Shown piece by piece: positions 1 to 64,000 of a stretch of 64,000 nt of DNA. Every line of letters starts with the position of its first letter. Position 1 is the stretch's first letter. The position numbers were made by a program, and so were the translations under genes. The notes beneath the pieces were generated by a model, which did no database searches, was not told the DNA's origin, and saw only the letters and a list, made by a program, of their open reading frames with translations. This DNA comes from an uncultured Flavobacteriales bacterium (lineage in GTDB: Bacteria > Bacteroidota > Bacteroidia > CAIKAF01), in assembly GCA_903837495.1 (NCBI GenBank), contig CAILUT010000031.1, positions 29,016-93,015 of the forward strand, written 5' to 3'.

Positions 1-228
1 GGCATGCCGTTCCACCGCCTGCATAATCGGTGAAAATCGGGCAATGGCGCCCGAGCGAAGGTAATCTCCATAGGAAAAACCGCCGGGCAGCACCAAAACC
101 TCTACATTTTGCGTGTCTGTGTCTTTATGCCAAAGCCGTATGGGCTGGGCATTGGGAAGCAGCCGGACGGCATCAGCCATGTCTTGGTCGCAATTGGACC
201 CCGGGAAGGTTACGATGCCCCATTTCAT
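1..228 (-). CDS. purQ: Phosphoribosylformylglycinamidine synthase subunit PurQ (5' part, runs off window)
   Basis: Not in the ORF track. Hand translation of the minus strand from ATG at 228 gives MKWGIVTFPGSNCDQD...LVLPGGFSYGDYLRSGAIARFSPIM, with the PurQ FPGSNC and PGGFSYGDYLR motifs. Confidence 0.95.
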   Translation of the reverse strand, partial: MKWGIVTFPGSNCDQDMADAVRLLPNAQPIRLWHKDTDTQNVEVLVLPGGFSYGDYLRSGAIARFSPIMQAVERHA

Positions 229-400
229 GGGGCGAAGGTAGCTAGGTTTGTTTGAAATTGAAAGCGAAAGGGCGGTTTTATGGCCGTTTGTCATTACTTC
301 CGTGTTTTAACACCCAAGTCAAAATTCATTTTCAGTAAAATAAAGGGTTGCAGAATTGCTTATGAAAAAACGGGGAAGTCAGGAGCTAACAGCGCCTACG

Positions 401-596
401 TTTTTAGCCACGAATGCACGAATGGCTATGGCAGTGGCTTTAGCCACCCAAGAAGGAATAAATGGAGTCGGGCTTTTTGCGTCTAGGTTTTTAGCCACGA
501 ATGCACGAATGGTTGTGGCTGTGGCTTTAGCCACCTAAGGAGGAATAAATGGAGTCGGGCTTTTTGCGTCTAGGTTATTAGCCACGAATGCACGAA
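401..596. repeat. 87-bp tandem repeat (~2.2 copies)
   Basis: TTAGCCACGAATGCACGAA at 404, 491 and 578. Each full unit holds a GTGGCT-TT-AGCCAC hairpin and AGGAATAAATGGAGTCGGGCTTTTTGCGTCTAGG. Confidence 0.9.
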
Positions 597-617
597 GGGT
601 AGTGGGTAGTGGGTAGT
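597..617. repeat. Heptamer microsatellite (GGGTAGT)x3
   Basis: Read directly, abutting the 87-bp repeat. Confidence 0.8.
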
Positions 618-682
618 TCTTTGGTGCCATTCTCCTAAGCTCCCCGCGGCCGCGGGCCGAATTTTAGCCGACCGTTAACAGC

Positions 683-1915
683 TTACGCCGACAAGCGGGC
701 CGACAATTCCGCGTCAATCGCGTTCAAGAACTCTTCCGTGTACAGGTAATGCTCTCCGTGGTTTACCTTGTTGCCATGGATGCAAATGGCCAAATCTTTG
801 GTCATTTTTCCCGATTCAATGACGTCCACGCAAACCTGCTCTAGGGTATGGCAAAAGTGAATAAGCTCGTTGTTCCCATCTAATCTGCCCCGAAACTCCA
901 AGCCTCGTGTCCAAGCAAAAATCGAAGCCACCGGATTGGTCGAGGTGGGTTTGCCTTGTTGGTGCTGCCTGTAGTGCCGGGTTACGGTGCCGTGGGCAGC
1001 CTCGGCCTCCATCACCTTGCCGTCTGGGGTTACCAAGGTCGATGTCATTAATCCCAAGGAGCCAAAGCCCTGAGCTACGGTGTCCGACTGCACATCGCCG
1101 TCGTAGTTTTTGCAGGCCCACACAAAGTTGCCGTTCATTTTTAGGGCGCTGGCCACCATGTCGTCAATCAGGCGGTGTTCGTAGTAGATGCCGGCGGCCT
1201 CAAAGCGGGCTTTGTAATCGCGCTGGTAGATGTCTTCAAAGATGTCCTTGAATCGGCCGTCGTATTGCTTTAAAATGGTGTTTTTGGTGGACAGGAACAG
1301 GGGCCATTTTTTCATCAAGGCCTGATTAAAGCAGGCATGGGCAAAGCCAACAATGGATTCTTCGGTGTTGTACATGCCCAGGGCCACGCCGGGGCCTTTG
1401 AATTGGTACACTTCAAATTCTTGAGGGGCGCTGCCGTCTTCGGGGCTAAAGGTCATGGTCAGTTTGCCGGGGCCTGAAACCACAAAATCCGTTGCCCGGT
1501 ACTGATCGCCAAAGGCGTGGCGACCAATGCAAATAGGGGCTGTCCAATTGGGCACCAGCCGGGGGACATTCGCCGTAACAATGGGCTCCCGAAACACGGT
1601 TCCGTCCAGAATGTTCCGAATGGTTCCGTTGGGCGATTTCCACATTTTTTTCAGTCCAAACTCTTCCACCCTTTGTTCATCGGGCGTAATGGTCGCGCAT
1701 TTGATTCCAACCCCGTAGGTGCGAATGGCATGGGCAGCATCAATGGTTACTTGGTCGTTGGTTTCATCGCGGTATTCAATCCCTAAGTCGTAGTACTTTA
1801 TGTCCAAATCTAGGTGGGGAAGAATCAGTTTTTCTTTGATGAATTTCCAAATGATGCGGGTCATTTCATCTCCGTCCAGTTCTACTACGGGATTGGCAAC
1901 GCGTATTTTATTCAT
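683..1915 (-). CDS. icd: NADP-dependent isocitrate dehydrogenase
   Basis: [58 protein letters not shown]. Start moved to ATG 1915. Confidence 0.97.
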
Positions 1916-1986
1916 GACAGCAGGGGTATATGATGAATGAAGTTTTGTTTCTTGGGGCAAATGTGCATAAAACTGAGCGAATTTCC

Positions 1987-3006
1987 TTAATGTTGGTGCA
2001 ATTGCACCCATTTTTCTACCAGCGATTGCAGGGAGGGGTAAGAGGAACAAAAGCGGGGGTCGTCAAGAGTCAAGGGAAGTCGGGTGTTTTGAGACGACAG
2101 GGTATTGCGCAGCCGCTGAAGGGATTCGGGCGTAGGCAATTCGGCCTTATGCTGAATCAGGGATTGCAGAGCCAGCAGTCGTTCGTAGTCCTTCCAGTTT
2201 GGGTCTTTAAGCCCGTTCAGCCAAAATTCGGTCGATTGTTGTTCGGGAAGGCCCGCAGCGGCCCGTATTGCCGACAAGCGGTGTTTGACGTGCTGGCTTT
2301 CCCAAAAGGGATACAGGATTTCTTTTTGCAGGGGGATTCCCAGCAGGGCCACCCATTCCAAAGCATAGCTTTGTTGGTAATGCAAGGTGTCTAATTCTCC
2401 ACCCATGGGGGCTGGGGGCTCCAACAGATAGGGCATTACCTTTTTTGAAAGGGCTTCTTGGGCGGAGGTCCAACCTTCGCTGCCGGGCTTGTGTTTCATC
2501 AGGCAGATCCAACCGGGCAAAAAGGTGGCTCGGAAAATTCGTTCCGAAACATAAATCGGCAGGGCCGGGTGAAGGAAACCCCAGGCCACCCAGCCGGCCG
2601 AGGCGTACATGACTCCGTTGTCGGGCCCGGGCAAGGCCAATCTGCCGCGCCCCAGGTCTTTCACAAGCAGGTAAGCCGTATCGTTCACCAACCGAAATGG
2701 GGCTAAATCTCCGCGGCTTGCATTGCAGGGAGGCGTTAGAAAATAAGATGAGATTCCGAGTTTTTTGGCGCGTATGCTGGGGCCTGCAATGTGTTCTAAT
2801 ACACGGATGCCTTGCCCCAATTTGGAATCGACGCTTGTTTTTTTGACCTTAATAAGGCTTAGGTCGGAGCGGATTAAATCAGAAAAAAACGCCGCTTGGT
2901 AGCTGCGTCGATATTGGGCAATTAGGGCGGGAGCAAGCAGAAAGCCCAACAGAAAAAGAGCACATGTGGCAGAAAAATAAGACCTTTGTATCCTGGCGGT
3001 ACTCAT
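1987..3006 (-). CDS. Hypothetical exported protein
   Basis: 339-aa ORF with an N-terminal hydrophobic signal-like segment and a TACCTTTG -7 box just upstream. No family recognised. Confidence 0.65.
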
Positions 3007-3013
3007 TACCGCA

Positions 3014-3021
3014 CAAAGGTA
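3014..3021 (-). promoter_or_regulatory. Bacteroidota -7 promoter box
   Basis: TACCTTTG (TAnnTTTG) on the minus strand, 7 nt before ATG 3006. Confidence 0.55.
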
Positions 3022-3037
3022 CGCTTATTTATACTAG

Positions 3038-4186
3038 ATGCGGGTATTGCATGTGATTCCGAAGTTGGTGATTGGAGGGGCTGAGCAATTTGCGCTCAAC
3101 TTGGTTCATGCGTTGAACCGGGAGCCAGAGGTAGAGAGCGTGCTGGCATATTGGGAGCCCATTTTTCAGTTTGAGGATGCTATGAAATCGCACACCCGAA
3201 AAATCAACCTTGAGTTGGATCTGGGCCTTGGACGCATCAACAAATTCAAACTTAAAGAATGGGACGACCTGGTTCTTGAATTTAAGCCCGACATCATTCA
3301 TTCCCACTTGTTTCAAGCCGAATTGGTTGCTCGAGCAAATTCCCGCCCCGGCATTCGGTATTTTTCGTCGGTGCACGACAAAATGCATCAATTGGATTCC
3401 CTTTGGCAGAAGGGAATGCAAAAAATCCCAGCGGCCTTTTGGGAAAAACACCTAGCCCACACCTACTACCGAAAAAGCCAAAACCGCTTTTTAGCCGTTT
3501 CAAAGGACACACAAGCGTATTTAAAGCGTGTTTTGCCTGCCGACCTAGCTAAAAGGGTGGACTTGGTTTACAACGGTGTTCCAACATCAAAATTCAAGGT
3601 TTATCAAAGGGATTTTCCAACCCATTTTACCGCTGAAAATCCCCTCAAAATCATCAATGTAGGCAGCTTCCGCTCCTTTAAAGGACAGGAAAAGCTGATT
3701 GTTGCCTTACATAGCCTTTTGTCTCAAGGTTGCTTCCTAGAATTAACCTTTTTGGGTCAAGGTCAAGAAATGCAGGCCTGCATGTCGCTGGCCGAAAGCC
3801 TGGGCATTTCACAACAGGTTAAATTCAAGGGCATATTGCACGAACTTCAGCCCGAGTATGCCCAACATCATTTGTACGTTCATGCTTCTTCTTCTGAGTC
3901 GTTTGGTTTGGTATTAATCGAGGCCTTAGCCGCAGGATTGCCCGCAATTGCCCTGGACGCGGGAGGAAATCGCGAGGTTTTGTCGGATGCGGTGTGCACC
4001 CGAATGCTGCCCAACAACAGCTCAACCGATGATATTGCTAATGCCATTCTTGAATGGTATGCCCATCCCGCCCAATTCAAGGAGGCTTCTGAACGGGCTG
4101 AAATCCTTGCTTCATCCTTTGATTTTTCAAAGACCTTATCGTCTATACTGGCGCATTACCAAGCTTCCCTAAACCAATCCGAATGA
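3038..4186 (+). CDS. Glycosyltransferase family 4
   Basis: GGAE N-terminal motif, NVGSF..KGQ, ESFGLVLIEALAAG (EX7E). Confidence 0.92.
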   Translation: MRVLHVIPKLVIGGAEQFALNLVHALNREPEVESVLAYWEPIFQFEDAMKSHTRKINLELDLGLGRINKFKLKEWDDLVLEFKPDIIHSHLFQAELVARANSRPGIRYFSSVHDKMHQLDSLWQKGMQKIPAAFWEKHLAHTYYRKSQNRFLAVSKDTQAYLKRVLPADLAKRVDLVYNGVPTSKFKVYQRDFPTHFTAENPLKIINVGSFRSFKGQEKLIVALHSLLSQGCFLELTFLGQGQEMQACMSLAESLGISQQVKFKGILHELQPEYAQHHLYVHASSSESFGLVLIEALAAGLPAIALDAGGNREVLSDAVCTRMLPNNSSTDDIANAILEWYAHPAQFKEASERAEILASSFDFSKTLSSILAHYQASLNQSE

Positions 4187-5322
4187 CGCTTAAGGTAGCC
4201 CATATTATTCCGCAATTGAGCCAAGGGGGGGCAGAGCAATTAACCCTGAACATTCATCATGCCTTAAACCAAAACCCCAACGTACAATCCAAACTCTTTT
4301 ATTTTCAACCGGTGGCCGATTACGGTCCACCTGAACTTTTGGGAACCCAATTTTTACCCGCCCAAGTTCAACTTCGCCTTTTTTCTGGGCTGCAAGGCCA
4401 AGTTGAGGAGCTGGAAGCGGCCATTCGAGCCTATTCGCCACAGGTAGTTCATTGCCATTTGTATGAATCTGAACTTGTTCGGGCCTGCTTTAAACCCGGA
4501 CCCTGGGTCCACATTTCAACCGTTCACGACAACATGCGTCAATTGTCGCCGCCTTCTTCCTTTCTCAAAAAGCCATATTGGATTCAACGGGCCAGCCGAA
4601 CAACTTTATTGCGGGCCTTCCGCCAAACCCGCAACCACTTCCTTGCCATCTCTGAAGACACCCGTAACTACCTGCACCAGGTTCTTCCCGCCGATATGCA
4701 CCCCCGCATTGCCCTGCTCAAAAATGCAGTCCCCCTAAATCGCTTTGCCTTTCCCGAACGCCCCGACTGGCAACCCGGGCAAACCCTCCACCTGATCAAC
4801 GTGGGCAGCTTTGTTGCCAAAAAGAACCAAGCCATGGCCTTGGACGTTCTGCAGGAATTGGTCAAGGTGGGCATAGACACACGGCTCACCTTTGCCGGCG
4901 ATGGCCCCTTGAAAAGCCAAGTTCAGCAGCAAGCCGAAGCCAAAGGCTTGCAAAACCGCTGCTCCTTTTTGGGAAATGTTCAAAACATCGAGGCCCATTA
5001 CCGCCATGCCGACCTATACCTGCATACAGCTTGGGAAGAACCTTTTGGATTGGTCTTGGTCGAGGCCATGGCCTCCGGCCTTTCGGTTGTGGCTCTGAAC
5101 GCCGGAGGCAACCGAGAGCTAATCCAGGACGGTATAAACGGCCGACTGCTGCCCCAGCAAGCCAGCCCCAGCGAAGTGGCCTTATCCATCCAAACCTGGA
5201 TGAGCCAAGCCTCTGCTCAGCGCCATGCCCGAAAAAACGCCCTGGAATTTTCCGCCGGTTTTGGCATGCCCGCCTACGTCGATGCTTTGCTAAACCACTA
5301 CACTCAGCTGCAACCCGCCTAA
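4183..5322 (+). CDS. Glycosyltransferase family 4 (paralog of the upstream gene)
   Basis: GGAEQ, NVGSFVAKKNQ, EPFGLVLVEAMASG. ATGA overlap with the previous gene. Confidence 0.92.
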   Translation: MTLKVAHIIPQLSQGGAEQLTLNIHHALNQNPNVQSKLFYFQPVADYGPPELLGTQFLPAQVQLRLFSGLQGQVEELEAAIRAYSPQVVHCHLYESELVRACFKPGPWVHISTVHDNMRQLSPPSSFLKKPYWIQRASRTTLLRAFRQTRNHFLAISEDTRNYLHQVLPADMHPRIALLKNAVPLNRFAFPERPDWQPGQTLHLINVGSFVAKKNQAMALDVLQELVKVGIDTRLTFAGDGPLKSQVQQQAEAKGLQNRCSFLGNVQNIEAHYRHADLYLHTAWEEPFGLVLVEAMASGLSVVALNAGGNRELIQDGINGRLLPQQASPSEVALSIQTWMSQASAQRHARKNALEFSAGFGMPAYVDALLNHYTQLQPA

Positions 5323-5354
5323 ACTCCGTACCTTGTAAGCCAGAATCAATCAGC

Positions 5355-7202
5355 ATGTGTGGAATTGCCGGAATATGGGGCCCCGAGGCCGGGGAACGCA
5401 TCGAAGCCATGACGGCAGGGCTTAGCCACCGCGGCCCCGACCACCAAGGCCTTTTTCGCCTGCCCGAACAAAACCTGGCCCTGGGCCACCGTAGGCTTAG
5501 CATTCTTGACCTAAGCTCGGCCGGAAACCAGCCCGTTCACAGCCATTGTGGCCGATATACCATGGTGTACAACGGCGAAATTTACAACCATGCCGAATTA
5601 AAACGCCGCCTGGAAGAACGCGGCCACACTCCCTTTAAAAGCCGCTCCGACACCGAGGTCCTGCTCGAAATGTTTGCCCTGTACGGCACCGATATGCTGC
5701 CCCAATTGAATGGAATGTTTGCGGTTGGCATTTACGACCGCCTTGAAAACTGCCTTTGGTTGATGCGCGACCGACTCGGAATCAAACCCCTGTACTACGG
5801 TCGAGATGCCCGGCAGAATTTTCGATTTGGCTCGGACCTTTCGGTGTTTTCAGACGCCCCCCCAGAACTTTGCCCAGAATCGGTGGCTGCCTTTTTTCAC
5901 CTGGGTTTTGTGCCCGGCCCCAACAGCATCCGCAAAGGGGTTTTTTCCTTGCCGCCCGGACATGTGTTGAAGGTTCAACAGGGCCGCCCGGGCGAATCCC
6001 GAGCCTGGTGGTCTCTGCCCATGCACCGCAGCGCCCCCATTTCGGAACCCCAAGCCCTGAACCAACTCCAAGAATTGCTGGAATCGGCTGTTGAAACCCG
6101 CCTGGTGGCCGATGTGCCCTTCGGAACCTTCTTAAGCGGTGGCATTGATTCCAGTTTGATTACTGCCCTGGCAGCCAAAAAGTACGGCCCCGGCTTAAAA
6201 ACGTTTTCCATCGCCATGCCCACTCAAAGCCACAACGAATCGGTCTATGCCGAGGCGGTGGCCAAACAACTTAAAACCCAACATACCACCTTTAAACTGG
6301 AGGCCGACTATGCCCTGAAATGGGTGCCCCGCCTGCCGGAGTGGTTTGCCGAACCCTTTGCCGATTCTTCTGCCTTGCCAACCCTGGCCGTTTCGGCCCT
6401 GGCCCGCGAACAAGTCAGCATGGTTTTAACCGGCGACGGCGGCGATGAGTTGTTCTGGGGTTATGGTGCTTACCGCTGGGCCGACCGACTCAGCCGCTCA
6501 CCTTGGTCCAATCCCCTTTTTCAACGAGGTATGGCAGGGTTGCTGGCCTTTGGCACTGCTCGCGAGCGAAGGGTGGCCCGCCTGCTTGCTCCACCCCCTG
6601 CCGGCATTTCTTGGCAGGCTCAGATTTTTAGCCAAGAGCAATACCTGTTCCGGGCCGAAGAGGTGGGCCGCCTAACCGGACACCGGCCCAGCGATCGGCT
6701 CTCGGCCTGGCGCAGCCCCCCGGTCCTTGACCTGCGCTCGGCCCCTGCCCGCCAAGCCTTTTTTGATTTGACCGGCTACCTGCCCGACGACCTGTTGGTG
6801 AAAGTGGATAGGGCAACCATGGCCAACAGCCTTGAAGCCCGAGTTCCCTTGCTCGATTACAGGGTGGTGGAATTCGCCCTGGGATTGCCCGACGAACTGA
6901 AATGGAAGAACGGCCAAGAGAAATACCTGCTTAAACAACTGCTGTACCGGCATTTGCCGGCCGAACTTTTTCAACGGCCCAAATGGGGATTCTCGGTGCC
7001 TTTGGCCGCTTGGCTGCAAGGCGAAGGCCGGAAGCTGGTTGACCAATGGGTGGAAGACCCCCAAGCCTACCGGCACGGACTGTTGAACATGGCCGAGGCC
7101 AAACGCCACTTAAAGCAGTTTCGCCGAGGCGACCGCATTGCCTACAACCGCGTTTGGCTGCTCCTTATTTTCAACCAATGGATGAACCACCATGCCCGAT
7201 AA
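5355..7202 (+). CDS. asnB: Asparagine synthase-like glutamine amidotransferase (glycan amidation)
   Basis: True start MCGIAG at 5355. HRGPD, RLSILD, NGEIYN, SGGIDS, TGDGGDELF. Confidence 0.93.
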   Translation: MCGIAGIWGPEAGERIEAMTAGLSHRGPDHQGLFRLPEQNLALGHRRLSILDLSSAGNQPVHSHCGRYTMVYNGEIYNHAELKRRLEERGHTPFKSRSDTEVLLEMFALYGTDMLPQLNGMFAVGIYDRLENCLWLMRDRLGIKPLYYGRDARQNFRFGSDLSVFSDAPPELCPESVAAFFHLGFVPGPNSIRKGVFSLPPGHVLKVQQGRPGESRAWWSLPMHRSAPISEPQALNQLQELLESAVETRLVADVPFGTFLSGGIDSSLITALAAKKYGPGLKTFSIAMPTQSHNESVYAEAVAKQLKTQHTTFKLEADYALKWVPRLPEWFAEPFADSSALPTLAVSALAREQVSMVLTGDGGDELFWGYGAYRWADRLSRSPWSNPLFQRGMAGLLAFGTARERRVARLLAPPPAGISWQAQIFSQEQYLFRAEEVGRLTGHRPSDRLSAWRSPPVLDLRSAPARQAFFDLTGYLPDDLLVKVDRATMANSLEARVPLLDYRVVEFALGLPDELKWKNGQEKYLLKQLLYRHLPAELFQRPKWGFSVPLAAWLQGEGRKLVDQWVEDPQAYRHGLLNMAEAKRHLKQFRRGDRIAYNRVWLLLIFNQWMNHHAR

Positions 7203-8430
7203 GCACCTGGTTTTTTTGTCCTACGACGGCCTAAGCGACCCTTTGGGCGAGGCCCAAGTTTTGCCCTACATCAAAGGGCTGGCCGCCTTAGGCTGGAAAT
7301 ACACCCTAATCAGCTTCGAAAAGCCTGAACTCTTTCAACAACACCGCTCCCGGCTAGAACAGGAATGTTTGTCCGCCGGAATCGATTGGCAGCCCTTGCC
7401 CTACACCAAAAAGCCTCCGGTGCTTTCTACCTTGTACGACCAATGGATGCTGCGCCGGCACCTGCGCGCCTTGTACCGCCGCCGCCCTTTTCATTTGCTG
7501 CATTGCCGGGGCTACATCACCGCCCGCGAAGGCCTGCATTGGCAATCCAAGGGCGTTTTATTTTTGTTCGACATGCGGGGCTTTTTCCCCGACGAACGTG
7601 CCGATGCCGGACTTTGGAAAAAAAACCATCCGATTTTCGGGGCCGTGTACCGCTATTTCAAACGGCAAGAACTCGCCTTTTTGTCTCGGGCCGACCACAT
7701 CATTAGCCTAACCGAAAAGGGCCTAAGCATTATGCAAGCCATGCTCCCTTCCCAGGGCCTAAGCTTAAAGCCCTGCACAGTCATTCCCTGTTGCGCCGAT
7801 TTGGACTTGTTTGATCCCAACGCTCTTCCGGAGAACACCCGGACCGGCTGGCGGCAGGCCCGAAACCTGCCCGAAACGGCTCCTTTGATGCTGTATGTAG
7901 GTTCGCTGGGAACCTGGTACATGCTGAACGAAATGCTGGATTTTTTCCGGGAATTCCTAAGCCTAGAGCCCCAAGCTCGATTTGTGCTGGCCACCCGCGA
8001 CTCGGCCGATTCGGTTTTTAGCAGCGCGCGGCAAAGGGGCATTCCCCAGGAGCGCATACATGTGGAATCCTTTGCTCGCAAAGACTTGCCAGCGGCCATG
8101 GCCTCGGTCAATGCCTCGGTATTTTTTATCCGCCCCAGCTATTCCAAACAGGCCAGCAGTCCCACAAAACAAGGCGAATTAATGGCCATGAATGTGCCGG
8201 TGTTTTGCAACACCGGGGTTGGCGACACCGACGTTTTAATTGAACGGTACAAGAGCGGCATTTTAATTCCCGAGTTCAGCCCCGAGGCCTACCGCAGCGC
8301 CATTCGGCAATGGCAAAGCACCCGCGGCAGCAGCAGCGCGCATCTGCGTCAGGGCGCCATGCTCGCCTTCGCTTTGCGCATCGGCATCGAACGCTACAAC
8401 CAAGTGTATTTAAGGGTATTGAACAAATAA
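7192..8430 (+). CDS. Glycosyltransferase family 4
   Basis: SYDGLSDPLG, FDMRGFFPDER, YVGSLGTWY, SSPTKQGELMAM. Confidence 0.88.
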   Translation: MPDKHLVFLSYDGLSDPLGEAQVLPYIKGLAALGWKYTLISFEKPELFQQHRSRLEQECLSAGIDWQPLPYTKKPPVLSTLYDQWMLRRHLRALYRRRPFHLLHCRGYITAREGLHWQSKGVLFLFDMRGFFPDERADAGLWKKNHPIFGAVYRYFKRQELAFLSRADHIISLTEKGLSIMQAMLPSQGLSLKPCTVIPCCADLDLFDPNALPENTRTGWRQARNLPETAPLMLYVGSLGTWYMLNEMLDFFREFLSLEPQARFVLATRDSADSVFSSARQRGIPQERIHVESFARKDLPAAMASVNASVFFIRPSYSKQASSPTKQGELMAMNVPVFCNTGVGDTDVLIERYKSGILIPEFSPEAYRSAIRQWQSTRGSSSAHLRQGAMLAFALRIGIERYNQVYLRVLNK

Positions 8431-8437
8431 GGTTTTT

Positions 8438-8592
8438 TTTTGGGGCGGTAATCGGGCTTTCACCGGTTGTCCGCGGCTGTAGGTGGCGGGGCCAGCGGGC
8501 TTGCGGTGGCTCCTAAAGTCGCCTCCGCGCCACGCGGCCCCGGCACCCACAGCCTTGCGGGCAACCCGGTTCAATCCCGCCGCCGGCCGCTC
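8438..8592 (-). ncRNA. Structured hairpin element copy 1 (Flavo-1-like)
   Basis: GC-rich rod hairpin. Shares GGTTGCCCGCAAGG and CCGCGGACAACC with copy 2 and an exact 21-mer (8508-8528) with copy 4. Confidence 0.65.
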
Positions 8593-8726
8593 CTGTCCAA
8601 TTCCCTTTCAACCCATTTTGCGAACCATTGCATTCACCACGCTTCCCAAATCCTGGAACAAATACCCCCTAAATTCCTTTATTCAAAAGAGCGGGCAATT
8701 TTAACCTAACTAATGCCAAGGCTACA

Positions 8727-8734
8727 TACCTTTG
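8727..8734 (+). promoter_or_regulatory. Bacteroidota -7 promoter box for mfd
   Basis: TACCTTTG ending 4 nt before ATG 8739. Confidence 0.6.
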
Positions 8735-8738
8735 CCGA

Positions 8739-11700
8739 ATGAAAGAGACCAATCCCTGCGATGAGGTACTGAATAGCCTGAGCACCTGGCTTAAACAACA
8801 AACAGATTGGAACCTAAGCCCACCCGGCCGAATTCGAATGGAGGGTGCAGGAGGAAGCGCCTTGGCCTTTCTGGTGGCGGCCCACTTTCGCGATTCCGGG
8901 CGAAATCAACTGGTTCTAGCCCGAGACAAAGAAAGCGCTGCCTACTTAAACAACGACCTTGAAACCCTGCTTTCTGCAAAATCCAGCCTTTTTTTTCCAG
9001 AATCTTACCGAAGAGCCTACGACCAACCCGATGTGGACAATGCCAACGTCCTGCTTCGGGCCGAAGCCCTAAACCGGCTTCAAGAAAAATCGCCCCTGTG
9101 CCTGGTTACCTACCCCGAAGCCCTGAGCGAAAAGGTGGTAAGCCGCAAACAGCTTGAATCGCGCAGCCACCGCATTGCCCTGGGCGATCGCCTAGACATG
9201 GATTTTCTGTTCGACCTGTTGGTTTCTTACGACTTTGAACGCGACGACATGGTGTACGAGCCCGGGCAGTTCGCTCTGCGGGGAGGGCTCATGGACGTGT
9301 TTTCTTTTGCCCACAACCAACCCTTTCGCCTCGAATTCGAGGGCGATTTCATTTCCGACATTCGCTTCTTTGAGCCCGAAACCCAATTAAGCCAGGGTTC
9401 TGTCAACCAAGTGGTGCTGCTGCCCTCCATTGAACAGAAAGTGGGCACAGAGGAACGGTTAACCTTGCTCGACTTCATGGGTGCAGGAGTTGATTTCTGG
9501 GTCTATGATTCCCGAGATGCCGCCCAACGCATGGATAAAAAATTCGCCGAGGCCGAACGGGCATTTCAAGCATTAAACAGCCCCGTTCGCCGTACCCAGC
9601 CCGAAGATTTGGTTTGGTCGGGAAACGGCTTTTTGGCCAAACTCCTAAGCCAAACGTTCATGCAATTCGAAGCCCCAGGCGATGCCCAAGACCGAAAAAT
9701 TGACCTTCAGGCCAAAGCCCAACCCCTGTTCAATAAAAAATACGATTTGTTTCGAGCCCATGTCGATGAAATGGCCCAAGCAAAAACCCAAACCCTGCTG
9801 TTTTACGAACAAGAACCTCAGCGCGACCGCCTGATCGCCATTTTTCAAGATCAGTTTCAAATTGGCCCCGACCGCCTGCCTTTTACCTGGGTAAAAAAAG
9901 GGTTAAGCAAAGGGTTTCGATTGCCCCAACAAGGCTGGGCTTGCTATTCCGACCATGAATTGTTCGAGCGTTACCGGCGTTTTCGCATCAAATCCAGGTA
10001 CAGCAAACAACAGGCGGTTTCTGTCCGAGAACTATCGGAACTGCAGCCCGGCGATTATGTAACCCACATTGACCATGGGGTTTGCCGGTTTGCTGGGTTG
10101 GAACTTCAAGAAAACGGAGGCCGCCGGCAAGAAGTCATCAAACTGATGTTTAAGGACGGCGATGCCGTTTTCGTTTCCCTGCAGCAATTGCACCGAATCA
10201 GCCGGCATTCTGGCCGCGACGGGAAAGCCCCAGCCCTGAGCAAATTGGGCAGCAACACCTGGTCCAACCTAAAATCCAAAGCCAAGGCTAGAGTTAAAGC
10301 CCTGGCGTACGACCTACTTAAGCTGTATGCCCAGCGTCAAAAAGAAAAGGGGCATGCCTTTGCTGCCGACAACTACCTGATGCACGAACTGGAGGGCAGC
10401 TTTCCCTTTGAGGAAACCGAAGACCAAGCCAAGGCCATTCGGGACGTAAAGGCCGATATGGAACGAACCCGCCCCATGGATAGATTGGTCTGCGGAGACG
10501 TAGGCTTTGGCAAAACCGAAGTGGCCGTTCGAGCCGCCTTTAAATCTGTTTGCGACAACAAGCAAGTTGCCGTGTTGGTGCCCACCACCATCTTAGCTTT
10601 GCAGCACCATAAAACCTTCGAAAAGCGCTATACGGACCTGCCATGCCGGGTTGAATACATCAACCGCTTTCGTACCGCCGCTGAACAAAAGCAAATTCTG
10701 GCCGACTTAGCCTTGGGAAAGGTCGATGTGCTGATTGGCACCCACAAGCTGTTGGGCAAAGAAGTGCAATTCAAAGACCTAGGCCTTTTGATTATTGACG
10801 AGGAACAAAAATTCGGAGTCAACGCCAAAGACAAACTCAAAACCCTTAGGGTGAACGTGGATACCCTGACCTTAACCGCCACGCCCATACCCCGAACCTT
10901 GCAGTTTTCGTTGCTGGGCGCCCGCGATTTAAGCGTTATTCGAACCCCGCCCGGCAACCGCTATCCCATTTTAACCGAACTCAAAGGGTTCAACGAAGAA
11001 TTCATTCGAGACACCATTCAATTGGAATTGGAACGCGGAGGGCAGGTGTTCTTTTTGCACAACCGCATTCAAAACCTGCCCGAAATGGCGGGGGTTTTGC
11101 AGCGCTTGGTCCCCGATGCCCGCATTCGCTATGCCCATGGACAAATGGACGGCAAGGCCTTAGAAGAAATCATGCTGGAATTTATTCGGGGCGATTTTGA
11201 TGTGCTGGTTTCTACCTCCATCATCGAAAACGGCTTGGATGTGCCCAACGCCAACACCATCTTGATTCACGAAGCTCAAAATTATGGCCTAAGCGACCTG
11301 CATCAAATGCGGGGGCGGGTAGGCCGAGGAAACCGAAAAGCCTTCTGCTATCTAATAACCCCTCCTTTCCATGCCCTGGCCGCCGAAAGCAAACGCAGGC
11401 TGCAAGCCCTCATTGAATTTTCCGATTTGGGCAGTGGATTCCACATCGCCATGAAAGATTTAGACATCCGCGGAGCCGGCGATTTGCTGGGCGCCGACCA
11501 AAGTGGCTTTGTAAATGAAATGGGCTATGAAACCTATCAGCGGGTTTTGGCCGAGGCCATTCAAGAGCTGAAAGAAGAAGCGTTCGCCGAGGAATTTAAA
11601 GAAGAAATGAACTCGCAGGAACACCGCTGGGCTGTGGATTGCCAAATCGATACCGATTTGCCCTTACTGTTGCCAGAAACCTATGTGGACAGCATGGCCG

Positions 11701-12080
11701 AGCGCCTCGCTTTGTACAAAGAATTGGACAGCCTGCAACAAGACCATGAAATTCCCGCTTTTGAATCCCGACTTCGGGACCGATTTGGCCCTTTGCCGGG
11801 GCCAGCTACCGACCTTCTGCTGGCATTAAAACTAAGGCTGAAAGCCCAAAACCTAGGAATCGAACGAATTAGCCTAAAACATGGGCACCTTCAGGCCGGA
11901 TTCCCTGGCCAAGAACGGGCAGCCTATTACAGTTCAGGATTGTTTTCCAAAATTCTAGCCAAAATCGGGAACCGCCGCGATGTAGAAATGCGGCAGCAAA
12001 AAACACGGCTCGTACTCCATTTTAATGGGGTAAAAACCATGACAGACGCTTTGGGCGTGGTCGAGGGGTTGATGGCGTAG
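8739..12080 (+). CDS. mfd: Transcription-repair coupling factor
   Basis: 1113 aa. MDRLVCGDVGFGKTEVA, IIDEEQKFGV, TATPIPRTL, QMRGRVGR, C-terminal TRCF domain. Confidence 0.98.
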   Translation: MKETNPCDEVLNSLSTWLKQQTDWNLSPPGRIRMEGAGGSALAFLVAAHFRDSGRNQLVLARDKESAAYLNNDLETLLSAKSSLFFPESYRRAYDQPDVDNANVLLRAEALNRLQEKSPLCLVTYPEALSEKVVSRKQLESRSHRIALGDRLDMDFLFDLLVSYDFERDDMVYEPGQFALRGGLMDVFSFAHNQPFRLEFEGDFISDIRFFEPETQLSQGSVNQVVLLPSIEQKVGTEERLTLLDFMGAGVDFWVYDSRDAAQRMDKKFAEAERAFQALNSPVRRTQPEDLVWSGNGFLAKLLSQTFMQFEAPGDAQDRKIDLQAKAQPLFNKKYDLFRAHVDEMAQAKTQTLLFYEQEPQRDRLIAIFQDQFQIGPDRLPFTWVKKGLSKGFRLPQQGWACYSDHELFERYRRFRIKSRYSKQQAVSVRELSELQPGDYVTHIDHGVCRFAGLELQENGGRRQEVIKLMFKDGDAVFVSLQQLHRISRHSGRDGKAPALSKLGSNTWSNLKSKAKARVKALAYDLLKLYAQRQKEKGHAFAADNYLMHELEGSFPFEETEDQAKAIRDVKADMERTRPMDRLVCGDVGFGKTEVAVRAAFKSVCDNKQVAVLVPTTILALQHHKTFEKRYTDLPCRVEYINRFRTAAEQKQILADLALGKVDVLIGTHKLLGKEVQFKDLGLLIIDEEQKFGVNAKDKLKTLRVNVDTLTLTATPIPRTLQFSLLGARDLSVIRTPPGNRYPILTELKGFNEEFIRDTIQLELERGGQVFFLHNRIQNLPEMAGVLQRLVPDARIRYAHGQMDGKALEEIMLEFIRGDFDVLVSTSIIENGLDVPNANTILIHEAQNYGLSDLHQMRGRVGRGNRKAFCYLITPPFHALAAESKRRLQALIEFSDLGSGFHIAMKDLDIRGAGDLLGADQSGFVNEMGYETYQRVLAEAIQELKEEAFAEEFKEEMNSQEHRWAVDCQIDTDLPLLLPETYVDSMAERLALYKELDSLQQDHEIPAFESRLRDRFGPLPGPATDLLLALKLRLKAQNLGIERISLKHGHLQAGFPGQERAAYYSSGLFSKILAKIGNRRDVEMRQQKTRLVLHFNGVKTMTDALGVVEGLMA

Positions 12081-12244
12081 AGACGCAACATTTTGCGTCT
12101 CATGGTACGCCGTACAGACGCAACATTTTGCGTCTCATGGTACGCCGTACAGACGCAACATTTTGCGTCTCATGGTACGCCATACAGACGCAACATTTTG
12201 CGTCTCTACGCGCGAAAAATAGACGCAAAATATTGCGTCTCTAC
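12077..12244. repeat. REP-like palindrome array, 5 units at 35-bp period
   Basis: AGACGCAA-N4-TTGCGTCT at 12081, 12116, 12151, 12186 and 12221. Array begins GTAG and ends CTAC. Confidence 0.9.
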
Positions 12245-12286
12245 CCAAAACAATGAATTATGGACGGGGGCGGGGAGCGCATTCCT

Positions 12287-12294
12287 TAAGTTTG
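12287..12294 (+). promoter_or_regulatory. Bacteroidota -7 promoter box for prs
   Basis: TAAGTTTG upstream of ATG 12319. Confidence 0.45.
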
Positions 12295-12318
12295 CAAGCA
12301 GAATCGTACCTTTAACGC

Positions 12319-13257
12319 ATGTCCGCCATGTCATTCAAACTTTTTGCCCTATCGGGCAGCCAAGAATTGGGGAATGAAGTTGCCGGCCGAATGGGAATTT
12401 CTTTGGGGGCCCTTTTTACCACACGCTTTAGCGACGGAGAAGTGTATGCCCGGTTTGACGAAACCGTTCGAGGCGAAACGGTGGTATTGCTGGCTCAAAT
12501 CAACCTGCCTTACCACAACCTGTTTGAATTGCTGGTGGCGGCCGATGCCGCACGCCGGTCTTCCGCTCGAGAAGTGGTGGCGGTTTTGCCCTATTTGCCC
12601 CACAGCCGGCAGGAGCGCCGCGACGGGGAACGAACCGCCGTTACCTCGCGGTTGATGGCAGAAACCATTGAACTTTCGGGAGTGAACCGGGTTCTTACCC
12701 TTGACCTGCATTCCATGAGCATCGAGGGGTTTTTCAAAATTCCCATTGACCACCTGCAAATGAGTGCCGAGTTTGTGAAGGACATACGGGAGCAATATGG
12801 GGACAAGCCACTGATGGTGTGCAGCCCCGATTTCGGGGGAATAAAGCGAATACGCGCCTACAAACAAGCCCTGAACTGCGACATGGCGGTTATTCACAAA
12901 GAACGCCTAAGGCCCAACGAAGTGGACAGAATGGAAATCATTGGAGACCCCAGCGGAAAGCATGTGGTGTTGATTGACGACATGACCGACACAGGGGGCA
13001 CGCTGGTGGCTGCCGCCCGATTGCTTTTGAAGCAGGGCGCCCTTTCCGTGCGGGCCTATTGCAGCCACGGTGTTTTATCGGGCGAAGCGGTGGAACGCAT
13101 ACAAGCCTCGGACCTGCAAGAACTGGTCTTTACCAACAGCTTGCCCAACCGCCCCCAAGGGCCCAAATTCCGGGTGCTTTCCTGCGCCCCCTTGCTGGCC
13201 CGTGCCCTTGAAAACCTGTCAAGAAACCAAAGCATCAAGACCTTAAACAACATCTGA
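12319..13257 (+). CDS. prs: Ribose-phosphate pyrophosphokinase
   Basis: FSDGE, TLDLHS, SPDFGG, LIDDMTDTGGTL PRPP-binding motif. Confidence 0.96.
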   Translation: MSAMSFKLFALSGSQELGNEVAGRMGISLGALFTTRFSDGEVYARFDETVRGETVVLLAQINLPYHNLFELLVAADAARRSSAREVVAVLPYLPHSRQERRDGERTAVTSRLMAETIELSGVNRVLTLDLHSMSIEGFFKIPIDHLQMSAEFVKDIREQYGDKPLMVCSPDFGGIKRIRAYKQALNCDMAVIHKERLRPNEVDRMEIIGDPSGKHVVLIDDMTDTGGTLVAAARLLLKQGALSVRAYCSHGVLSGEAVERIQASDLQELVFTNSLPNRPQGPKFRVLSCAPLLARALENLSRNQSIKTLNNI

Positions 13258-14657
13258 TGTGGGGTAAGATCATCTCGGCTACCGACCTGGTTTGGTTTTT
13301 TTTCCTGTTTTTGGTGTTTTATTGGTATGCCAATAAGGTCAGCAACCTCAACATAAAAGAAAAACCCCATTACCGATACTTTACCCGGGCCTTGGTGTTC
13401 CGAATGTTGATGAGCTTGGTGTTTTTAGGCATCTATATTTTTTACTACGGTGGCGGAGACACCATCAATTATTGGGAGGCGGCGAATGCCTACAACAATT
13501 TATTTACGGCCAACTTTGATCAGTTTTGGGAGTTGATGACCATGCAGGTCAGCGAGAGCAACAACTATAAATTCTGGGAATACCTGCATGGAGAAGGGGT
13601 GGTTCATGGCAACATTCACCCTTCCATTTGGAAGCGGCCTGAAAACCTGTTCATTGTTCGGGCCGCCACCTTTCCCATGATTTTAACACAGGGCTCTATT
13701 GCCGGCACCACGGCCATTTTTGCCTTTTTTTCTTTTTTATCCATTTGGAAGATCTACCAGATTTTTTTGCATTATTTTCCGGAGCGGCACAAGGAATTGA
13801 ACATATCCATTCTGCTTATGCCTTCCGTGGCATTTTGGGGTTCTGGGATTATGAAAGACACGCTAACCATGATAGGTATTGGTTTTTTTCTGGACGCTCT
13901 TTTTCGCCGGTTCATTACCCACAAAATCGATCCCATTACCTTTTTTATTCAAGCCTTTATTTCAGGCTGGCTCATCTTTAATGCCAAATCCTACATATTG
14001 ATTGCCATGACTCCAGGGCTTTTGGTTTGGCTGAACTTTGATTCAATAAAGCAAATCAAAAGCGTTTTGATTCGAGTGGTAGTTTTACCCACGGTTGTTT
14101 TCGGTTCTTTGTTGGGGGCCACAGCTTTTTACCTTCAGGGAGGAGACCGCTTTGGAGAGTATTCGGCCGATACGGTGTTGGAAAAGGCCTCCCTGACCCA
14201 ACAGGATTTGGTGCGGGATCAATACGGTGAAAACAAATTCGATATTGGGGGCTTTGATCCTACCATTCAAGGCATTATCCCTAAAATTCCTATTGCCATC
14301 AATGCCGGATTGTATCGCCCGTACATTTGGGAGAGCGGCTCTCCGACTATGTTTTTTTCAGGATTGGAAAACAGTTATTTGTTGTTTTGGACTGTTGTTT
14401 TGCTTTATCGAAGTAAGGTGGGGGGCTTTTTCGTTCGGATTTTTCAGTATCCCTTGTTTGTATTTTGCCTTTCGTTTTCGTTGTTTTTGGCTTTTTCTAT
14501 TGGTCTAACTGCTGGCAATTTTGGTGCCTTGGTCCGGTATAAAATACCGATGCTCCCCTTTTTTACTTCCATGATTATGGTGCTTTCTTTCAGGAAAATA
14601 GCGCCCGAAAAGAATAAACTGGGGCCGGTCGTTCAAGGCGGCAAAACCAAGCGATAA
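13257..14657 (+). CDS. Multi-pass membrane protein, possible Wzy-like polymerase or GT-C enzyme
   Basis: About 10 hydrophobic segments, YYGGGDT..Y, PSVAFWGSGIMKD, NFGALVRYK. Confidence 0.6.
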   Translation: MWGKIISATDLVWFFFLFLVFYWYANKVSNLNIKEKPHYRYFTRALVFRMLMSLVFLGIYIFYYGGGDTINYWEAANAYNNLFTANFDQFWELMTMQVSESNNYKFWEYLHGEGVVHGNIHPSIWKRPENLFIVRAATFPMILTQGSIAGTTAIFAFFSFLSIWKIYQIFLHYFPERHKELNISILLMPSVAFWGSGIMKDTLTMIGIGFFLDALFRRFITHKIDPITFFIQAFISGWLIFNAKSYILIAMTPGLLVWLNFDSIKQIKSVLIRVVVLPTVVFGSLLGATAFYLQGGDRFGEYSADTVLEKASLTQQDLVRDQYGENKFDIGGFDPTIQGIIPKIPIAINAGLYRPYIWESGSPTMFFSGLENSYLLFWTVVLLYRSKVGGFFVRIFQYPLFVFCLSFSLFLAFSIGLTAGNFGALVRYKIPMLPFFTSMIMVLSFRKIAPEKNKLGPVVQGGKTKR

Positions 14658-14659
14658 GT

Positions 14660-15115
14660 ATGCCAAGTCCTGAGGTTAGAGCTCAAATAATTCGATTTTG
14701 TGCCCGAAGAGAACGTTCGCAACGGGAGGTACTGGATAAAATTCGAGAACTGCAAGCTCCAACCCAATGGCTGGAGGAACTTCAGCAAGAAGGCTGGTGG
14801 AATCAGGAACGCTTTGCCAAGGCGTATGCTTTTGACCATTGGAATTTGCACCATTGGGGAAAAGAAAAAATAAGCCACGGTTTGCGGGCAGCAGGGGTGG
14901 ATTCGAGGCTGAGGCAGCAGGTTTTGAACAACCTTCCTCATGAGGAATACCTTCAAAAGCTAAAGCGCTTAATGCAGAGAAAGCAGCAATCTTATGCCCA
15001 AGATATTACGGAAGAACTTCGGCAAAAGAGTCGAAGCCACTTTGCCCGTAAGGGATACAGCTGGGACGATATTCTGGATGCAGAAAAAGGCTTGACCTAT
15101 GGGGAAGAATTTTAA
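14660..15115 (+). CDS. recX: Regulatory protein RecX
   Basis: FCARRERSQREV..K, ERFAKAY, WGKEKI..GL, ARKGYS. Confidence 0.9.
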   Translation: MPSPEVRAQIIRFCARRERSQREVLDKIRELQAPTQWLEELQQEGWWNQERFAKAYAFDHWNLHHWGKEKISHGLRAAGVDSRLRQQVLNNLPHEEYLQKLKRLMQRKQQSYAQDITEELRQKSRSHFARKGYSWDDILDAEKGLTYGEEF

Positions 15116-15159
15116 CACTGAATCCGCCCTTAAAACCAAGGGAAAAATTTAGTTCCAAA

Positions 15160-16155
15160 TCAAGGAGCCGCCGCCGCACGGACAAATTTGTCGTTGAGGG
15201 CATCGGCAAAAGGCAGGTGTTCGGGCAGCATGCGGACAAAAATTTGGGAGAATCCCGCTTGGTCGGCTTCCCGCAAACAGGCATACCATTTTCGGGCGGC
15301 TTCGTAGGGGTCATTGTTTTGCGACAAGACCCAAACGTTTGCATGGTTGGGATGGGCTTCGGCAAGGGGCAGAATTAAGGCCACATTAGAACCCAGTTCT
15401 GGCCACGGCTGGTCCGATTTTAGAATAGACAAGGGCGTTCGGGGAGCGTAATGCCTTGACAGCATGCCTGGAGCAGCCGGGTGTTCCTCGGAACGGATGC
15501 GTTCTTCGGGAAGGTAGCCCAAAACTCGAGCCAATGCGGAGCTTTCAATGCCCCCTCGGCGGTACACCCGAGCTTTTCCATCTTCAAATCCAACAATGGT
15601 CGATTCCAGACCAACCTCGCAATCTCCCCCGTCCAACACGTAGGGCAGCTCCGGCCCAAATGCCTCCCGTACATGCCTGGCTTTTGTGGGACTAATGTAG
15701 CCAAACAGGTTGGCCGAAGGGGCCGCCAACGGAAAGTCAAGCATGTCCAACAGCGCCAAGGCCATGAGATGGCTGGGCATGCGCAGGCCTACTCGGTCTA
15801 AGCCCGAGGTAACCAGGTCGGGAATGCGTTCGGTTTTAGGCAGCAACAGGGTTAGTGGCCCAGGCCAAAAAGCGGCCATCAGGGCTTCTGCTTCTGTTGG
15901 TATTTCACGTACCCATTCACGAAAGGGGGAATTTGGACCAATATGAACAATCAAGGGGTCAAAATCGGGCCGTTTTTTGGCTTTGAAAACCCGGGCCACC
16001 GCTTCTGCGTCCAAAGCATTGGCGGCCATTCCATACACGGTTTCGGTAGGCATGCCCACCGGAAGGCCTTGCTGCAAGTACCGAGCAGCCAAGCCCAGGT
16101 CGGTTCCTATACTGGGAGCATGCCGGTTTCTGTCCAAATTTGGTTTATTGGGCAT
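15160..16155 (-). CDS. sua5: Threonylcarbamoyl-AMP synthase (Sua5/TsaC)
   Basis: PTETVYGMAA, KKRPDFDPLIVH, AAPSAN, APGMLSRHYAP (SUA5 domain). Confidence 0.95.
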   Translation of the reverse strand: MPNKPNLDRNRHAPSIGTDLGLAARYLQQGLPVGMPTETVYGMAANALDAEAVARVFKAKKRPDFDPLIVHIGPNSPFREWVREIPTEAEALMAAFWPGPLTLLLPKTERIPDLVTSGLDRVGLRMPSHLMALALLDMLDFPLAAPSANLFGYISPTKARHVREAFGPELPYVLDGGDCEVGLESTIVGFEDGKARVYRRGGIESSALARVLGYLPEERIRSEEHPAAPGMLSRHYAPRTPLSILKSDQPWPELGSNVALILPLAEAHPNHANVWVLSQNNDPYEAARKWYACLREADQAGFSQIFVRMLPEHLPFADALNDKFVRAAAAP

Positions 16156-18586
16156 CGCGCAGGCGGCAGTTCAGGGCGGACAGGCCGTCTAAAATACGGC
16201 CAATGGCCGCATCGGCATCGGTATCGCGCAGTGTCTTTTCGGGATCGGCAAAGGTGAGCGCCACCGCCAAAGACCTGAATCCTTCGGGAATACCCTTGCC
16301 TTGGTACACATCAAACAGTTGGCACTCTCGAAGCAAGGCCCCTCCTTGCTTTCGAATCAAGGCTTCCATGTTGGCATAGGCAAGGCCTTCGGGGGCCAGC
16401 ATAGCCAAATCCCGTTGAATGGAGGGGAACCGGGGCAAAGCGGCAAAGGGTTTTTTGCTTGCCGACTTGAAGGCCGCACAGGCCGTGCGGTTGAGTTCTA
16501 AAAACCAAACGGGGGTTTTTATGTCCATGGTTTTTAGCAAAGCAGGATCGACCAAGCCCATTGAAAGCAAGGGGGCTTGAGGATCTTTCATGTACGCAAT
16601 CCAGCCATAGCCTGGCCAAGGAAGGGGATGTTCTGAGCTCCACCGAGGCGACAATCCAAGCTGCCGCATCAGGTCTTCGCCCCAGGCTTTCAATTCGTAA
16701 ATGCCCTGTTCTTTTTGGGTGCTGTTCCAATGATCGGCCAATGCCTTTCCCGACATCATAAGCCCTAGGCGTTCTTCTTCAACGAAGCCTTGGCCTTCAG
16801 ACAAGTAGGCCCGCCCAAATTCAAAAACCCGCCAATCTAGGTTGCGTTGCTGCACGTTCCGGCTGGCATTTTGAAGCATGGAACCCAACAGGCCTGGCCT
16901 TAGGGTGTCCAGCTCTTTGCTTAGCGGATTTTCAAGGCTTGCGGTTTGTTCGGCCAAGGAGGGATAGGTCTTCAAGGCCAGCTCTTGGGAATGCATGGAC
17001 AGGGAAATGGATTCATGCCAGCCATTTTGCCGCAGGCGTTCTGATAATTGGCTGCGCAGGCGGTCTTCGTTGCCCGAATGCTGGGTGTTGATGTTCAAGG
17101 CCATTTTGCCGGTAACGGGGATTCGGTCTAGGCCATAAATCCGCAGCACCTCTTCGGCCACGTCTGCTGGGCGGAACACATCGGGACGGTATCCGGGGAC
17201 TTTAAGCCTCCAAGAGCGGTGCCGTTCCATGGCGCCTTCGAATCCAAGTGCGGTTAAGATGTCGGCGGCTTCGTTGAGCGGGATTTCAACCCCGGCAACT
17301 CGATTTAAGTAGTGTTGGTCCACATCCACAAATCGGGGGGCTGGAAGGCCTTTGCTGAGGATGTCAACTTCGTCGCCTTCGATTTCGCCCCCGCCCAGTT
17401 CCAAAATAAGCCTGGCCGCCACCCTTAGGGCGGTCAGGGTAATGCCGGCATCGCAGCCCCGTTCAAAGCGGAAGGAGGCATCGGTATGCAGGCCGTGGCG
17501 CTTGGCGCTTTGCCGAACGCGTCCTGGGTCAAACCAGGCGGCTTCAATAAAAATTCGGCTGCTTTTGGCATTTATTCCACTGTGTTTTCCTCCAAATACT
17601 CCCGCCAGGCACACGGCCTTTTCGGCATCGGCAATAACCAAGTCTTGGGTGTTCAGCTCGCGTTCTACCTCGTCCAGGGTGGTTAGGGTTTCTTTGGGAA
17701 GGGCCGAACGAATCTGAATGCTGTTTCCTTTTAGCTTGTCGGCATCAAAGGTGTGAAGGGGCAAGCCGAGCATGTACATCACATAATTGCTCACATCTAC
17801 CACGTTGTTTTGGGGTTTGATGCCCAGCGATTTTAAGCGGTCGGCCAATTGGGTTGGCGATTCGCGCACTTGAACGCCCCGAAGGGTGATGCCGGAGTAC
17901 CTTCCACAGCCTGTTTCGTCTTCGATGCTGGGTACAATTCCCCGTCCGGGTCCGCTGAGGGGCAAAAAGGCGCGTGGAAATTCGGGCATGGCCCAGGATT
18001 CGCCCTCAGAAACGGCCTTGGCCACCAAATCGCGGCAGGCCCCCAAATGGCTAGCTCCATCAACCCGGTTGGGGGTAATGTTGATGGTTAGGATTTCATC
18101 GCTTTTTAAGTGCAAGAATTCGGCGGCCGATTGACCGATGGGGGCATGTTCGTCAAGCACCAGAATGCCCTCGTGGCTGGAACCCAAGCCGAGTTCGTCT
18201 TCGGCGCAAATCATGCCGGCAGAATCTTCTCCTCGAATTTTTGAAGCCTTAATGGTAAGGGGGCTTCCGTCTTTGGGGTAGAGTGTGGCTCCGGGCAAAG
18301 CGACCAGCACTTTTTGACCGGCGGCCACATTGGATGCCCCGCACACAATTTGCCGGGGCGATTCTTCTCCGGTATCTACCAAGCAAACCGAAAGGCGGTC
18401 GGCATTGGGGTGGGGCTTCCGTTCTAAAACCAAGCCCACACAGACGCCCGCCAAGCCACCGGGTATGGCCTCAACCTTTTCGCGTTCTTCCACTTCTAGG
18501 CCGGTCGAGGTAAGTCGGTCGGCTACCTCGTCGGCAGAAAGTTCTTTGTTTAGCAGTTCATTGATCCAGGCGACCGATAGTTTCAT
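16145..18586 (-). CDS. pheT: Phenylalanyl-tRNA synthetase beta subunit
   Basis: MKLSVAW start at 18586. HPNADRL, IVCGASNV, ITPNRVD, RFERG, C-terminal FDX-ACB domain (RDLA..FDVYQG). Confidence 0.97.
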   Translation of the reverse strand: MKLSVAWINELLNKELSADEVADRLTSTGLEVEEREKVEAIPGGLAGVCVGLVLERKPHPNADRLSVCLVDTGEESPRQIVCGASNVAAGQKVLVALPGATLYPKDGSPLTIKASKIRGEDSAGMICAEDELGLGSSHEGILVLDEHAPIGQSAAEFLHLKSDEILTINITPNRVDGASHLGACRDLVAKAVSEGESWAMPEFPRAFLPLSGPGRGIVPSIEDETGCGRYSGITLRGVQVRESPTQLADRLKSLGIKPQNNVVDVSNYVMYMLGLPLHTFDADKLKGNSIQIRSALPKETLTTLDEVERELNTQDLVIADAEKAVCLAGVFGGKHSGINAKSSRIFIEAAWFDPGRVRQSAKRHGLHTDASFRFERGCDAGITLTALRVAARLILELGGGEIEGDEVDILSKGLPAPRFVDVDQHYLNRVAGVEIPLNEAADILTALGFEGAMERHRSWRLKVPGYRPDVFRPADVAEEVLRIYGLDRIPVTGKMALNINTQHSGNEDRLRSQLSERLRQNGWHESISLSMHSQELALKTYPSLAEQTASLENPLSKELDTLRPGLLGSMLQNASRNVQQRNLDWRVFEFGRAYLSEGQGFVEEERLGLMMSGKALADHWNSTQKEQGIYELKAWGEDLMRQLGLSPRWSSEHPLPWPGYGWIAYMKDPQAPLLSMGLVDPALLKTMDIKTPVWFLELNRTACAAFKSASKKPFAALPRFPSIQRDLAMLAPEGLAYANMEALIRKQGGALLRECQLFDVYQGKGIPEGFRSLAVALTFADPEKTLRDTDADAAIGRILDGLSALNCRLRDAQ

Positions 18587-18602
18587 TGGGAAGAAATATC
18601 TG

Positions 18603-18610
18603 CAAAAATA
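18603..18610 (-). promoter_or_regulatory. -7 promoter box for pheT
   Basis: TATTTTTG on the minus strand upstream of ATG 18586. Confidence 0.45.
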
Positions 18611-18675
18611 GGAAATGGACATGGAGGGGCAATATTTTTAATGTATGGAAACCACAAAAACCAAGCACTTGCCCG

Positions 18676-18683
18676 TACATTTG
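18676..18683 (+). promoter_or_regulatory. -7 promoter box, divergent from pheT
   Basis: TACATTTG 20 nt before ATG 18704. Confidence 0.45.
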
Positions 18684-18703
18684 AAACTTAGAATAGAATA
18701 TTA

Positions 18704-20062
18704 ATGAAAGAGAAAAATGCGGAAGGTGCAGCCATAGGATTTAATGGTAGGGTTTTATTGGCTTTTGCCCTACTTCTGATTTTGGGCTATGGAATGGCAG
18801 GGTTTTTTGCATTTCCGGTGGCAGACGACCTTTCATTTGCATTGATGAGGAAGGAGGGCGGTTGGTGGGAACTCGGCCTGAATGAGTGGAATCGTTGGAG
18901 CGGCAGGTACATCAGCAATTTTTTGGTTTTGGCGAGTCCTTTGTATGTTGGCGGAATTGACCTTTACACCTGGATGCCTCTTTTATTGTTGCTTTTTCTT
19001 TTGTTCAGCGTGTATGCTATATATCGCCTTGCAAGGGTGGAACAGTGGCCTGTTTTTGTTGGAGGGTTTTTACTGGTATTTTTAGGAGGAATGCCAGATG
19101 TTACAGAAGGCATTTTTTGGTTTACGGGAGCTTGGATTTATTTGCCAGGCGTTTTCATTTTTACTTTAGCCTTTACGCTCAAGTTAAGCGCAGATTCAGA
19201 TGAAAATGGGCCAAGAAAGCGAAAACTGATTTTGTCGGCCATTCTGTTTTTTCTGGCGGGGGGATTTAATGAATTGATGCCGATTTGGGCATTGTTTTTT
19301 TCGGTTTTTCTATTTCAATTTAAAAAAGCAAGGTGGGAGCAAGTTTTATTTCTGGTATTTCATGGCCTTAATTTGCTCTGGGTATTTTCAGCCCCAGGGA
19401 ATCAAATACGGCAAGCTCAATTTGAAGGGAACCACCAAGTTTTCAACTCTTTTGTTTTAAGCTCTTTGTACACGGGTCGGTTTATGATTGAATGGGTTCT
19501 GAATCCAACCCTTTGGATTTGGGCTCTTTTTTTGGTTTTTTATTCTGGAAACAACAAGGCAAGTACACAGCCCCTTTTTGCCAAACCCCTTAAGGCTGTT
19601 TTTTTAAGCCTTGGCGCCCTTTACCTCTCCGTTTTTACCCCAGTTTGGGCCACTGGCATTTTGGGACAATACAGAACAATCAACCAGGCTTATTTTTTGT
19701 TTTTGATTTTGTTTTCAATGGCAGTTTACCACAACAGGTTTCGTTTAAGGGGTTGTGTTCCTTTTGGAATAAGATTTAAATCTGCGTGTTTTTTGTTTCT
19801 GGTATTTGGCATGGTATGGAAGAACAATTATTTTCTATGGAAAGAACTATGCGATGGTCAGCTTCATCAATTTCACATTGAAATGCTGCACCGATTTTCG
19901 CTGCTGGAACAGTGCAATTCAAAAGAATGTTGGATTCCCGAGCTTTCTGTCCGCCCTAAAACTCTGTTTGTGTATCCTTTGTCTGAAGACCCCAATCATT
20001 GGAAAAACCGACAGTATCAAGAATACTTTTCAACGGAAGCGGTACACAAGATTGAAAATTAG
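18704..20062 (+). CDS. DUF6056-like multi-pass membrane protein (putative GT-C glycan modifier)
   Basis: PVADD...WSGRY, FWFTGAW.Y, GGFNE, SAPGN..R motifs. Many TM segments, AT-richer DNA. Confidence 0.7.
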   Translation: MKEKNAEGAAIGFNGRVLLAFALLLILGYGMAGFFAFPVADDLSFALMRKEGGWWELGLNEWNRWSGRYISNFLVLASPLYVGGIDLYTWMPLLLLLFLLFSVYAIYRLARVEQWPVFVGGFLLVFLGGMPDVTEGIFWFTGAWIYLPGVFIFTLAFTLKLSADSDENGPRKRKLILSAILFFLAGGFNELMPIWALFFSVFLFQFKKARWEQVLFLVFHGLNLLWVFSAPGNQIRQAQFEGNHQVFNSFVLSSLYTGRFMIEWVLNPTLWIWALFLVFYSGNNKASTQPLFAKPLKAVFLSLGALYLSVFTPVWATGILGQYRTINQAYFLFLILFSMAVYHNRFRLRGCVPFGIRFKSACFLFLVFGMVWKNNYFLWKELCDGQLHQFHIEMLHRFSLLEQCNSKECWIPELSVRPKTLFVYPLSEDPNHWKNRQYQEYFSTEAVHKIEN

Positions 20063-20805
20063 AAATCGCGTACAACCCGCACCCGAACGCTGTTGTTGCT
20101 GCGTGAAATGGTGGTTTGGGTTGCGTTTGAGAAATTGACCGTCCAGCCGGGAATAGGAAGGCTGTTGTCGTTGCAGCTGCTGCTCCAATAGGCGGCTGCA
20201 GCAAAGTTCCCCAAACCGGCCAAATGCAGATTCTGGTACATCAAATTGAGTTCGTATCGGCTGGGCATGCGCCAATCGGTATAAACTTTGCCGGCATTGT
20301 CGTGGTTGTTGGGGTTGGAATAGGCGTCGTCGGCTAGGCCGTAATTGATGCCGGCGGATTGGTCTTGAAGTGCAGCCACCAGGCCATGATCGCCGGCGGT
20401 ATTGACGTAAAATACAATGCCCCCGCCCCACAATTCCCCTACAAAATGAACTCCGCCGCCGCCGCCGCCACCGCCGCCGGGATTGCCCCCGGTTCCGGTG
20501 TCTGACAAGCAAATCCAGGTAGGCAATTGAGGCGTGCCCTCGTTGATTTCAAGGCAATGGGTGTCGGTGTTGTACAAGACCAAGCCTTCGGCTGGAAGTA
20601 CAATTCCATTGCGCTGGACCGTGCTGAGTCGGGGAGGAAGGAAACCTTGAGAGGGACTTGCGACTTCAAGGGCCGCCGAAGGGTCTGGATTGGCGGTTTG
20701 AATGCCCACGGATTGGGAAAACAGGTTTTGAAGCAACAAGAGCCCCATGCCGATTAAAACACATTTCAAGGTTTGCATGTGCAGGGAATGTATAAGGTTA
20801 TTCAT
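20059..20805 (-). CDS. Secreted protein with C-terminal DUF1566/Lcl-like (CLec-fold) domain
   Basis: Signal peptide, VGIQTANPDPSAALEV..QGFLPPRL module, poly-Gly linker, GGGIVFY, DWRMPSRYEL, YWSSS, C-terminal VRVVRDF. Start may be a downstream ATG. Confidence 0.8.
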   Translation of the reverse strand: MNNLIHSLHMQTLKCVLIGMGLLLLQNLFSQSVGIQTANPDPSAALEVASPSQGFLPPRLSTVQRNGIVLPAEGLVLYNTDTHCLEINEGTPQLPTWICLSDTGTGGNPGGGGGGGGGVHFVGELWGGGIVFYVNTAGDHGLVAALQDQSAGINYGLADDAYSNPNNHDNAGKVYTDWRMPSRYELNLMYQNLHLAGLGNFAAAAYWSSSCNDNSLPIPGWTVNFSNATQTTISRSNNSVRVRVVRDF

Positions 20806-20901
20806 CGGTTAAGGTAAGAAAAGGAAAGCGGTAAAAGTGCAAAAAGGGCCTAAGTTAAAGAAATCCTAAAGTCAAGTAGAAAAAGAATGCCGGTTTTTTT
20901 T

Positions 20902-21060
20902 GAGCGGCCTGCGGGCCGGATGGAAGAAGGTTGCCCGCAAGGGGCAGCTTGGATTCTGGCGCGCGGCGGCAAGGGCGACCTTGGGAGCCACTTGCCGCCC
21001 GCTGCCGGAACCAAGCTGCACCGCGGACAACCTCTGACAGCCGGATAACCCGCCCCAAAA
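20902..21060 (+). ncRNA. Structured hairpin element copy 2 (Flavo-1-like)
   Basis: Nested stems GCAGCTTGG/CCAAGCTGC, TTCTGGC/GCCGGAA and GGCGGCAAG/CTTGCCGCC, apical GGCGACCTTGGGAGCC, end CGCCCCAAAA. Confidence 0.65.
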
Positions 21061-21154
21061 CAAGACAAACAACGCCCTGCGTTGCAGATTATAGGGCAGG
21101 CCGCTATTTAAATTGTAAAATTTAGAGTAGGTTTGATTTCTAAATCGTTAAATA

Positions 21155-22618
21155 ATGTTTAAGCCGCTGGTTTTCATTTTCGCTTTCTTGGCCATGGCCA
21201 ATGGACTTGTTGCTCAGGGAGACTCCGCCGCAACGGCCGTTGTGGCCGACACGGTACAGCAAGCCACAGAACTTATTCAGCCCTTGGCCAAAAAAGACTT
21301 CAAGATTGCAAGCGAGGGAATGAGTTTGGCCTCGGTGCTTCGCGGAGCCATGGGTTTGCTGTTTCTAATAGCCCTTTCGGTTGTTTTTAGTACAAACCGA
21401 CGTGCTATAAACTGGAGGCTGGTAACCGTGGGCGTGCTGCTGCAGGTTTTTATTGGCATTTTGGTTTTAAAGGTTTCTTTTTTTCAGGCTGGCTTAGAGT
21501 TGATTAGTTTGGGCTTTACTCGGGTGCTCGGCTTTACCCAGTCGGGAGTTGACTTTTTGTTCAACAATATGGATACCGGGACAATGATGCCTGCCCTGAA
21601 AAGCTTTGCCTTTGTTATTTTACCTACGGTCATTTTCTTTTCGGCCCTGACCAGCCTGCTCTTCTTTTTAGGAATTTTGCAGAAAGTGGTATTTGCCATG
21701 GCTTGGGTAATGAAGCGCAGCATGGGCCTGTCGGGGCCTGAAAGTTTGGCGGCAGCCGGAAATATCTTTTTAGGGCAGACAGAGGCCCCATTGTTGGTGA
21801 AACCCTACATTGCCGGAATGACTAAGTCGGAGCTAATGTGTTTGATGTCGGGCGGCATGGCTACCGTAGCGGGCGGCGTGTTGGCCGCCTACGTTCGTTT
21901 TTTGGGGGGAGGCGACCCTGTTCTGGAACTTTATTACGCCAAGCATTTGATTACAGCCAGTGTGCTGTCGGCACCAGCCGCTATTGTTGTTTCGAAAATC
22001 ATTGTACCCGACCGTGAGAAGGTTCAAACCGAATTAAGCATTCCCAAAGAGAAAATCGGGACCAATTTTTTAGAAGCCATCAGCAACGGTACCGGCGATG
22101 GTTTAAAGTTGGCGGTGAATGTGGGTGCTATGCTGCTTGTTTTTACCGCCATGGTTACCATGGTGAATTTTATGCTTCAAAATCTGTTGGGAGAATGGAC
22201 AGGATTGAATGCCGAAATTATTGCCCTGACCGGCGGCAGCTACAAAGGTCTAAATCTTCAGTTTTTGTTGGGGTATATTGGGGCTCCCATTGCCTGGATG
22301 GTCGGCGTGCCCGTAGAAGACATGGTGGCTGTGGGGCAGTTGGTGGGCCAAAAGACTGTACTAAATGAATTTTATGCCTATGTGGAGCTGGCCCAAATGA
22401 AGGGCGCCGGGGCTTTTGTGCATGAAAAATCGGTGATTATGGTAACCTATATTTTGTGCGGGTTTAGCAATTTTGCCAGCATTGGAATTCAGATTGGGGG
22501 CATTGGTTCGCTTGCTCCCACTCGCAAGGGACAGCTTTCTGAACTGGGTTTCAGAGCCATGTTGGCGGGTTCGCTTGCTTGCTTGATGACCGCTGCCGTA
22601 GCTGGAATGTACTACTAA
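21155..22618 (+). CDS. nupC: Concentrative nucleoside transporter (CNT/NupC family)
   Basis: NIFLGQTEAPL, MSGGMATVAG, KTVLNEFYAY, CGFSNFASIGIQIGG. Confidence 0.93.
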   Translation: MFKPLVFIFAFLAMANGLVAQGDSAATAVVADTVQQATELIQPLAKKDFKIASEGMSLASVLRGAMGLLFLIALSVVFSTNRRAINWRLVTVGVLLQVFIGILVLKVSFFQAGLELISLGFTRVLGFTQSGVDFLFNNMDTGTMMPALKSFAFVILPTVIFFSALTSLLFFLGILQKVVFAMAWVMKRSMGLSGPESLAAAGNIFLGQTEAPLLVKPYIAGMTKSELMCLMSGGMATVAGGVLAAYVRFLGGGDPVLELYYAKHLITASVLSAPAAIVVSKIIVPDREKVQTELSIPKEKIGTNFLEAISNGTGDGLKLAVNVGAMLLVFTAMVTMVNFMLQNLLGEWTGLNAEIIALTGGSYKGLNLQFLLGYIGAPIAWMVGVPVEDMVAVGQLVGQKTVLNEFYAYVELAQMKGAGAFVHEKSVIMVTYILCGFSNFASIGIQIGGIGSLAPTRKGQLSELGFRAMLAGSLACLMTAAVAGMYY

Positions 22619-22623
22619 AAACC

Positions 22624-23676
22624 ATGCTTGGAGCCCCACTTTATGAGCAGAACTTTCCACGGGGATTTGCCAGCGACAACTATTCAGGAGCCCACCCAGA
22701 GGTGTTGGAGGCCTTGGCTCGTGCCGGCCGAGGGCATGCTTCTTCGTACGGCTACGACCCCTTTACCCAGGCATTAACCCAAAGGTTAAGGGATGAACTA
22801 GGTGCCGAAACGGGTGTTTTTCCGGTTTTTAATGGAACTGCGGCCAATGTGTTGGGTTTGCAAACCCTGATTCGGCCCTACCAAGCTGTTCTGTGTCCCA
22901 GCAGCGCGCATTTGAACGAAGATGAATGCGGAGCACCCGAGCGGTGGTTGGGCATTAAGCTGTGGGACGTGCCCACGGAAGACGGGAAACTGCGGCCGGC
23001 CGATATTGAAGCCTGTTTGCATGGGCGGGGCGATGAACACCGGGTACAGGTGGCCGCCGTTTCCATAACCCAACCCACGGAATGGGGCACCTTGTACTCG
23101 GTGGCCGAAATACAAGCCCTTTCGGCATGCTGCCGAAAGCATGGATTGTGGTTGCACATGGATGGAGCTCGGATTTCGAACGCGGTGGCCGCCCTGGGCC
23201 GTCCGCTGCGCGAAATAACCGTAGATGCGGGGGTGGACGTAATGAGCTTTGGGGGAACCAAAAACGGATTGGTGTTTGGAGAATTGGTTTTAACCTTTAG
23301 GCCAGAACTCGCGAAGGAAATGCTGTATTTCAGGAAACAAATGGGGCAGTTGCATTCGAAAATGCGCTTTATTTCGGCTCAGTTTTTGGCTTTTTTTGAA
23401 GGGGATTTATGGTTGAAAAGCGCCGGGCATGCCAACGCCATGGCAGCGGCATTGTCGGCCGGATCCGCAGGATTGAAGGGCGTGGAATTGGCGTATCCTA
23501 CCCAGGTAAATGGGGTTTTTGCTTGCATACCAAAGAACTGGATTGCTCCGCTGCAGGCGCATAAGCCTTTTTATATTTTCGACCCGGGGCGGAACATGGC
23601 GAGGTGGATGTGCAGTTTTGATACGGAGATGGGAGAGGTTGAGGAATTTTTGGCGGCGTTGAGGGGGATGGGGTAG
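22624..23676 (+). CDS. ltaE: Low-specificity L-threonine aldolase
   Basis: FASDNYSG, NGTAAN, HMDGARISNA, SFGGTKNG (PLP lysine). Start ATG 22624. Confidence 0.92.
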   Translation: MLGAPLYEQNFPRGFASDNYSGAHPEVLEALARAGRGHASSYGYDPFTQALTQRLRDELGAETGVFPVFNGTAANVLGLQTLIRPYQAVLCPSSAHLNEDECGAPERWLGIKLWDVPTEDGKLRPADIEACLHGRGDEHRVQVAAVSITQPTEWGTLYSVAEIQALSACCRKHGLWLHMDGARISNAVAALGRPLREITVDAGVDVMSFGGTKNGLVFGELVLTFRPELAKEMLYFRKQMGQLHSKMRFISAQFLAFFEGDLWLKSAGHANAMAAALSAGSAGLKGVELAYPTQVNGVFACIPKNWIAPLQAHKPFYIFDPGRNMARWMCSFDTEMGEVEEFLAALRGMG

Positions 23677-23718
23677 AGACTATTTTTATACCTTTAATCC
23701 AACCAGCCACCACTACGA

Positions 23719-25863
23719 ATGAAATGTAGAATTCTGCTATTTTTTGCCGCAATTCCGGTTTTTCTTTTTTCCCAATCCGTAGGCCAACAACGCTCCATTG
23801 CCCTTAGCTCGGCCCCTGAACCGGGAGGCGGGCTGCGCCTAACCTGGAAAATCCCTCCGGGGAACCATACCGGCTTTTCTGTCCGTAAAAAAGACTGTGC
23901 TCAGGCCGCCTATTCCAATGTGTTGGCCACACTTCAGGCCACCGATACCACCTGGGTGGACGCCTCGGCGGCTCAAGGCTCCTGCACCGACTATGTGCTG
24001 CAAGCCTTGGGCAACAGCCTGAATCCCAGCGCCACCATCAGTGCCGTTCTCGACTATTTTCCTGCTTTGCCGGGAGGCATTGCCTTGGTGCTCGACACCG
24101 GATTGATGGCTCCTCAAGATGCCCGAATTCAACGTTGGATTGTGGATCTTCAAAAAGAAGGCTGGTCTGTTTTTGTTTTGCCCACCCATGCCCAGGCAAG
24201 TCCGGTATCGGTGCGTCAAGGCTTGCAGGCTTTGCGCTTGGCTCATCCCCAAATAACCCAGGCCGCCTTAATGGGGCGTGTTCCCGTTCCCTACAGCGGA
24301 GACATTTATCCCGATGGGCATACCGACCACCGGGGAGCTTGGCCGGCAGACGGATATTACGGCGACTTAGATGGGTTTTGGTCGGACCAATCGGTAAACA
24401 GCCTTACCGGCAGCCAAACCCGAAACCACAACGTGCCCGGCGACGGGAAATTTGACCCTTCTATGCTGCCCTCTGATTTGGATTTGGCTGTGGGCCGCAT
24501 GGATTTTTCAGACATGGGAACTTTTGGAGGGCACAAAGAACTGCTGGAAAGGTACTTGGATAAAAACCACGCCTTCCGTTCCGGGGATTGGAACCTACCT
24601 GAAATCGGGATTGTGGACGACAACTTCCCCTCGTTTCAAGAAGGCTTTGCCGCCCCAGCTTGGCGCGGGTTTCACCCCATATTTGGATTGCAAGGCCTTC
24701 AGGAAACCGATTTTTTTGGAACGGGCAATGGAAGTGGGGCATTGATTGGATATGGATGCGGAGGGGGTTCCTATCAAAGCTGCTCGGGAGTGGGCAGTTC
24801 CTCACAGTTTGCCACCGACAGCCTGAAAATCCCCTTCAACCTCTTGTTTGGCTCCTACTTCGGCGACTGGGACAATGCCAATGCTTTTTTGCGGGCGCCC
24901 CTGGCTTCTCGCGGCATGGGCCTAATTAATATGTGGGCAGGTAGGCCCTACTATTATTTACATCCCTTGGCTGCTGGCAGCACCTGGGGCGAAATGTTCC
25001 GAAAAAGCGTCAATGTGCCCTCCTATTCGTTTGGAAATGCGGCGGGACAACGGGGAGTGCACACCGCGTTGATGGGCGACCCCAGTTTGGTCTTGTTTCC
25101 GAGGAAAGAATCGGCCGATGTTCTGGCTCAATTGGACTGCGACAGTCTGCGTTTAAGCTGGCCCAATGTGAGCATTGCTTGGCCAGAATGGGTGGAATTT
25201 GCCTGGGCAAGCGACAGCCTTTCGCCTTTGCAGCTGATGGGTCGGCAGCCTTTTTCCAACGGGCAATGGACCATGGCATTGCCTTCCGATACCGGTCGGC
25301 TGTTTAGCCGGCTCTTGTTCAAACGTCCTACGGGTTCCGGGCATTTTTATCAGTTTGGTCCGGGGGATTGGTTTTCTGTTTCTACCCAAAGACTTAGCCT
25401 GAGCCTGGACAGCCTTTGGGCGGAGTCGGCTTCGGGTGCCTGCGATGCCGGCACAGCCCTTTCGGTTTCGGGGGGGCAAGCGCCCTATCAAATGGCTTGG
25501 CTGCAAGTGCCAAGCGGCCAAACTGGAACGGGAAATTCCGGCCTTTGTCCCGGAAATTACGTGTTTACGGCAACGGATGCGGGGGGCTGTTCCCGCAGCA
25601 GCGACACCCTGTTGCTGCCTGGGTTTAACACCATTGAAACGGATCAGGCCGAAAGCAACGGGCTGTATCCAAACCCCAGCCAAGGAAAAGTTTGGATGAA
25701 GGGCGGATTTGGGGGCCAGCCTTTTGTTTTGATGGATGCCCAAGGGCGGGAATGCCTGAGCGGGGTATTGGGGGCCGAGGCAGATTTGGATTTGCAGGGC
25801 TTGGCGCCGGGTTGGTATGGATTAAGGGTTGGGGAGCGGGTGTTTAAGGTTTTAAAGAAATAA
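23719..25863 (+). CDS. T9SS-secreted protein with gingipain/C25-like core, SprB-like repeat and type A CTD
   Basis: Signal peptide, GRVPVPYSG..PDGH, D..YGDLDG, AVGRMD, SGGQAPY..W/GLCPGNY..TATDAGGC, C-terminal LYPNPSQG...GWY..LRV..KVLKK. Confidence 0.75.
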   Translation: MKCRILLFFAAIPVFLFSQSVGQQRSIALSSAPEPGGGLRLTWKIPPGNHTGFSVRKKDCAQAAYSNVLATLQATDTTWVDASAAQGSCTDYVLQALGNSLNPSATISAVLDYFPALPGGIALVLDTGLMAPQDARIQRWIVDLQKEGWSVFVLPTHAQASPVSVRQGLQALRLAHPQITQAALMGRVPVPYSGDIYPDGHTDHRGAWPADGYYGDLDGFWSDQSVNSLTGSQTRNHNVPGDGKFDPSMLPSDLDLAVGRMDFSDMGTFGGHKELLERYLDKNHAFRSGDWNLPEIGIVDDNFPSFQEGFAAPAWRGFHPIFGLQGLQETDFFGTGNGSGALIGYGCGGGSYQSCSGVGSSSQFATDSLKIPFNLLFGSYFGDWDNANAFLRAPLASRGMGLINMWAGRPYYYLHPLAAGSTWGEMFRKSVNVPSYSFGNAAGQRGVHTALMGDPSLVLFPRKESADVLAQLDCDSLRLSWPNVSIAWPEWVEFAWASDSLSPLQLMGRQPFSNGQWTMALPSDTGRLFSRLLFKRPTGSGHFYQFGPGDWFSVSTQRLSLSLDSLWAESASGACDAGTALSVSGGQAPYQMAWLQVPSGQTGTGNSGLCPGNYVFTATDAGGCSRSSDTLLLPGFNTIETDQAESNGLYPNPSQGKVWMKGGFGGQPFVLMDAQGRECLSGVLGAEADLDLQGLAPGWYGLRVGERVFKVLKK

Positions 25864-25867
25864 AAGG

Positions 25868-26806
25868 GTGAGCATGGATTTGGTGGTATTGGCGCCGGTG
25901 TACAACGATTGGGAGAGCTTGGCTTGCCTGATGGGGGAATTGGCGGGGGTAAAGCCCAAGGGAGCGCATTGGGCGGTGTATGCGGTCAACGACGGCTCTA
26001 GCCAGTTCCCCGAAACCATAGCTGTTCCAGATGGAATTTCTTTGAACATCCTACACCTTTCAATGAACTTGGGGCATCAGCGTGCCATCAACATTGGCTT
26101 GTGCTACCTGCTTGAAAGCCAGCCCAACTGGGAACGGGTGTTAATCATGGACTCAGACGGGGAGGATCGGCCCCAAGACATTGCCGCATTGATGGAAAAG
26201 TACGACGGAAAAAACCTTGTATTTGCGGAGCGCAGAAAGCGATCGGAGGGTTGGGCGTTTAAATCTTTTTATGTGGCCTATCGAACGGCCTTTAAGGTGT
26301 TGACCGGCAAGGTGATTTCCTTCGGGAATTTTAGTTTGGTTCCCCGGTATGCGGTAAAAACCATGGTTCAAAACGCGGATTTCTGGAACCATTATCCTGG
26401 GGCAGTCATTAAATCTAGGCTACCCTACACGGCAGTACGAACCGAAAGGGGAAATCGGTATGCCGGAGAGTCTAAAATGAATTTCACCAACTTAATTGTT
26501 CATGGGCTCAGTTCTTTTTCGCTCTATTTAGACACCATTATTGTTCGGATGTTGATGGCCGCAACGGCATTAATTATGGTGTCTATTGGAGGAATGGGCT
26601 TGGTTTTGTACATGAAGTACATATCAAAAGTGGCCATACCCGGTTGGACCTCTTTTTTGATGGCCATCATATTGAACATTCTGTTGACGGTGTCTCTGTT
26701 TATTTTTATGATTGTACTCCAGCATTTGAACAACCGCCTGCAACCGCCTTCACGGCCCTTAGATTACTATAAAAAGTTTATTGAAGATGTGGAAGTTCGG
26801 GGATAA
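25868..26806 (+). CDS. GT2 polyprenyl-phosphate glycosyltransferase (GtrB/ArnC-like)
   Basis: PVYND, VNDGS, NLGHQRA, MDSDGED, RYAGESKM, two C-terminal TMs with PGWTS. Confidence 0.88.
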   Translation: MSMDLVVLAPVYNDWESLACLMGELAGVKPKGAHWAVYAVNDGSSQFPETIAVPDGISLNILHLSMNLGHQRAINIGLCYLLESQPNWERVLIMDSDGEDRPQDIAALMEKYDGKNLVFAERRKRSEGWAFKSFYVAYRTAFKVLTGKVISFGNFSLVPRYAVKTMVQNADFWNHYPGAVIKSRLPYTAVRTERGNRYAGESKMNFTNLIVHGLSSFSLYLDTIIVRMLMAATALIMVSIGGMGLVLYMKYISKVAIPGWTSFLMAIILNILLTVSLFIFMIVLQHLNNRLQPPSRPLDYYKKFIEDVEVRG

Positions 26807-28223
26807 AGAGGGTTTGTTTTTTGGTTTTTTGCGCCTTGGTTTGGTTCTGTATTTTCTGTTGTTTAGTTTTTTCACCCTTAAGCAAAAGCAGGACATTCGA
26901 GGTGTTGAGAGCAATGTGGTTCATTCGCTTCAACGCAGTTTGATTCATCCAGAAAAGCTGTATTCAGACCCCGAAAGCCTGCCGTTTCACATTAGCCAGT
27001 ATTCGCCGGCCTACTATTTGGCGGTTGAACTTGCCTTGCAGGTTTTGGGTATAGCTCCAGAGCAGCATTTGGAAATCCGTTTTCTTGGTCGGGGCATTTC
27101 CTTGGTTTTTTTGTTGCTTGCCGTGGCGTATTTGGTCCTAACCTTGACAATCCGATTGGGGCAATCTGTTTGGATTGGGCTGGATGCCGCCTTGTTGTTT
27201 TTAATGGCTACCCTTCCCTGGTATCATTTGATTCGTCCAGATGCTCTTTTGCTGCTCTGCCTTTCGGGTGCCGTGTTTCACACTCTGGGCAGGGGAACAA
27301 AAAACGCCCTGTTCAGTGGACTTTTTATGGCTCTGGGACTGGCCACCAAAATGAATGCCCTCTTTTTTCTTTTGCCATTGGGCATTGCCTACCTGACGGA
27401 ACGCAGATTTAAAGATTTAGCCCTAGCTGCTTTAGCCGGGGTTTTAACCATAGGGGCATTGGCCATGTTGTTTTGGTTGCAGGGGCATCGGTTTGATTTT
27501 TTGCAGGCCAACATTGTGCAGGGAGTTAAAAATGGGAGCAATTGGTTTTTGGCCCTTCAAAAAACCTATTCCTATTTTTTAGCGGTGGTTCTTCCCATAC
27601 TGCTGGTCCTTGTCTGGCTCTATTTGAATCGATTAAGGCCTACAAAACAACACGCATCAAGCCTGGTTTTGAACTTGGGACTTGGATTGTCTGTGGTATT
27701 GGCCTTAGCGGCGGGCATCAAAGTGGGCAGTGCTGAAAACTACTTTTTTGAGCCTCTTTTTTGGTCCTTACTTCTGTTGAGTAGCTTACGAAAGCCCTTG
27801 GTTTCAGATTCCGGTTTTGCCCTTTTGCTCTTGGTGCTTGGGGTATCTTTAGGTGGACAAAAAGCAACCTCGTATATGACTCAATACTATATTGAAGAGG
27901 GGAAGGCCGACTCAAACCCATTGCATGAAGAGCAAATTCGGTTTTTAACATCAGCCTTGAAGGAGGGCGACTATTTTGTGGCGGAGGACAGGGAAATTAG
28001 TTTAGGGTTGCCGACGCATGCTGCCATGGTTCCGGTGGACATTCATTATACCACGTTTAGGGAGAAAACCTATTCATACCAAAACTGGATAGATGCCATG
28101 GCCAATGGCCGCATTCGGTATTGGGTCGGGAGCAGACTGCCGGATAGCCTTTATGGGGCAACCTGGGCAGGTAAATTTGTTGAAATTAAACCCGGAGTTT
28201 GGGAGAGCCAGATTGAAAATTAA
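26787..28223 (+). CDS. Multi-pass membrane protein, putative GT-C (ArnT-like)
   Basis: YSPAYY, RPDAL, ALGLATK motifs and many TMs. Overlaps the GtrB-like gene. Confidence 0.65.
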   Translation: MWKFGDKEGLFFGFLRLGLVLYFLLFSFFTLKQKQDIRGVESNVVHSLQRSLIHPEKLYSDPESLPFHISQYSPAYYLAVELALQVLGIAPEQHLEIRFLGRGISLVFLLLAVAYLVLTLTIRLGQSVWIGLDAALLFLMATLPWYHLIRPDALLLLCLSGAVFHTLGRGTKNALFSGLFMALGLATKMNALFFLLPLGIAYLTERRFKDLALAALAGVLTIGALAMLFWLQGHRFDFLQANIVQGVKNGSNWFLALQKTYSYFLAVVLPILLVLVWLYLNRLRPTKQHASSLVLNLGLGLSVVLALAAGIKVGSAENYFFEPLFWSLLLLSSLRKPLVSDSGFALLLLVLGVSLGGQKATSYMTQYYIEEGKADSNPLHEEQIRFLTSALKEGDYFVAEDREISLGLPTHAAMVPVDIHYTTFREKTYSYQNWIDAMANGRIRYWVGSRLPDSLYGATWAGKFVEIKPGVWESQIEN

Positions 28224-28290
28224 ACCCAAAATGGATGTTAAGGGTTTGGAATAGATATGAGGGGCGTCAAAGGCCACCAATAAATTCAAC

Positions 28291-28298
28291 TACCTTTG
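28291..28298 (+). promoter_or_regulatory. -7 promoter box for wzm1 operon
   Basis: TACCTTTG 22 nt before ATG 28321. Confidence 0.55.
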
Positions 28299-28320
28299 TG
28301 CCCGACACTGGAAAAACAGA

Positions 28321-29187
28321 ATGAACTCATTTCAGCGCATTTCAGACGATTACTGGGACCGGATTCTACGGCCTCGAAGCCCCTGGTGGAAACTTCCGGT
28401 ACGCGAAATTTGGGAATACCGCGACCTAATTCTACTGCTGTTCCGCCGCGATTTGATTTCCGTGTATAAGCAAACCGTGCTAGGGCCCATTTGGTTTTTT
28501 GTGGGACCTTTGTTTACGGTAGCGGTGTACACCTTGGTGTTTGGCCGGGTGGCCAAACTGCCCTCCGACGGGCTTCCGCCCCCCTTGTTCTATATGTCGG
28601 GCATTCTGCTTTGGTCTTTCTTCTCCTCCAATTTAACTGCAATTACGGGCAGTTTGGTTCAAAATGCTTCGCTGTTTGGTAAGGTGTACTTTCCACGTTT
28701 GGTTGTTCCTTTGTCCATTTTAATGTCAAGCCTTGTAAAATTAGGCATTCAAGCCTTGATGCTTTTGCTTTTGTTGGGCTATTTTGTGCTGAATACGGAT
28801 TTTTCTTGGAAGCCAGGACTGTCGCTGTGCTTGCTTCCATTTTTATTGCTCCTTTTGGCTTTAATTGCCTTGGGTTTAGGACTTGTGTTTGCTTCATTTT
28901 CCACCCGCTACCGCGATTTAAATCACTTGGTAGGATTTGGTGTGCTTTTGCTGATGTATGCCAGTCCGGTTATTTACCCCGCCTCTTTTGTGCCGCCATC
29001 GCTTCAGCCTTTTTTTGCCCTAAACCCCATCGCCCCCATCTTAGAAGCATTCAAATCGGGGCTGTTTGGTTTGCCCTTTTCCCATTGGACTGGCTTGGCC
29101 TACAGCTCGGCCTTTGCTCTGTTTACCTTGATTTTAGGATTGATGGCCTTTCAAAGGGTTGAAGGCCGTTTTGTTGATTACATTTAG
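28321..29187 (+). CDS. wzm: ABC polysaccharide exporter permease (copy 1)
   Basis: YRDLI..RRD...YKQTVLGP.W, KVYFPRL, RYRDL, YASPVIYP, NPI. Confidence 0.93.
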   Translation: MNSFQRISDDYWDRILRPRSPWWKLPVREIWEYRDLILLLFRRDLISVYKQTVLGPIWFFVGPLFTVAVYTLVFGRVAKLPSDGLPPPLFYMSGILLWSFFSSNLTAITGSLVQNASLFGKVYFPRLVVPLSILMSSLVKLGIQALMLLLLLGYFVLNTDFSWKPGLSLCLLPFLLLLLALIALGLGLVFASFSTRYRDLNHLVGFGVLLLMYASPVIYPASFVPPSLQPFFALNPIAPILEAFKSGLFGLPFSHWTGLAYSSAFALFTLILGLMAFQRVEGRFVDYI

Positions 29188-29190
29188 AGT

Positions 29191-30399
29191 ATGGGCGCCG
29201 CGCTGTTTGTCGATAATTTGAGCAAAGAATACCGCTTGGGCCAACAAAACGCCAGGCGTTGGTTGGGCCAGGCCTTGCCCTCGGGCAAGCAGAATTCAGA
29301 TGTCCTGCTCAAGGCTTTAGACGGGGTGTCTTTTGGTGTAGAACAGGGCGAGGTTTTGGGCATTATGGGCAGAAACGGAGCAGGAAAAAGCACCTTACTA
29401 AAACTCCTTTCCCGCATTACAGCTCCCAGTTCAGGCCAAATCAAGCAAAAAGGCAGAATGGCCAGTTTGCTTGAGGTAGGCACCGGGTTTCACCCAGATT
29501 TAACCGGCCGCGAAAACGTGTTTCTGAACGGTGCCATACTCGGCATGCGAAAAGCCGAAGTGCGGAAACGTTTGGATGAAATTGTTGAATTTGCAGGCGT
29601 CTCAGCCTTTTTAGATACGCCTGTAAAACGCTATTCTTCCGGTATGTATGTGCGGCTTGCCTTTGCCGTGGCCGCCCACCTTGACCCCGAAATCCTAATC
29701 ATCGACGAGGTTTTGGCAGTGGGCGATGCCGAATTTCAAAAAAAGTGCGTAGATAAAATGAAAAGCGCTTCGGCCGGACAAGGCAAAACCATTTTGTTTG
29801 TTTCCCATAACCTGGCTTTTGTTCAAGCCTTGTGCCCCCGAGCTATTTTGCTTGAGCAAGGGCGTTTAAAGGCCGATGGACCTACCGCCGATGTTATTCA
29901 GCATTACATTCAAGGCATTCAATCTTCTCAGGATTCTTTGACACGCTCAGGAAACTTGCTTGCCGAATTGCAAAGTCTGCAGATGTACAACGAAAAAGAT
30001 CAACCCTCAGCCTTGATTCAACAAGGCCAACCCTGTTCCTTTGTGCTGGAATACCATGCTAAGCAGGCTTTGGAACAAGTGGGTGTTGCCCTTGGATTTA
30101 ACGACATGGGCGGGCAGCGGATTTTATCTATTTGGTCCGAATTTCAACAGCAACGGTTTTCGTTTAGCCCTGGCATGAATACCATACGAATAACCTTGCC
30201 TGCCATGAAGCTGATGCCTGCCAATTATATGTTGGCCTCTTACCTAACCGCTTCTGGAAACTTGGTCGAAGACGTGGTGGATGTTCAACAGCTCTTGGTG
30301 GTTGCACCCCCTTTAAAAGAAGGCTTTGCCGCCCCTTCCTTAAACCAGGGTGTTTTTAACGACGAGGCTACAATTCTACTTGAAACCCCCAATAAATGA
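29191..30399 (+). CDS. wzt: ABC polysaccharide exporter ATPase with C-terminal Wzt_C domain (copy 1)
   Basis: GRNGAGKST, YSSGMYVRLAF, IIDEVLAVGD. Confidence 0.93.
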   Translation: MGAALFVDNLSKEYRLGQQNARRWLGQALPSGKQNSDVLLKALDGVSFGVEQGEVLGIMGRNGAGKSTLLKLLSRITAPSSGQIKQKGRMASLLEVGTGFHPDLTGRENVFLNGAILGMRKAEVRKRLDEIVEFAGVSAFLDTPVKRYSSGMYVRLAFAVAAHLDPEILIIDEVLAVGDAEFQKKCVDKMKSASAGQGKTILFVSHNLAFVQALCPRAILLEQGRLKADGPTADVIQHYIQGIQSSQDSLTRSGNLLAELQSLQMYNEKDQPSALIQQGQPCSFVLEYHAKQALEQVGVALGFNDMGGQRILSIWSEFQQQRFSFSPGMNTIRITLPAMKLMPANYMLASYLTASGNLVEDVVDVQQLLVVAPPLKEGFAAPSLNQGVFNDEATILLETPNK

Positions 30400-31310
30400 G
30401 CCATTTGGACTTGCATCTGGTCGATTTTCTGCTGCACCGCCTTCGGATGTATCGGAATTGGCGCAGCATGAAACCCCAGCACTTCAAACAATGGAAAAAA
30501 CGCTATGTGTTTGAATTGCAGTTCGGAAATAAAGATCGAATTCCGTTTCCCCTTCCGGGCGGCATTCAAATAATCCTGGAAAAAAACAACCAGCTTTCGT
30601 TTGCTATTTATCAGGGTTTCGAAGAAGATGAGCTTGCTTTTGTTCAAGATTTTTTGCGGCCCGGAATGGGCTTTTTAGACATCGGAGCCAATGTGGGCCT
30701 GTTCTCTTTGCATGCCGCCAAAATCCTAAAAGGCTCAGCCCCGTGCATTGCGGTAGAACCCGCCTCTAAAACCCGTCATAAACTCGAAGAAAACCTTGCC
30801 CTAAATCACCTTAGCCAGGTTCAAATTTTACCCTTGGCTTTTTCCGACACCCAAGGAGAATTGCCCTTGCTTTTGGCCGAAGACGGTTTCGATGCATTCC
30901 ATTCTTTTGCCCAGCCTTTTATGGGCGGGAAAATTGGACAGGAAATGGTACAAACCCAAACCCTTGATAACTGGACCCAAGAGAACCCCGAATTGGCGGC
31001 CTCCATTCGCTTAGTTAAGTTGGACGTAGAGGGCTGGGAAGTCAAGGTGCTGAAAGGTGCATCCAATTGGTTGGCTCAACCCAATGCTCCTATTTTGTTG
31101 GTTGAATTTACAGAAGCCAATGCCCAACAGGCGGGGCATTCCTGTGTGGAACTGTCAGAATCCCTTTTCCAACTTGGCTATACCTTGTTCCGCTATCAGC
31201 CTAAAACCAAAACCTTACTGCCCGAGCTTCCAGGAAAAACCTACGACTACTGCAATTTGTTGGCCATTAAGGATCCAAACCAAGTTCGTGAACAATTGAA
31301 TGCCAAATGA
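30396..31310 (+). CDS. FkbM-family methyltransferase
   Basis: DIGANVG, AVEP, KLDVEGWE..VLKGA. Confidence 0.92.
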   Translation: MSHLDLHLVDFLLHRLRMYRNWRSMKPQHFKQWKKRYVFELQFGNKDRIPFPLPGGIQIILEKNNQLSFAIYQGFEEDELAFVQDFLRPGMGFLDIGANVGLFSLHAAKILKGSAPCIAVEPASKTRHKLEENLALNHLSQVQILPLAFSDTQGELPLLLAEDGFDAFHSFAQPFMGGKIGQEMVQTQTLDNWTQENPELAASIRLVKLDVEGWEVKVLKGASNWLAQPNAPILLVEFTEANAQQAGHSCVELSESLFQLGYTLFRYQPKTKTLLPELPGKTYDYCNLLAIKDPNQVREQLNAK

Positions 31311-32434
31311 GCTTTTCGCCGACCTTGCCTCCACCCCTTGGCTTTGAACAACTTTTAAACGAAGAAGCCTTTCACGTCGAGTACGATTCCCGCTTGGCTT
31401 GGCCCCAAATCAGCATCGTGGTTCCCAGCTTTCAACAGGGCCGATTTTTAGAAACAACCCTGCGCAGCCTTTTTCTTCAAGCCTACCCAAACCTTCAAGT
31501 TGTTCTAATTGATGGGGGCAGCACCGATGAAACCCTGAAGGTCATAGAACATTATTCTAGCCAACTTTCCTTTTGGATTTCAGAGCCCGACCAAGGTCAA
31601 AGCGACGCATTAAACAAAGGCATTGCCAAATGCACAGGCCAGGTTTTTAATTGGTTGAATTCCGACGACTGGCTCGAAACCGGCGCCCTTCACCTTATTG
31701 GAAGCCAGTTTCTCGACCCCAGTGTTTTGGCATTCACCACCCGGGCCAACATTATCAAATCCAACAATTTGGATTACATCAATTCCGCCTGCGCCCTTTT
31801 TCCTTCGCTTTGGGATACCGCCTCGGTAAGGGGCTTGAATCAGCAAGGGTTGTTTTACCGTATGGATTGCATCCGCAGCTTAAACGGGGTGGACCCCTTG
31901 TACCACTATTCCATGGATTTGGATTTATGGATTCGCTTTTTGCTCAGCTTTGGGCAAAAAGGGGTACGCAGTTCCGATGCGGTAACGGCCAACTTTCGCT
32001 TTCATGCGAACTCCAAAAGCGAGGTCGAGGGCTGGGGCCCCGGATCGGCAAGCGACCTAGAAACCAAGGCCATGCGCATTCGCTTTGCCAATGCCTTTGC
32101 CCCTGAATTCTTGCCCGCTATGAAAAAAGCCTATCCCGATTTTGCCACAAGCCGTTTAGAAAAACCACCCCATTCTAAGCTTGATTCATCGGTGGTTAGA
32201 ACCTGGCTAAGCCACCTTTTGTTTGGTCAAGCACAACGGGCCTTTTTTGAAAATGAAATCCAAACGGTACAAGAACGCTTGCAGGGATGGAACCCTGGGC
32301 ATTTGCCAAAATCTATGCAACGAGACTATTTTGCCTATCAAAGCGCAGGAAAATCAATGTTGAAAAGGGCGACCAACTCCTTGAAGGGCAGGCTATACAA
32401 CCTGAGACCTGTTCCGAAATCCAATCTTGAATAA
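31307..32434 (+). CDS. Glycosyltransferase family 2
   Basis: ISIVVPSFQQG, DGGSTD, GQSDALNKG, WLNSDD. Confidence 0.92.
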   Translation: MSFSPTLPPPLGFEQLLNEEAFHVEYDSRLAWPQISIVVPSFQQGRFLETTLRSLFLQAYPNLQVVLIDGGSTDETLKVIEHYSSQLSFWISEPDQGQSDALNKGIAKCTGQVFNWLNSDDWLETGALHLIGSQFLDPSVLAFTTRANIIKSNNLDYINSACALFPSLWDTASVRGLNQQGLFYRMDCIRSLNGVDPLYHYSMDLDLWIRFLLSFGQKGVRSSDAVTANFRFHANSKSEVEGWGPGSASDLETKAMRIRFANAFAPEFLPAMKKAYPDFATSRLEKPPHSKLDSSVVRTWLSHLLFGQAQRAFFENEIQTVQERLQGWNPGHLPKSMQRDYFAYQSAGKSMLKRATNSLKGRLYNLRPVPKSNLE

Positions 32435-32471
32435 TGTGCCCAAATGCAGCATGCCGTTTTTTGGAGGTTGA

Positions 32472-33158
32472 TTACTCCGGGAAAGATCCCACATGCATCA
32501 AAGCGTCTAAAACGCTAAGCCCTGGAACAAAAGGGTTCCCAAACTGAGGATAAACGGGATGGACAAAGGGTGAAAATACCACCTCGATGTCCGCACGGCG
32601 GAAGGCGTCTAAATCTAAGTAATGCCTTGAACCGCCGCTGCCCGCCAAGTAACGGTTTGCCCCCAGGCTTTTGCACAATTCAATTAAAAGTTCTGATTTT
32701 TGAGGCCGATTCGGTCCGTTTTCAATTAGGTTTGAAGAGCGGACCAGCTGAGGGGCCCAGCCCAGAGCCGAACACACCGATTCAATTCCGTTTATGTTGA
32801 AATCGGCCAAGTTCAAAGAAGGAAAATGCAGGATGGACTCGACCAAGGGCCAGATTTGGTTTTTAAAAGGAGCTCGGGCATAATTTTGAGCCAACGATTT
32901 AAGGTGCTTGTCCAAATGGTTCCCAGCCAAAATTTCTTCGTCTTTTATTTGCTTCGCCCCTGTTTTTTTAATGGGCAGGCTTAAATATCCTGGTTGATTG
33001 CCCAATAAAACGCGGGTTCGGTGGGTTATGGCGGAAGCCCCCCCCGTTGAAAGCGGGACAGAATCTTGGAAGACAAACACATCCGAGTGCTGGATTTTGT
33101 AAAAATAACCCAACCAGGGAAGAAAATTGGGTTGATGAATGGCACAGGTAACCGACAT
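32472..33158 (-). CDS. WbqC-family protein (putative aminoacyl/glycyl transferase)
   Basis: AIHQPNFLPWLGYF.K, NYARAPF, YPQ..PF.PGLS.LD.L. Start ATG 33158. Confidence 0.9.
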   Translation of the reverse strand: MSVTCAIHQPNFLPWLGYFYKIQHSDVFVFQDSVPLSTGGASAITHRTRVLLGNQPGYLSLPIKKTGAKQIKDEEILAGNHLDKHLKSLAQNYARAPFKNQIWPLVESILHFPSLNLADFNINGIESVCSALGWAPQLVRSSNLIENGPNRPQKSELLIELCKSLGANRYLAGSGGSRHYLDLDAFRRADIEVVFSPFVHPVYPQFGNPFVPGLSVLDALMHVGSFPE

Positions 33159-33186
33159 GGTATGGAATAGATTTACCCTTGAGGGA

Positions 33187-33700
33187 TTATTCCTGCACCA
33201 TAAATTTGCTGAGGCCAACCTGATCTCCCTGATTTAAAATCAAGGTGTACAGGTCTGCAGCCAGCGTTTTTGACGGAATGGTTAAGGCCTGCCTCCCAGC
33301 GCTGTAAATGCCTTCGCCGGAAAGCATGGTTTTGCCCTCGGCCCCCATTTAACCACAATTTAAGATTGCCCAAAGCGCCAAAATCAACAACTTGAAATTT
33401 AGCAGCAGTAGAAAACAACACATTCCCGGCACAACGGACCCGAATAAAATAAGTGTTTGGTGTTAAAATGGGCAAAAGGGTGTCGCGGCGGCTGGTTTGA
33501 ACAGTTTGAGAAGTTTGAAAAAGGCTGTCGGTATCCCATTCCAAATCAAAAGTGCTGCAGGCAGAATATTGCCAACGCACAGCAATTTGGCCTATGCCAT
33601 GCACGGAAGCATTCAACGGATCCTCTAACAAAGGTCTTTGACTGCGCACAGAGCCAAATAAAAAGGTAAAAACAAAGAAAAAGGCCAAGAATGTCCGCAT
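33187..33700 (-). pseudogene. Internally deleted T9SS cargo gene (N-terminus joined out of frame to the CTD)
   Basis: MRTFLAFFF signal peptide and ...GNLKLWLNG, then in another frame AEGKTMLSG...LTIPSKTLAADLYTLILNQGDQVGLSKFMVQE* (stop at 33187). Junction about 33341-33346. Confidence 0.7.
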
Positions 33701-33831
33701 TAGGTAAAATCTAGCGTAAAAGTACAAAAGAACCAGCATCAAATAGAGAAGGGTTGGATGGGTGATTGACGGGTTTTGAAAGTCAAAAATACAATTCAAG
33801 GGAAAATAAATTTGTGCTTAGCCACATGAAA

Positions 33832-33847
33832 ACAACTTGAAAGTTGT
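33832..33847. promoter_or_regulatory. Perfect inverted repeat ACAACTT-GA-AAGTTGT, candidate operator
   Basis: Lies between TAAATTTG boxes (33808, 33876) upstream of the wHTH regulator. Confidence 0.45.
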
Positions 33848-33892
33848 AAAAACTATGAATTGTTTAAAAAACGAGTAAATTTGTTGCTCAAT

Positions 33893-34423
33893 ATGATTGA
33901 AGGCCTCATCAGTTCCAAAACCCGAATCCGTTTGCTGGTCAAGTTCTTCTTGAACCCAGCCGTTACTGCCTACCTGCGGGAAATCGCTACCGAATTTGGG
34001 GAAAGCACCAACGGAATACGCTTGGAGCTAAACCGGTTAAGCGAAGCTGGGCTTTTGGAATCCGCACCCGAAGGCAAAACCATCCGATACAAAGCCAACC
34101 ATGGGCATCCCCTTTTTCCGGAGCTGAAAGCCATCGTTGGCAAGTACACCGGCTTGGACGCCCTAGCTCAGCAGGTTTTTCAGCGGCTGGGCGAACTCCA
34201 AGCGGCCTATTTGGTGGGCGATTATGCCCAAGGGAAAGACAGCGGCATCATTGATGTGGTGCTGGTGGGCAAGGTGGACGAGGCGGCCCTAAACCAACTG
34301 GTTCAAAAAGCCGAAGCCCTGATTTCCCGTCGGATTCGCTGCTTAACCGTTAGTCCTCAGGAATGGCAAGCCTTGCTGGACAAACGAACCTTTGAACGGC
34401 CCATGTTGGCCTGGTCGGCCTAA
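33893..34423 (+). CDS. ArsR-like winged-helix plus degenerate nucleotidyltransferase-fold regulator
   Basis: SKTRIRLL..FF.NP..AYLREIA.EFGESTN.IR.ELNRL; C-terminal YLVGDYAQGKDSGIIDVVLVG. Confidence 0.85.
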   Translation: MIEGLISSKTRIRLLVKFFLNPAVTAYLREIATEFGESTNGIRLELNRLSEAGLLESAPEGKTIRYKANHGHPLFPELKAIVGKYTGLDALAQQVFQRLGELQAAYLVGDYAQGKDSGIIDVVLVGKVDEAALNQLVQKAEALISRRIRCLTVSPQEWQALLDKRTFERPMLAWSA

Positions 34424-34497
34424 GTTTCGCCGGCCTTTTTTAACCTGCCCTTTTGTTCCAAGAATTGGGACTCAAAGGGCGTAGCTGTGCAACATGC

Positions 34498-35322
34498 ATG
34501 TATAAAATAGAACCGCACCCCCCTTGGTATAAGCTCAACTTGAAGGAGCTTTGGACCTACCGAGATTTGATTTTGATTTTTGTACGCCGGGACATTGTTT
34601 CCATGTACAAGCAGACCATCTTAGGCCCCCTTTGGTTTTTCTTGGCCCCCCTGTTCACGGTTTTAACCTTTACCTTGGTGTTTAACCGAATTGCCGGGCT
34701 TAGCACCGATGGTTTGCCAGCCCCCCTGTTCTACCTGACGGGGACCACCCTTTGGAATTATTTTCAACAAAGTTTTTTAGGGGCTTCTGGCACCTTTGTT
34801 TCCAATGCCCAACTCTTTGGCAAGGTTTATTTTCCTAGGCTTGCAGCCCCCTTGGCATTGGTTGTTTCCAACCTGTTTAAGTTCTTTATACAATTTGGAA
34901 TGCTGATGGTTTTTTGGACCTATTATTGGCAGCAAGGCCTTGTTGCCCCTTCGCTTAAAATGCTCTATTTGCCCTTGTTTTTGGTCTTGATGGCTCTGCT
35001 GGCCTTGGGTGTCGGATTGTTGGTGTCGTCCCTGACCACCAAGTACCGCGATTTAAGCTATTTTTTGGGTTTTGGGGTTACCCTGCTTATGTATGCCAGC
35101 CCGGTCATTTATTCCATGAATCAGGTGCCGCCTCAATATCAGGGTTTGGCGAACTGGAATCCACTGGCCCCTGTGCTGGAAGGGTTCCGGTATTGCCTGA
35201 CAGGGGCCGGGCAATTGTCCTGGTCCGGGCTGGGATTCAGCACCCTCATCGCTCTGCTCTTGCTAACGGTTGGGGCTTTTATGTTTAACCGAACCGAGAA
35301 AACCTTTATGGATACCGTATGA
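34498..35322 (+). CDS. wzm: ABC polysaccharide exporter permease (copy 2)
   Basis: YRDLI..RRD..YKQTILGPLW, KVYFPRL, KYRDL, YASPVIY. Start ATG 34498. Confidence 0.93.
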   Translation: MYKIEPHPPWYKLNLKELWTYRDLILIFVRRDIVSMYKQTILGPLWFFLAPLFTVLTFTLVFNRIAGLSTDGLPAPLFYLTGTTLWNYFQQSFLGASGTFVSNAQLFGKVYFPRLAAPLALVVSNLFKFFIQFGMLMVFWTYYWQQGLVAPSLKMLYLPLFLVLMALLALGVGLLVSSLTTKYRDLSYFLGFGVTLLMYASPVIYSMNQVPPQYQGLANWNPLAPVLEGFRYCLTGAGQLSWSGLGFSTLIALLLLTVGAFMFNRTEKTFMDTV

Positions 35323-35546
35323 GGCCGGCATTAAAAATAGAAGGGGTATCCAAGCAATACCGCTTAGGCAGGGTAGGGGCTTCCAGCTTAAGGGACGATG
35401 TGCAGCGGATTTGGGCAGGGATTCAACTTTCGCCCAGTCCTTTTTTAAGCCGTGACGAGGCCAATGACCGAACTAAAAAAAGCGAGGATGCCTATGTCTG
35501 GGCATTGAAAGACATCAACTTTACGGTGAACCCCGGAGATGTTTAG
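35319..35546 (+). pseudogene. wzt: Truncated Wzt N-terminus (75 aa, stops before Walker A)
   Basis: 51/75 gapless identity (hand count) to the N-terminus of the Wzt at 48946. ATGA-coupled to wzm2. Confidence 0.85.
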
Positions 35547-35563
35547 TATTATTCACCGCATCC

Positions 35564-36661
35564 ATGCCCGGTCCAAACCTGCTTAATATTTCGGTTACCC
35601 GTCCGTTTTTGCCACCTGAATCAGAAGTGGAGGGTTTAATAAGGGGGGTTTTCCGGCGCAACCACCTGACCAACCACGGTCCGCTCAACATGGAATTGAA
35701 CCAGCTTTTGGAATCCAGGGTCTCCCTGCATCATGCGTACGTTTCCAACGGCACCATCTCCCTGCAATTGCTCTTAAAATCCTTGGGCTGTTCTGGCGAG
35801 ATTGTTACCACCCCTTTTTCGTACGTGGCCACCACCAATGCCATTCTTTGGGAAGGCGGCACACCCGTTTTCGCAGATGTTGACCCTAAGACCTGCAACG
35901 CAAATCCTGAAGCGGTGGAACGGGCTATAGGAACCAACACCAAAGGGTTGCTCTTTACCCATGTGTATGGAATCCCTTGCGATGTAGCGGCCCTTGAAAA
36001 AATCGCCGAAAAGTATGGAATATGGTTGGTTTTTGATGCCGCCCATGCCTTTGATGTACAGTATAAAGGCAGGTCCTTGTATTCCTATGGCACCGCCGCC
36101 TCTGCCAGCTACCACGCCACCAAAATTTTCCATACCGTTGAGGGCGGTGGAGTGTATTCCAAAGATCTGGGATTAATGAGGGCCGTTCGGCAGCTGATGA
36201 ACTTTGGACATACCAGCCCAGAGACCTTTGACCGTCCGGGCATCAACGCCAAGAATTCGGAATTCCATGCGGCCATGGGACTTTGCATTCTTCCCCACAT
36301 GCCTGAAATCATTGCCCGGCGCAAAGCCTTGTCGGAACGCTACGAGGCTCAAATTCCTAAGGGACTCAGCCGCCCCATTCTGCCCGAGGAAACGGAATAC
36401 AACTACGCTTACTATCCTGTTTTTTTTCCAAATCAGGAGGCTTTGTTGCAAACCAAAGCTGCATTGGAACAGGCAGGAATTGGCACCCGCCGGTATTTTA
36501 ACCCCTCTCTAAATACCCTCCCTTATTTAAGCGAAACCCAAGCTTGCCCGGTTTCAGAGGACCTCAGCAGCAGGGTGCTTTGCCTCCCCCTGTATCCCGA
36601 TTTAAGAGACTTGGACCAGGAATACATTTTAGACCATTTACATCGCAATTTTACGGAATGA
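35564..36661 (+). CDS. DegT/DnrJ sugar aminotransferase (VioA-like)
   Basis: TNHGPL, SNGT, TTPFSYVAT, DAAHAF, SYHATKIFHTVEGG, GINAKNSEFHAAMG. Confidence 0.92.
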   Translation: MPGPNLLNISVTRPFLPPESEVEGLIRGVFRRNHLTNHGPLNMELNQLLESRVSLHHAYVSNGTISLQLLLKSLGCSGEIVTTPFSYVATTNAILWEGGTPVFADVDPKTCNANPEAVERAIGTNTKGLLFTHVYGIPCDVAALEKIAEKYGIWLVFDAAHAFDVQYKGRSLYSYGTAASASYHATKIFHTVEGGGVYSKDLGLMRAVRQLMNFGHTSPETFDRPGINAKNSEFHAAMGLCILPHMPEIIARRKALSERYEAQIPKGLSRPILPEETEYNYAYYPVFFPNQEALLQTKAALEQAGIGTRRYFNPSLNTLPYLSETQACPVSEDLSSRVLCLPLYPDLRDLDQEYILDHLHRNFTE

Positions 36662-37386
36662 ATGCACCTGTTTTATTGGTCCTTACCGACAACCTCCAAA
36701 TGCTGGGCGAGTTCAGAACCCGTGCGGTACATCACCGACACACCCGCTTTCATTATGCCTTTAGTCCCGAAAACGAGCAAGCCGAAGAGTTCATTCGCAG
36801 GGGATGCTTCCCATTGAGCGTGCATAAGGACTTTGAGCAAATTCTGCGCGATTATACCAAGGTCCTTTCCATCCACAGCAAGCAGGTTTTCCCGGCCAAG
36901 CTGGTCAACACCTTGCCCTGCTATAACTTGCATCCCGGCCTTAACCCTTACAACCGAGGCTGGTCGCCTCAGGTTTTTTCCATTTTAAACAAGCTGCCAC
37001 TGGGAGCCACGTTGCACGAAATGGTGGAAAAGGTCGATGCCGGTCCAATAATTGATCAGATAGAAGTTAAAGTGGAGTCTTGGGACACCTCTGAAACCGC
37101 CTATGCCAAGGTCATCGCTGCGGAATGCGAATTGCTGGACACCCATTTAGGCTCTATTTTGAATTCAAGCTATGTTGCACGTGCGCCCCACATTAAAGGC
37201 AATTTCAACACACTAGCCCGTTTTCAGGCTTTGATGCCCCTGGATTTGAATGAACCAGCCACCTTCGGGGAATGCATAGACCGCTTGCGGGCCTTGAGCC
37301 ATCCACCCTATTGGAATGCCTATTTTATTGATGGAGATGGCCGAAAGGTGTTTGTTCGGGTTGAGACCTTTGTGGAGGGGGAATAG
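36658..37386 (+). CDS. dTDP-4-amino-4,6-dideoxyglucose formyltransferase (VioF/WbtJ-like)
   Basis: LVLTDN, SIHSKQVFP, NLHPGLNPYNRGW.PQVFSI, GATLHEM...VDAGPIIDQ, RALSH..Y.NAYF. Start ATG 36658. Confidence 0.88.
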   Translation: MNAPVLLVLTDNLQMLGEFRTRAVHHRHTRFHYAFSPENEQAEEFIRRGCFPLSVHKDFEQILRDYTKVLSIHSKQVFPAKLVNTLPCYNLHPGLNPYNRGWSPQVFSILNKLPLGATLHEMVEKVDAGPIIDQIEVKVESWDTSETAYAKVIAAECELLDTHLGSILNSSYVARAPHIKGNFNTLARFQALMPLDLNEPATFGECIDRLRALSHPPYWNAYFIDGDGRKVFVRVETFVEGE

Positions 37387-37442
37387 GGGAATTAAGGCCA
37401 CTAGAAAGGCAATAAAATCCCGAAAAAAATCCAATACCTTTC

Positions 37443-38648
37443 GTGAACCACCCCAAATCTGTATCTGTTGCGGTTTTGTCTTTGTTTTCGCATGCCCTGT
37501 ATTCGGACAAAACAAAAGCCATGGGCGGAGCAGAACGTAGGGCCTATTATTGGCTACGTCTGTTGCAGGAATCCGGCTTTTCGGTTTCGGCGGTTTTGGC
37601 TCATCAAGAAGCCGTTGCCAAGGATTTTAAATCCCGCTTAAGTACCCCTTGGCCCTTGTACGAACATCCAAAATACAGGGCCGACGGGCATGTTGTTCGA
37701 GCAAAAGAGGGCAGAACCGGCCTGATGCCGCGTCTTAGAGACAAGTTCTTGTCGCTGTTAAACAGGCCGCTTCCCAATGCGACAGAACAAAATGCCCTGT
37801 TGGGCACGGCGGTGTACCGTCAGATTGACGCGGATGCCTATGTGGCCTTTGGCTTAACCAATGCCGCCAACGAATTGGCTCGATTTTGTTCTGCTCAGGG
37901 CAAGCGATTTATTGTCAGTATTGCCTCTGAGGTGGATTTCGATTTTTTAAAGCAGCCCGAAGGAAAAGACGCTTACGACAGCAAACGGGAACTGAAAGCA
38001 GAAACCTTGGCTTTGGCAACCTTTGTTGTGGCTCAAACACCTGCGCAAGCCCAAACACTAAAGCAGATCGGCCTTCCTAGTTCAAAAATCAGGATTGTTT
38101 TTAACCCCATCGCGGCATTGGCATTGCCCGCGCAACTCCAAGGAAAAAGGGTGTTGTGGATTGGTAAATCAGATGCCAATAAAAATCCGAAGGCGGTGTT
38201 GGAGCTTTCAAAACACCTTCCCCAATTGGAATTTTGTTTGATTTTTGGGGACGATTTTGATGCAAGGCAGGCTGCTGAATTTCAGGATCAAAAGAACATT
38301 CAGGTTGTATCGGGGGTACATCCAAACCGCATACGACCGTACTATTTGGATTCTTTTTGCTTGCTTTCAACGGCGTATGCCGAGGGGTTTCCCAACACCT
38401 TTCTGGAAGCCTGGGAGGCCGGCATTCCTGTTGCTTCCTTGCATGTGGACCCTGAAAACCTGCTTAGCCAAAATGGGCTAGGGTTTATGGCTTCAGGAAA
38501 TGTAGAAGCCTTGGCTGCGGTATTGATGGAATGGGCCAAAAGCCCAGCGGCTTCACAAGAAATAGGACAAAGGGGCCGCAAGTACATTGAAACCCACCAC
38601 AATCCAGAGCAGATTCGAATTCAATTGGAACAGATGTTTAAGGTATGA
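37443..38648 (+). CDS. Glycosyltransferase family 4
   Basis: GGAERR, WIGK...KNP, EGFPNTFLEAW. Confidence 0.88.
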   Translation: MNHPKSVSVAVLSLFSHALYSDKTKAMGGAERRAYYWLRLLQESGFSVSAVLAHQEAVAKDFKSRLSTPWPLYEHPKYRADGHVVRAKEGRTGLMPRLRDKFLSLLNRPLPNATEQNALLGTAVYRQIDADAYVAFGLTNAANELARFCSAQGKRFIVSIASEVDFDFLKQPEGKDAYDSKRELKAETLALATFVVAQTPAQAQTLKQIGLPSSKIRIVFNPIAALALPAQLQGKRVLWIGKSDANKNPKAVLELSKHLPQLEFCLIFGDDFDARQAAEFQDQKNIQVVSGVHPNRIRPYYLDSFCLLSTAYAEGFPNTFLEAWEAGIPVASLHVDPENLLSQNGLGFMASGNVEALAAVLMEWAKSPAASQEIGQRGRKYIETHHNPEQIRIQLEQMFKV

Positions 38649-39856
38649 GCCAAAGAGTCCAAATCGGCATCTATTCCCTGTTCGCTCAAAATGCAATGAG
38701 AAGCAGCCATCACCGACTGGGAGGGGCAGAAAAGCGAAGTCTGTTGTTTGCAACCATGTTGGCCGAAGAGGGTGTTCCGACAGGAATTCTCATGGCCGAT
38801 CCTGGGCGTTTTGGGCGGCTGCGCCAAACCAAATCAGGCATAGTGCCCTTGTACCACCCAAAATACAGGCTGCGGAGCCATGGCATTCAAATACAAAAGC
38901 CGGTTTTTCGGTCCAGCCTTTCGGCCAGACTGCAAGACAAGATACGAAGCAGCGTCGGCCTACCTATAATTAATACCCCTGAAAAGGCTAAGAAAGCCGC
39001 TTTTGCCCCTTTCTATAAGGCTGGAGCAAGCCTGTGGGTGGGCTTGTCTTTGAACGATTCCATGCTGGAATTGGCGGAATTTTGCCAAGAAGCCGGCAGT
39101 ACATTTTTGTTGGGTTTAGCAGGAAATGTAGATTTGGATTTCATTTTTGAGCCCAATGGGCGAGACATGTACGGAGCCAGTCGGGAAAAAAAGAGAAAAG
39201 CCATGGAATTGGCATCTGCGGTTTTGGTTCAAAATCGGTTTCAAGAGAAAACCCTTCGGCATTATTTTCCCCAGAAACCCATATATGCATTGCCCAATCC
39301 CATTGTAGTTCCGAAAGTGTTCAGCGAACATCCTGTTAGATCGGGGGCTATTTGGATTGGGAAAATGGATTCGAACAAAAACCCCAAGGCATTGCTTCGT
39401 TTTGCTAAAAAGTTGCCCCAGCTAACCATCAGCATGGTTGCAAATCCGGCTGAACTTGAATTGGAACAAGAGGTGCTTCAAAATATGCCGCCCAACATTC
39501 AGGTAATTCGCTCAGTTCCCTATGAAGAAACCCAGGCATTGATGGCCAAGGCTCAAGTGCATTTGAGCACCTCATTCCAAGAAGGTTTTCCCAATACCAT
39601 TTTGGAGGCGGCCGCGGCAAAAACGCCTACGGTTTCTTTGCACGTGGATCCAGATGAACGAATGAAAGAAGGCCTGTTTGGCTTTTGCGCCAATGGAGAC
39701 GAAGACCTCTTTGCCGAGCAGGTTTCTTTGGCTATGCTGCGAAGCCAGCAGGTAGAATCTATGATGGATGCCAGTTGGAACTATGTTCAGGAAAACCATG
39801 CCTACGAACGTATAAAAAAGCGTTGGATTGAAATTGTTAAAACCTTAACCCAATAG
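38645..39856 (+). CDS. Glycosyltransferase family 4 (tandem paralog)
   Basis: GGAEKR, WIGK...KNP, EGFPNTILEAA. Confidence 0.88.
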   Translation: MSQRVQIGIYSLFAQNAMRSSHHRLGGAEKRSLLFATMLAEEGVPTGILMADPGRFGRLRQTKSGIVPLYHPKYRLRSHGIQIQKPVFRSSLSARLQDKIRSSVGLPIINTPEKAKKAAFAPFYKAGASLWVGLSLNDSMLELAEFCQEAGSTFLLGLAGNVDLDFIFEPNGRDMYGASREKKRKAMELASAVLVQNRFQEKTLRHYFPQKPIYALPNPIVVPKVFSEHPVRSGAIWIGKMDSNKNPKALLRFAKKLPQLTISMVANPAELELEQEVLQNMPPNIQVIRSVPYEETQALMAKAQVHLSTSFQEGFPNTILEAAAAKTPTVSLHVDPDERMKEGLFGFCANGDEDLFAEQVSLAMLRSQQVESMMDASWNYVQENHAYERIKKRWIEIVKTLTQ

Positions 39857-39860
39857 CCTT

Positions 39861-41750
39861 ATGTGTGGAATAGCAGGGATAGTATGGCCCGGGAAATCCC
39901 CCATTCCATTTGTGGAAACGGCGTTAGCGATGCAACGGCATCGGGGGCCCGACGGAGAAGGGTATTTGGTTGTTGGGGATATCGCCTTGGTTCACAGCAG
40001 ACTTTCTATATTGGATTTAAAGGGGGGACAGCAACCGATGGAATCTGCCCGGTTCGCGGTGGTGTTTAATGGGGAGATTTACAATTACCTTGAGCTTAAA
40101 AAGGAATTGGAGTCAAAAGGGTTAAGGTTCCAAACAAGTTCAGACACCGAGGTGGTTCTTCTAGGATTTGAGCATTGGGGGCTTAAACTGTTCGGCAAGC
40201 TTCGAGGCATGTTTGCCTTGGCCATCACCAATAAAAAAACAGGGCGGCTGACCTTGGCAAGGGATCCGTTCGGAATAAAGCCCCTGCATTATTTCGCACC
40301 CTCAACCGGTTTTGCCTTTTCCAGCGAAATTCGAACCTTGTCCACCTGTTTCGGTTCCCTAATTTCCATTGATCCACAGGCCGTTTACGCTTTTTTAAAC
40401 CTGCAGTTTGTTCCCAGTCCGTTCAGTATTTTTAAAGAAATCAAAAAACTGGAGGCGGGGCAGTTTTTGGAGGTTTCTGCCCAAGGGCAAATCGAAAATT
40501 CCGGTTTTTTCTTCTCTCTTTCTGAACCTAACAGCCCCCTACGGCCAAGCGATTTGAGTTATGAGGAGGCATTGAAACAAACAGCTCATGTAATTCGTGA
40601 ATCTGTTCAAGCCCACATGTTGGCGGATGTGGAAGTGGGTACTTTTTTATCGGGGGGCATAGATTCAACCTTAATTACCCGCTATGCTTCTGAGGTTTCG
40701 CCGGGGCAAATAAACAGTTTTTCCATTGGTTTTTCTGCCAAGGCCTACGATGAATCTGCCTATGCTCAAGCGGCGGCATTGAAGTTAGGAACGCGGCACC
40801 ACCAATGGACGGTAGATGGGATTTCGGAATTGGATGTTGAGGATATGGTTCGAGCCTATGGAGAGCCTTTTGGAGACAGTTCTGCCATTCCGACCTATTT
40901 GGTTTCAAAGCTTGCGGCCCAGCATGTAAAGGTAGCCTTGACGGGCGATGGGGGCGACGAATTGTTCTTCGGTTACCAACGGTATGGGGCCTGGTGGCAA
41001 AAAGTACAGCGTTTCTCAGAACATTCTGCCCTAAAAAAAACCTACGTGAAATCGATGCGTAGGCTACTTCCCACCCGGTATGGCCCCATGTCGGGCGAAC
41101 CGAGGCCAAACCTCTGGATTAAAAGCATTCAATTGCTTGGGCAACAGGACCTGAATGAATGGATGCCTGGGATCTTGAACCCTAGCTCATTCGAGGTGTT
41201 CAAAAACATGGAACGTTTTTTTGATAAACAGCAACATCGAAACCCAATGGAAATTGCACGTTGGGCTGAATTGAGGTATTATTTGAGAGAAGATATTTTA
41301 ACCAAAGTGGACATCGCTTCCATGCGCAACAGCTTAGAAACACGCCCCCCATTGGTGGACTCCAAAATTTGGGATTGGGCCAAACAATTGCCACATGAAT
41401 ACATGTTTTCTGTTGAATCTGCACCCTTTGGATTTACAGGAAAACGCATAATTAAAGACCTTTTAGCGGACATGTTTCCTGAGGATTTTATTCATCGCCC
41501 CAAAATGGGTTTTGGAATTCCTATGCACGAATGGATCAATGAAGGACCACTGACCTCTCTGTTCTTGTCGTCCTTGCATGATTCAGGCAGCGGGTTGAAA
41601 GATTGGTTGGACCTGAACCAGGTTAAAATTTGGCATGAAACGCAGAAAAAATCAGGCCGTTTTGATGTTTCAGGTCAATGGGGTTTGCTTGTGCTATCTG
41701 TATGGATAAACCAATGGAGTTCAAGTTCGGCACCTTCGTTTTATTCCTAA
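39861..41750 (+). CDS. asnB: Asparagine synthase-like amidotransferase (copy 2)
   Basis: MCGIAG, HRGPD, NGEIYN, SGGIDS, TGDGGDELF. Confidence 0.93.
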   Translation: MCGIAGIVWPGKSPIPFVETALAMQRHRGPDGEGYLVVGDIALVHSRLSILDLKGGQQPMESARFAVVFNGEIYNYLELKKELESKGLRFQTSSDTEVVLLGFEHWGLKLFGKLRGMFALAITNKKTGRLTLARDPFGIKPLHYFAPSTGFAFSSEIRTLSTCFGSLISIDPQAVYAFLNLQFVPSPFSIFKEIKKLEAGQFLEVSAQGQIENSGFFFSLSEPNSPLRPSDLSYEEALKQTAHVIRESVQAHMLADVEVGTFLSGGIDSTLITRYASEVSPGQINSFSIGFSAKAYDESAYAQAAALKLGTRHHQWTVDGISELDVEDMVRAYGEPFGDSSAIPTYLVSKLAAQHVKVALTGDGGDELFFGYQRYGAWWQKVQRFSEHSALKKTYVKSMRRLLPTRYGPMSGEPRPNLWIKSIQLLGQQDLNEWMPGILNPSSFEVFKNMERFFDKQQHRNPMEIARWAELRYYLREDILTKVDIASMRNSLETRPPLVDSKIWDWAKQLPHEYMFSVESAPFGFTGKRIIKDLLADMFPEDFIHRPKMGFGIPMHEWINEGPLTSLFLSSLHDSGSGLKDWLDLNQVKIWHETQKKSGRFDVSGQWGLLVLSVWINQWSSSSAPSFYS

Positions 41751-41763
41751 GCCTTCCCCAAAA

Positions 41764-42702
41764 ATGATTGCTGTGTCTGTTGTGGTTCTTTGTTTTAATC
41801 AATCCGAGTTTATTTTGGATTGCCTCAGGGGCATTGCCCAGCAGAAGGGCGATTTCCAATTGGAATTGATCATTAGCGATGATGCATCAACCGACAATAC
41901 GCCTCAACTCATTCAGAATTGGGCTCAGGAGTATTTTCCACAAGCCCGCCTGTTATTTAGGGAAAAAAATGGGGGTGTAGCATTCAATTGGCTAGATACC
42001 ATATCTAAAGCCAAAGGCAAGTACATTGCACTGTGCGAAGGCGATGATTTCTGGACCGACCCAAACAAGTTGCAACGTCAAATTCAAGCCTTGGAATCCA
42101 ATCCAGATGCCAGCCTTTGCTGGCATGAGGTTGACGTGTTGGAGCAAGGGGTCCTCCGCAGATACCCCTATGCACCCCTGAACATGGAAAGGTCGGGCAT
42201 TAAGGAGGCCATATTGGATCATTCCATCCCGACCTGCAGCATGGTTTTCAAAAACCTGTCGCCATGGAATTGGCCTAGCTTCTTTTTTAAGGCCTTCAGC
42301 ATTGATGTATTGGTTCAACTGCACATTCTAATTCAGGGCTATGCACTTAAAACAGAGGGAAAGTTGGCGGTGTACCGACAGCATCCGGGGGGGGTATCCA
42401 AACAGAAAAACAGATTTTGGTTGGCTGCGTTGAACCGACTGGAAATGCTGAGGAAATTCGATGTACATACCCAAGGCAAGTACAGGCCCTTTATTCAATC
42501 GTATATTTTGCGTCAAGCAACCTTGCTTTGGAAGTTTCCCGAACTTCCTTTTTTAAGCCAACGCCGGTACCGGCTGGCCATGCTGCATTGGTTTGCCCAA
42601 AACCCAGCCACCTGGAAAGAAAAAAAAGCCTGGTTTTATACCCTTTTTTTACCTAAAATCTACGACAGATATTTGCTATGGAGGCAATCCACAGGCCATT
42701 AG
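41764..42702 (+). CDS. Glycosyltransferase family 2
   Basis: DDASTD, YIALCEGDDFW..PNKLQRQ, YRQH.GG. Confidence 0.92.
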   Translation: MIAVSVVVLCFNQSEFILDCLRGIAQQKGDFQLELIISDDASTDNTPQLIQNWAQEYFPQARLLFREKNGGVAFNWLDTISKAKGKYIALCEGDDFWTDPNKLQRQIQALESNPDASLCWHEVDVLEQGVLRRYPYAPLNMERSGIKEAILDHSIPTCSMVFKNLSPWNWPSFFFKAFSIDVLVQLHILIQGYALKTEGKLAVYRQHPGGVSKQKNRFWLAALNRLEMLRKFDVHTQGKYRPFIQSYILRQATLLWKFPELPFLSQRRYRLAMLHWFAQNPATWKEKKAWFYTLFLPKIYDRYLLWRQSTGH

Positions 42703-43601
42703 CAGGTCAGCGCATTGCATTGGTAGGGGGCAGTGGCTTTATTGGGCTTGCCTTAGCCCAAAGGCTTAAAAGCCAAGGGGCAGAATGTCTGTTGATTGAT
42801 CCTTGGGAGCCTGCATTCAAAACGGGTTGTGCTTGGGTCTCGGTTCCATCAGGCAGGCAGGCTTGGTCGGATGTTCTAAAACTCGTCGATGTATGCATCT
42901 ATTTGCAATGCTCAACGCTACCTAAATCCTCATTCGACAATCCCATGTTGGAATTGCAAGAGAACGAAAGGCCCCTATTGGAATTGCTGCCCTTGTTGCT
43001 GGAAAACCGAATTAAATTGGTCTATTTTTCCAGTGGAGGGGCCATTTATGGGGAAATAGAAAAGGGGCAGGCCGCCGAAGACCATACCCTAAAACCAATA
43101 AGCCCCTATGGGGTTGGGAAGAAAAATGCGGAAACTTGGGTCGATTGGTATTGCTTGCAAGGGTTATCTGCCTTGATTATCCGGCCTTCTACCGTATATG
43201 GTTTTGGGCAAGGAGAGCGCAGCATCCAAGGTGTTGTTCTGGCTATGTTGCATTCAGCAAAAAAAAGGCAATCCTTTGGTTTGCAAGGCGGCGGAGAACA
43301 GATTAAGGATTTTTTATTTTTGGAGGACCTGGTCGATTTTGTTGAACTTGCCCTAGAAAAAAAACTGCAGGGAACCTACAATGTATGCTCGGGGGAAGCG
43401 GTTTCCTTGAAGACCGTTCTTGAATGGGTTGAAAAAACCACCGGGATACCATTGAAAATCCAGGACTATCCTTCCCATCCCTCAGATGTCAGGCGCATGA
43501 GTTTAAATTCACGAAAAGCGAATGGGGTAGGTTGGAAGGCGAAAACAACGTTGGAGGAGGGAATAAAAAAGCTATGGAAGGGAATTCTGGAAAGAGACTG
43601 A
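42678..43601 (+). CDS. NAD-dependent nucleotide-sugar epimerase/dehydratase
   Basis: GGSGFIG, SSGGAIYG, PISPYGVGK (YxxxK). Confidence 0.9.
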   Translation: MEAIHRPLAGQRIALVGGSGFIGLALAQRLKSQGAECLLIDPWEPAFKTGCAWVSVPSGRQAWSDVLKLVDVCIYLQCSTLPKSSFDNPMLELQENERPLLELLPLLLENRIKLVYFSSGGAIYGEIEKGQAAEDHTLKPISPYGVGKKNAETWVDWYCLQGLSALIIRPSTVYGFGQGERSIQGVVLAMLHSAKKRQSFGLQGGGEQIKDFLFLEDLVDFVELALEKKLQGTYNVCSGEAVSLKTVLEWVEKTTGIPLKIQDYPSHPSDVRRMSLNSRKANGVGWKAKTTLEEGIKKLWKGILERD

Positions 43602-44818
43602 AGCCGGGTATTTTGTATCTGGTCAACGACCTTCAGGCCGGGGGTGCTGAAATGTTTTTAAAGCGGCTGGGAGAGGGTTTAAGCAAGCATTTCCAACCCT
43701 TTATCGGTATTCTAGACAAACAGAATTCTCAAGATGAGTTTAGCCAATTTTTCTTTGAAGGTGGCTGTTGGAAAGAGTTCCCCTTGTATCATTTTAACGA
43801 AGACTCTCTTAGGAATTGGTTGTATTGGAAAGCAAACGCAGCGATGGGCTTGTTTGGAAAGAAGATGGTGTATGAGGAATTAAAGAAAGGGGAAGAACAA
43901 AAGGTATGGCGGCAACGAATTAAAACGCATAACATAGTTTTGGTCAACAGCAACAGTGCTGCGACAGATGCTTTTGTTGCAAAGAAAATAAAACCCAATA
44001 TAAATTTACCTTGGGTATTGACCCAACATAGCTCATACAATAAAATACGTTGGAATAAATATTCTACCGAACTCGAATTTATTGAACAAGTTTCGGCAGT
44101 TTTAAGATTGCCCGAGGCCATTCTATATACGGCCGAGGAAAATCTAGAAATTTATCAGCATGTTGCACTTTCTCCGCACACCCGAATCAAAAAGATTTAT
44201 TTGGGGTATGAGCCTGAGCCAGCTGTTCCAGAAAAACCCCTGCAAACCAAACCGTTAAAACTGTCCATGATGGCAAGGGGAATTCCCGAAAAAGGATGGG
44301 AACAAGCCCTAAAAGCCGTTGAAATTTTGAATGCCGATGCAATTCAGGTTGAGTTTCAAGCCATTTATTCCCCCAGCGAATACATGGACTCCCTCCAAGG
44401 GCAGTATGCGCATGTGCAGGGTATCCATTGGCAGGGTTATGTTCCAAATCCTGCTTCTATTTTGGCGGAGTCTCATGCCACGCTGCTGCCTTCCTATTTT
44501 CAAGAAAGCCTCCCCTATGCCGTTACTGAAAGTTTGGCCTATGGAACACCCGTTATTACCTTGCCGGTGGCCGAAATTCCCATGATGTTGAAAACGGATT
44601 TGGGCTTGGCGGGGCAACTTTTGGAGGCCGAATCAAACGGCACGGCGAATATCCACGGTTTAGTAAAGGCCATTCAACGCTACATAGACAACCCAGAGCA
44701 ATGCAGGGAACACAGCATGCGCGCCCGCCTCGCTTTCGCCGAAAAGTTTAGCATGCAAACCTGCCTGAATGAATACAAAGCGGTTTTTGATGCATTAACT
44801 CAACCTACATATTCCTGA
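43574..44818 (+). CDS. Glycosyltransferase family 4
   Basis: GGAEMF, ARGIPEKGW, ESLPYAVTESL. Start uncertain. Confidence 0.85.
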   Translation: MEGNSGKRLKPGILYLVNDLQAGGAEMFLKRLGEGLSKHFQPFIGILDKQNSQDEFSQFFFEGGCWKEFPLYHFNEDSLRNWLYWKANAAMGLFGKKMVYEELKKGEEQKVWRQRIKTHNIVLVNSNSAATDAFVAKKIKPNINLPWVLTQHSSYNKIRWNKYSTELEFIEQVSAVLRLPEAILYTAEENLEIYQHVALSPHTRIKKIYLGYEPEPAVPEKPLQTKPLKLSMMARGIPEKGWEQALKAVEILNADAIQVEFQAIYSPSEYMDSLQGQYAHVQGIHWQGYVPNPASILAESHATLLPSYFQESLPYAVTESLAYGTPVITLPVAEIPMMLKTDLGLAGQLLEAESNGTANIHGLVKAIQRYIDNPEQCREHSMRARLAFAEKFSMQTCLNEYKAVFDALTQPTYS

Positions 44819-45732
44819 TGCATAGCACAGTTGAGCCTGAAATTTGCCTGGTTTTAACTTGCTTCCAAGAGGCGGAATTGCTCAACCGAGCGGTCAATTC
44901 AATTTTGGCTCAAACCGACCCTCTCTTTACTACGCTTATAGTATTTGATGCCGGCGACGAAGCCACTCAAAATCTGGCCCGAGAACATGCCCGAAAGCAT
45001 GGATTTCAGCTGATTGAACACAAACAGAACCAAGGCCTGTCGGCCGCCAGAAACACCGGGTTTTCCAATGCGGCAGACTGGGTTATGCCCCTTGATGCCG
45101 ACGACGCTTTACCTCCAACAGCAGTGGCAGACCTACGGGCAGCCATTCATCGGTTCCCAGAATCCGATTTTTTCTTTGGAAATTACAGGATAGTACGCAG
45201 CGAAACCGACCAGCAGAGCACAGATTGCAGTTCAATTGCCGAGGGTGAACTGCATGGAGGGCCCTTAAATCCTTTCAAACTTACCGAGAATTGGTCCTTG
45301 TTGGGAACCAGCCCCTGCCGTAAAAAGGTATGGGAAGCCGTGGGGGGCTATGATTTGGCTTTTACCAATACCGTTCAAGACCTTGATTTTTGGAGAAGGG
45401 TTTTGTTGAACGGAGCCCAGGGGCGTTGGATAAATCGAGAAATGTACCATTGGTATAGAACCGAAACGGGGATGAACGCTTCCGTCAAAGAAGAAGATTT
45501 GTTGCCCTTGCGTATAAAAAGTTTGCCTTTTTACGAAAAATTCAACCCTGCGCTTGCCAAACATTATGCCGATTACCTGTATAGGTATTTCAGCCATAGA
45601 CGGCTTCGTGACCCCCTGCTAGGTTTACTGCAAGCCCATCCTAATATGTTTAACATTCAAGAAAAGGTTTTGGCCTATGCCATGCCTGTGCAGCCTCTGT
45701 ATTCCTTGCTTTATCGTTTTTTTAAGCATTAA
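44818..45732 (+). CDS. Glycosyltransferase family 2
   Basis: NQGLSAARNTG, PLDADD, VGGYD..QDLDFW. Confidence 0.9.
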   Translation: MHSTVEPEICLVLTCFQEAELLNRAVNSILAQTDPLFTTLIVFDAGDEATQNLAREHARKHGFQLIEHKQNQGLSAARNTGFSNAADWVMPLDADDALPPTAVADLRAAIHRFPESDFFFGNYRIVRSETDQQSTDCSSIAEGELHGGPLNPFKLTENWSLLGTSPCRKKVWEAVGGYDLAFTNTVQDLDFWRRVLLNGAQGRWINREMYHWYRTETGMNASVKEEDLLPLRIKSLPFYEKFNPALAKHYADYLYRYFSHRRLRDPLLGLLQAHPNMFNIQEKVLAYAMPVQPLYSLLYRFFKH

Positions 45733-45758
45733 GATTCGCGCAGGAAAGCAAAGAACTC

Positions 45759-46757
45759 ATGCAAGGCTATCCCAAAATATCTTTGGTAACCCCCTCCTTC
45801 AATCAAGGAAAATACCTGGAACAGACCATAGATTCCGTACTAAATCAAGGGTACCCGGCCCTTGAATACATGGTGATGGACGGAGGCAGTACCGACGGAA
45901 GCCTAGACATCATAAAAAGGCATGCTGGGCATTTGCATGCCTGGGAATCTGGGCCGGATGGGGGTCAAAGTCAAGCCATAAATAAGGGGTTGATGCGCAG
46001 CAGCGGAGATCTGGTGGGCTGGTTAAATTCCGACGATTTCTTGGAGCCGGGAGCACTGTTTGCCTGGGCCGAAGCATTTAAAAGTGCCCCCCAAGCTTTG
46101 GCGGTTTGCGGAAAAGTAAAGGTTTGGGACGAGGACCGTTTTTCTCACCTTCGGGAACCCTCTTACCTTGGCGAAACAAGAGCCCAAACCCTGTCAAAAG
46201 CAAACATCAATCAAGAGGGAACCCTGTTTAATGGCCCACGCGTTAGAGCTCTAGGTGGGGTTCATCCCGCATTTCAGTATGCCATGGATTTAGAATTGTG
46301 GTTTAGCCTACTGCTCTACGCCCCTGAAGCCCCACTACTTCAAATTGAAAATACGGTTTCGAATTTCAGGCGCCACCCTCAGGCAAAATCGAGCATTCAA
46401 GCCCAAATGCCGGCAGGAAAGTCCAACATGTTTGCCGAACGGCTTCTTATTATGCAGGCCCTGTCAGAAATCGGCAATCGGGATTCAAAGTCAGATTTGT
46501 TCTTAGCCGCAGGTCTAACAAAACCGTTCCCATATTCCTTAAGGGTTCCCGTTTCTGTTCCACTTGCCCAAGAAATTGCATCCGGCTTTGTTTTTCAACA
46601 CAGCTTGTATTTAGAAGACAAGGGTAACAGCAAGGATTTGCTGCGCTGGCTTTTTAGGAGCAAAAGGTCTTGGAACAAAGCCCAAAAGTCCGATTACCGA
46701 TTTTTATTGAAAAAAGGATTCATCGACAGTGTGTTTGGTCGTCCTACAAAAGGTTAG
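45759..46757 (+). CDS. Glycosyltransferase family 2
   Basis: PKISLVTPSFNQG, DGGSTD, GQSQAINKG, WLNSDD, MDLELW. Confidence 0.92.
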   Translation: MQGYPKISLVTPSFNQGKYLEQTIDSVLNQGYPALEYMVMDGGSTDGSLDIIKRHAGHLHAWESGPDGGQSQAINKGLMRSSGDLVGWLNSDDFLEPGALFAWAEAFKSAPQALAVCGKVKVWDEDRFSHLREPSYLGETRAQTLSKANINQEGTLFNGPRVRALGGVHPAFQYAMDLELWFSLLLYAPEAPLLQIENTVSNFRRHPQAKSSIQAQMPAGKSNMFAERLLIMQALSEIGNRDSKSDLFLAAGLTKPFPYSLRVPVSVPLAQEIASGFVFQHSLYLEDKGNSKDLLRWLFRSKRSWNKAQKSDYRFLLKKGFIDSVFGRPTKG

Positions 46758-46762
46758 TAAAA

Positions 46763-47872
46763 ATGCACCCCAGGTTGTTTTTTTTGTTGTTGATTTTAAA
46801 GCCCAAATGCTTGGCTTGGTGGTTGGCAGGAAAAGAAATCGAGGGGCTAACCTATGACAATAGCCCTCCTGAAGGACCAATTTTGGCCGAGGCCGAAATC
46901 TTAGGGTATAAGCCTTTTGGAATATCCGAAAAGGCCTTGCCTTCTAAAACCAGAAACGTTCACGTTCATAAATACCACGCCGCTTTGGTTTATTCAGAGG
47001 GCTTTTGGATAAGCCGAAAAGGTTTGGGACGAATTGGACTAAAGCACCCTTCCGAGGCCAATACCCTTCATGGGTTTTACGTATTGGAAGCAAGGCTTAA
47101 AAGAAAAATACGTCGTATTCATAGCGGAGTTTTGCTGTACAACCGTTGGTCAAGGAACAATTATTACCATTGGATGACCGAAACCCTGCCTAGGATAAGA
47201 GTATGGTCTCTTAAGCCAGAGGCGGCAAATCATCCTTTGCTGATTCCAAGTTCGTTCCCAGACTTTTGCATTGAAAGCATAAAGGCAATGGCTCCCCACC
47301 TGCCAGTTTTTACTTTTTCGGGGGAATTAGAACTCCTTTTGGTAAAACGTCTTTTTTTTATTTCTGAACCTTGGGCCGACATTCCAAGCAAAAGTTTATT
47401 AAGAAAAACCATTGTAGGTCTTTATTCAAACATTGAATTCAACACCAAGCCCAATTTTAAACTTATTTTTGCCCTTCGGAAGGAAGGGCTTTCTAGGTCT
47501 ATTTTGAATATTGCCGAGGTTAGGGTTGCCCTTTCCGCAATCCCAGTACACTATGTTGATTTTGACAGTCTGCCTTTTCGTGAGCAACTTTTATTGATGA
47601 GGGGGGCAAGGGGCTTGATTGGTTTTCATGGAGCGAATTTAACCAACCTGATGTTTTTGCCAGAAGGAGGCCTTGTTTTTGAAATTAGCTTTCCATTTTT
47701 GCAGGCCTCACCTTGGAATCGATTTTGCTACCAACATTTGGCGCAGGCCTGCGGCTTAGATTATACTTTGTTTTTGAATGCCAATACCACCGAAGAGAGT
47801 ATGGATGGCCCCGTATGGCTGGACGGCCCTAAATTGGCATCGGTTTTAGCTTCAAGATTGCAAAATGCTTGA
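46763..47872 (+). CDS. Glycosyltransferase family 61 / DUF563
   Basis: NYYHWMTETLPR, R.ILN, EQ..L...LIGFHGANLTNLMF. Start ATG 46763. Confidence 0.82.
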   Translation: MHPRLFFLLLILKPKCLAWWLAGKEIEGLTYDNSPPEGPILAEAEILGYKPFGISEKALPSKTRNVHVHKYHAALVYSEGFWISRKGLGRIGLKHPSEANTLHGFYVLEARLKRKIRRIHSGVLLYNRWSRNNYYHWMTETLPRIRVWSLKPEAANHPLLIPSSFPDFCIESIKAMAPHLPVFTFSGELELLLVKRLFFISEPWADIPSKSLLRKTIVGLYSNIEFNTKPNFKLIFALRKEGLSRSILNIAEVRVALSAIPVHYVDFDSLPFREQLLLMRGARGLIGFHGANLTNLMFLPEGGLVFEISFPFLQASPWNRFCYQHLAQACGLDYTLFLNANTTEESMDGPVWLDGPKLASVLASRLQNA

Positions 47873-48821
47873 ACCTTTTTTTTCAATTGTTATCCCATTT
47901 TACAACCGAGCTGCGACATTAAGCAGAGCTATTGAGTCGGTAAAAGCGCAAACATTTTCAAACTGGGAACTGATATTGGTTGACGACGCTTCTACCGATG
48001 GTTCGCTTTCCATTGCTGCATTGGCGGCCCAAGCCGACCAACGCATTAGGGTGTACACGAATGCGGTCAACCAAGAGCGTTGCCGCAGCAGAAATAGAGG
48101 AATAAAAGAAGCCAAAGGTCAATATATTTGTTTTTTGGACAGCGACGACTACCACCTACCTGAACACTTGAGCTTTTTGTATGATCGCTTGCATAATCTG
48201 GGTTATCCCGAGGCATTTTTATTTACAAAAGCATGGAATGAAAATGCACAGGGGAAAACAGAAGAGAGATTCTGTCCAGATTTTAATGGAATTGATCCAT
48301 ATATGTATTTTATTTTATATACCGTTAATCCTCAAAGGTGGTGTGTGCATGCCCGCATTTTTAAAGAGGTTCAATTTGACTCGGAAATTCCTGTTTGCGA
48401 AGATATGGATACCGCCTTGCGTATTTTGAACCGAGGCACACCCATATTTGAAATGAAAGAAAGAACAACGGTGTACGTAGCCTATCCAGATAGCTTTACT
48501 TGGGGCCACCCCCAAAAGTGGCAAAGAGAGCTGGACGCACTACATTCCATCTTCGCCCGTAGGGAATTTCAATCTAAATTGCCCTTGGACGCTTGCCGAC
48601 TTCGCAAAAGTGCTTGCTACTACCATTTAGCAATAGAAAGCTGGAAGCAAAAAAAGCCTGTTGATTTTTATAAACGAGCGTTTTTGTCTTTTATGCTTTG
48701 TCCAAAGGGGTACAACGGAAAAACAAACAAACCACTTTTGGCTATGGCCCTGTATATTTTTCCGGGTATAGGGCCGGTACTGCAAAAAACAGTGAAACTC
48801 GCAAAGGCCGCTCACGCTTAA
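47865..48821 (+). CDS. Glycosyltransferase family 2
   Basis: FSIVIPFYNR, VDDASTD, SRNRG, FLDSDD. Confidence 0.92.
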   Translation: MLEPFFSIVIPFYNRAATLSRAIESVKAQTFSNWELILVDDASTDGSLSIAALAAQADQRIRVYTNAVNQERCRSRNRGIKEAKGQYICFLDSDDYHLPEHLSFLYDRLHNLGYPEAFLFTKAWNENAQGKTEERFCPDFNGIDPYMYFILYTVNPQRWCVHARIFKEVQFDSEIPVCEDMDTALRILNRGTPIFEMKERTTVYVAYPDSFTWGHPQKWQRELDALHSIFARREFQSKLPLDACRLRKSACYYHLAIESWKQKKPVDFYKRAFLSFMLCPKGYNGKTNKPLLAMALYIFPGIGPVLQKTVKLAKAAHA

Positions 48822-48945
48822 CCAGAGTCCAGCTGCGGCCTTGGTTCATTTTTAAATGAATAGATAAAATTAACAGCCCAATCTAAAAAACAATTAAAAT
48901 CACCCCATCACCTTTAAGCCTTCCAAAAATAAGGCATTTAAATAA

Positions 48946-50226
48946 ATGAAACCGGCATTAAAAATTTCTGATCTATCAAAACAATACAGATTGGGGTCGG
49001 TTGGGGCATCAAGCTTAAAGGATGATGTGATGCAGTTTTGGGCCCGAATCCAAGGTGCACCAAATCCCTTTTTAAATAAGGGCGATCGCAACGACCGAAG
49101 CATTAGAAGCGAGGATGCATATGTTTGGGCTTTAAAAGACATCAACTTAACCGTTAATCCAGGCGAAATTTTGGGCCTGATAGGAAAAAACGGTGCAGGA
49201 AAAAGTACCCTTTTGAAAATTTTAAGCCGAATTACCGCGCCCAGTACAGGTAAAATTGAAGTCAATGGGCGGATGGCATCCTTGCTGGAAGTAGGTACCG
49301 GTTTTCACCCTGAATTAACGGGTCGGGAAAACATTTATTTAAATGGGGCAATTTTAGGCATGCGCAGGTCTGAAATCAACCGAAAGTTGGACGAGATTGT
49401 TGAGTTTTCCGGGGTGGAAAGGTACATTGACACTCCCGTAAAACGCTACAGCAGTGGAATGTATGTTCGTTTGGCTTTCGCCGTGGCAGCCCACTTAGAA
49501 CCCGAAATTTTGGTGGTTGATGAGGTGTTGGCGGTTGGGGATATCGAATTTCAAAAAAAATGCCTCCAAAAAATGGATTCGGTTGCTTCGGCCCAGGGAA
49601 GAACTATTTTGCTGGTAACCCACAACATGCGCGCCCTTACCAGCATTTGCAAAAAGGCAGTTGTACTTGAACAAGGCACGATTCGCTTTGTTGGCTCAGC
49701 TCCTGAAGCCGTTTCAATATATGAAAAATCCAGCATCTCGATACCTCAAAATGCCCTGGCTGAATGTTATGTTGAAGGACTTTTTCGGGTTTTGGATGTT
49801 TCTATTTACAACCTCCCCCAAAAACAAGGCTCTGTAGGTGTCTTGCTCGACAATGCACCCATACAAATTGCTTTGAGGTTCGAACTGCTTGACAGCCGCC
49901 CAGAACAGTTTACCCTGATGTTTCATCTCTTGGATGTCAACTCGAATGCCGTGTTTTCTTTTTCTCCAACCTACTTTGATTCTATGGTGTTTATTCAAGG
50001 CCGGCAAGAACTGAGATGCACAATACCTTCAGAATTTCTAAATTCAGGAACCTACAGTATTCTGCTATTGCTTATGAAAAACGAAACAACCCCTCTATTA
50101 AGAACCGAAAATCTCCTGTATTTTGATTTGATTCCAGGGGGGCGACCTTTTGGTAAAAACGACATCGCCCAGCCAGGCCATGTACGGCCTAAATTCCACT
50201 GGAATTTAATCACCGACTTAATCTAA
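48946..50226 (+). CDS. wzt: ABC polysaccharide exporter ATPase (copy 2, with Wzt_C domain)
   Basis: GKNGAGKST, YSSGMYVRLAF, VVDEVLAVGD. Confidence 0.93.
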   Translation: MKPALKISDLSKQYRLGSVGASSLKDDVMQFWARIQGAPNPFLNKGDRNDRSIRSEDAYVWALKDINLTVNPGEILGLIGKNGAGKSTLLKILSRITAPSTGKIEVNGRMASLLEVGTGFHPELTGRENIYLNGAILGMRRSEINRKLDEIVEFSGVERYIDTPVKRYSSGMYVRLAFAVAAHLEPEILVVDEVLAVGDIEFQKKCLQKMDSVASAQGRTILLVTHNMRALTSICKKAVVLEQGTIRFVGSAPEAVSIYEKSSISIPQNALAECYVEGLFRVLDVSIYNLPQKQGSVGVLLDNAPIQIALRFELLDSRPEQFTLMFHLLDVNSNAVFSFSPTYFDSMVFIQGRQELRCTIPSEFLNSGTYSILLLLMKNETTPLLRTENLLYFDLIPGGRPFGKNDIAQPGHVRPKFHWNLITDLI

Positions 50227-50278
50227 ATTTAGCTAGAATGGAGGTGATTTAATTTCCAGCCAATCTTATCCAAAACCC

Positions 50279-51364
50279 ATGCCCCCCCTCAAGGTTGTTT
50301 TACCTGAACCCCATTTTGTTGATCCCGATGTGTTGGGGTTTGTCAACAAATATCCCTCTTACCAGCTACCCCAACCAAGGATTTCAACCGAGTCAAACGC
50401 GTTCGTTTCCCATTACGGTTTGGTTTCAAAATACGGCTGGTTAAACAGGCACTGCATGCCCAACCTGTTCCCGCCCAACGACATTGCTCAATTTTGGGCC
50501 CTTCAAAAAGAAGTGGCCTTTCAAGAAGCCGTTTGCCGATTCGGCAGCAGCCTTAAAGTGAAAAACCTGGGCCCAGCCCATTCCTACCTGCTTATTCACC
50601 ACAAATGGTTTGGGTATTCTTTTTGGATGACCTGCTACATGCCCCGGCTGCTAAGGGCTATGGATGCGAATCTAAGCCCAGCACCCAAGCTTTTGGTTTC
50701 CAACCGATGGAAAAACTTCGAGTACGTAGCCTCCAGCCTGTCCACCTGTCCCCTTGAATGGGAATGCTTGGATTTGGACGAGCATGCCTTTGTTTCAAGG
50801 TTGATTCTTCCCCATGCCCGAAAGGCCAGCTCCTATCATCACCCGGCCGAAATACAGCGGGTGGTACAGCATTTTTTGTCGGCCTTTGAAATTCAGCCCC
50901 AGTCCCATACCCGTAAAATTTGGATACACCGTTCCGAAAAAAGCCGCAGGGCTCTGTTGAACGAAGATGAGGTGTTGGCTACGGTGCAAAAGGCTGGATT
51001 TGAACCCATCGTTTTTGAGGCCCTAACCTTAAAGCAGCAAATTGAATTGATGCAACAAACCAAGGTCTTGGCTGGATTGCACGGGGCGGGACTAACCAAT
51101 TTGATGTTTTTGCCGGCAAACAGCACTGTTTTGGAATGCCTGCCCGAAGAATTTGCGGCCTATGCACACCCCTTTCCCTTCCGAGCCTTGGCCCATGCAG
51201 TACAGGTAAAGTATGCTCTAACGGGCATGGATCAGCGCCAAAATCAATTCAAGTGGGTTCAGCCCCAAAACGCGAAAACCTTCGTTCGCCTTCAAAAAGT
51301 AAATGCCCCCCGGTGTTTTGACCTTGATAAATTAACCAAAGCCTTGGAATGCTGCGCAAGCTAA
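50279..51364 (+). CDS. Glycosyltransferase family 61 / DUF563
   Basis: YSFWMTCYMPR, RRALLNEDEV, QQIELM...AGLHGAGLTNLMF. Confidence 0.82.
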   Translation: MPPLKVVLPEPHFVDPDVLGFVNKYPSYQLPQPRISTESNAFVSHYGLVSKYGWLNRHCMPNLFPPNDIAQFWALQKEVAFQEAVCRFGSSLKVKNLGPAHSYLLIHHKWFGYSFWMTCYMPRLLRAMDANLSPAPKLLVSNRWKNFEYVASSLSTCPLEWECLDLDEHAFVSRLILPHARKASSYHHPAEIQRVVQHFLSAFEIQPQSHTRKIWIHRSEKSRRALLNEDEVLATVQKAGFEPIVFEALTLKQQIELMQQTKVLAGLHGAGLTNLMFLPANSTVLECLPEEFAAYAHPFPFRALAHAVQVKYALTGMDQRQNQFKWVQPQNAKTFVRLQKVNAPRCFDLDKLTKALECCAS

Positions 51365-52695
51365 ACAAGCCCCTCTGCCTGCCTATGCTGGGTGGTGTAT
51401 GGTTGTTGTTTTCGCATCTGTTGTTTTGGGTCTATGCTCCACTGTTTGACATTACACCCGATTATTTTGATTACTTCAGCGTGGCCGACAGCTGGCTAAA
51501 GGGCCAATTTGGGAATTACCAAGGCGTTTTGATCGACCTTCCCCTAGGCTTGCCCATGCTTCTTTTCCTAAAATCCTTTTTTGGAATTTCTACGCCCGCT
51601 TACATAGGCATACAAAGTATAGCCATGGTCTTGCTTTACCTATGGCTATCTGTTGTTTGGACTCGGAAATGGGGCTGGTACGGAGGCTTCTCGGCCTTGC
51701 TGCTTGCTGCTTACCTTTCAGATGGCTATTCCCTGGCTTTGTTCACCGCGCCCTTGACCGAACCCCCATTTTTCTTGTTGTTGTTGCCGATGCTCAGCTT
51801 GCTGCCTTCGATTTTGAGTTCGACTCCCAAACTCAAACATTCCATGGCTTTTGGAATTTTGCTGATGCTTTTGCCTCTATTCCGGTCCAACGGCATACTG
51901 CTCTGGCCTTGGGCTTTGGGCATTTTAAGCTATTTGTTTTTTGTTAAATCCAAGGCATTTAAACCGTTGCTGGCAACCTTGCTTGCCTCGGGCCTATTCT
52001 TAATGGGCTTAAGTTGGCTTTTGGTTGGCTATCCGAACTACGGAAACACAGGGCGGCTTTTGGCCTTGGTTCAGGGAGCTAAAACCAAATCAATGGTTCA
52101 AGACCAATCCGACCAAAGGCCAACAGTGAGCTTGAATGGGCCAATGTACCTCTATAACCTGGCCTTTGATCGGCCTTCTTTTTACTATACCCTTTTGCCC
52201 GCACGCATTGAAAAGCACTTGGTGAATCAAAAACTGAACTGGTCTGCCTACCGGATGTACGATGATGCCACCTTGGTTCCCGAACGATGGCGCCTTTCCT
52301 TATTAAACGAAATGCAAGAGATAGACAAGAGCCATCAAATCCAAAATCAAGCCAAGCAAGGCAGATTTAGTGCCGAGAAATCCAGCGCCCTTCCTTTGAA
52401 GATATACCATGCAGGCTACGTGCTGCATAGCCTTGTTTTGAACCATGCCCTTTGGCTGGGATTGGCGGCAGCGCTTTTGTTTGCTGCGGCCTTCAAAATG
52501 GGTGGGCCTGCGACCCAAGATGCCTTATTTTTGTGGTTGTTGGCATTGCTGTATTTAATTCTGACCCTGGCTTTGGATTTTAGTTTGTCAATACACCTGC
52601 CCCGCTATGGCTTTCTTCAAGATTTCATTCCTTATTTGATAGTTCCTTTGGGCATTCGCCTGATGTTCAAAAAAACACACCCCCATGCTCCATAA
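51349..52695 (+). CDS. Multi-pass membrane protein, putative GT-C
   Basis: TPD..DY, PLGLP, LTEP, FRSNG, PRY; many TMs. Confidence 0.6.
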   Translation: MLRKLNKPLCLPMLGGVWLLFSHLLFWVYAPLFDITPDYFDYFSVADSWLKGQFGNYQGVLIDLPLGLPMLLFLKSFFGISTPAYIGIQSIAMVLLYLWLSVVWTRKWGWYGGFSALLLAAYLSDGYSLALFTAPLTEPPFFLLLLPMLSLLPSILSSTPKLKHSMAFGILLMLLPLFRSNGILLWPWALGILSYLFFVKSKAFKPLLATLLASGLFLMGLSWLLVGYPNYGNTGRLLALVQGAKTKSMVQDQSDQRPTVSLNGPMYLYNLAFDRPSFYYTLLPARIEKHLVNQKLNWSAYRMYDDATLVPERWRLSLLNEMQEIDKSHQIQNQAKQGRFSAEKSSALPLKIYHAGYVLHSLVLNHALWLGLAAALLFAAAFKMGGPATQDALFLWLLALLYLILTLALDFSLSIHLPRYGFLQDFIPYLIVPLGIRLMFKKTHPHAP

Positions 52696-53782
52696 CAAAA
52701 CCGTAGCCGTCGTCGTACCCTGCTACAACGAAGAAACCCAAATCACCGAGGTACTCGATTCCATGCCCCAATTCGTGGACCGAATTGTCCTGGTGAACGA
52801 TTGCAGCACCGACCGTACCGCCCAAGTCATCTTGGACTACATCGCCAACCAAGCCCCGGCCCCATTTGCCATCAGCAACATTCTAAACACCGTTGTGCCC
52901 AACCGCTACAACCGCGCCAGCCAAGTGGTTCAAAAATTGCAGCAAGAGGAACTGGGCTTATTCTTGCCTTCTAAGGTTGAAAACCAACAACCCGAGCAGG
53001 AGCGCATTATTTTTATTAATCTGTTGCAAAGCGGCGGAGTTGGTGCCGCCATTGCCCGGGGGTACAAATGGGCAAAAGACCACGGCATTGACTGCACCGC
53101 CGTTATGGCCGGCGATGGGCAAATGGATCCCGATGAACTGGAAAGCATTTGCTTGCCCGTGGTTCAAGAGGGCATAGATTATGTAAAGGGAAACCGCCTG
53201 ATTCACCGCAGCGCCCTGCTGGTTATACCCAAAATCAGGTACCTTGGGAATTCCGTACTCTCCATTTTAACCAAAATGGCCAGCGGCTATTGGCATGTTT
53301 CCGACACCCAAACAGGCTACACAGCCCTTTCGAACAAAGGGCTGAATGCCATACGTTTGCATCAGATTTACCCCCGCTACGGCATGCCCAACGACATGCT
53401 GGTTAAGCTCAACATTGCCTTTTGCAGCCTGCGCGAGGTTGAAATCAAGCCCGTGTACGACGTGGGCGAACAAAGCAAAATGAAAATCCTAAAGGTCATT
53501 CCCCGCATTGCCTGGCTCCTGTTCAAAGGCTTTTTCCGCCGGCTTTGGCACAAATACCTGTTTCGGGACTTTCACCCCCTATTTCTGCTCTACCACTTTT
53601 CTTTCTTTCTGGGAATAATCTGGTTGCCCTACTTATACAAAGTAAGTAAGGCGATGTGGCTGGGAACAACCATGAACTTCGAAACCCTGTTCGCCTTTAC
53701 CTTTTTGGGCATCTCGTCCATTCAAAGCTTTTTGTTCGCCATGTGGATGGACATTCAAGACAACGAACGCCTGTACAAATAA
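52685..53782 (+). CDS. GT2 dolichol/polyprenyl-phosphate glycosyltransferase-like
   Basis: VVVPCYNEE, NDCSTD, MAGDGQMDP, YVKGNR, DTQTGY, C-terminal TMs. Confidence 0.9.
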   Translation: MLHNKTVAVVVPCYNEETQITEVLDSMPQFVDRIVLVNDCSTDRTAQVILDYIANQAPAPFAISNILNTVVPNRYNRASQVVQKLQQEELGLFLPSKVENQQPEQERIIFINLLQSGGVGAAIARGYKWAKDHGIDCTAVMAGDGQMDPDELESICLPVVQEGIDYVKGNRLIHRSALLVIPKIRYLGNSVLSILTKMASGYWHVSDTQTGYTALSNKGLNAIRLHQIYPRYGMPNDMLVKLNIAFCSLREVEIKPVYDVGEQSKMKILKVIPRIAWLLFKGFFRRLWHKYLFRDFHPLFLLYHFSFFLGIIWLPYLYKVSKAMWLGTTMNFETLFAFTFLGISSIQSFLFAMWMDIQDNERLYK

Positions 53783-53783
53783 C

Positions 53784-55694
53784 ATGTGCGGAATAACCGG
53801 CATATACCTTAGCGACAGCCAACAATTCAGGCCCGAACTTCTGTCTAGGCTGCTTCAGCTTTCGCAGACCAGGGGCAAAGAGGCCTCGGGCCTGGCCTTG
53901 CGCGACAGCCAAACCCTGCGCTTTGTACGCTGCCCCCGGCCCGCCGAAGAACTGATGCGCACGGATGCCTACAAAAATCTAATTCAGGAGCGGGCCCCGG
54001 GCCCCATGTACCTGATTGCCCATTCCCGCTTGGTAACCAACGGCCACGAAAGCCAAAACCACAACAACCAGCCCGTGCACAGCGCGCCCTGGGTTTTGGT
54101 GCACAACGGCATTGTGGTGAATGCCGCCGAACTCTGGCAACAATGGGGAGCCGCACACAAACAGAGCGAGGTGGACAGCGAAGTGTTGGCAAGGGGTCTC
54201 GCCCTGCTCCCCGCCGAACAGCGCAACAGCCTGTTCAGCAGCATAAAAGGAACCGCTTCGCTGATAGCCTTGAATTCCGAATCCCCGGGCTGGTGGTACG
54301 GAAGCAACAACGGCAGCCTGTATTCCTTGCAAAATCCTGCCGGAACCCTGCAGGTGCTGGCTTCGGAACAACCCATGCTGCAGCAAATCCAAACCGAATT
54401 TTCCGACCTTTTCCCCTCGAGTTCCCGCCTGCATGCTCCCCAACTGAGCCAGGGCGAAGAACGGTGGGAGCAAGGAGGGGCAGTGCCCGTGCAGGAAGTA
54501 ACCTCGGGACTTTCGGCGCCCATTCAAGCCCCAACCATGCATGGTGCATCGGGTTTGGAGCGCTTTCAGGCCCTTGCAAAGGAAACCCAAGAAAGGGTGG
54601 ACAGCCTGCGGCGGTGCAGCCGCTGCATTTTGCCTGAAACCTTTCCTTACATAGAGTTCGATGCCCAAGGAGTCTGCAACCAGTGCCGCAACCACCAACC
54701 GTTGCAGCCCAAGGGGACTGCCGCATTGCAGGCAGAGGTCCAGCGTTTGGCCCGGCCTGCAGGCCAGAGACCCCAATGTTTGGTTCCCTTTAGCGGCGGG
54801 CGCGACAGCAGTTTTGCCCTGCATTATTTGGTGCATGAGTTGGGCTTAAAGCCCTTGGCCTTCAGCTACGACTGGGGATTGCTCACCGATTTGGCCCGAC
54901 GCAACCAAGCGCGCATGTGCGGAGCCTTGGGAGTAGAGCATATACTAATTTCGGCCGACATCCGCGCCAAGCGGGCCAACGTACGCCGGAACGTCAGTGC
55001 CTGGCTTCGCCGACCCAGGTTGGGCACCATTCCCTTGTTCATGGCCGGCGACAAACAGTACTTTTTCCATGCCGCAAAGCTCATGAAGGCGTATGGCTTG
55101 GATTTGTCGGTAATGGGTGAAAACCTGTTGGAAACCACCCGATTTAAAACCGCTTTTTGCGGCATACCTCCTCGGTTTAATCAGACAAAAACCTACCAAC
55201 TAACGGTGGCCGATAAAGGCAAAATGCTGATGTACTATGGCAAGGAATACCTGCTGAACCCTGCCTATATTAATGCTTCGCTCATCGACACCCTGGGCGC
55301 TTTTGGCTCCTACTATGCGCTGCCGCACCGCAATCTGAATTTGTTCGACTACCTGCCTTGGCAAGAGCAGCCCTTAGAGCAGCTCTTGTTGGGGCAATAC
55401 GACTGGGAAACCGATCCAGAAACGCCCACCACCTGGCGCATTGGCGACGGCACGGCCGCCTTTTACAACTACATCTACTGGTCGGTGGCCGGCTTTACCG
55501 AAAACGACACCTTCCGCAGCAATCAGCTGCGCGAAGGGCAAATAACGCGGGCCGAGGCCCTCAGCAAGGCCCGGGCCGAGAACCAACCCCGCTGGGGCGG
55601 ATTGCAGTGGTATTGTTCCACCATTGGCCTCGACGTGCAAGGCGTACTCAGCCGCATAGCCAGCATGCCCAGCCTAATGCCCATAGCAAAATGA
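53784..55694 (+). CDS. Fused class II glutaminase plus N-acetyl-sugar amidotransferase (WbuX/WbpG-like)
   Basis: MCGITG, HSRL.TNG, HNGI..N, DSE; then CSRC..P....FD..GVCNQC and PP-loop SGGRDSS. Confidence 0.82.
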   Translation: MCGITGIYLSDSQQFRPELLSRLLQLSQTRGKEASGLALRDSQTLRFVRCPRPAEELMRTDAYKNLIQERAPGPMYLIAHSRLVTNGHESQNHNNQPVHSAPWVLVHNGIVVNAAELWQQWGAAHKQSEVDSEVLARGLALLPAEQRNSLFSSIKGTASLIALNSESPGWWYGSNNGSLYSLQNPAGTLQVLASEQPMLQQIQTEFSDLFPSSSRLHAPQLSQGEERWEQGGAVPVQEVTSGLSAPIQAPTMHGASGLERFQALAKETQERVDSLRRCSRCILPETFPYIEFDAQGVCNQCRNHQPLQPKGTAALQAEVQRLARPAGQRPQCLVPFSGGRDSSFALHYLVHELGLKPLAFSYDWGLLTDLARRNQARMCGALGVEHILISADIRAKRANVRRNVSAWLRRPRLGTIPLFMAGDKQYFFHAAKLMKAYGLDLSVMGENLLETTRFKTAFCGIPPRFNQTKTYQLTVADKGKMLMYYGKEYLLNPAYINASLIDTLGAFGSYYALPHRNLNLFDYLPWQEQPLEQLLLGQYDWETDPETPTTWRIGDGTAAFYNYIYWSVAGFTENDTFRSNQLREGQITRAEALSKARAENQPRWGGLQWYCSTIGLDVQGVLSRIASMPSLMPIAK

Positions 55695-55722
55695 GAAAGG
55701 CGTTTATTTGCAATCCTGAATA

Positions 55723-55880
55723 TTTGGGCGCCAATTCCGGCCCTTACTGCTACTCCGCGCTGCGGCATGCCGCTGGGCAGCCCGGCAGCGGTGGTTCCGC
55801 AAAGCTCCACCCCGCCACCGGGGCCCAGCCGCATCCCGCCGCTTGCGGGGTATCCGTGCGGTCCGGGGCGCAGGGCGCTC
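55723..55880 (-). ncRNA. Structured hairpin element copy 3 (divergent member)
   Basis: Minus strand reads GAGCGCCC...CCCCGCAA...[GCTGGGC/GCCCAGC, CCCGG/CCGGG stems]...GCGGA...GGCGCCCAAA. Confidence 0.55.
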
Positions 55881-55917
55881 ATGTTAGAGAAGCTAATCAA
55901 AGAAAAAACATTAATTC

Positions 55918-57123
55918 ATGAACAAACGAAACATACTTGTTTTGTCTTCTTCTTATCCAAAATTCTCAGGGGATGTGAATGGGGTATTCATCCATAGCTT
56001 TTGTAAAAGCTTAACCAGTAAGTTTAATATTTTTGTCATAGCGCCTTGGGAAAATGGAATTGCAGAAGAAGAGAATTTAGATGGTGTTCATATCATCAGG
56101 CACAAACAATTTCTTTGGAATGTAAACTTTGCCTACGGGATCGGTATAGAGGATAAATTAAAGCAAAACAGACTCCTTTATTTTGTAGTTCCTTTCTTTT
56201 TTTTCTTCCAGATGTTGGAGGTTAGACGAGTGATGCGAGAATATGACATTAGCCTTATTCATGCCCATTGGTTAATTCCCTCGGCTCTTGTTGCAGTTTT
56301 TTATAAAATATTGTTTAAGAGAAAAATACGGATTATAAGCACGGTTCTTGGTTCGGATGTTTGGAGTTTTAATAAAGGATTAAGGAAGAAAATCCTTGGG
56401 TTTGCCTTCGACAAAATCGATGTAATCACGGCACAAAGTGCACCTTTACTTGAGGAGATAATCCACTTGGGTTATAAGGGCATTTCTTATCTACTTCCCT
56501 TGGGCATTGATACCGAAAAATTTAAGCCCAATCATCTGAATAATGATGTTCGAAAAAAACATCAAATCAAAGGGTTTTTTTTACTGTTTGTCGGAAGCAT
56601 AATTGAGGGGAAAGGTGTAATAACACTGGTGGAATCAATGGCATTGCTTAAAAAAAGAAATGACAATTTTAAACTTTTAATTGTTGGCGCGGGCAATCTA
56701 GAGCATCGATTGCAACTAATGATTAATCAAAATGGCTTAGAAAACCATGTTGAGATGACTGGGCCTATTCCAAATGAAGAACTTCCGCCTTTCTTTTCTG
56801 GTGCAGATATTTTTGTTCTACCAAGTTTTTCAGAAGGTTTTCCACTTGTGGTAATGGAAGCGATTAGTTCTGGAACGGTGCCCGTTGTTTCTGATTTGTC
56901 CGTTTTCGCTGATAATGAAAATCGAGATGTCTTATTTAACCTTGTTAAGGCTGGGAATGCAGAAAATATAGCAGAAGTATTGTTTAAATTAATGGATAAT
57001 CCTGAACAAGTTAAAAAAAGGAAGGATAGTTTGCGAAAATTCGCAGTCGAAAACTATGAAATTACAATTATTGCTGAAAGATATGCTATAGTGTATGAAG
57101 ATTTGTTGGAACATTTAACTTGA
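55918..57123 (+). CDS. Glycosyltransferase family 4 (AT-rich)
   Basis: SSSYPK, HAHWLIP, FVGS...KG, PSFSEGFPLVVMEA. Confidence 0.9.
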   Translation: MNKRNILVLSSSYPKFSGDVNGVFIHSFCKSLTSKFNIFVIAPWENGIAEEENLDGVHIIRHKQFLWNVNFAYGIGIEDKLKQNRLLYFVVPFFFFFQMLEVRRVMREYDISLIHAHWLIPSALVAVFYKILFKRKIRIISTVLGSDVWSFNKGLRKKILGFAFDKIDVITAQSAPLLEEIIHLGYKGISYLLPLGIDTEKFKPNHLNNDVRKKHQIKGFFLLFVGSIIEGKGVITLVESMALLKKRNDNFKLLIVGAGNLEHRLQLMINQNGLENHVEMTGPIPNEELPPFFSGADIFVLPSFSEGFPLVVMEAISSGTVPVVSDLSVFADNENRDVLFNLVKAGNAENIAEVLFKLMDNPEQVKKRKDSLRKFAVENYEITIIAERYAIVYEDLLEHLT

Positions 57124-57301
57124 TACTCAAATTCAAGTAGATTGATTGAAATCAAAAAATAGACTTAAATAAATTATAATTACTTATTACCACATTTTAA
57201 AAATTGCAAAATCATTTTTGACAGCTTAATCACCTAAAAATTCTAAATATTGTATTAGCTTAAAATCAATTCAATCAGTTGATTTCAAAAATTTTACTAG
57301 C

Positions 57302-57877
57302 ATGATACGCGAAAAACTAATTAGAGATATGATAATTGGCAAAGAGGTTTTAGACCTTGGAAGCTTGGGCCAGACAAACTCCTATTCTCTTTGGAATGAT
57401 GTATATAAAAACAGTGGATACAAGAGCCTTAAGGGCATTGATTTGGAGGACGCTAGTCAAACAGCTCTTTCCCACTTTAACGTAAAACCAAGCAAATTAC
57501 CCTCTGATAGTCGAATTGTTTATGGTAATTTTGAGACGTATCAATTTGGGAAACAATTTGATGTAATTGTTGCGGGAAATTTGATTGAACATGTAAACAA
57601 TCAAGGGCTACTGCTCCAAAATGTTCATCGACACTTAAAAACGGACGGAGTATTTATTTTAACTACTCCGAATTCAAAATGGTTGACAGGTTTCCTGAAA
57701 CCCAATCCGACTCATGTCCTTTGGCATGACGAATTTACTTTAAGGCGGGTGCTGAACATAAATGAATTTGAAATAGAAAAGCTAATTTATTATTTTGGTA
57801 ATAAAAAGAATTACAATTATTTTCTACGAATTCTAGCTTTGAGACAATCTATATTTGTAATCTGCAAAAAGAAATAA
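57302..57877 (+). CDS. Class I SAM-dependent methyltransferase (AT-rich)
   Basis: VLDLGS, GIDL, FDVIVAGNLIEHV, LTTPN. Confidence 0.88.
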   Translation: MIREKLIRDMIIGKEVLDLGSLGQTNSYSLWNDVYKNSGYKSLKGIDLEDASQTALSHFNVKPSKLPSDSRIVYGNFETYQFGKQFDVIVAGNLIEHVNNQGLLLQNVHRHLKTDGVFILTTPNSKWLTGFLKPNPTHVLWHDEFTLRRVLNINEFEIEKLIYYFGNKKNYNYFLRILALRQSIFVICKKK

Positions 57878-58053
57878 AATTTTATTGAAGCCGTCTCCCT
57901 TAATCTAATTTTAATGAATTAAAATTTGGTTTGCATTTAAAAATGTTTGAATACCCACAATGGAAAATTGTGGCGTAAGTTTTTCAAATTACTTAAGTAG
58001 CGATTCTTGTAATGATGAATAGCTAAAATCACCCACAGCCGAGCTTGAAAAAA

Positions 58054-59010
58054 ATGAAAATATTAGTAATCATAAAACATTGGTTTTCACTGTTCTTAGG
58101 CTTAATCCTGTTTTTGGGGGCTGTATATTTTGTTTCAGGTGAACTTGAACAATTAAACATACAGAATTCAATTCATGCTGCCTGTTTGGGGGTATCCTAT
58201 GCCTTTTTCTTATTCTTAATTCAAGGGCTAGAACTTAAATTGTTGCTTAAAAGACGCAATTTTTTGCTTGATACAAAAGATACCGTAACCCTCCCATTCT
58301 CGATGAACCTTTGGGGGCATTTTATTCCCGTTCAAGGAGGTTTTTTTTATTTTCTAACCTTTATTAAATCCAAGTACGGCGTATCTATTTTTTCCCTTAC
58401 AGGAGCGTATTTCTGGCTCTTTTTTTTAGGCCTGAGCGTTGATGGCATAATGGGTTTGATGTTATTGGTTCAATTCCAGGCCCCTTACGTGCTAATTTTA
58501 TTTTTAATGGGCATGGCCTGTTCGGTTTTTGTGTTGCATGCCCTGGCTGGTATTCAACATTTCAAAGACATAGAGGCCGGACCGAGCTGGAAAGGCAAAT
58601 TAATTCAGCGCATACAGACAGCCTTAGAGGGCTTTAGCCAATTTAAGGCAGTAGATTACCTGCGCTTTGCCGGCATTTCGGTGCTCTTGACCGCCTTAAA
58701 TTCCCTTTGGGGTTGGCAAATATCCAAGGAGTTTGACCTTGGAATTGATTTGGCGGGAGTTTTTTATGCTACCGTTTTGATGCGAATAGGGCTTTTGCTA
58801 AAAATAACGCCCGGAAATTTAGGTGTTTTGCAATTGGGCAGTGGAGCCGTCTTTTCGGCCTTAGGCTATAGTGCCTCGGCAGGAATTTTCATTTCTGTTT
58901 GGCAACAAGCCTCCATGCTGCTCGTTTCGATTCCCATTGGCTTGGCAGGAACCTGGCTGAACCGCCACCAATTTTCATGGAAATCGCTTTTTTACACCAC
59001 CCGGCCCTAG
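58054..59010 (+). CDS. Lysylphosphatidylglycerol-synthase-TM / flippase-like membrane protein
   Basis: About 8 TMs, ITPGNLGVLQ motif. Confidence 0.7.
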   Translation: MKILVIIKHWFSLFLGLILFLGAVYFVSGELEQLNIQNSIHAACLGVSYAFFLFLIQGLELKLLLKRRNFLLDTKDTVTLPFSMNLWGHFIPVQGGFFYFLTFIKSKYGVSIFSLTGAYFWLFFLGLSVDGIMGLMLLVQFQAPYVLILFLMGMACSVFVLHALAGIQHFKDIEAGPSWKGKLIQRIQTALEGFSQFKAVDYLRFAGISVLLTALNSLWGWQISKEFDLGIDLAGVFYATVLMRIGLLLKITPGNLGVLQLGSGAVFSALGYSASAGIFISVWQQASMLLVSIPIGLAGTWLNRHQFSWKSLFYTTRP

Positions 59011-59156
59011 CGCCCCCGATTGCAGTGGAAAGCCCGCAGGGCTTGGGCGGAAGGGCCGGGCAGCGGGCGGAGGCGACTTTAGGAGCCCACGCAGCGCTCC
59101 CCGGCCCCCGACCAAGACCGAGGACTTGCAACGGAAAGCGGGATGGGCGCCCAAAA
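59003..59156 (+). ncRNA. Structured hairpin element copy 4 (closest to the Flavo-1 RNA motif as recalled)
   Basis: GATTGCAGTGGAAAGCCCGCAG ... GAGGACTTGCAACGGAAAGC arms, apical GGCGACTTTAGGAGCC, end GGGCGCCCAAAA. Confidence 0.7.
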
Positions 59157-59166
59157 ATCAACCCCA

Positions 59167-59961
59167 ATGCTTAGCTTGCCATCGGTAACGGTTGTTGTTC
59201 CTTGTTTTAATGCAGGTGGACTGCTGCAAGAAACGCTGAACAGCGTTTTGCCTGCGCTGGAACAGGGTATGGAGGTGGTGGTGGTGAACGATGGATCGAC
59301 CGACCTTGAAACCTTAACAATTTTGCACAATATAGACCCTAGAATGCGGGTGCTGCATACCCCAAATCGAGGTCTAGCAGCTGCAAGAAACACAGGCATT
59401 CGCGCAGCAAAAGGACGCTACATTTTCCCTTTGGATGCCGACGATTTGGCTCACCTTCCATTCTTAAATTCTGCCCAAACCCTGCTTGATGCTAACTCCA
59501 ATTTCGATGTTGTGGCAGGCGATTATGAAAAATTTGGAGCAGAACAGGGGCGCGTACATTGCCGATGGGATCCCGCGCGTCAATGGTATGTGAATGGAAT
59601 TACCGCCAGCTCTATGTTCAGAAAATCGGTTTGGGAAACCACCGGCGGATACGACGAAACCATGAACGAGGGCTATGAAGATTGGGAGTTTTGGCTTTCG
59701 GCATTGGCCTCAGGCAAAGAAGTGGCAACATTAAATGAGCTTGCTTTTTTTTACCGCATACGGCCAAACAGCATGGTTCGAAGTATGACCTTGCAACAGC
59801 ATGAACGGTTGCTTGCCTATATGCACCAAAAGCACCATGCTGCTTTTTTGAAGCAATACATTGGGCAGGTAAACGACTTGCAAGCACATCGAACCGATTA
59901 CCGATTGTTGTGCAAGGCCTTGCTCGGCATAGTTATGGCCAAATTGCGTTTGAGAAAATGA
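59167..59961 (+). CDS. Glycosyltransferase family 2
   Basis: VVPCFN, NDGSTD, NRGLAAARNTG, PLDADD, GYEDWEFW. Start ATG 59167. Confidence 0.92.
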   Translation: MLSLPSVTVVVPCFNAGGLLQETLNSVLPALEQGMEVVVVNDGSTDLETLTILHNIDPRMRVLHTPNRGLAAARNTGIRAAKGRYIFPLDADDLAHLPFLNSAQTLLDANSNFDVVAGDYEKFGAEQGRVHCRWDPARQWYVNGITASSMFRKSVWETTGGYDETMNEGYEDWEFWLSALASGKEVATLNELAFFYRIRPNSMVRSMTLQQHERLLAYMHQKHHAAFLKQYIGQVNDLQAHRTDYRLLCKALLGIVMAKLRLRK

Positions 59962-60067
59962 ACAGAATGGAACAGAAGAAAAGCCCAATGGGCTTAATGC
60001 GTTGCTCTATTTGGGGAAAAAGGCAGAAATACAGCGGAACCTTGATTCTGCTTAGCAATATGCAGCC

Positions 60068-61039
60068 GTGAAGGTAGCCGTCGTTGTATTAAATTGGAAT
60101 AAGGCGGCCTTAACGCTTCGGGCTGTGCATTCGCTTCTGGCTTCGGTTGCCAAGGCCCAGCATTGGGTGGTGGTGGTGGACAACCACAGTGCTGAGCCAG
60201 AACGACAAGCCTTGGAAAAGGGCTTGCCAGCCGAGGTGGTTTACATTCCATCCAAAGAAAACCTTGGCTATGCAGGCGGCAATAAATTGGGCCTGGATTG
60301 GGCCTTAAAGCAGAGTGCCGATGCAATTTGGATTTTGAACAACGATGCCTATGTACGCCCCGACACACTTTCTTTGCTGCTGCAGGGAGTGGAGCGGTGG
60401 AAAGGCCCGGCGGTATTTTCGCATACCACCCTGATGAGCGAAAATCCCGATCGAATTCACTATTCGGGCAGCTATGGGCCGGAAGAAAGCCCCGACCCGG
60501 CCTTTCCCTACGACCGCCGAAAGGGCGAATTGCTTGCCGATTGTAAAAACGATCTGAAAGAAAAGCCCGCGACCTTATTTGGGCATTCCTTGTTTATACC
60601 CACTGGCATTGTTCGGGCGCATGGCTTTATGGACCCCGACTTCTTTTTGTATTTTGAGGAAACGGAATATTTGTGGAGGTTGCGGAGGCAGGGGGTGGAG
60701 ACGGTCTATTTGGCGGAGCCGGTTTGCGTGCACGAGAGCACGGCATCAAAAAAAGATGCATCGGGGGCCGTGGATGCCGAAATAGCCCTGATTTTAGGCT
60801 ATTACTACGAACGCAACCGCTGGTATTTCTTGCGTCTGCAAGGCAAGGCCAAGCGGGCAGATGTGGTGCGCCGTGCGGGTGGAATAGGGGCTTTGGCCCT
60901 TTATTTCATGAAGAATTTCAAGCCGCCTAAATCAGACCAGGCTCGAACCTTGTATTATCAAAACTTGGCGATGTGGCATGCTTGGTGGGGGGTACGGGGG
61001 CGGAGGGTTTTGCCACAACCCAGCAATAGGGATTCTTAA
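60068..61039 (+). CDS. Glycosyltransferase family 2 (WbbL-like)
   Basis: VVLNWN, NLGYAGGN, LNNDA, FFLYFEE. Confidence 0.9.
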   Translation: MKVAVVVLNWNKAALTLRAVHSLLASVAKAQHWVVVVDNHSAEPERQALEKGLPAEVVYIPSKENLGYAGGNKLGLDWALKQSADAIWILNNDAYVRPDTLSLLLQGVERWKGPAVFSHTTLMSENPDRIHYSGSYGPEESPDPAFPYDRRKGELLADCKNDLKEKPATLFGHSLFIPTGIVRAHGFMDPDFFLYFEETEYLWRLRRQGVETVYLAEPVCVHESTASKKDASGAVDAEIALILGYYYERNRWYFLRLQGKAKRADVVRRAGGIGALALYFMKNFKPPKSDQARTLYYQNLAMWHAWWGVRGRRVLPQPSNRDS

Positions 61040-61043
61040 TGAA

Positions 61044-62168
61044 ATGTCTTTTATGACGGCTCCAACCATTGTAATTCTAATACCTTCCTTAACTTTAGGG
61101 GGTGCCGAAAAGCAAGCTTTATTGTTGGCTCAGTGCTTGGTTCGGCATAACCTGGGCAGGCCCATTGTGGTTGGAATTGGCAAGCCGGGTAAATTAGAGG
61201 GTATATTAAAGGAGAAAGGGATAGAAGGAATATCCTTAAATATGGGTTTTGGGTTCCAGCTATCTAGGCGAAAAATGTGGATGAGGGCTTGGCAATTCAG
61301 AAGGAAAATTAGGGCCTTAAATCCGGACTTCGTTGTGCCGCTTACGTTTTGGCCAAATGTGTTGGGCGCATTTTCATGCTTAGGTCCAGGTTCTGCCGTT
61401 TGCATGTGGAATCAACGCTCTGTGGATGCCAATTTGCCCTACTCTCTATTGGAACGCTTATCTAAACATTCGGTTGCTTTGTATTCAGGCAATAGCCAAA
61501 TCTCGGCAGACTTTATTCAACAGCGCCACCATTTGCCTTCAAGAAATAAGGTAACCGTTTTACCCAACCTAATCTCAACCGAATCGTTTGGGCACGAAAT
61601 GGGAATTTTGAAATCCCACAACGCTCCCCGAGTTCTAATGATGGCCAATTTTTTCCCAGGCAAACGGCAAGACTTGGTTCTAAAAGGCCTAAAAATCTGG
61701 GAAGATACCCACCCCGACAAGGGTATAGAATTGGTTTTTTCAGGAAAAGCTCCTGGGGGGTATTTCGTTGAACAAATTAAGGCCTTGGCATTTGATTTAA
61801 ACCTAAAATCAAAGGTTGCATTCTGCCATTTTTCATCGTTGGAAGAGGCTTTGGAAATGGGCATAGATATAGGATTGCTGGCTACCGATTCAGAAGGGTA
61901 TTCCAACAGCATTATGGAGTATATGCAAGCAGGACTGCCCGTTTTGGTTTCAGATATTCCTGCCAATCGTGAGGTCTTGGGCGCTCAATTAGATAATCAG
62001 CTGTTTGGCCCAAGCCCCGAAGAGTTTGCCTCCGCACTTCAAAATTTAATCGAAAAAAAGGAAAATTGGAGCTCTATGGGGCAAGCGAATAGAGCAGATT
62101 TGCTGGCTCGACATTGGGAAAAAGCAGAACAAATATGGATTCAAACCCTCCAGAATGTACTTAAATAA
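61044..62168 (+). CDS. Glycosyltransferase family 4
   Basis: GGAEKQ, ANFF.GK, EGYSNSIMEYM. Start uncertain. Confidence 0.88.
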   Translation: MSFMTAPTIVILIPSLTLGGAEKQALLLAQCLVRHNLGRPIVVGIGKPGKLEGILKEKGIEGISLNMGFGFQLSRRKMWMRAWQFRRKIRALNPDFVVPLTFWPNVLGAFSCLGPGSAVCMWNQRSVDANLPYSLLERLSKHSVALYSGNSQISADFIQQRHHLPSRNKVTVLPNLISTESFGHEMGILKSHNAPRVLMMANFFPGKRQDLVLKGLKIWEDTHPDKGIELVFSGKAPGGYFVEQIKALAFDLNLKSKVAFCHFSSLEEALEMGIDIGLLATDSEGYSNSIMEYMQAGLPVLVSDIPANREVLGAQLDNQLFGPSPEEFASALQNLIEKKENWSSMGQANRADLLARHWEKAEQIWIQTLQNVLK

Positions 62169-62214
62169 GCCTTGCCTGCATTGCGGCGACCAACACATCT
62201 GATTCTAAGCTTAA

Positions 62215-63261
62215 ATGGAATTTGAATTTCGTCTGCCGGTTAATTTTCAACCTGAATGGGCACACCTTTTCAAAAAAGACGAGCGTTACAAGAGCGTAAA
62301 TTTAGGTGTAAAGCATCTAAGAAATGCCTTTGTTTCAGAAGATGGCCACGTAATTAAAAATGGGTTGCTGGTCCAAGGGTCGGCACCCAACATAGGTTTT
62401 TCTAATTACGATACCAGCCATTATTTTGACCATTGGCGAACAGGTTTAGAGCAAGCACTGGTAAGTAAGTTTGGGCGAAGCCTAAAGCGCATCAATTTAG
62501 ATGCTTCCAAACAGCATTTGCTGGTTCATTCGCCTTGGTTCAGCTACTATTTTTGGATTACGGAATGCCTACCTCGGATTTTAGCAGTGAAAGAAAGGCA
62601 TTCAGAGCTTCACCTTATTTATCCGGAAGTATGGGATTCCATTCCCTTTGTGGTCGATTCTTTGGAGCTTTTTCCCGATTTGCGGAGGGAGCGCATTCCC
62701 AATCATTTCCACATGAAGGTTCCCAATTTAATTATGCCCGAAGTGAAGCCTTGGACACCGATGTTTATACCCGAACAAACCCATGAGGTCCGCGATTTGC
62801 TTTTAAACTGGGCAAAAGACACCCCTTCTAAATTTAGCCCCAAAATATACCTTTCAAGGGAACGTTCTGCGCGCAAAAAGTTTAGCAACGAAGACCTTGC
62901 CTTTCAGAACTTAAAGGAGCGCGGCTTTTCTGCTGTATTTTTAGAAGAACTGCCTTTTAAAGAACAAATTGCCACCCTACGCGATGCACAAGAAATGGTA
63001 GCCATTACTGGGGCAGGAACCATAAATGCCATGTTTATGCCTCCCGAATCAACCTTGTTTGACATCACAAACCAAGATTACCTGCACCGAAAACAATACA
63101 AGTTTCATTTTTTCAAAATGTGCACATTTTTGAACATTCGGTATGCCGTTTTGTTTGCCCAACCCGAAAGAGATCCCTTGGTTGACCACTACAGCAAGCA
63201 GAATCTTATCTTTGACCCTGAGGCTTTTTCGATTATGTATAAACAGGTGAGTCAATTATGA
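62215..63261 (+). CDS. Glycosyltransferase family 61 / DUF563
   Basis: YYFWITECLPR, KIYLSR...RKKFSNE, EQI..L....AITGAGTINAMF. Confidence 0.82.
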   Translation: MEFEFRLPVNFQPEWAHLFKKDERYKSVNLGVKHLRNAFVSEDGHVIKNGLLVQGSAPNIGFSNYDTSHYFDHWRTGLEQALVSKFGRSLKRINLDASKQHLLVHSPWFSYYFWITECLPRILAVKERHSELHLIYPEVWDSIPFVVDSLELFPDLRRERIPNHFHMKVPNLIMPEVKPWTPMFIPEQTHEVRDLLLNWAKDTPSKFSPKIYLSRERSARKKFSNEDLAFQNLKERGFSAVFLEELPFKEQIATLRDAQEMVAITGAGTINAMFMPPESTLFDITNQDYLHRKQYKFHFFKMCTFLNIRYAVLFAQPERDPLVDHYSKQNLIFDPEAFSIMYKQVSQL

Positions 63262-63896
63262 TATCGTTATCTCCAACTCGAATTTTAGTTCTGGCTCCCC
63301 ATACCGATGATGGAGAATTGGGCTGTGGAGGCAGCATTGCCCGGTTGGTTGAAGAGGGACATGAGGTGAAGTGCGTTGCTTTTTCCATCGCCGAAGACTC
63401 TCTGCCTCCCGGCTTTGAGAAAGATGCTCTGGCGCATGAATTTAAACTAGCCATGACGGAGTTGGGGCTTCAACCAAACAACATTCATTATCACCGTTTT
63501 AAGGTTCGGCATTTTCCTGAATTCCGGCAACAAATTCTACAAACTTTGATCGAAATACGGGGCGAATTCCGCCCCGATGTTGTTTTTCTGCCCAGTTTGA
63601 ACGACATTCACCAAGACCATCAGGTTATTGCAAATGAAGGATTAAGGGCGTTTAAAAAATCTTCCATTTTGGGCTATGAAATGCCGTGGAACAACATCGT
63701 TTTTGAAACGCGCTGCTTTGTACAACTGCAAGAAAGGCACGTAGAAAAAAAAATTATGGCATTGAAGCACTATAAAACCCAACAGCACCGCTCGTATTTA
63801 AGCGAAGATTTTATCAGAGGATTGGCTAAAACCCGCGGCACTCAATTCGAATCAGACTTTGCAGAAGCTTTTGAGGTCATTCGTTGGATTATTTAA
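63258..63896 (+). CDS. PIG-L/LmbE-family N-deacetylase
   Basis: APHTDDGELGCGG, DIHQDH, AEAF. Confidence 0.92.
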   Translation: MISLSPTRILVLAPHTDDGELGCGGSIARLVEEGHEVKCVAFSIAEDSLPPGFEKDALAHEFKLAMTELGLQPNNIHYHRFKVRHFPEFRQQILQTLIEIRGEFRPDVVFLPSLNDIHQDHQVIANEGLRAFKKSSILGYEMPWNNIVFETRCFVQLQERHVEKKIMALKHYKTQQHRSYLSEDFIRGLAKTRGTQFESDFAEAFEVIRWII

Positions 63897-64000
63897 GGGT
63901 TTTTTGATTCAAGACACCCTTCTTTATAGTTTGAATCCAAGTTGACCCCCCCCCTCATTCAAAACGAATTTTTGCCCTTGTTTTCGATCGTCATTCCCAT

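Follow-up and report, generated by a model that had tools for sequence, protein, structure and literature searches.

The window, the whole 64,000-nucleotide stretch analysed, contains four G+C-rich hairpin elements. What are these elements, how did they come to be here and why have they been kept? The account that we favour is that they are cores of an extinct MITE, that selection has kept the fold of one strand, that the hairpin has a role in transcripts and that the opposite orientation of neighbouring copies arose after insertion. We hold this account, as a whole, with about even confidence.

The elements of the window and their family

Each of the four copies (Table 1) forms one long rod, with an MFE of -78 to -101 kcal/mol (z -2.8 to -8.1 against mononucleotide shuffles), and has a G+C content of 69-74%, compared with 48.8% for the genome. 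A covariance model built from the copies reproduced the places and strands given in a sequence-only reading of this DNA (copy 2 as 20902-21059, copy 3 as 55722-55880). The words quoted in that reading are present (copies 1 and 4 share the 21-mer, and copies 1 and 2 share both of the 12-14-mers), copies 1-3 do start with GAGCG, and copies 1, 3 and 4 are indeed close to the stop codon of a neighbouring ORF.

Table 1. Hairpin elements and variable segment in the window (bit scores are from the covariance model built from the four copies)
Feature	Coordinates	Strand	Description
Copy 1	8438..8592	-	Typical long-form element; 146.3 bits
Copy 2	20902..21060	+	Typical long-form element; 155 bits
Copy 3	55722..55880	-	Divergent variant, outer stem and apex differ; 134.6 bits
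Copy 4	59003..59156	+	Variant nearest the short Flavo-1 and the G025 MITE core; 122 bits
8.3-kb segment	50653..58999		Glycosyltransferase-rich; present here, absent from sister genome G006

The A-rich 3' tail of copy 1, a T-run on the + strand (approximately 8431-8437), abuts the stop of a glycosyltransferase ORF (7192-8430; 8 nt from the element), and mfd (8739-12080) lies on its 5' side. Copy 2 is located between divergent genes, an Lcl_C-domain ORF (20059-20805, -) and a nucleoside transporter (21155-22618, +). The tail of copy 3, which scores only 27 bits against the family profile (nhmmer), is 29 nt past the stop of ORF 53784-55694. Copy 4 overlaps two ORFs, 58045-59010 at the stop codon and a GT2 ORF (59143-59961) at its called start. 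The proposed position of the elements at gene-block boundaries holds for copies 2 and 4, at whose 5' ends synteny with the sister genome G006 breaks exactly. G006 has approximately 1.2 kb of additional DNA directly at the 5' end of copy 2, and the 8.3-kb segment that it lacks ends on the right at the first base of copy 4 and on the left within ORF 50279-51364. Copy 3 is inside this segment, but copy 1 is in unbroken synteny. Orthologs in G006 differ from copy 1 at 4 positions over approximately 150 nt and from copy 2 at 5 positions. Copy 1 also has an ortholog in G002, and at the corresponding site G003 bears just a short hairpin.

The elements had been described as a four-member family, which proved far too small. 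Iterated nhmmer searches of the host genome (2.51 Mb, a small genome of a freshwater bacterium) found approximately 277 loci, split almost evenly between the strands (139 -, 138 +), all intergenic and dispersed at about one per 9 kb. They make up approximately 1.6% of the genome, and 234 are full length. All 150 candidates that were scored with the covariance model, from 885 first-look candidates in this genome, matched it. The full-length copies are rods of approximately 155 nt with a mean of 54.6 base pairs and a mean MFE of -91 kcal/mol. Median identity between copies is 61% in the multiple alignment and 71% pairwise (maximum 94%), such that there are no near-identical copies from a recent burst. 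The rod has conserved irregularities, namely two tandem G.A steps, a C.A mismatch beside an AA bulge and the A-rich 3' tail. The apical loop has 4 nt, of which the first and last covary, and each arm includes a stretch of approximately 20 bp that is free in sequence yet still paired. The same genome also contains a separate family of short REP-like palindromes, and sites without the element have tandem arrays or REP-like palindromes in its place.

Integron attC sites share several features with the family: they too are imperfect palindromes of about this length, keep their structure while varying in sequence, are used on one strand and lie next to stop codons and at the borders of variable genes. 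The suggestion that the copies are attC-like substrates is not supported by their layout, as they do not form same-direction cassette arrays but are dispersed at the above density and alternate in orientation.

Age of the copies and selection on their fold

In 480 kb of G006, orthologs were found for 37 of 39 mappable copies. Among 29 ortholog pairs, identity is 90.2% in the element and 80.4% in the 300-nt flanks, and unpaired positions changed at 12% as opposed to 20% in the flanks. The copies are old, occupy orthologous sites in the sister species and change more slowly than their flanks. Covariation is significant: in 35 copies, 26 of the 36 model pairs changed on both sides, and the covariation score is 0.292, compared with 0.078 in shuffles (none of 500 reached 0.292) and at most 0.056 with partner columns slid. 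At the ortholog sites, 45 double changes were counted over 1495 aligned base pairs (5.3 expected), of which 38 remain paired. When only the 17 ortholog pairs with 90% identity or more are considered, 8 double changes are compensated and none is broken. These results support the earlier suggestion that the elements are structure-selected, with a fold that is kept in place by compensatory changes.

The variable stems contain 46 G.U pairs and 14 A.C mismatches (p=4e-5; counted in the 124 of 234 copies that could be anchored), which indicates that one strand of the hairpin matters. This bias does not follow the read-through direction of the neighbouring genes (42:36 for sense-only copies, 78:42 for antisense-only copies), and the Bacteroidota -7 box has only 8 matches upstream in the sense direction over 233 copies. 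A simple role in read-through mRNA therefore does not explain the strand preference.

Compensated changes far above expectation could also arise without selection, if intrastrand template switching (quasipalindrome correction) or the repair of extruded hairpins maintained the palindrome. The copies would then be inert relics, and G+C-biased repair would account for their 70% G+C, which is 20 points over the genome. The family yielded no promoter, terminator shape or partner protein, which agrees with this. However, such a process should erase the conserved mismatches, bulges and tandem G.A steps, yet most of the 234 copies retain them. It also predicts no preference for G.U over A.C, and it accounts neither for the slower change of unpaired positions nor for the alternation discussed below. 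Maintenance of the palindrome without function is unlikely.

Kinship with Flavo-1 and the MITE of a sister genus

Copy 4 had been likened to the Flavo-1 RNA motif (Rfam RF01705; Weinberg et al. 2010, PMC2864571). At the Rfam gathering cut-off (42 bits) Flavo-1 has no matches in the window or in the whole genome, where the best score is 29.3 bits. The resemblance of copy 4 lies in the outer helices: model positions 1-76 align at a sub-threshold 19.8 bits, with an apical insert of 89 nt where the motif has 23 nt. Copies 1, 2 and 3 have no match at E<=10. Like copy 4, one copy from the sister-genus genome G025 aligns end to end with the Flavo-1 model. Three short forms in the host genome (63-69 nt; 28-29 bits against Flavo-1) have the same outer-helix motifs, which are purine-rich internal loops shared with Flavo-1 (GAU(U/A)G..A in the 5' arm, G(A/U)AAGC in the 3' arm) and are conserved at 89% or more in 222 copies. 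Matches to Flavo-1 in other lineages are 105-129 nt long. Named records with a 19-mer of the family are nearly all Flavobacteriales or Bacteroidetes genomes, and Flavo-1 also belongs to the Bacteroidota. Each is present many times in a genome, can lie along or against the genes and has no known function; in Flavobacterium psychrophilum, Guerin et al. (2021, PMC9723704) report Flavo-1 hits sense or antisense of transcribed regions, with many outside. The family is longer (approximately 155 nt against 76), with a conserved apex and approximately 90 nt of additional G+C-rich stem where Flavo-1 has a 23-nt hairpin. It is also denser, at about one copy per 9 kb, compared with 11 in 400 kb for a genome in which canonical Flavo-1 is plentiful. 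On motif and alignment evidence, it can be classified as a long, GC-rich branch of the Flavo-1 motif that falls below the Rfam threshold.

In G025, a MITE of approximately 270 nt carries the same core as its cargo. There are at least 141 matches to the core, with a median identity of 91% among 48 copies, and this MITE amplified recently. The unit is 262-279 nt long with terminal inverted repeats of 17-19 bp (of 19 copies, 6 have both in recognisable form, 14 the right one and 8 the left one), and the repeat word occurs 72 times, compared with once in a control. Its flanks are A+T-rich, with TTAA on both sides of one copy and imperfect in others. In another Flavobacteriales genome, the same terminal repeats enclose a unit of 1.34 kb whose DDE_Tnp_1_4 ORFs score 83.5 and 59.1 bits. 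When five genomes were tested for this transposase, only G025 had a fragment of it, located at the end of a contig and with a score (27.9 bits) under the cut-off. This MITE, in another genus, is the only mobilising machinery tied to the core.

The proposal that the element is non-autonomous is supported. The G025 form resembles structured MITEs in bearing terminal inverted repeats that match a transposase-encoding insertion sequence. ERIC, Correia/NEMIS and RUP elements are non-autonomous MITEs of 100-300 nt that form long RNA hairpins, are moved by a transposase in trans and lie in either direction within transcribed intergenic DNA. In the host genome, unlike in such families, there are no terminal repeats, only the internal core is conserved (with compensatory change in place), and the identity between copies is far lower than is typical of MITEs. 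The inverted-repeat word has no match across all seven genomes of the genus. No relics of the inverted repeats or of the extra 5' hairpin of the MITE were seen in this genome, and a profile of the whole G025 unit matches one locus, in the core only. The flanks of the copies are without conservation, and no target-site duplication exceeds permuted controls in 222 copies. A MITE origin for the copies of this genus is therefore an inference. The geometry fits: in the G025 unit, 86-102 nt lie to the left of the core and 37-50 nt to its right, and the median distance to genes here is 90-113 nt from the 5' end and 20-81 nt from the tail. The G025 MITE may also have captured the core secondarily.

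The proposed history of the family is as follows. The element would have spread as a MITE core that a DDE transposase mobilised in trans, as in G025 today. After loss of the transposase, the inverted repeats and linkers would have decayed, and the hairpin core would have been retained by selection on the fold of one strand. The core is most likely a stable, protein-bound hairpin in transcripts that cross intergenic regions, similar to REP, ERIC and Correia elements. Opposite neighbours would have arisen after insertion, through the loss of same-direction neighbours within approximately 10 kb. The copies in this genome are old and now immobile.

Alternating orientation, transcription and other readings

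Neighbouring copies less than 10 kb apart are almost always inverted relative to each other (104 opposite, 15 same; p=1.5e-17), a new observation that sets them apart from the young MITE population of G025 (16:15; Fisher p=4.5e-5). The bias fades to 39:34 beyond 10 kb and does not depend on the direction of the genes (across co-directional blocks it is 52:5). Genome G005 has a ratio of 9:2, a small count (p=0.065). Exact words shared between neighbours have a median length of 14 nt in same- and opposite-direction pairs alike (three pairs share 33-54 nt). This was the sole test of whether same-direction neighbours are lost by homologous recombination, and the equal word lengths of surviving pairs do not support it. 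Gene-content breakpoints cluster beside copies: of 22 large indels or rearrangements relative to G006, approximately 12, as read by hand from the comparison table, are within approximately 170 nt of a copy (approximately 12% expected; p=1.8e-6).

The alternation and the breakpoints could mean that the copies are directional sites in DNA, at which a recombinase or a hairpin- or cruciform-binding protein acts on pairs. Same-direction pairs would be resolved or deleted, inverted pairs tolerated, and the sites would mark the borders of exchangeable gene blocks. Both apparent inversions relative to G006 are among the copy-adjacent rearrangements, and the exact coincidence of an 8.3-kb indel edge with the 5' end of copy 4 points the same way. 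However, synteny with G006 is otherwise colinear and inversions are rare, no candidate enzyme was identified, and neither stem pairing nor a preference for G.U over A.C would be selected at a double-stranded site. Repeats may also simply gather in variable intergenic regions; element-free sites have the arrays and palindromes noted above. We consider sites of this kind quite unlikely.

A role in transcripts, as in the favoured account, differs from one in which each copy is an independent small-RNA gene with its own promoter and a product that works in trans or through protein binding. The tandem G.A steps and the covariation in the tetraloop look RNA-like, and the G.U bias is in the sense strand. 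Copies are also present in contigs of four metatranscriptome runs, but these contigs are without strand or ends and are no proof of transcription. In run X17 the conserved apex has a depth of 61.5, compared with 4-7 for gene contigs, although this value sums many copies and may include DNA. Approximately 277 genes for one small RNA would be unprecedented, the scarcity of upstream promoter motifs argues against a promoter per copy, and the placement of F. psychrophilum Flavo-1 hits (above) does not favour it. Independent small-RNA genes are distinctly improbable.

The elements had also been proposed as REP-like substrates of a HUH nuclease. In a REPIN-like system, a single-stranded hairpin would be copied by an unlinked REP-associated tyrosine (Y1) transposase, with the conserved loops as the recognition site. 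REPINs are described as high-copy intergenic palindromes that are vertically inherited and long-lived (Nunvar 2010, PMC2817692; Bertels and Rainey 2011, PMC3116915). The family shares these properties, favours one strand and has inverted doublets, as do REPs, BIMEs and REPINs (among doublets less than 2 kb apart, 21 are head-to-head and 4 tail-to-tail). REPs within BIMEs alternate in orientation, but within a cluster, whereas the copies here alternate while dispersed kilobases apart. The unit is a single 155-nt rod rather than two REPs of 20-40 nt. An inverted doublet with a conserved spacer was rejected as the unit, since the spacers of 14 head-to-head doublets (43-236 nt) are unrelated in sequence and the 218 singletons have no relic partner. 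A conserved GTAG or CGTC tag is a defining feature of REPs, and neither was seen in the conserved ends of the family.

The expected enzyme was searched for in 28 genomes. Y1_Tnp (RAYT) was found in 21, most of which are without the element, but not in the host genome or in the copy-rich G006 and G025 (assemblies 96-100% complete, fragmented). The HUH nuclease reading is not supported. The best Y1_Tnp match in the host genome (12.3 bits) is in an ORF that we take, by eye, to encode a ribosome-maturation-type protein; tblastn with a same-genus RAYT gave a best E-value of 0.59, and RVT_1 (reverse transcriptase) and DDE_Tnp_1_4 are also absent from this genome. The genome has its own short REP-like family as well. 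A REPIN-like origin of the rods has very little probability.

The genes around the copies agree with the claim that the elements occur in either orientation: in tandem gene contexts, 49 copies run along the gene direction and 67 against it. Ordinary intrinsic terminators would be strong G+C-rich hairpins near stop codons, and 132 of 226 copies do have one end a median of 20 nt past a stop codon, with convergent gene pairs enriched (65/226, compared with 270/1902 genome-wide), but this identity is scarcely credible, as a T-rich run past the hairpin is not a family feature (12/233 in sense, 41/233 in antisense), the run beside the stop codon precedes the hairpin in the transcript of the gene, termination does not require the conserved internal motifs and 45 copies are flanked by divergent gene pairs.

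The hairpin family and its relation to Flavo-1

The observation made from the sequence alone holds and is much enlarged. The four related hairpins of the window are real, and each folds into a single rod, with a G+C content of 69-74% (48.8% for the genome) and a minimum free energy of -78 to -101 kcal/mol. They do not constitute a four-member family as claimed. Two rounds of nhmmer against the genome (GCA_903837495.1; 2.51 Mb in 67 contigs, 100% complete) identify 277 loci with a median length of 151 nt, 139 on the minus strand and 138 on the plus strand, exactly four of these copies being in the window. The density is approximately 1 per 9 kb, or 1.6% of the DNA. A covariance model built from the four copies, a check proposed with the original observation, has at least 150 matches in the same genome (all 150 candidates scored, out of 885 first-look candidates). 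No locus is assigned to both strands, so the sense of the element is clear. Contigs often begin or end inside a copy (20 of 246 copies are at contig edges), and in G025, a genome of the sister genus, many matches occur in the opening 400 nt of a contig. Assembly is thus limited by the repeat, and the copy numbers are lower bounds.

Full-length copies (n = 234) have a mean of 54.6 pairs and a mean folding energy of -91 kcal/mol. Median identity among copies is 61% by multiple alignment and 71% pairwise, with a maximum of 94%. The anatomy of the element was determined from a model-based alignment of 35 copies and from 222 copies anchored by two motifs, and in both sets the sequence of most of the element is conserved. 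The outermost part is an outer stem. The next helix inward sets GGGATTGAA of the 5' arm against TGAAAGCC of the 3' arm and, when paired by hand, contains an A.G, two U-A pairs and a tandem G.A/A.G step. The following helix (CCCGCAAGG opposite CGCGGAC) has a conserved C.A mismatch and an AA bulge. It leads to a variable stem of approximately 20 bp per arm, which is free in sequence between copies and keeps its pairing. In the conserved apex, GGAGGCGACTTTAGGAGCC, a tandem G.A step recurs, and the loop is 4 nt long with covariation between its two terminal bases (U-A in 28 copies, C-G in 6). An A-rich run follows the 3' end (60-74% A across approximately 7 positions).

Copy 4 had been likened to the Flavo-1 RNA motif (Rfam RF01705), and this resemblance is borne out below threshold: under permissive settings the whole model aligns at 19.8 bits, with 89 nt in copy 4 where the model has a 23-nt apex. 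Under the same settings copies 1, 2 and 3 do not match the model. At the Rfam gathering threshold there is no Flavo-1 in the window or in the genome (best score 29.3 bits, cut-off 42). Three near-identical short forms of 63-69 nt score 28-29 bits and have the outer motifs of copy 4; a second small G+C-rich hairpin is located directly after each of the three. Elsewhere in the class, Flavo-1 is found above the cut-off in 15 of 81 genomes, with some matches of 105-129 nt. Because of the common core, the family is read as a long branch of Flavo-1, one that scores below Rfam's own limit for membership. Flavo-1 is listed in a table of one paper (PMC2864571), and its hits are described in a second paper as sense or antisense to transcribed regions, with many outside them (PMC9723704). 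It has been an orphan motif since 2010, with no function given in the available portions of the literature found under its name. The kind of element is already known, from Flavo-1 and from REP-like structured repeats. What is new is the compensatory evolution in place, the absence of a REP-associated tyrosine transposase (RAYT), the MITE carrier in the sister genus and the orientation rule.

Matches to the covariance model are present in all six other genomes of the genus (many in each, the counts being lower bounds), massively in one sister-genus genome, G025, and once or twice in each of four further genomes of the family. None were found in 34 genomes from other families of the class, and carriage by phages was rejected, as a 19-mer of the hairpin family has 0 matches in viral_contigs.

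Locations of the hairpin copies and of associated features (G006, sister species)
Feature	Location	Strand	Observation
Copy 1	window 8438-8592	-	
Copy 2	window 20902-21060	+	1.2 kb extra at its 5' end in G006
Copy 3	window 55722-55880	-	
Copy 4	window 59003-59156	+	
Glycosyltransferase segment, 8.3 kb	window 50653-58999		absent from G006; right edge at first base of copy 4, left edge inside gene
Offset repeat	window 392-608		three overlapping matches in G006, offset by ~87 nt
DUF6056 ORF	window 18704-20062		absent from G006; no copy adjoining
Segment, ~1.8 kb	window 26310-28079		without G006 counterpart; no copy adjoining
Short Flavo-1-like hairpin	C1:23189-23257	-	
Short Flavo-1-like hairpin	C23:11699-11761	-	
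Short Flavo-1-like hairpin	C18:29339-29401	+	
Three perfect 22-nt palindromes, GAGACGCAAAATTTTGCGTCTC	C46 ~2690-2840		regular spacing; G006 has an element copy here
Tandem arrays, units ~75-95 nt	C56 ~99550-100200 and 30750-31500		at orthologous sites of G006 copies; one array joined to a decayed half element
Units with CATCTTCAAATNNNNN arrays	G025 loci L247, L248, L257, L259, L263, L264		

Selection on the fold

Covariation, proposed earlier as a check on the hairpins, is evident. Across the 35 aligned copies, both members change in 26 of 36 model pairs, and the covariation score is 0.292 versus 0.078 when shuffled (0 of 500 shuffles reach 0.292) and at most 0.056 for slid partners. Hundreds of old copies at orthologous sites also make selection on the fold measurable site by site. 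The G006 genome is syntenic with the window and 84-93% identical to it. An orthologous copy is present in G006 for 37 of the 39 copies with flanks mapping into 480 kb of that genome, and mapping G006 copies onto this genome gives the same picture. Identity across 29 ortholog pairs is 90.2% for the element, compared to 80.4% for the 300 nt on each side, and paired positions change less than unpaired ones (6.0% and 12.0%, respectively). Double changes number 45 among 1495 aligned pairs (5.3 expected if changes were independent), are spread across many loci and retain standard pairing in 38 cases; single changes leave 31 pairs standing and 57 broken. Among the 17 ortholog pairs with at least 90% identity, 8 double changes are compensated and none are broken. 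Change in the element is gradual evolution in place, not replacement by another copy.

The variable stems contain 46 G.U pairs versus 14 A.C mismatches (p = 4e-5; 124 of 234 copies anchorable), and the ratio over whole elements, with the conserved C.A excluded, is 243:165. What is kept seems to be the fold of the sense strand, beyond a mere double-stranded palindrome. This bias does not follow the read-through direction of the neighbouring genes, which argues against a simple role as an mRNA tail. In public lake datasets, 16 DNA runs contain at least half of the sampled words of window 5000-14900, and four metatranscriptome runs contain small shares of them. When window 4000-23900 is used, each of the four RNA runs yields contigs with a match to the conserved apex that continue as other family copies, and one RNA-run contig reaches from the upstream gene 17 nt into copy 1. 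As these contigs reveal neither strand nor transcript ends, do not prove the presence of RNA and are uninformative for uncovered parts, they are only a hint regarding an RNA role for the element.

Mobility of the hairpin core

Co-occurrence with HUH (RAYT/Y1) nucleases had been suggested, and no such transposase was found in the genome. The best Pfam Y1_Tnp match scores 12.3 bits and lies in an ORF that presumably encodes a ribosome-maturation factor, and a tblastn search with a RAYT from the same genus has a best E-value of 0.59. Y1_Tnp is present in 21 of 28 genomes searched and is missing from both G006 and G025. These results contradict a RAYT-based reading of the family. A reverse-transcriptase route, considered for the A-rich tail, was rejected because the RVT_1 domain is absent from this genome and from G025. 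No target-site duplication was detected above permuted controls.

G025 has at least 141 model matches, and the median identity of 91% (n = 48 copies) marks a recent burst. Based on the flanks of 20 copies, the repeated unit in G025 is larger than the core (262-279 nt). Inverted copies of CCCAAAATTGTCATTAG bound it, and a further small G+C hairpin is present 5' of the core. Among 19 copies (one of the 20 was dropped for want of an anchor), 14 have a recognizable right end, 8 a recognizable left end and 6 both. In some units an array of 16-nt tandem repeats replaces the left end: within the upstream 100 nt, CATCTTCAAATNNNNN (approximately 16 nt) occurs in 3-5 tandem copies in place of the left terminal repeat. 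The end word occurs 72 times in G025 (control word: 1) and is absent from this genome and from every one of the 7 genomes of the genus. In public genomes it is widespread in Bacteroidota and Ignavibacteriota records. One Flavobacteriales record has two inverted end words 1.34 kb apart, and the two ORFs between them match a DDE_Tnp_1_4 transposase (83.5 and 59.1 bits). Among five genomes, G025 alone has a DDE_Tnp_1_4-type piece (27.9 bits, below the cut-off and cut by a contig end); a search of G025 for a full-length insertion sequence found no properly spaced pair of terminal repeats. The G025 unit and the DDE_Tnp_1_4 matches together indicate that the core can travel as MITE cargo driven by a DDE transposase. 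With the transposase family named, this is a testable spreading route for the motif.

The proposed model for this genus is as follows. The old copies would also have arrived as MITE cargo. The distances on the two sides of the core are asymmetric in the same way here as in the G025 unit, which supports such an arrival, and the lack of any relic of the unit ends argues against it. The hairpins would then descend from an extinct MITE as domesticated cores retained for the fold of a single strand; this reading is given roughly even chances.

Gene context, orientation and variable sites

All copies in this genome are intergenic; in 61 cases a copy seemed to lie inside an ORF, but the ORF was either short and spurious or extended at its 5' end across the G+C-rich element. 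Contexts were classified for copies of at least 131 nt (n = 246) using a crude ORF-based gene call with the elements masked. The 226 copies with two neighbouring genes lie between tandem (116), convergent (65) and divergent (45) genes, a distribution that differs from that of all intergenic regions (1365, 270 and 267, respectively; chi-square p = 4e-12). Direction relative to the genes is random (tandem contexts: 49 with, 67 against; p = 0.11). The A-rich tail end is near genes, the median distance being 20 nt to a stop codon (132 copies) and 81 nt to a start codon (94 copies), and the 5' end is 90-113 nt from a gene. Genes for polysaccharide synthesis, mfd and a nucleoside transporter gene flank the copies in the window. 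The elements are not shaped like terminators: a T-rich run follows the hairpin in 12 of 233 copies in the sense direction and 41 of 233 in the antisense direction. Possession of a promoter was rejected, the Bacteroidota -7 box not being enriched (8 in the 100 nt upstream of 233 copies, 45 downstream).

Along the contigs of this genome, copies read - + - +.

Relative orientation of neighbouring copies
Genome	Distance	Opposite	Same	p
This genome	<10 kb	104	15	1.5e-17
This genome	>10 kb	39	34	0.64
G005 (distant species of the genus)	<10 kb	9	2	0.065
G005	>10 kb	6	9	
G025 (young population)	<10 kb	16	15	1.0

The G025 count follows examination of all 30 intervals, in which one hidden copy was found, and the bias differs between G025 and this genome (Fisher p = 4.5e-5). 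In this genome the rule applies to co-directional gene blocks (opposite to same, 52:5) and to mixed blocks (39:10) alike. Neighbours less than 2 kb apart are head-to-head (5' ends facing, tails outward) in 21 cases and tail-to-tail in 4 (p = 9e-4), which is in keeping with a link between the tail of each copy and the gene next to it. In a genome rich in canonical Flavo-1, the 11 copies found in 400 kb (6 opposite, 4 same) are too few to show whether orientation alternates. Alternation of the BIME type is published for clusters (PMC2817692), and a literature search on repeat alternation found none for dispersed copies.

Neighbours are not the paired ends of one unit, as they are no more alike than random pairs (median 0.70-0.73 versus 0.71). 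The spacers of doublets are unrelated to each other, and no decayed partner copies were found beside singletons. A purge of same-direction copies by homologous recombination gained no support in one test, in which the shared exact words were no shorter in surviving same-direction neighbours than in opposite ones. Together these results suggest that the orientation rule arises after insertion. The rule is strong and unexpected, the young population lacks it, and it suggests that copies interact in some way. One further reading of the alternation, in which interacting hairpins are directional sites of a genome-wide DNA-level system, is considered improbable. Its actor would be, for example, a hairpin- or cruciform-specific recombinase or a loop-forming protein. 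Same-direction sites within approximately 10 kb would be resolved and lost and inverted sites would be stable, so that the chromosome would be cut into blocks of approximately three genes with borders preferred for gene gain, loss and inversion. If the rule reflects recombination or looping, it would bear on the organization and rearrangement of small streamlined genomes; if direct repeats are only lost slowly, it offers a clean measurement of this hazard under natural conditions.

By manual reading of the comparison table with 480 kb of G006, approximately 12 of 22 rearrangements or indels of more than about 1 kb lie within approximately 170 nt of a copy, including both apparent inversions. 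Approximately 12% of intergenic regions contain a copy (enrichment p = 1.8e-6). At the copy 1 site, G002 has the copy plus approximately 1 kb of A+T-rich DNA on its 5' side, and G003 has a short hairpin only, with the same tail-side 21 nt. Clean empty sites that would define the ends of the element were not obtained, as the few copy-less sites hold other repeats or a half copy. In this genome their contents are half an element plus a tandem array, a further tandem array and a group of short REP-like palindromes. Repeats of several kinds thus accumulate in variable intergenic regions, and this may explain part of the breakpoint enrichment. The palindromes are a separate REP-like family, in a genome in which no RAYT gene was found. 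In the window, the DUF6056 ORF and the segment at 26310-28079 are further differences in gene content from G006, and the region as a whole is a variable polysaccharide locus. The offset of the G006 matches to window 392-608 indicates a tandem repeat that differs in copy number between the two genomes.
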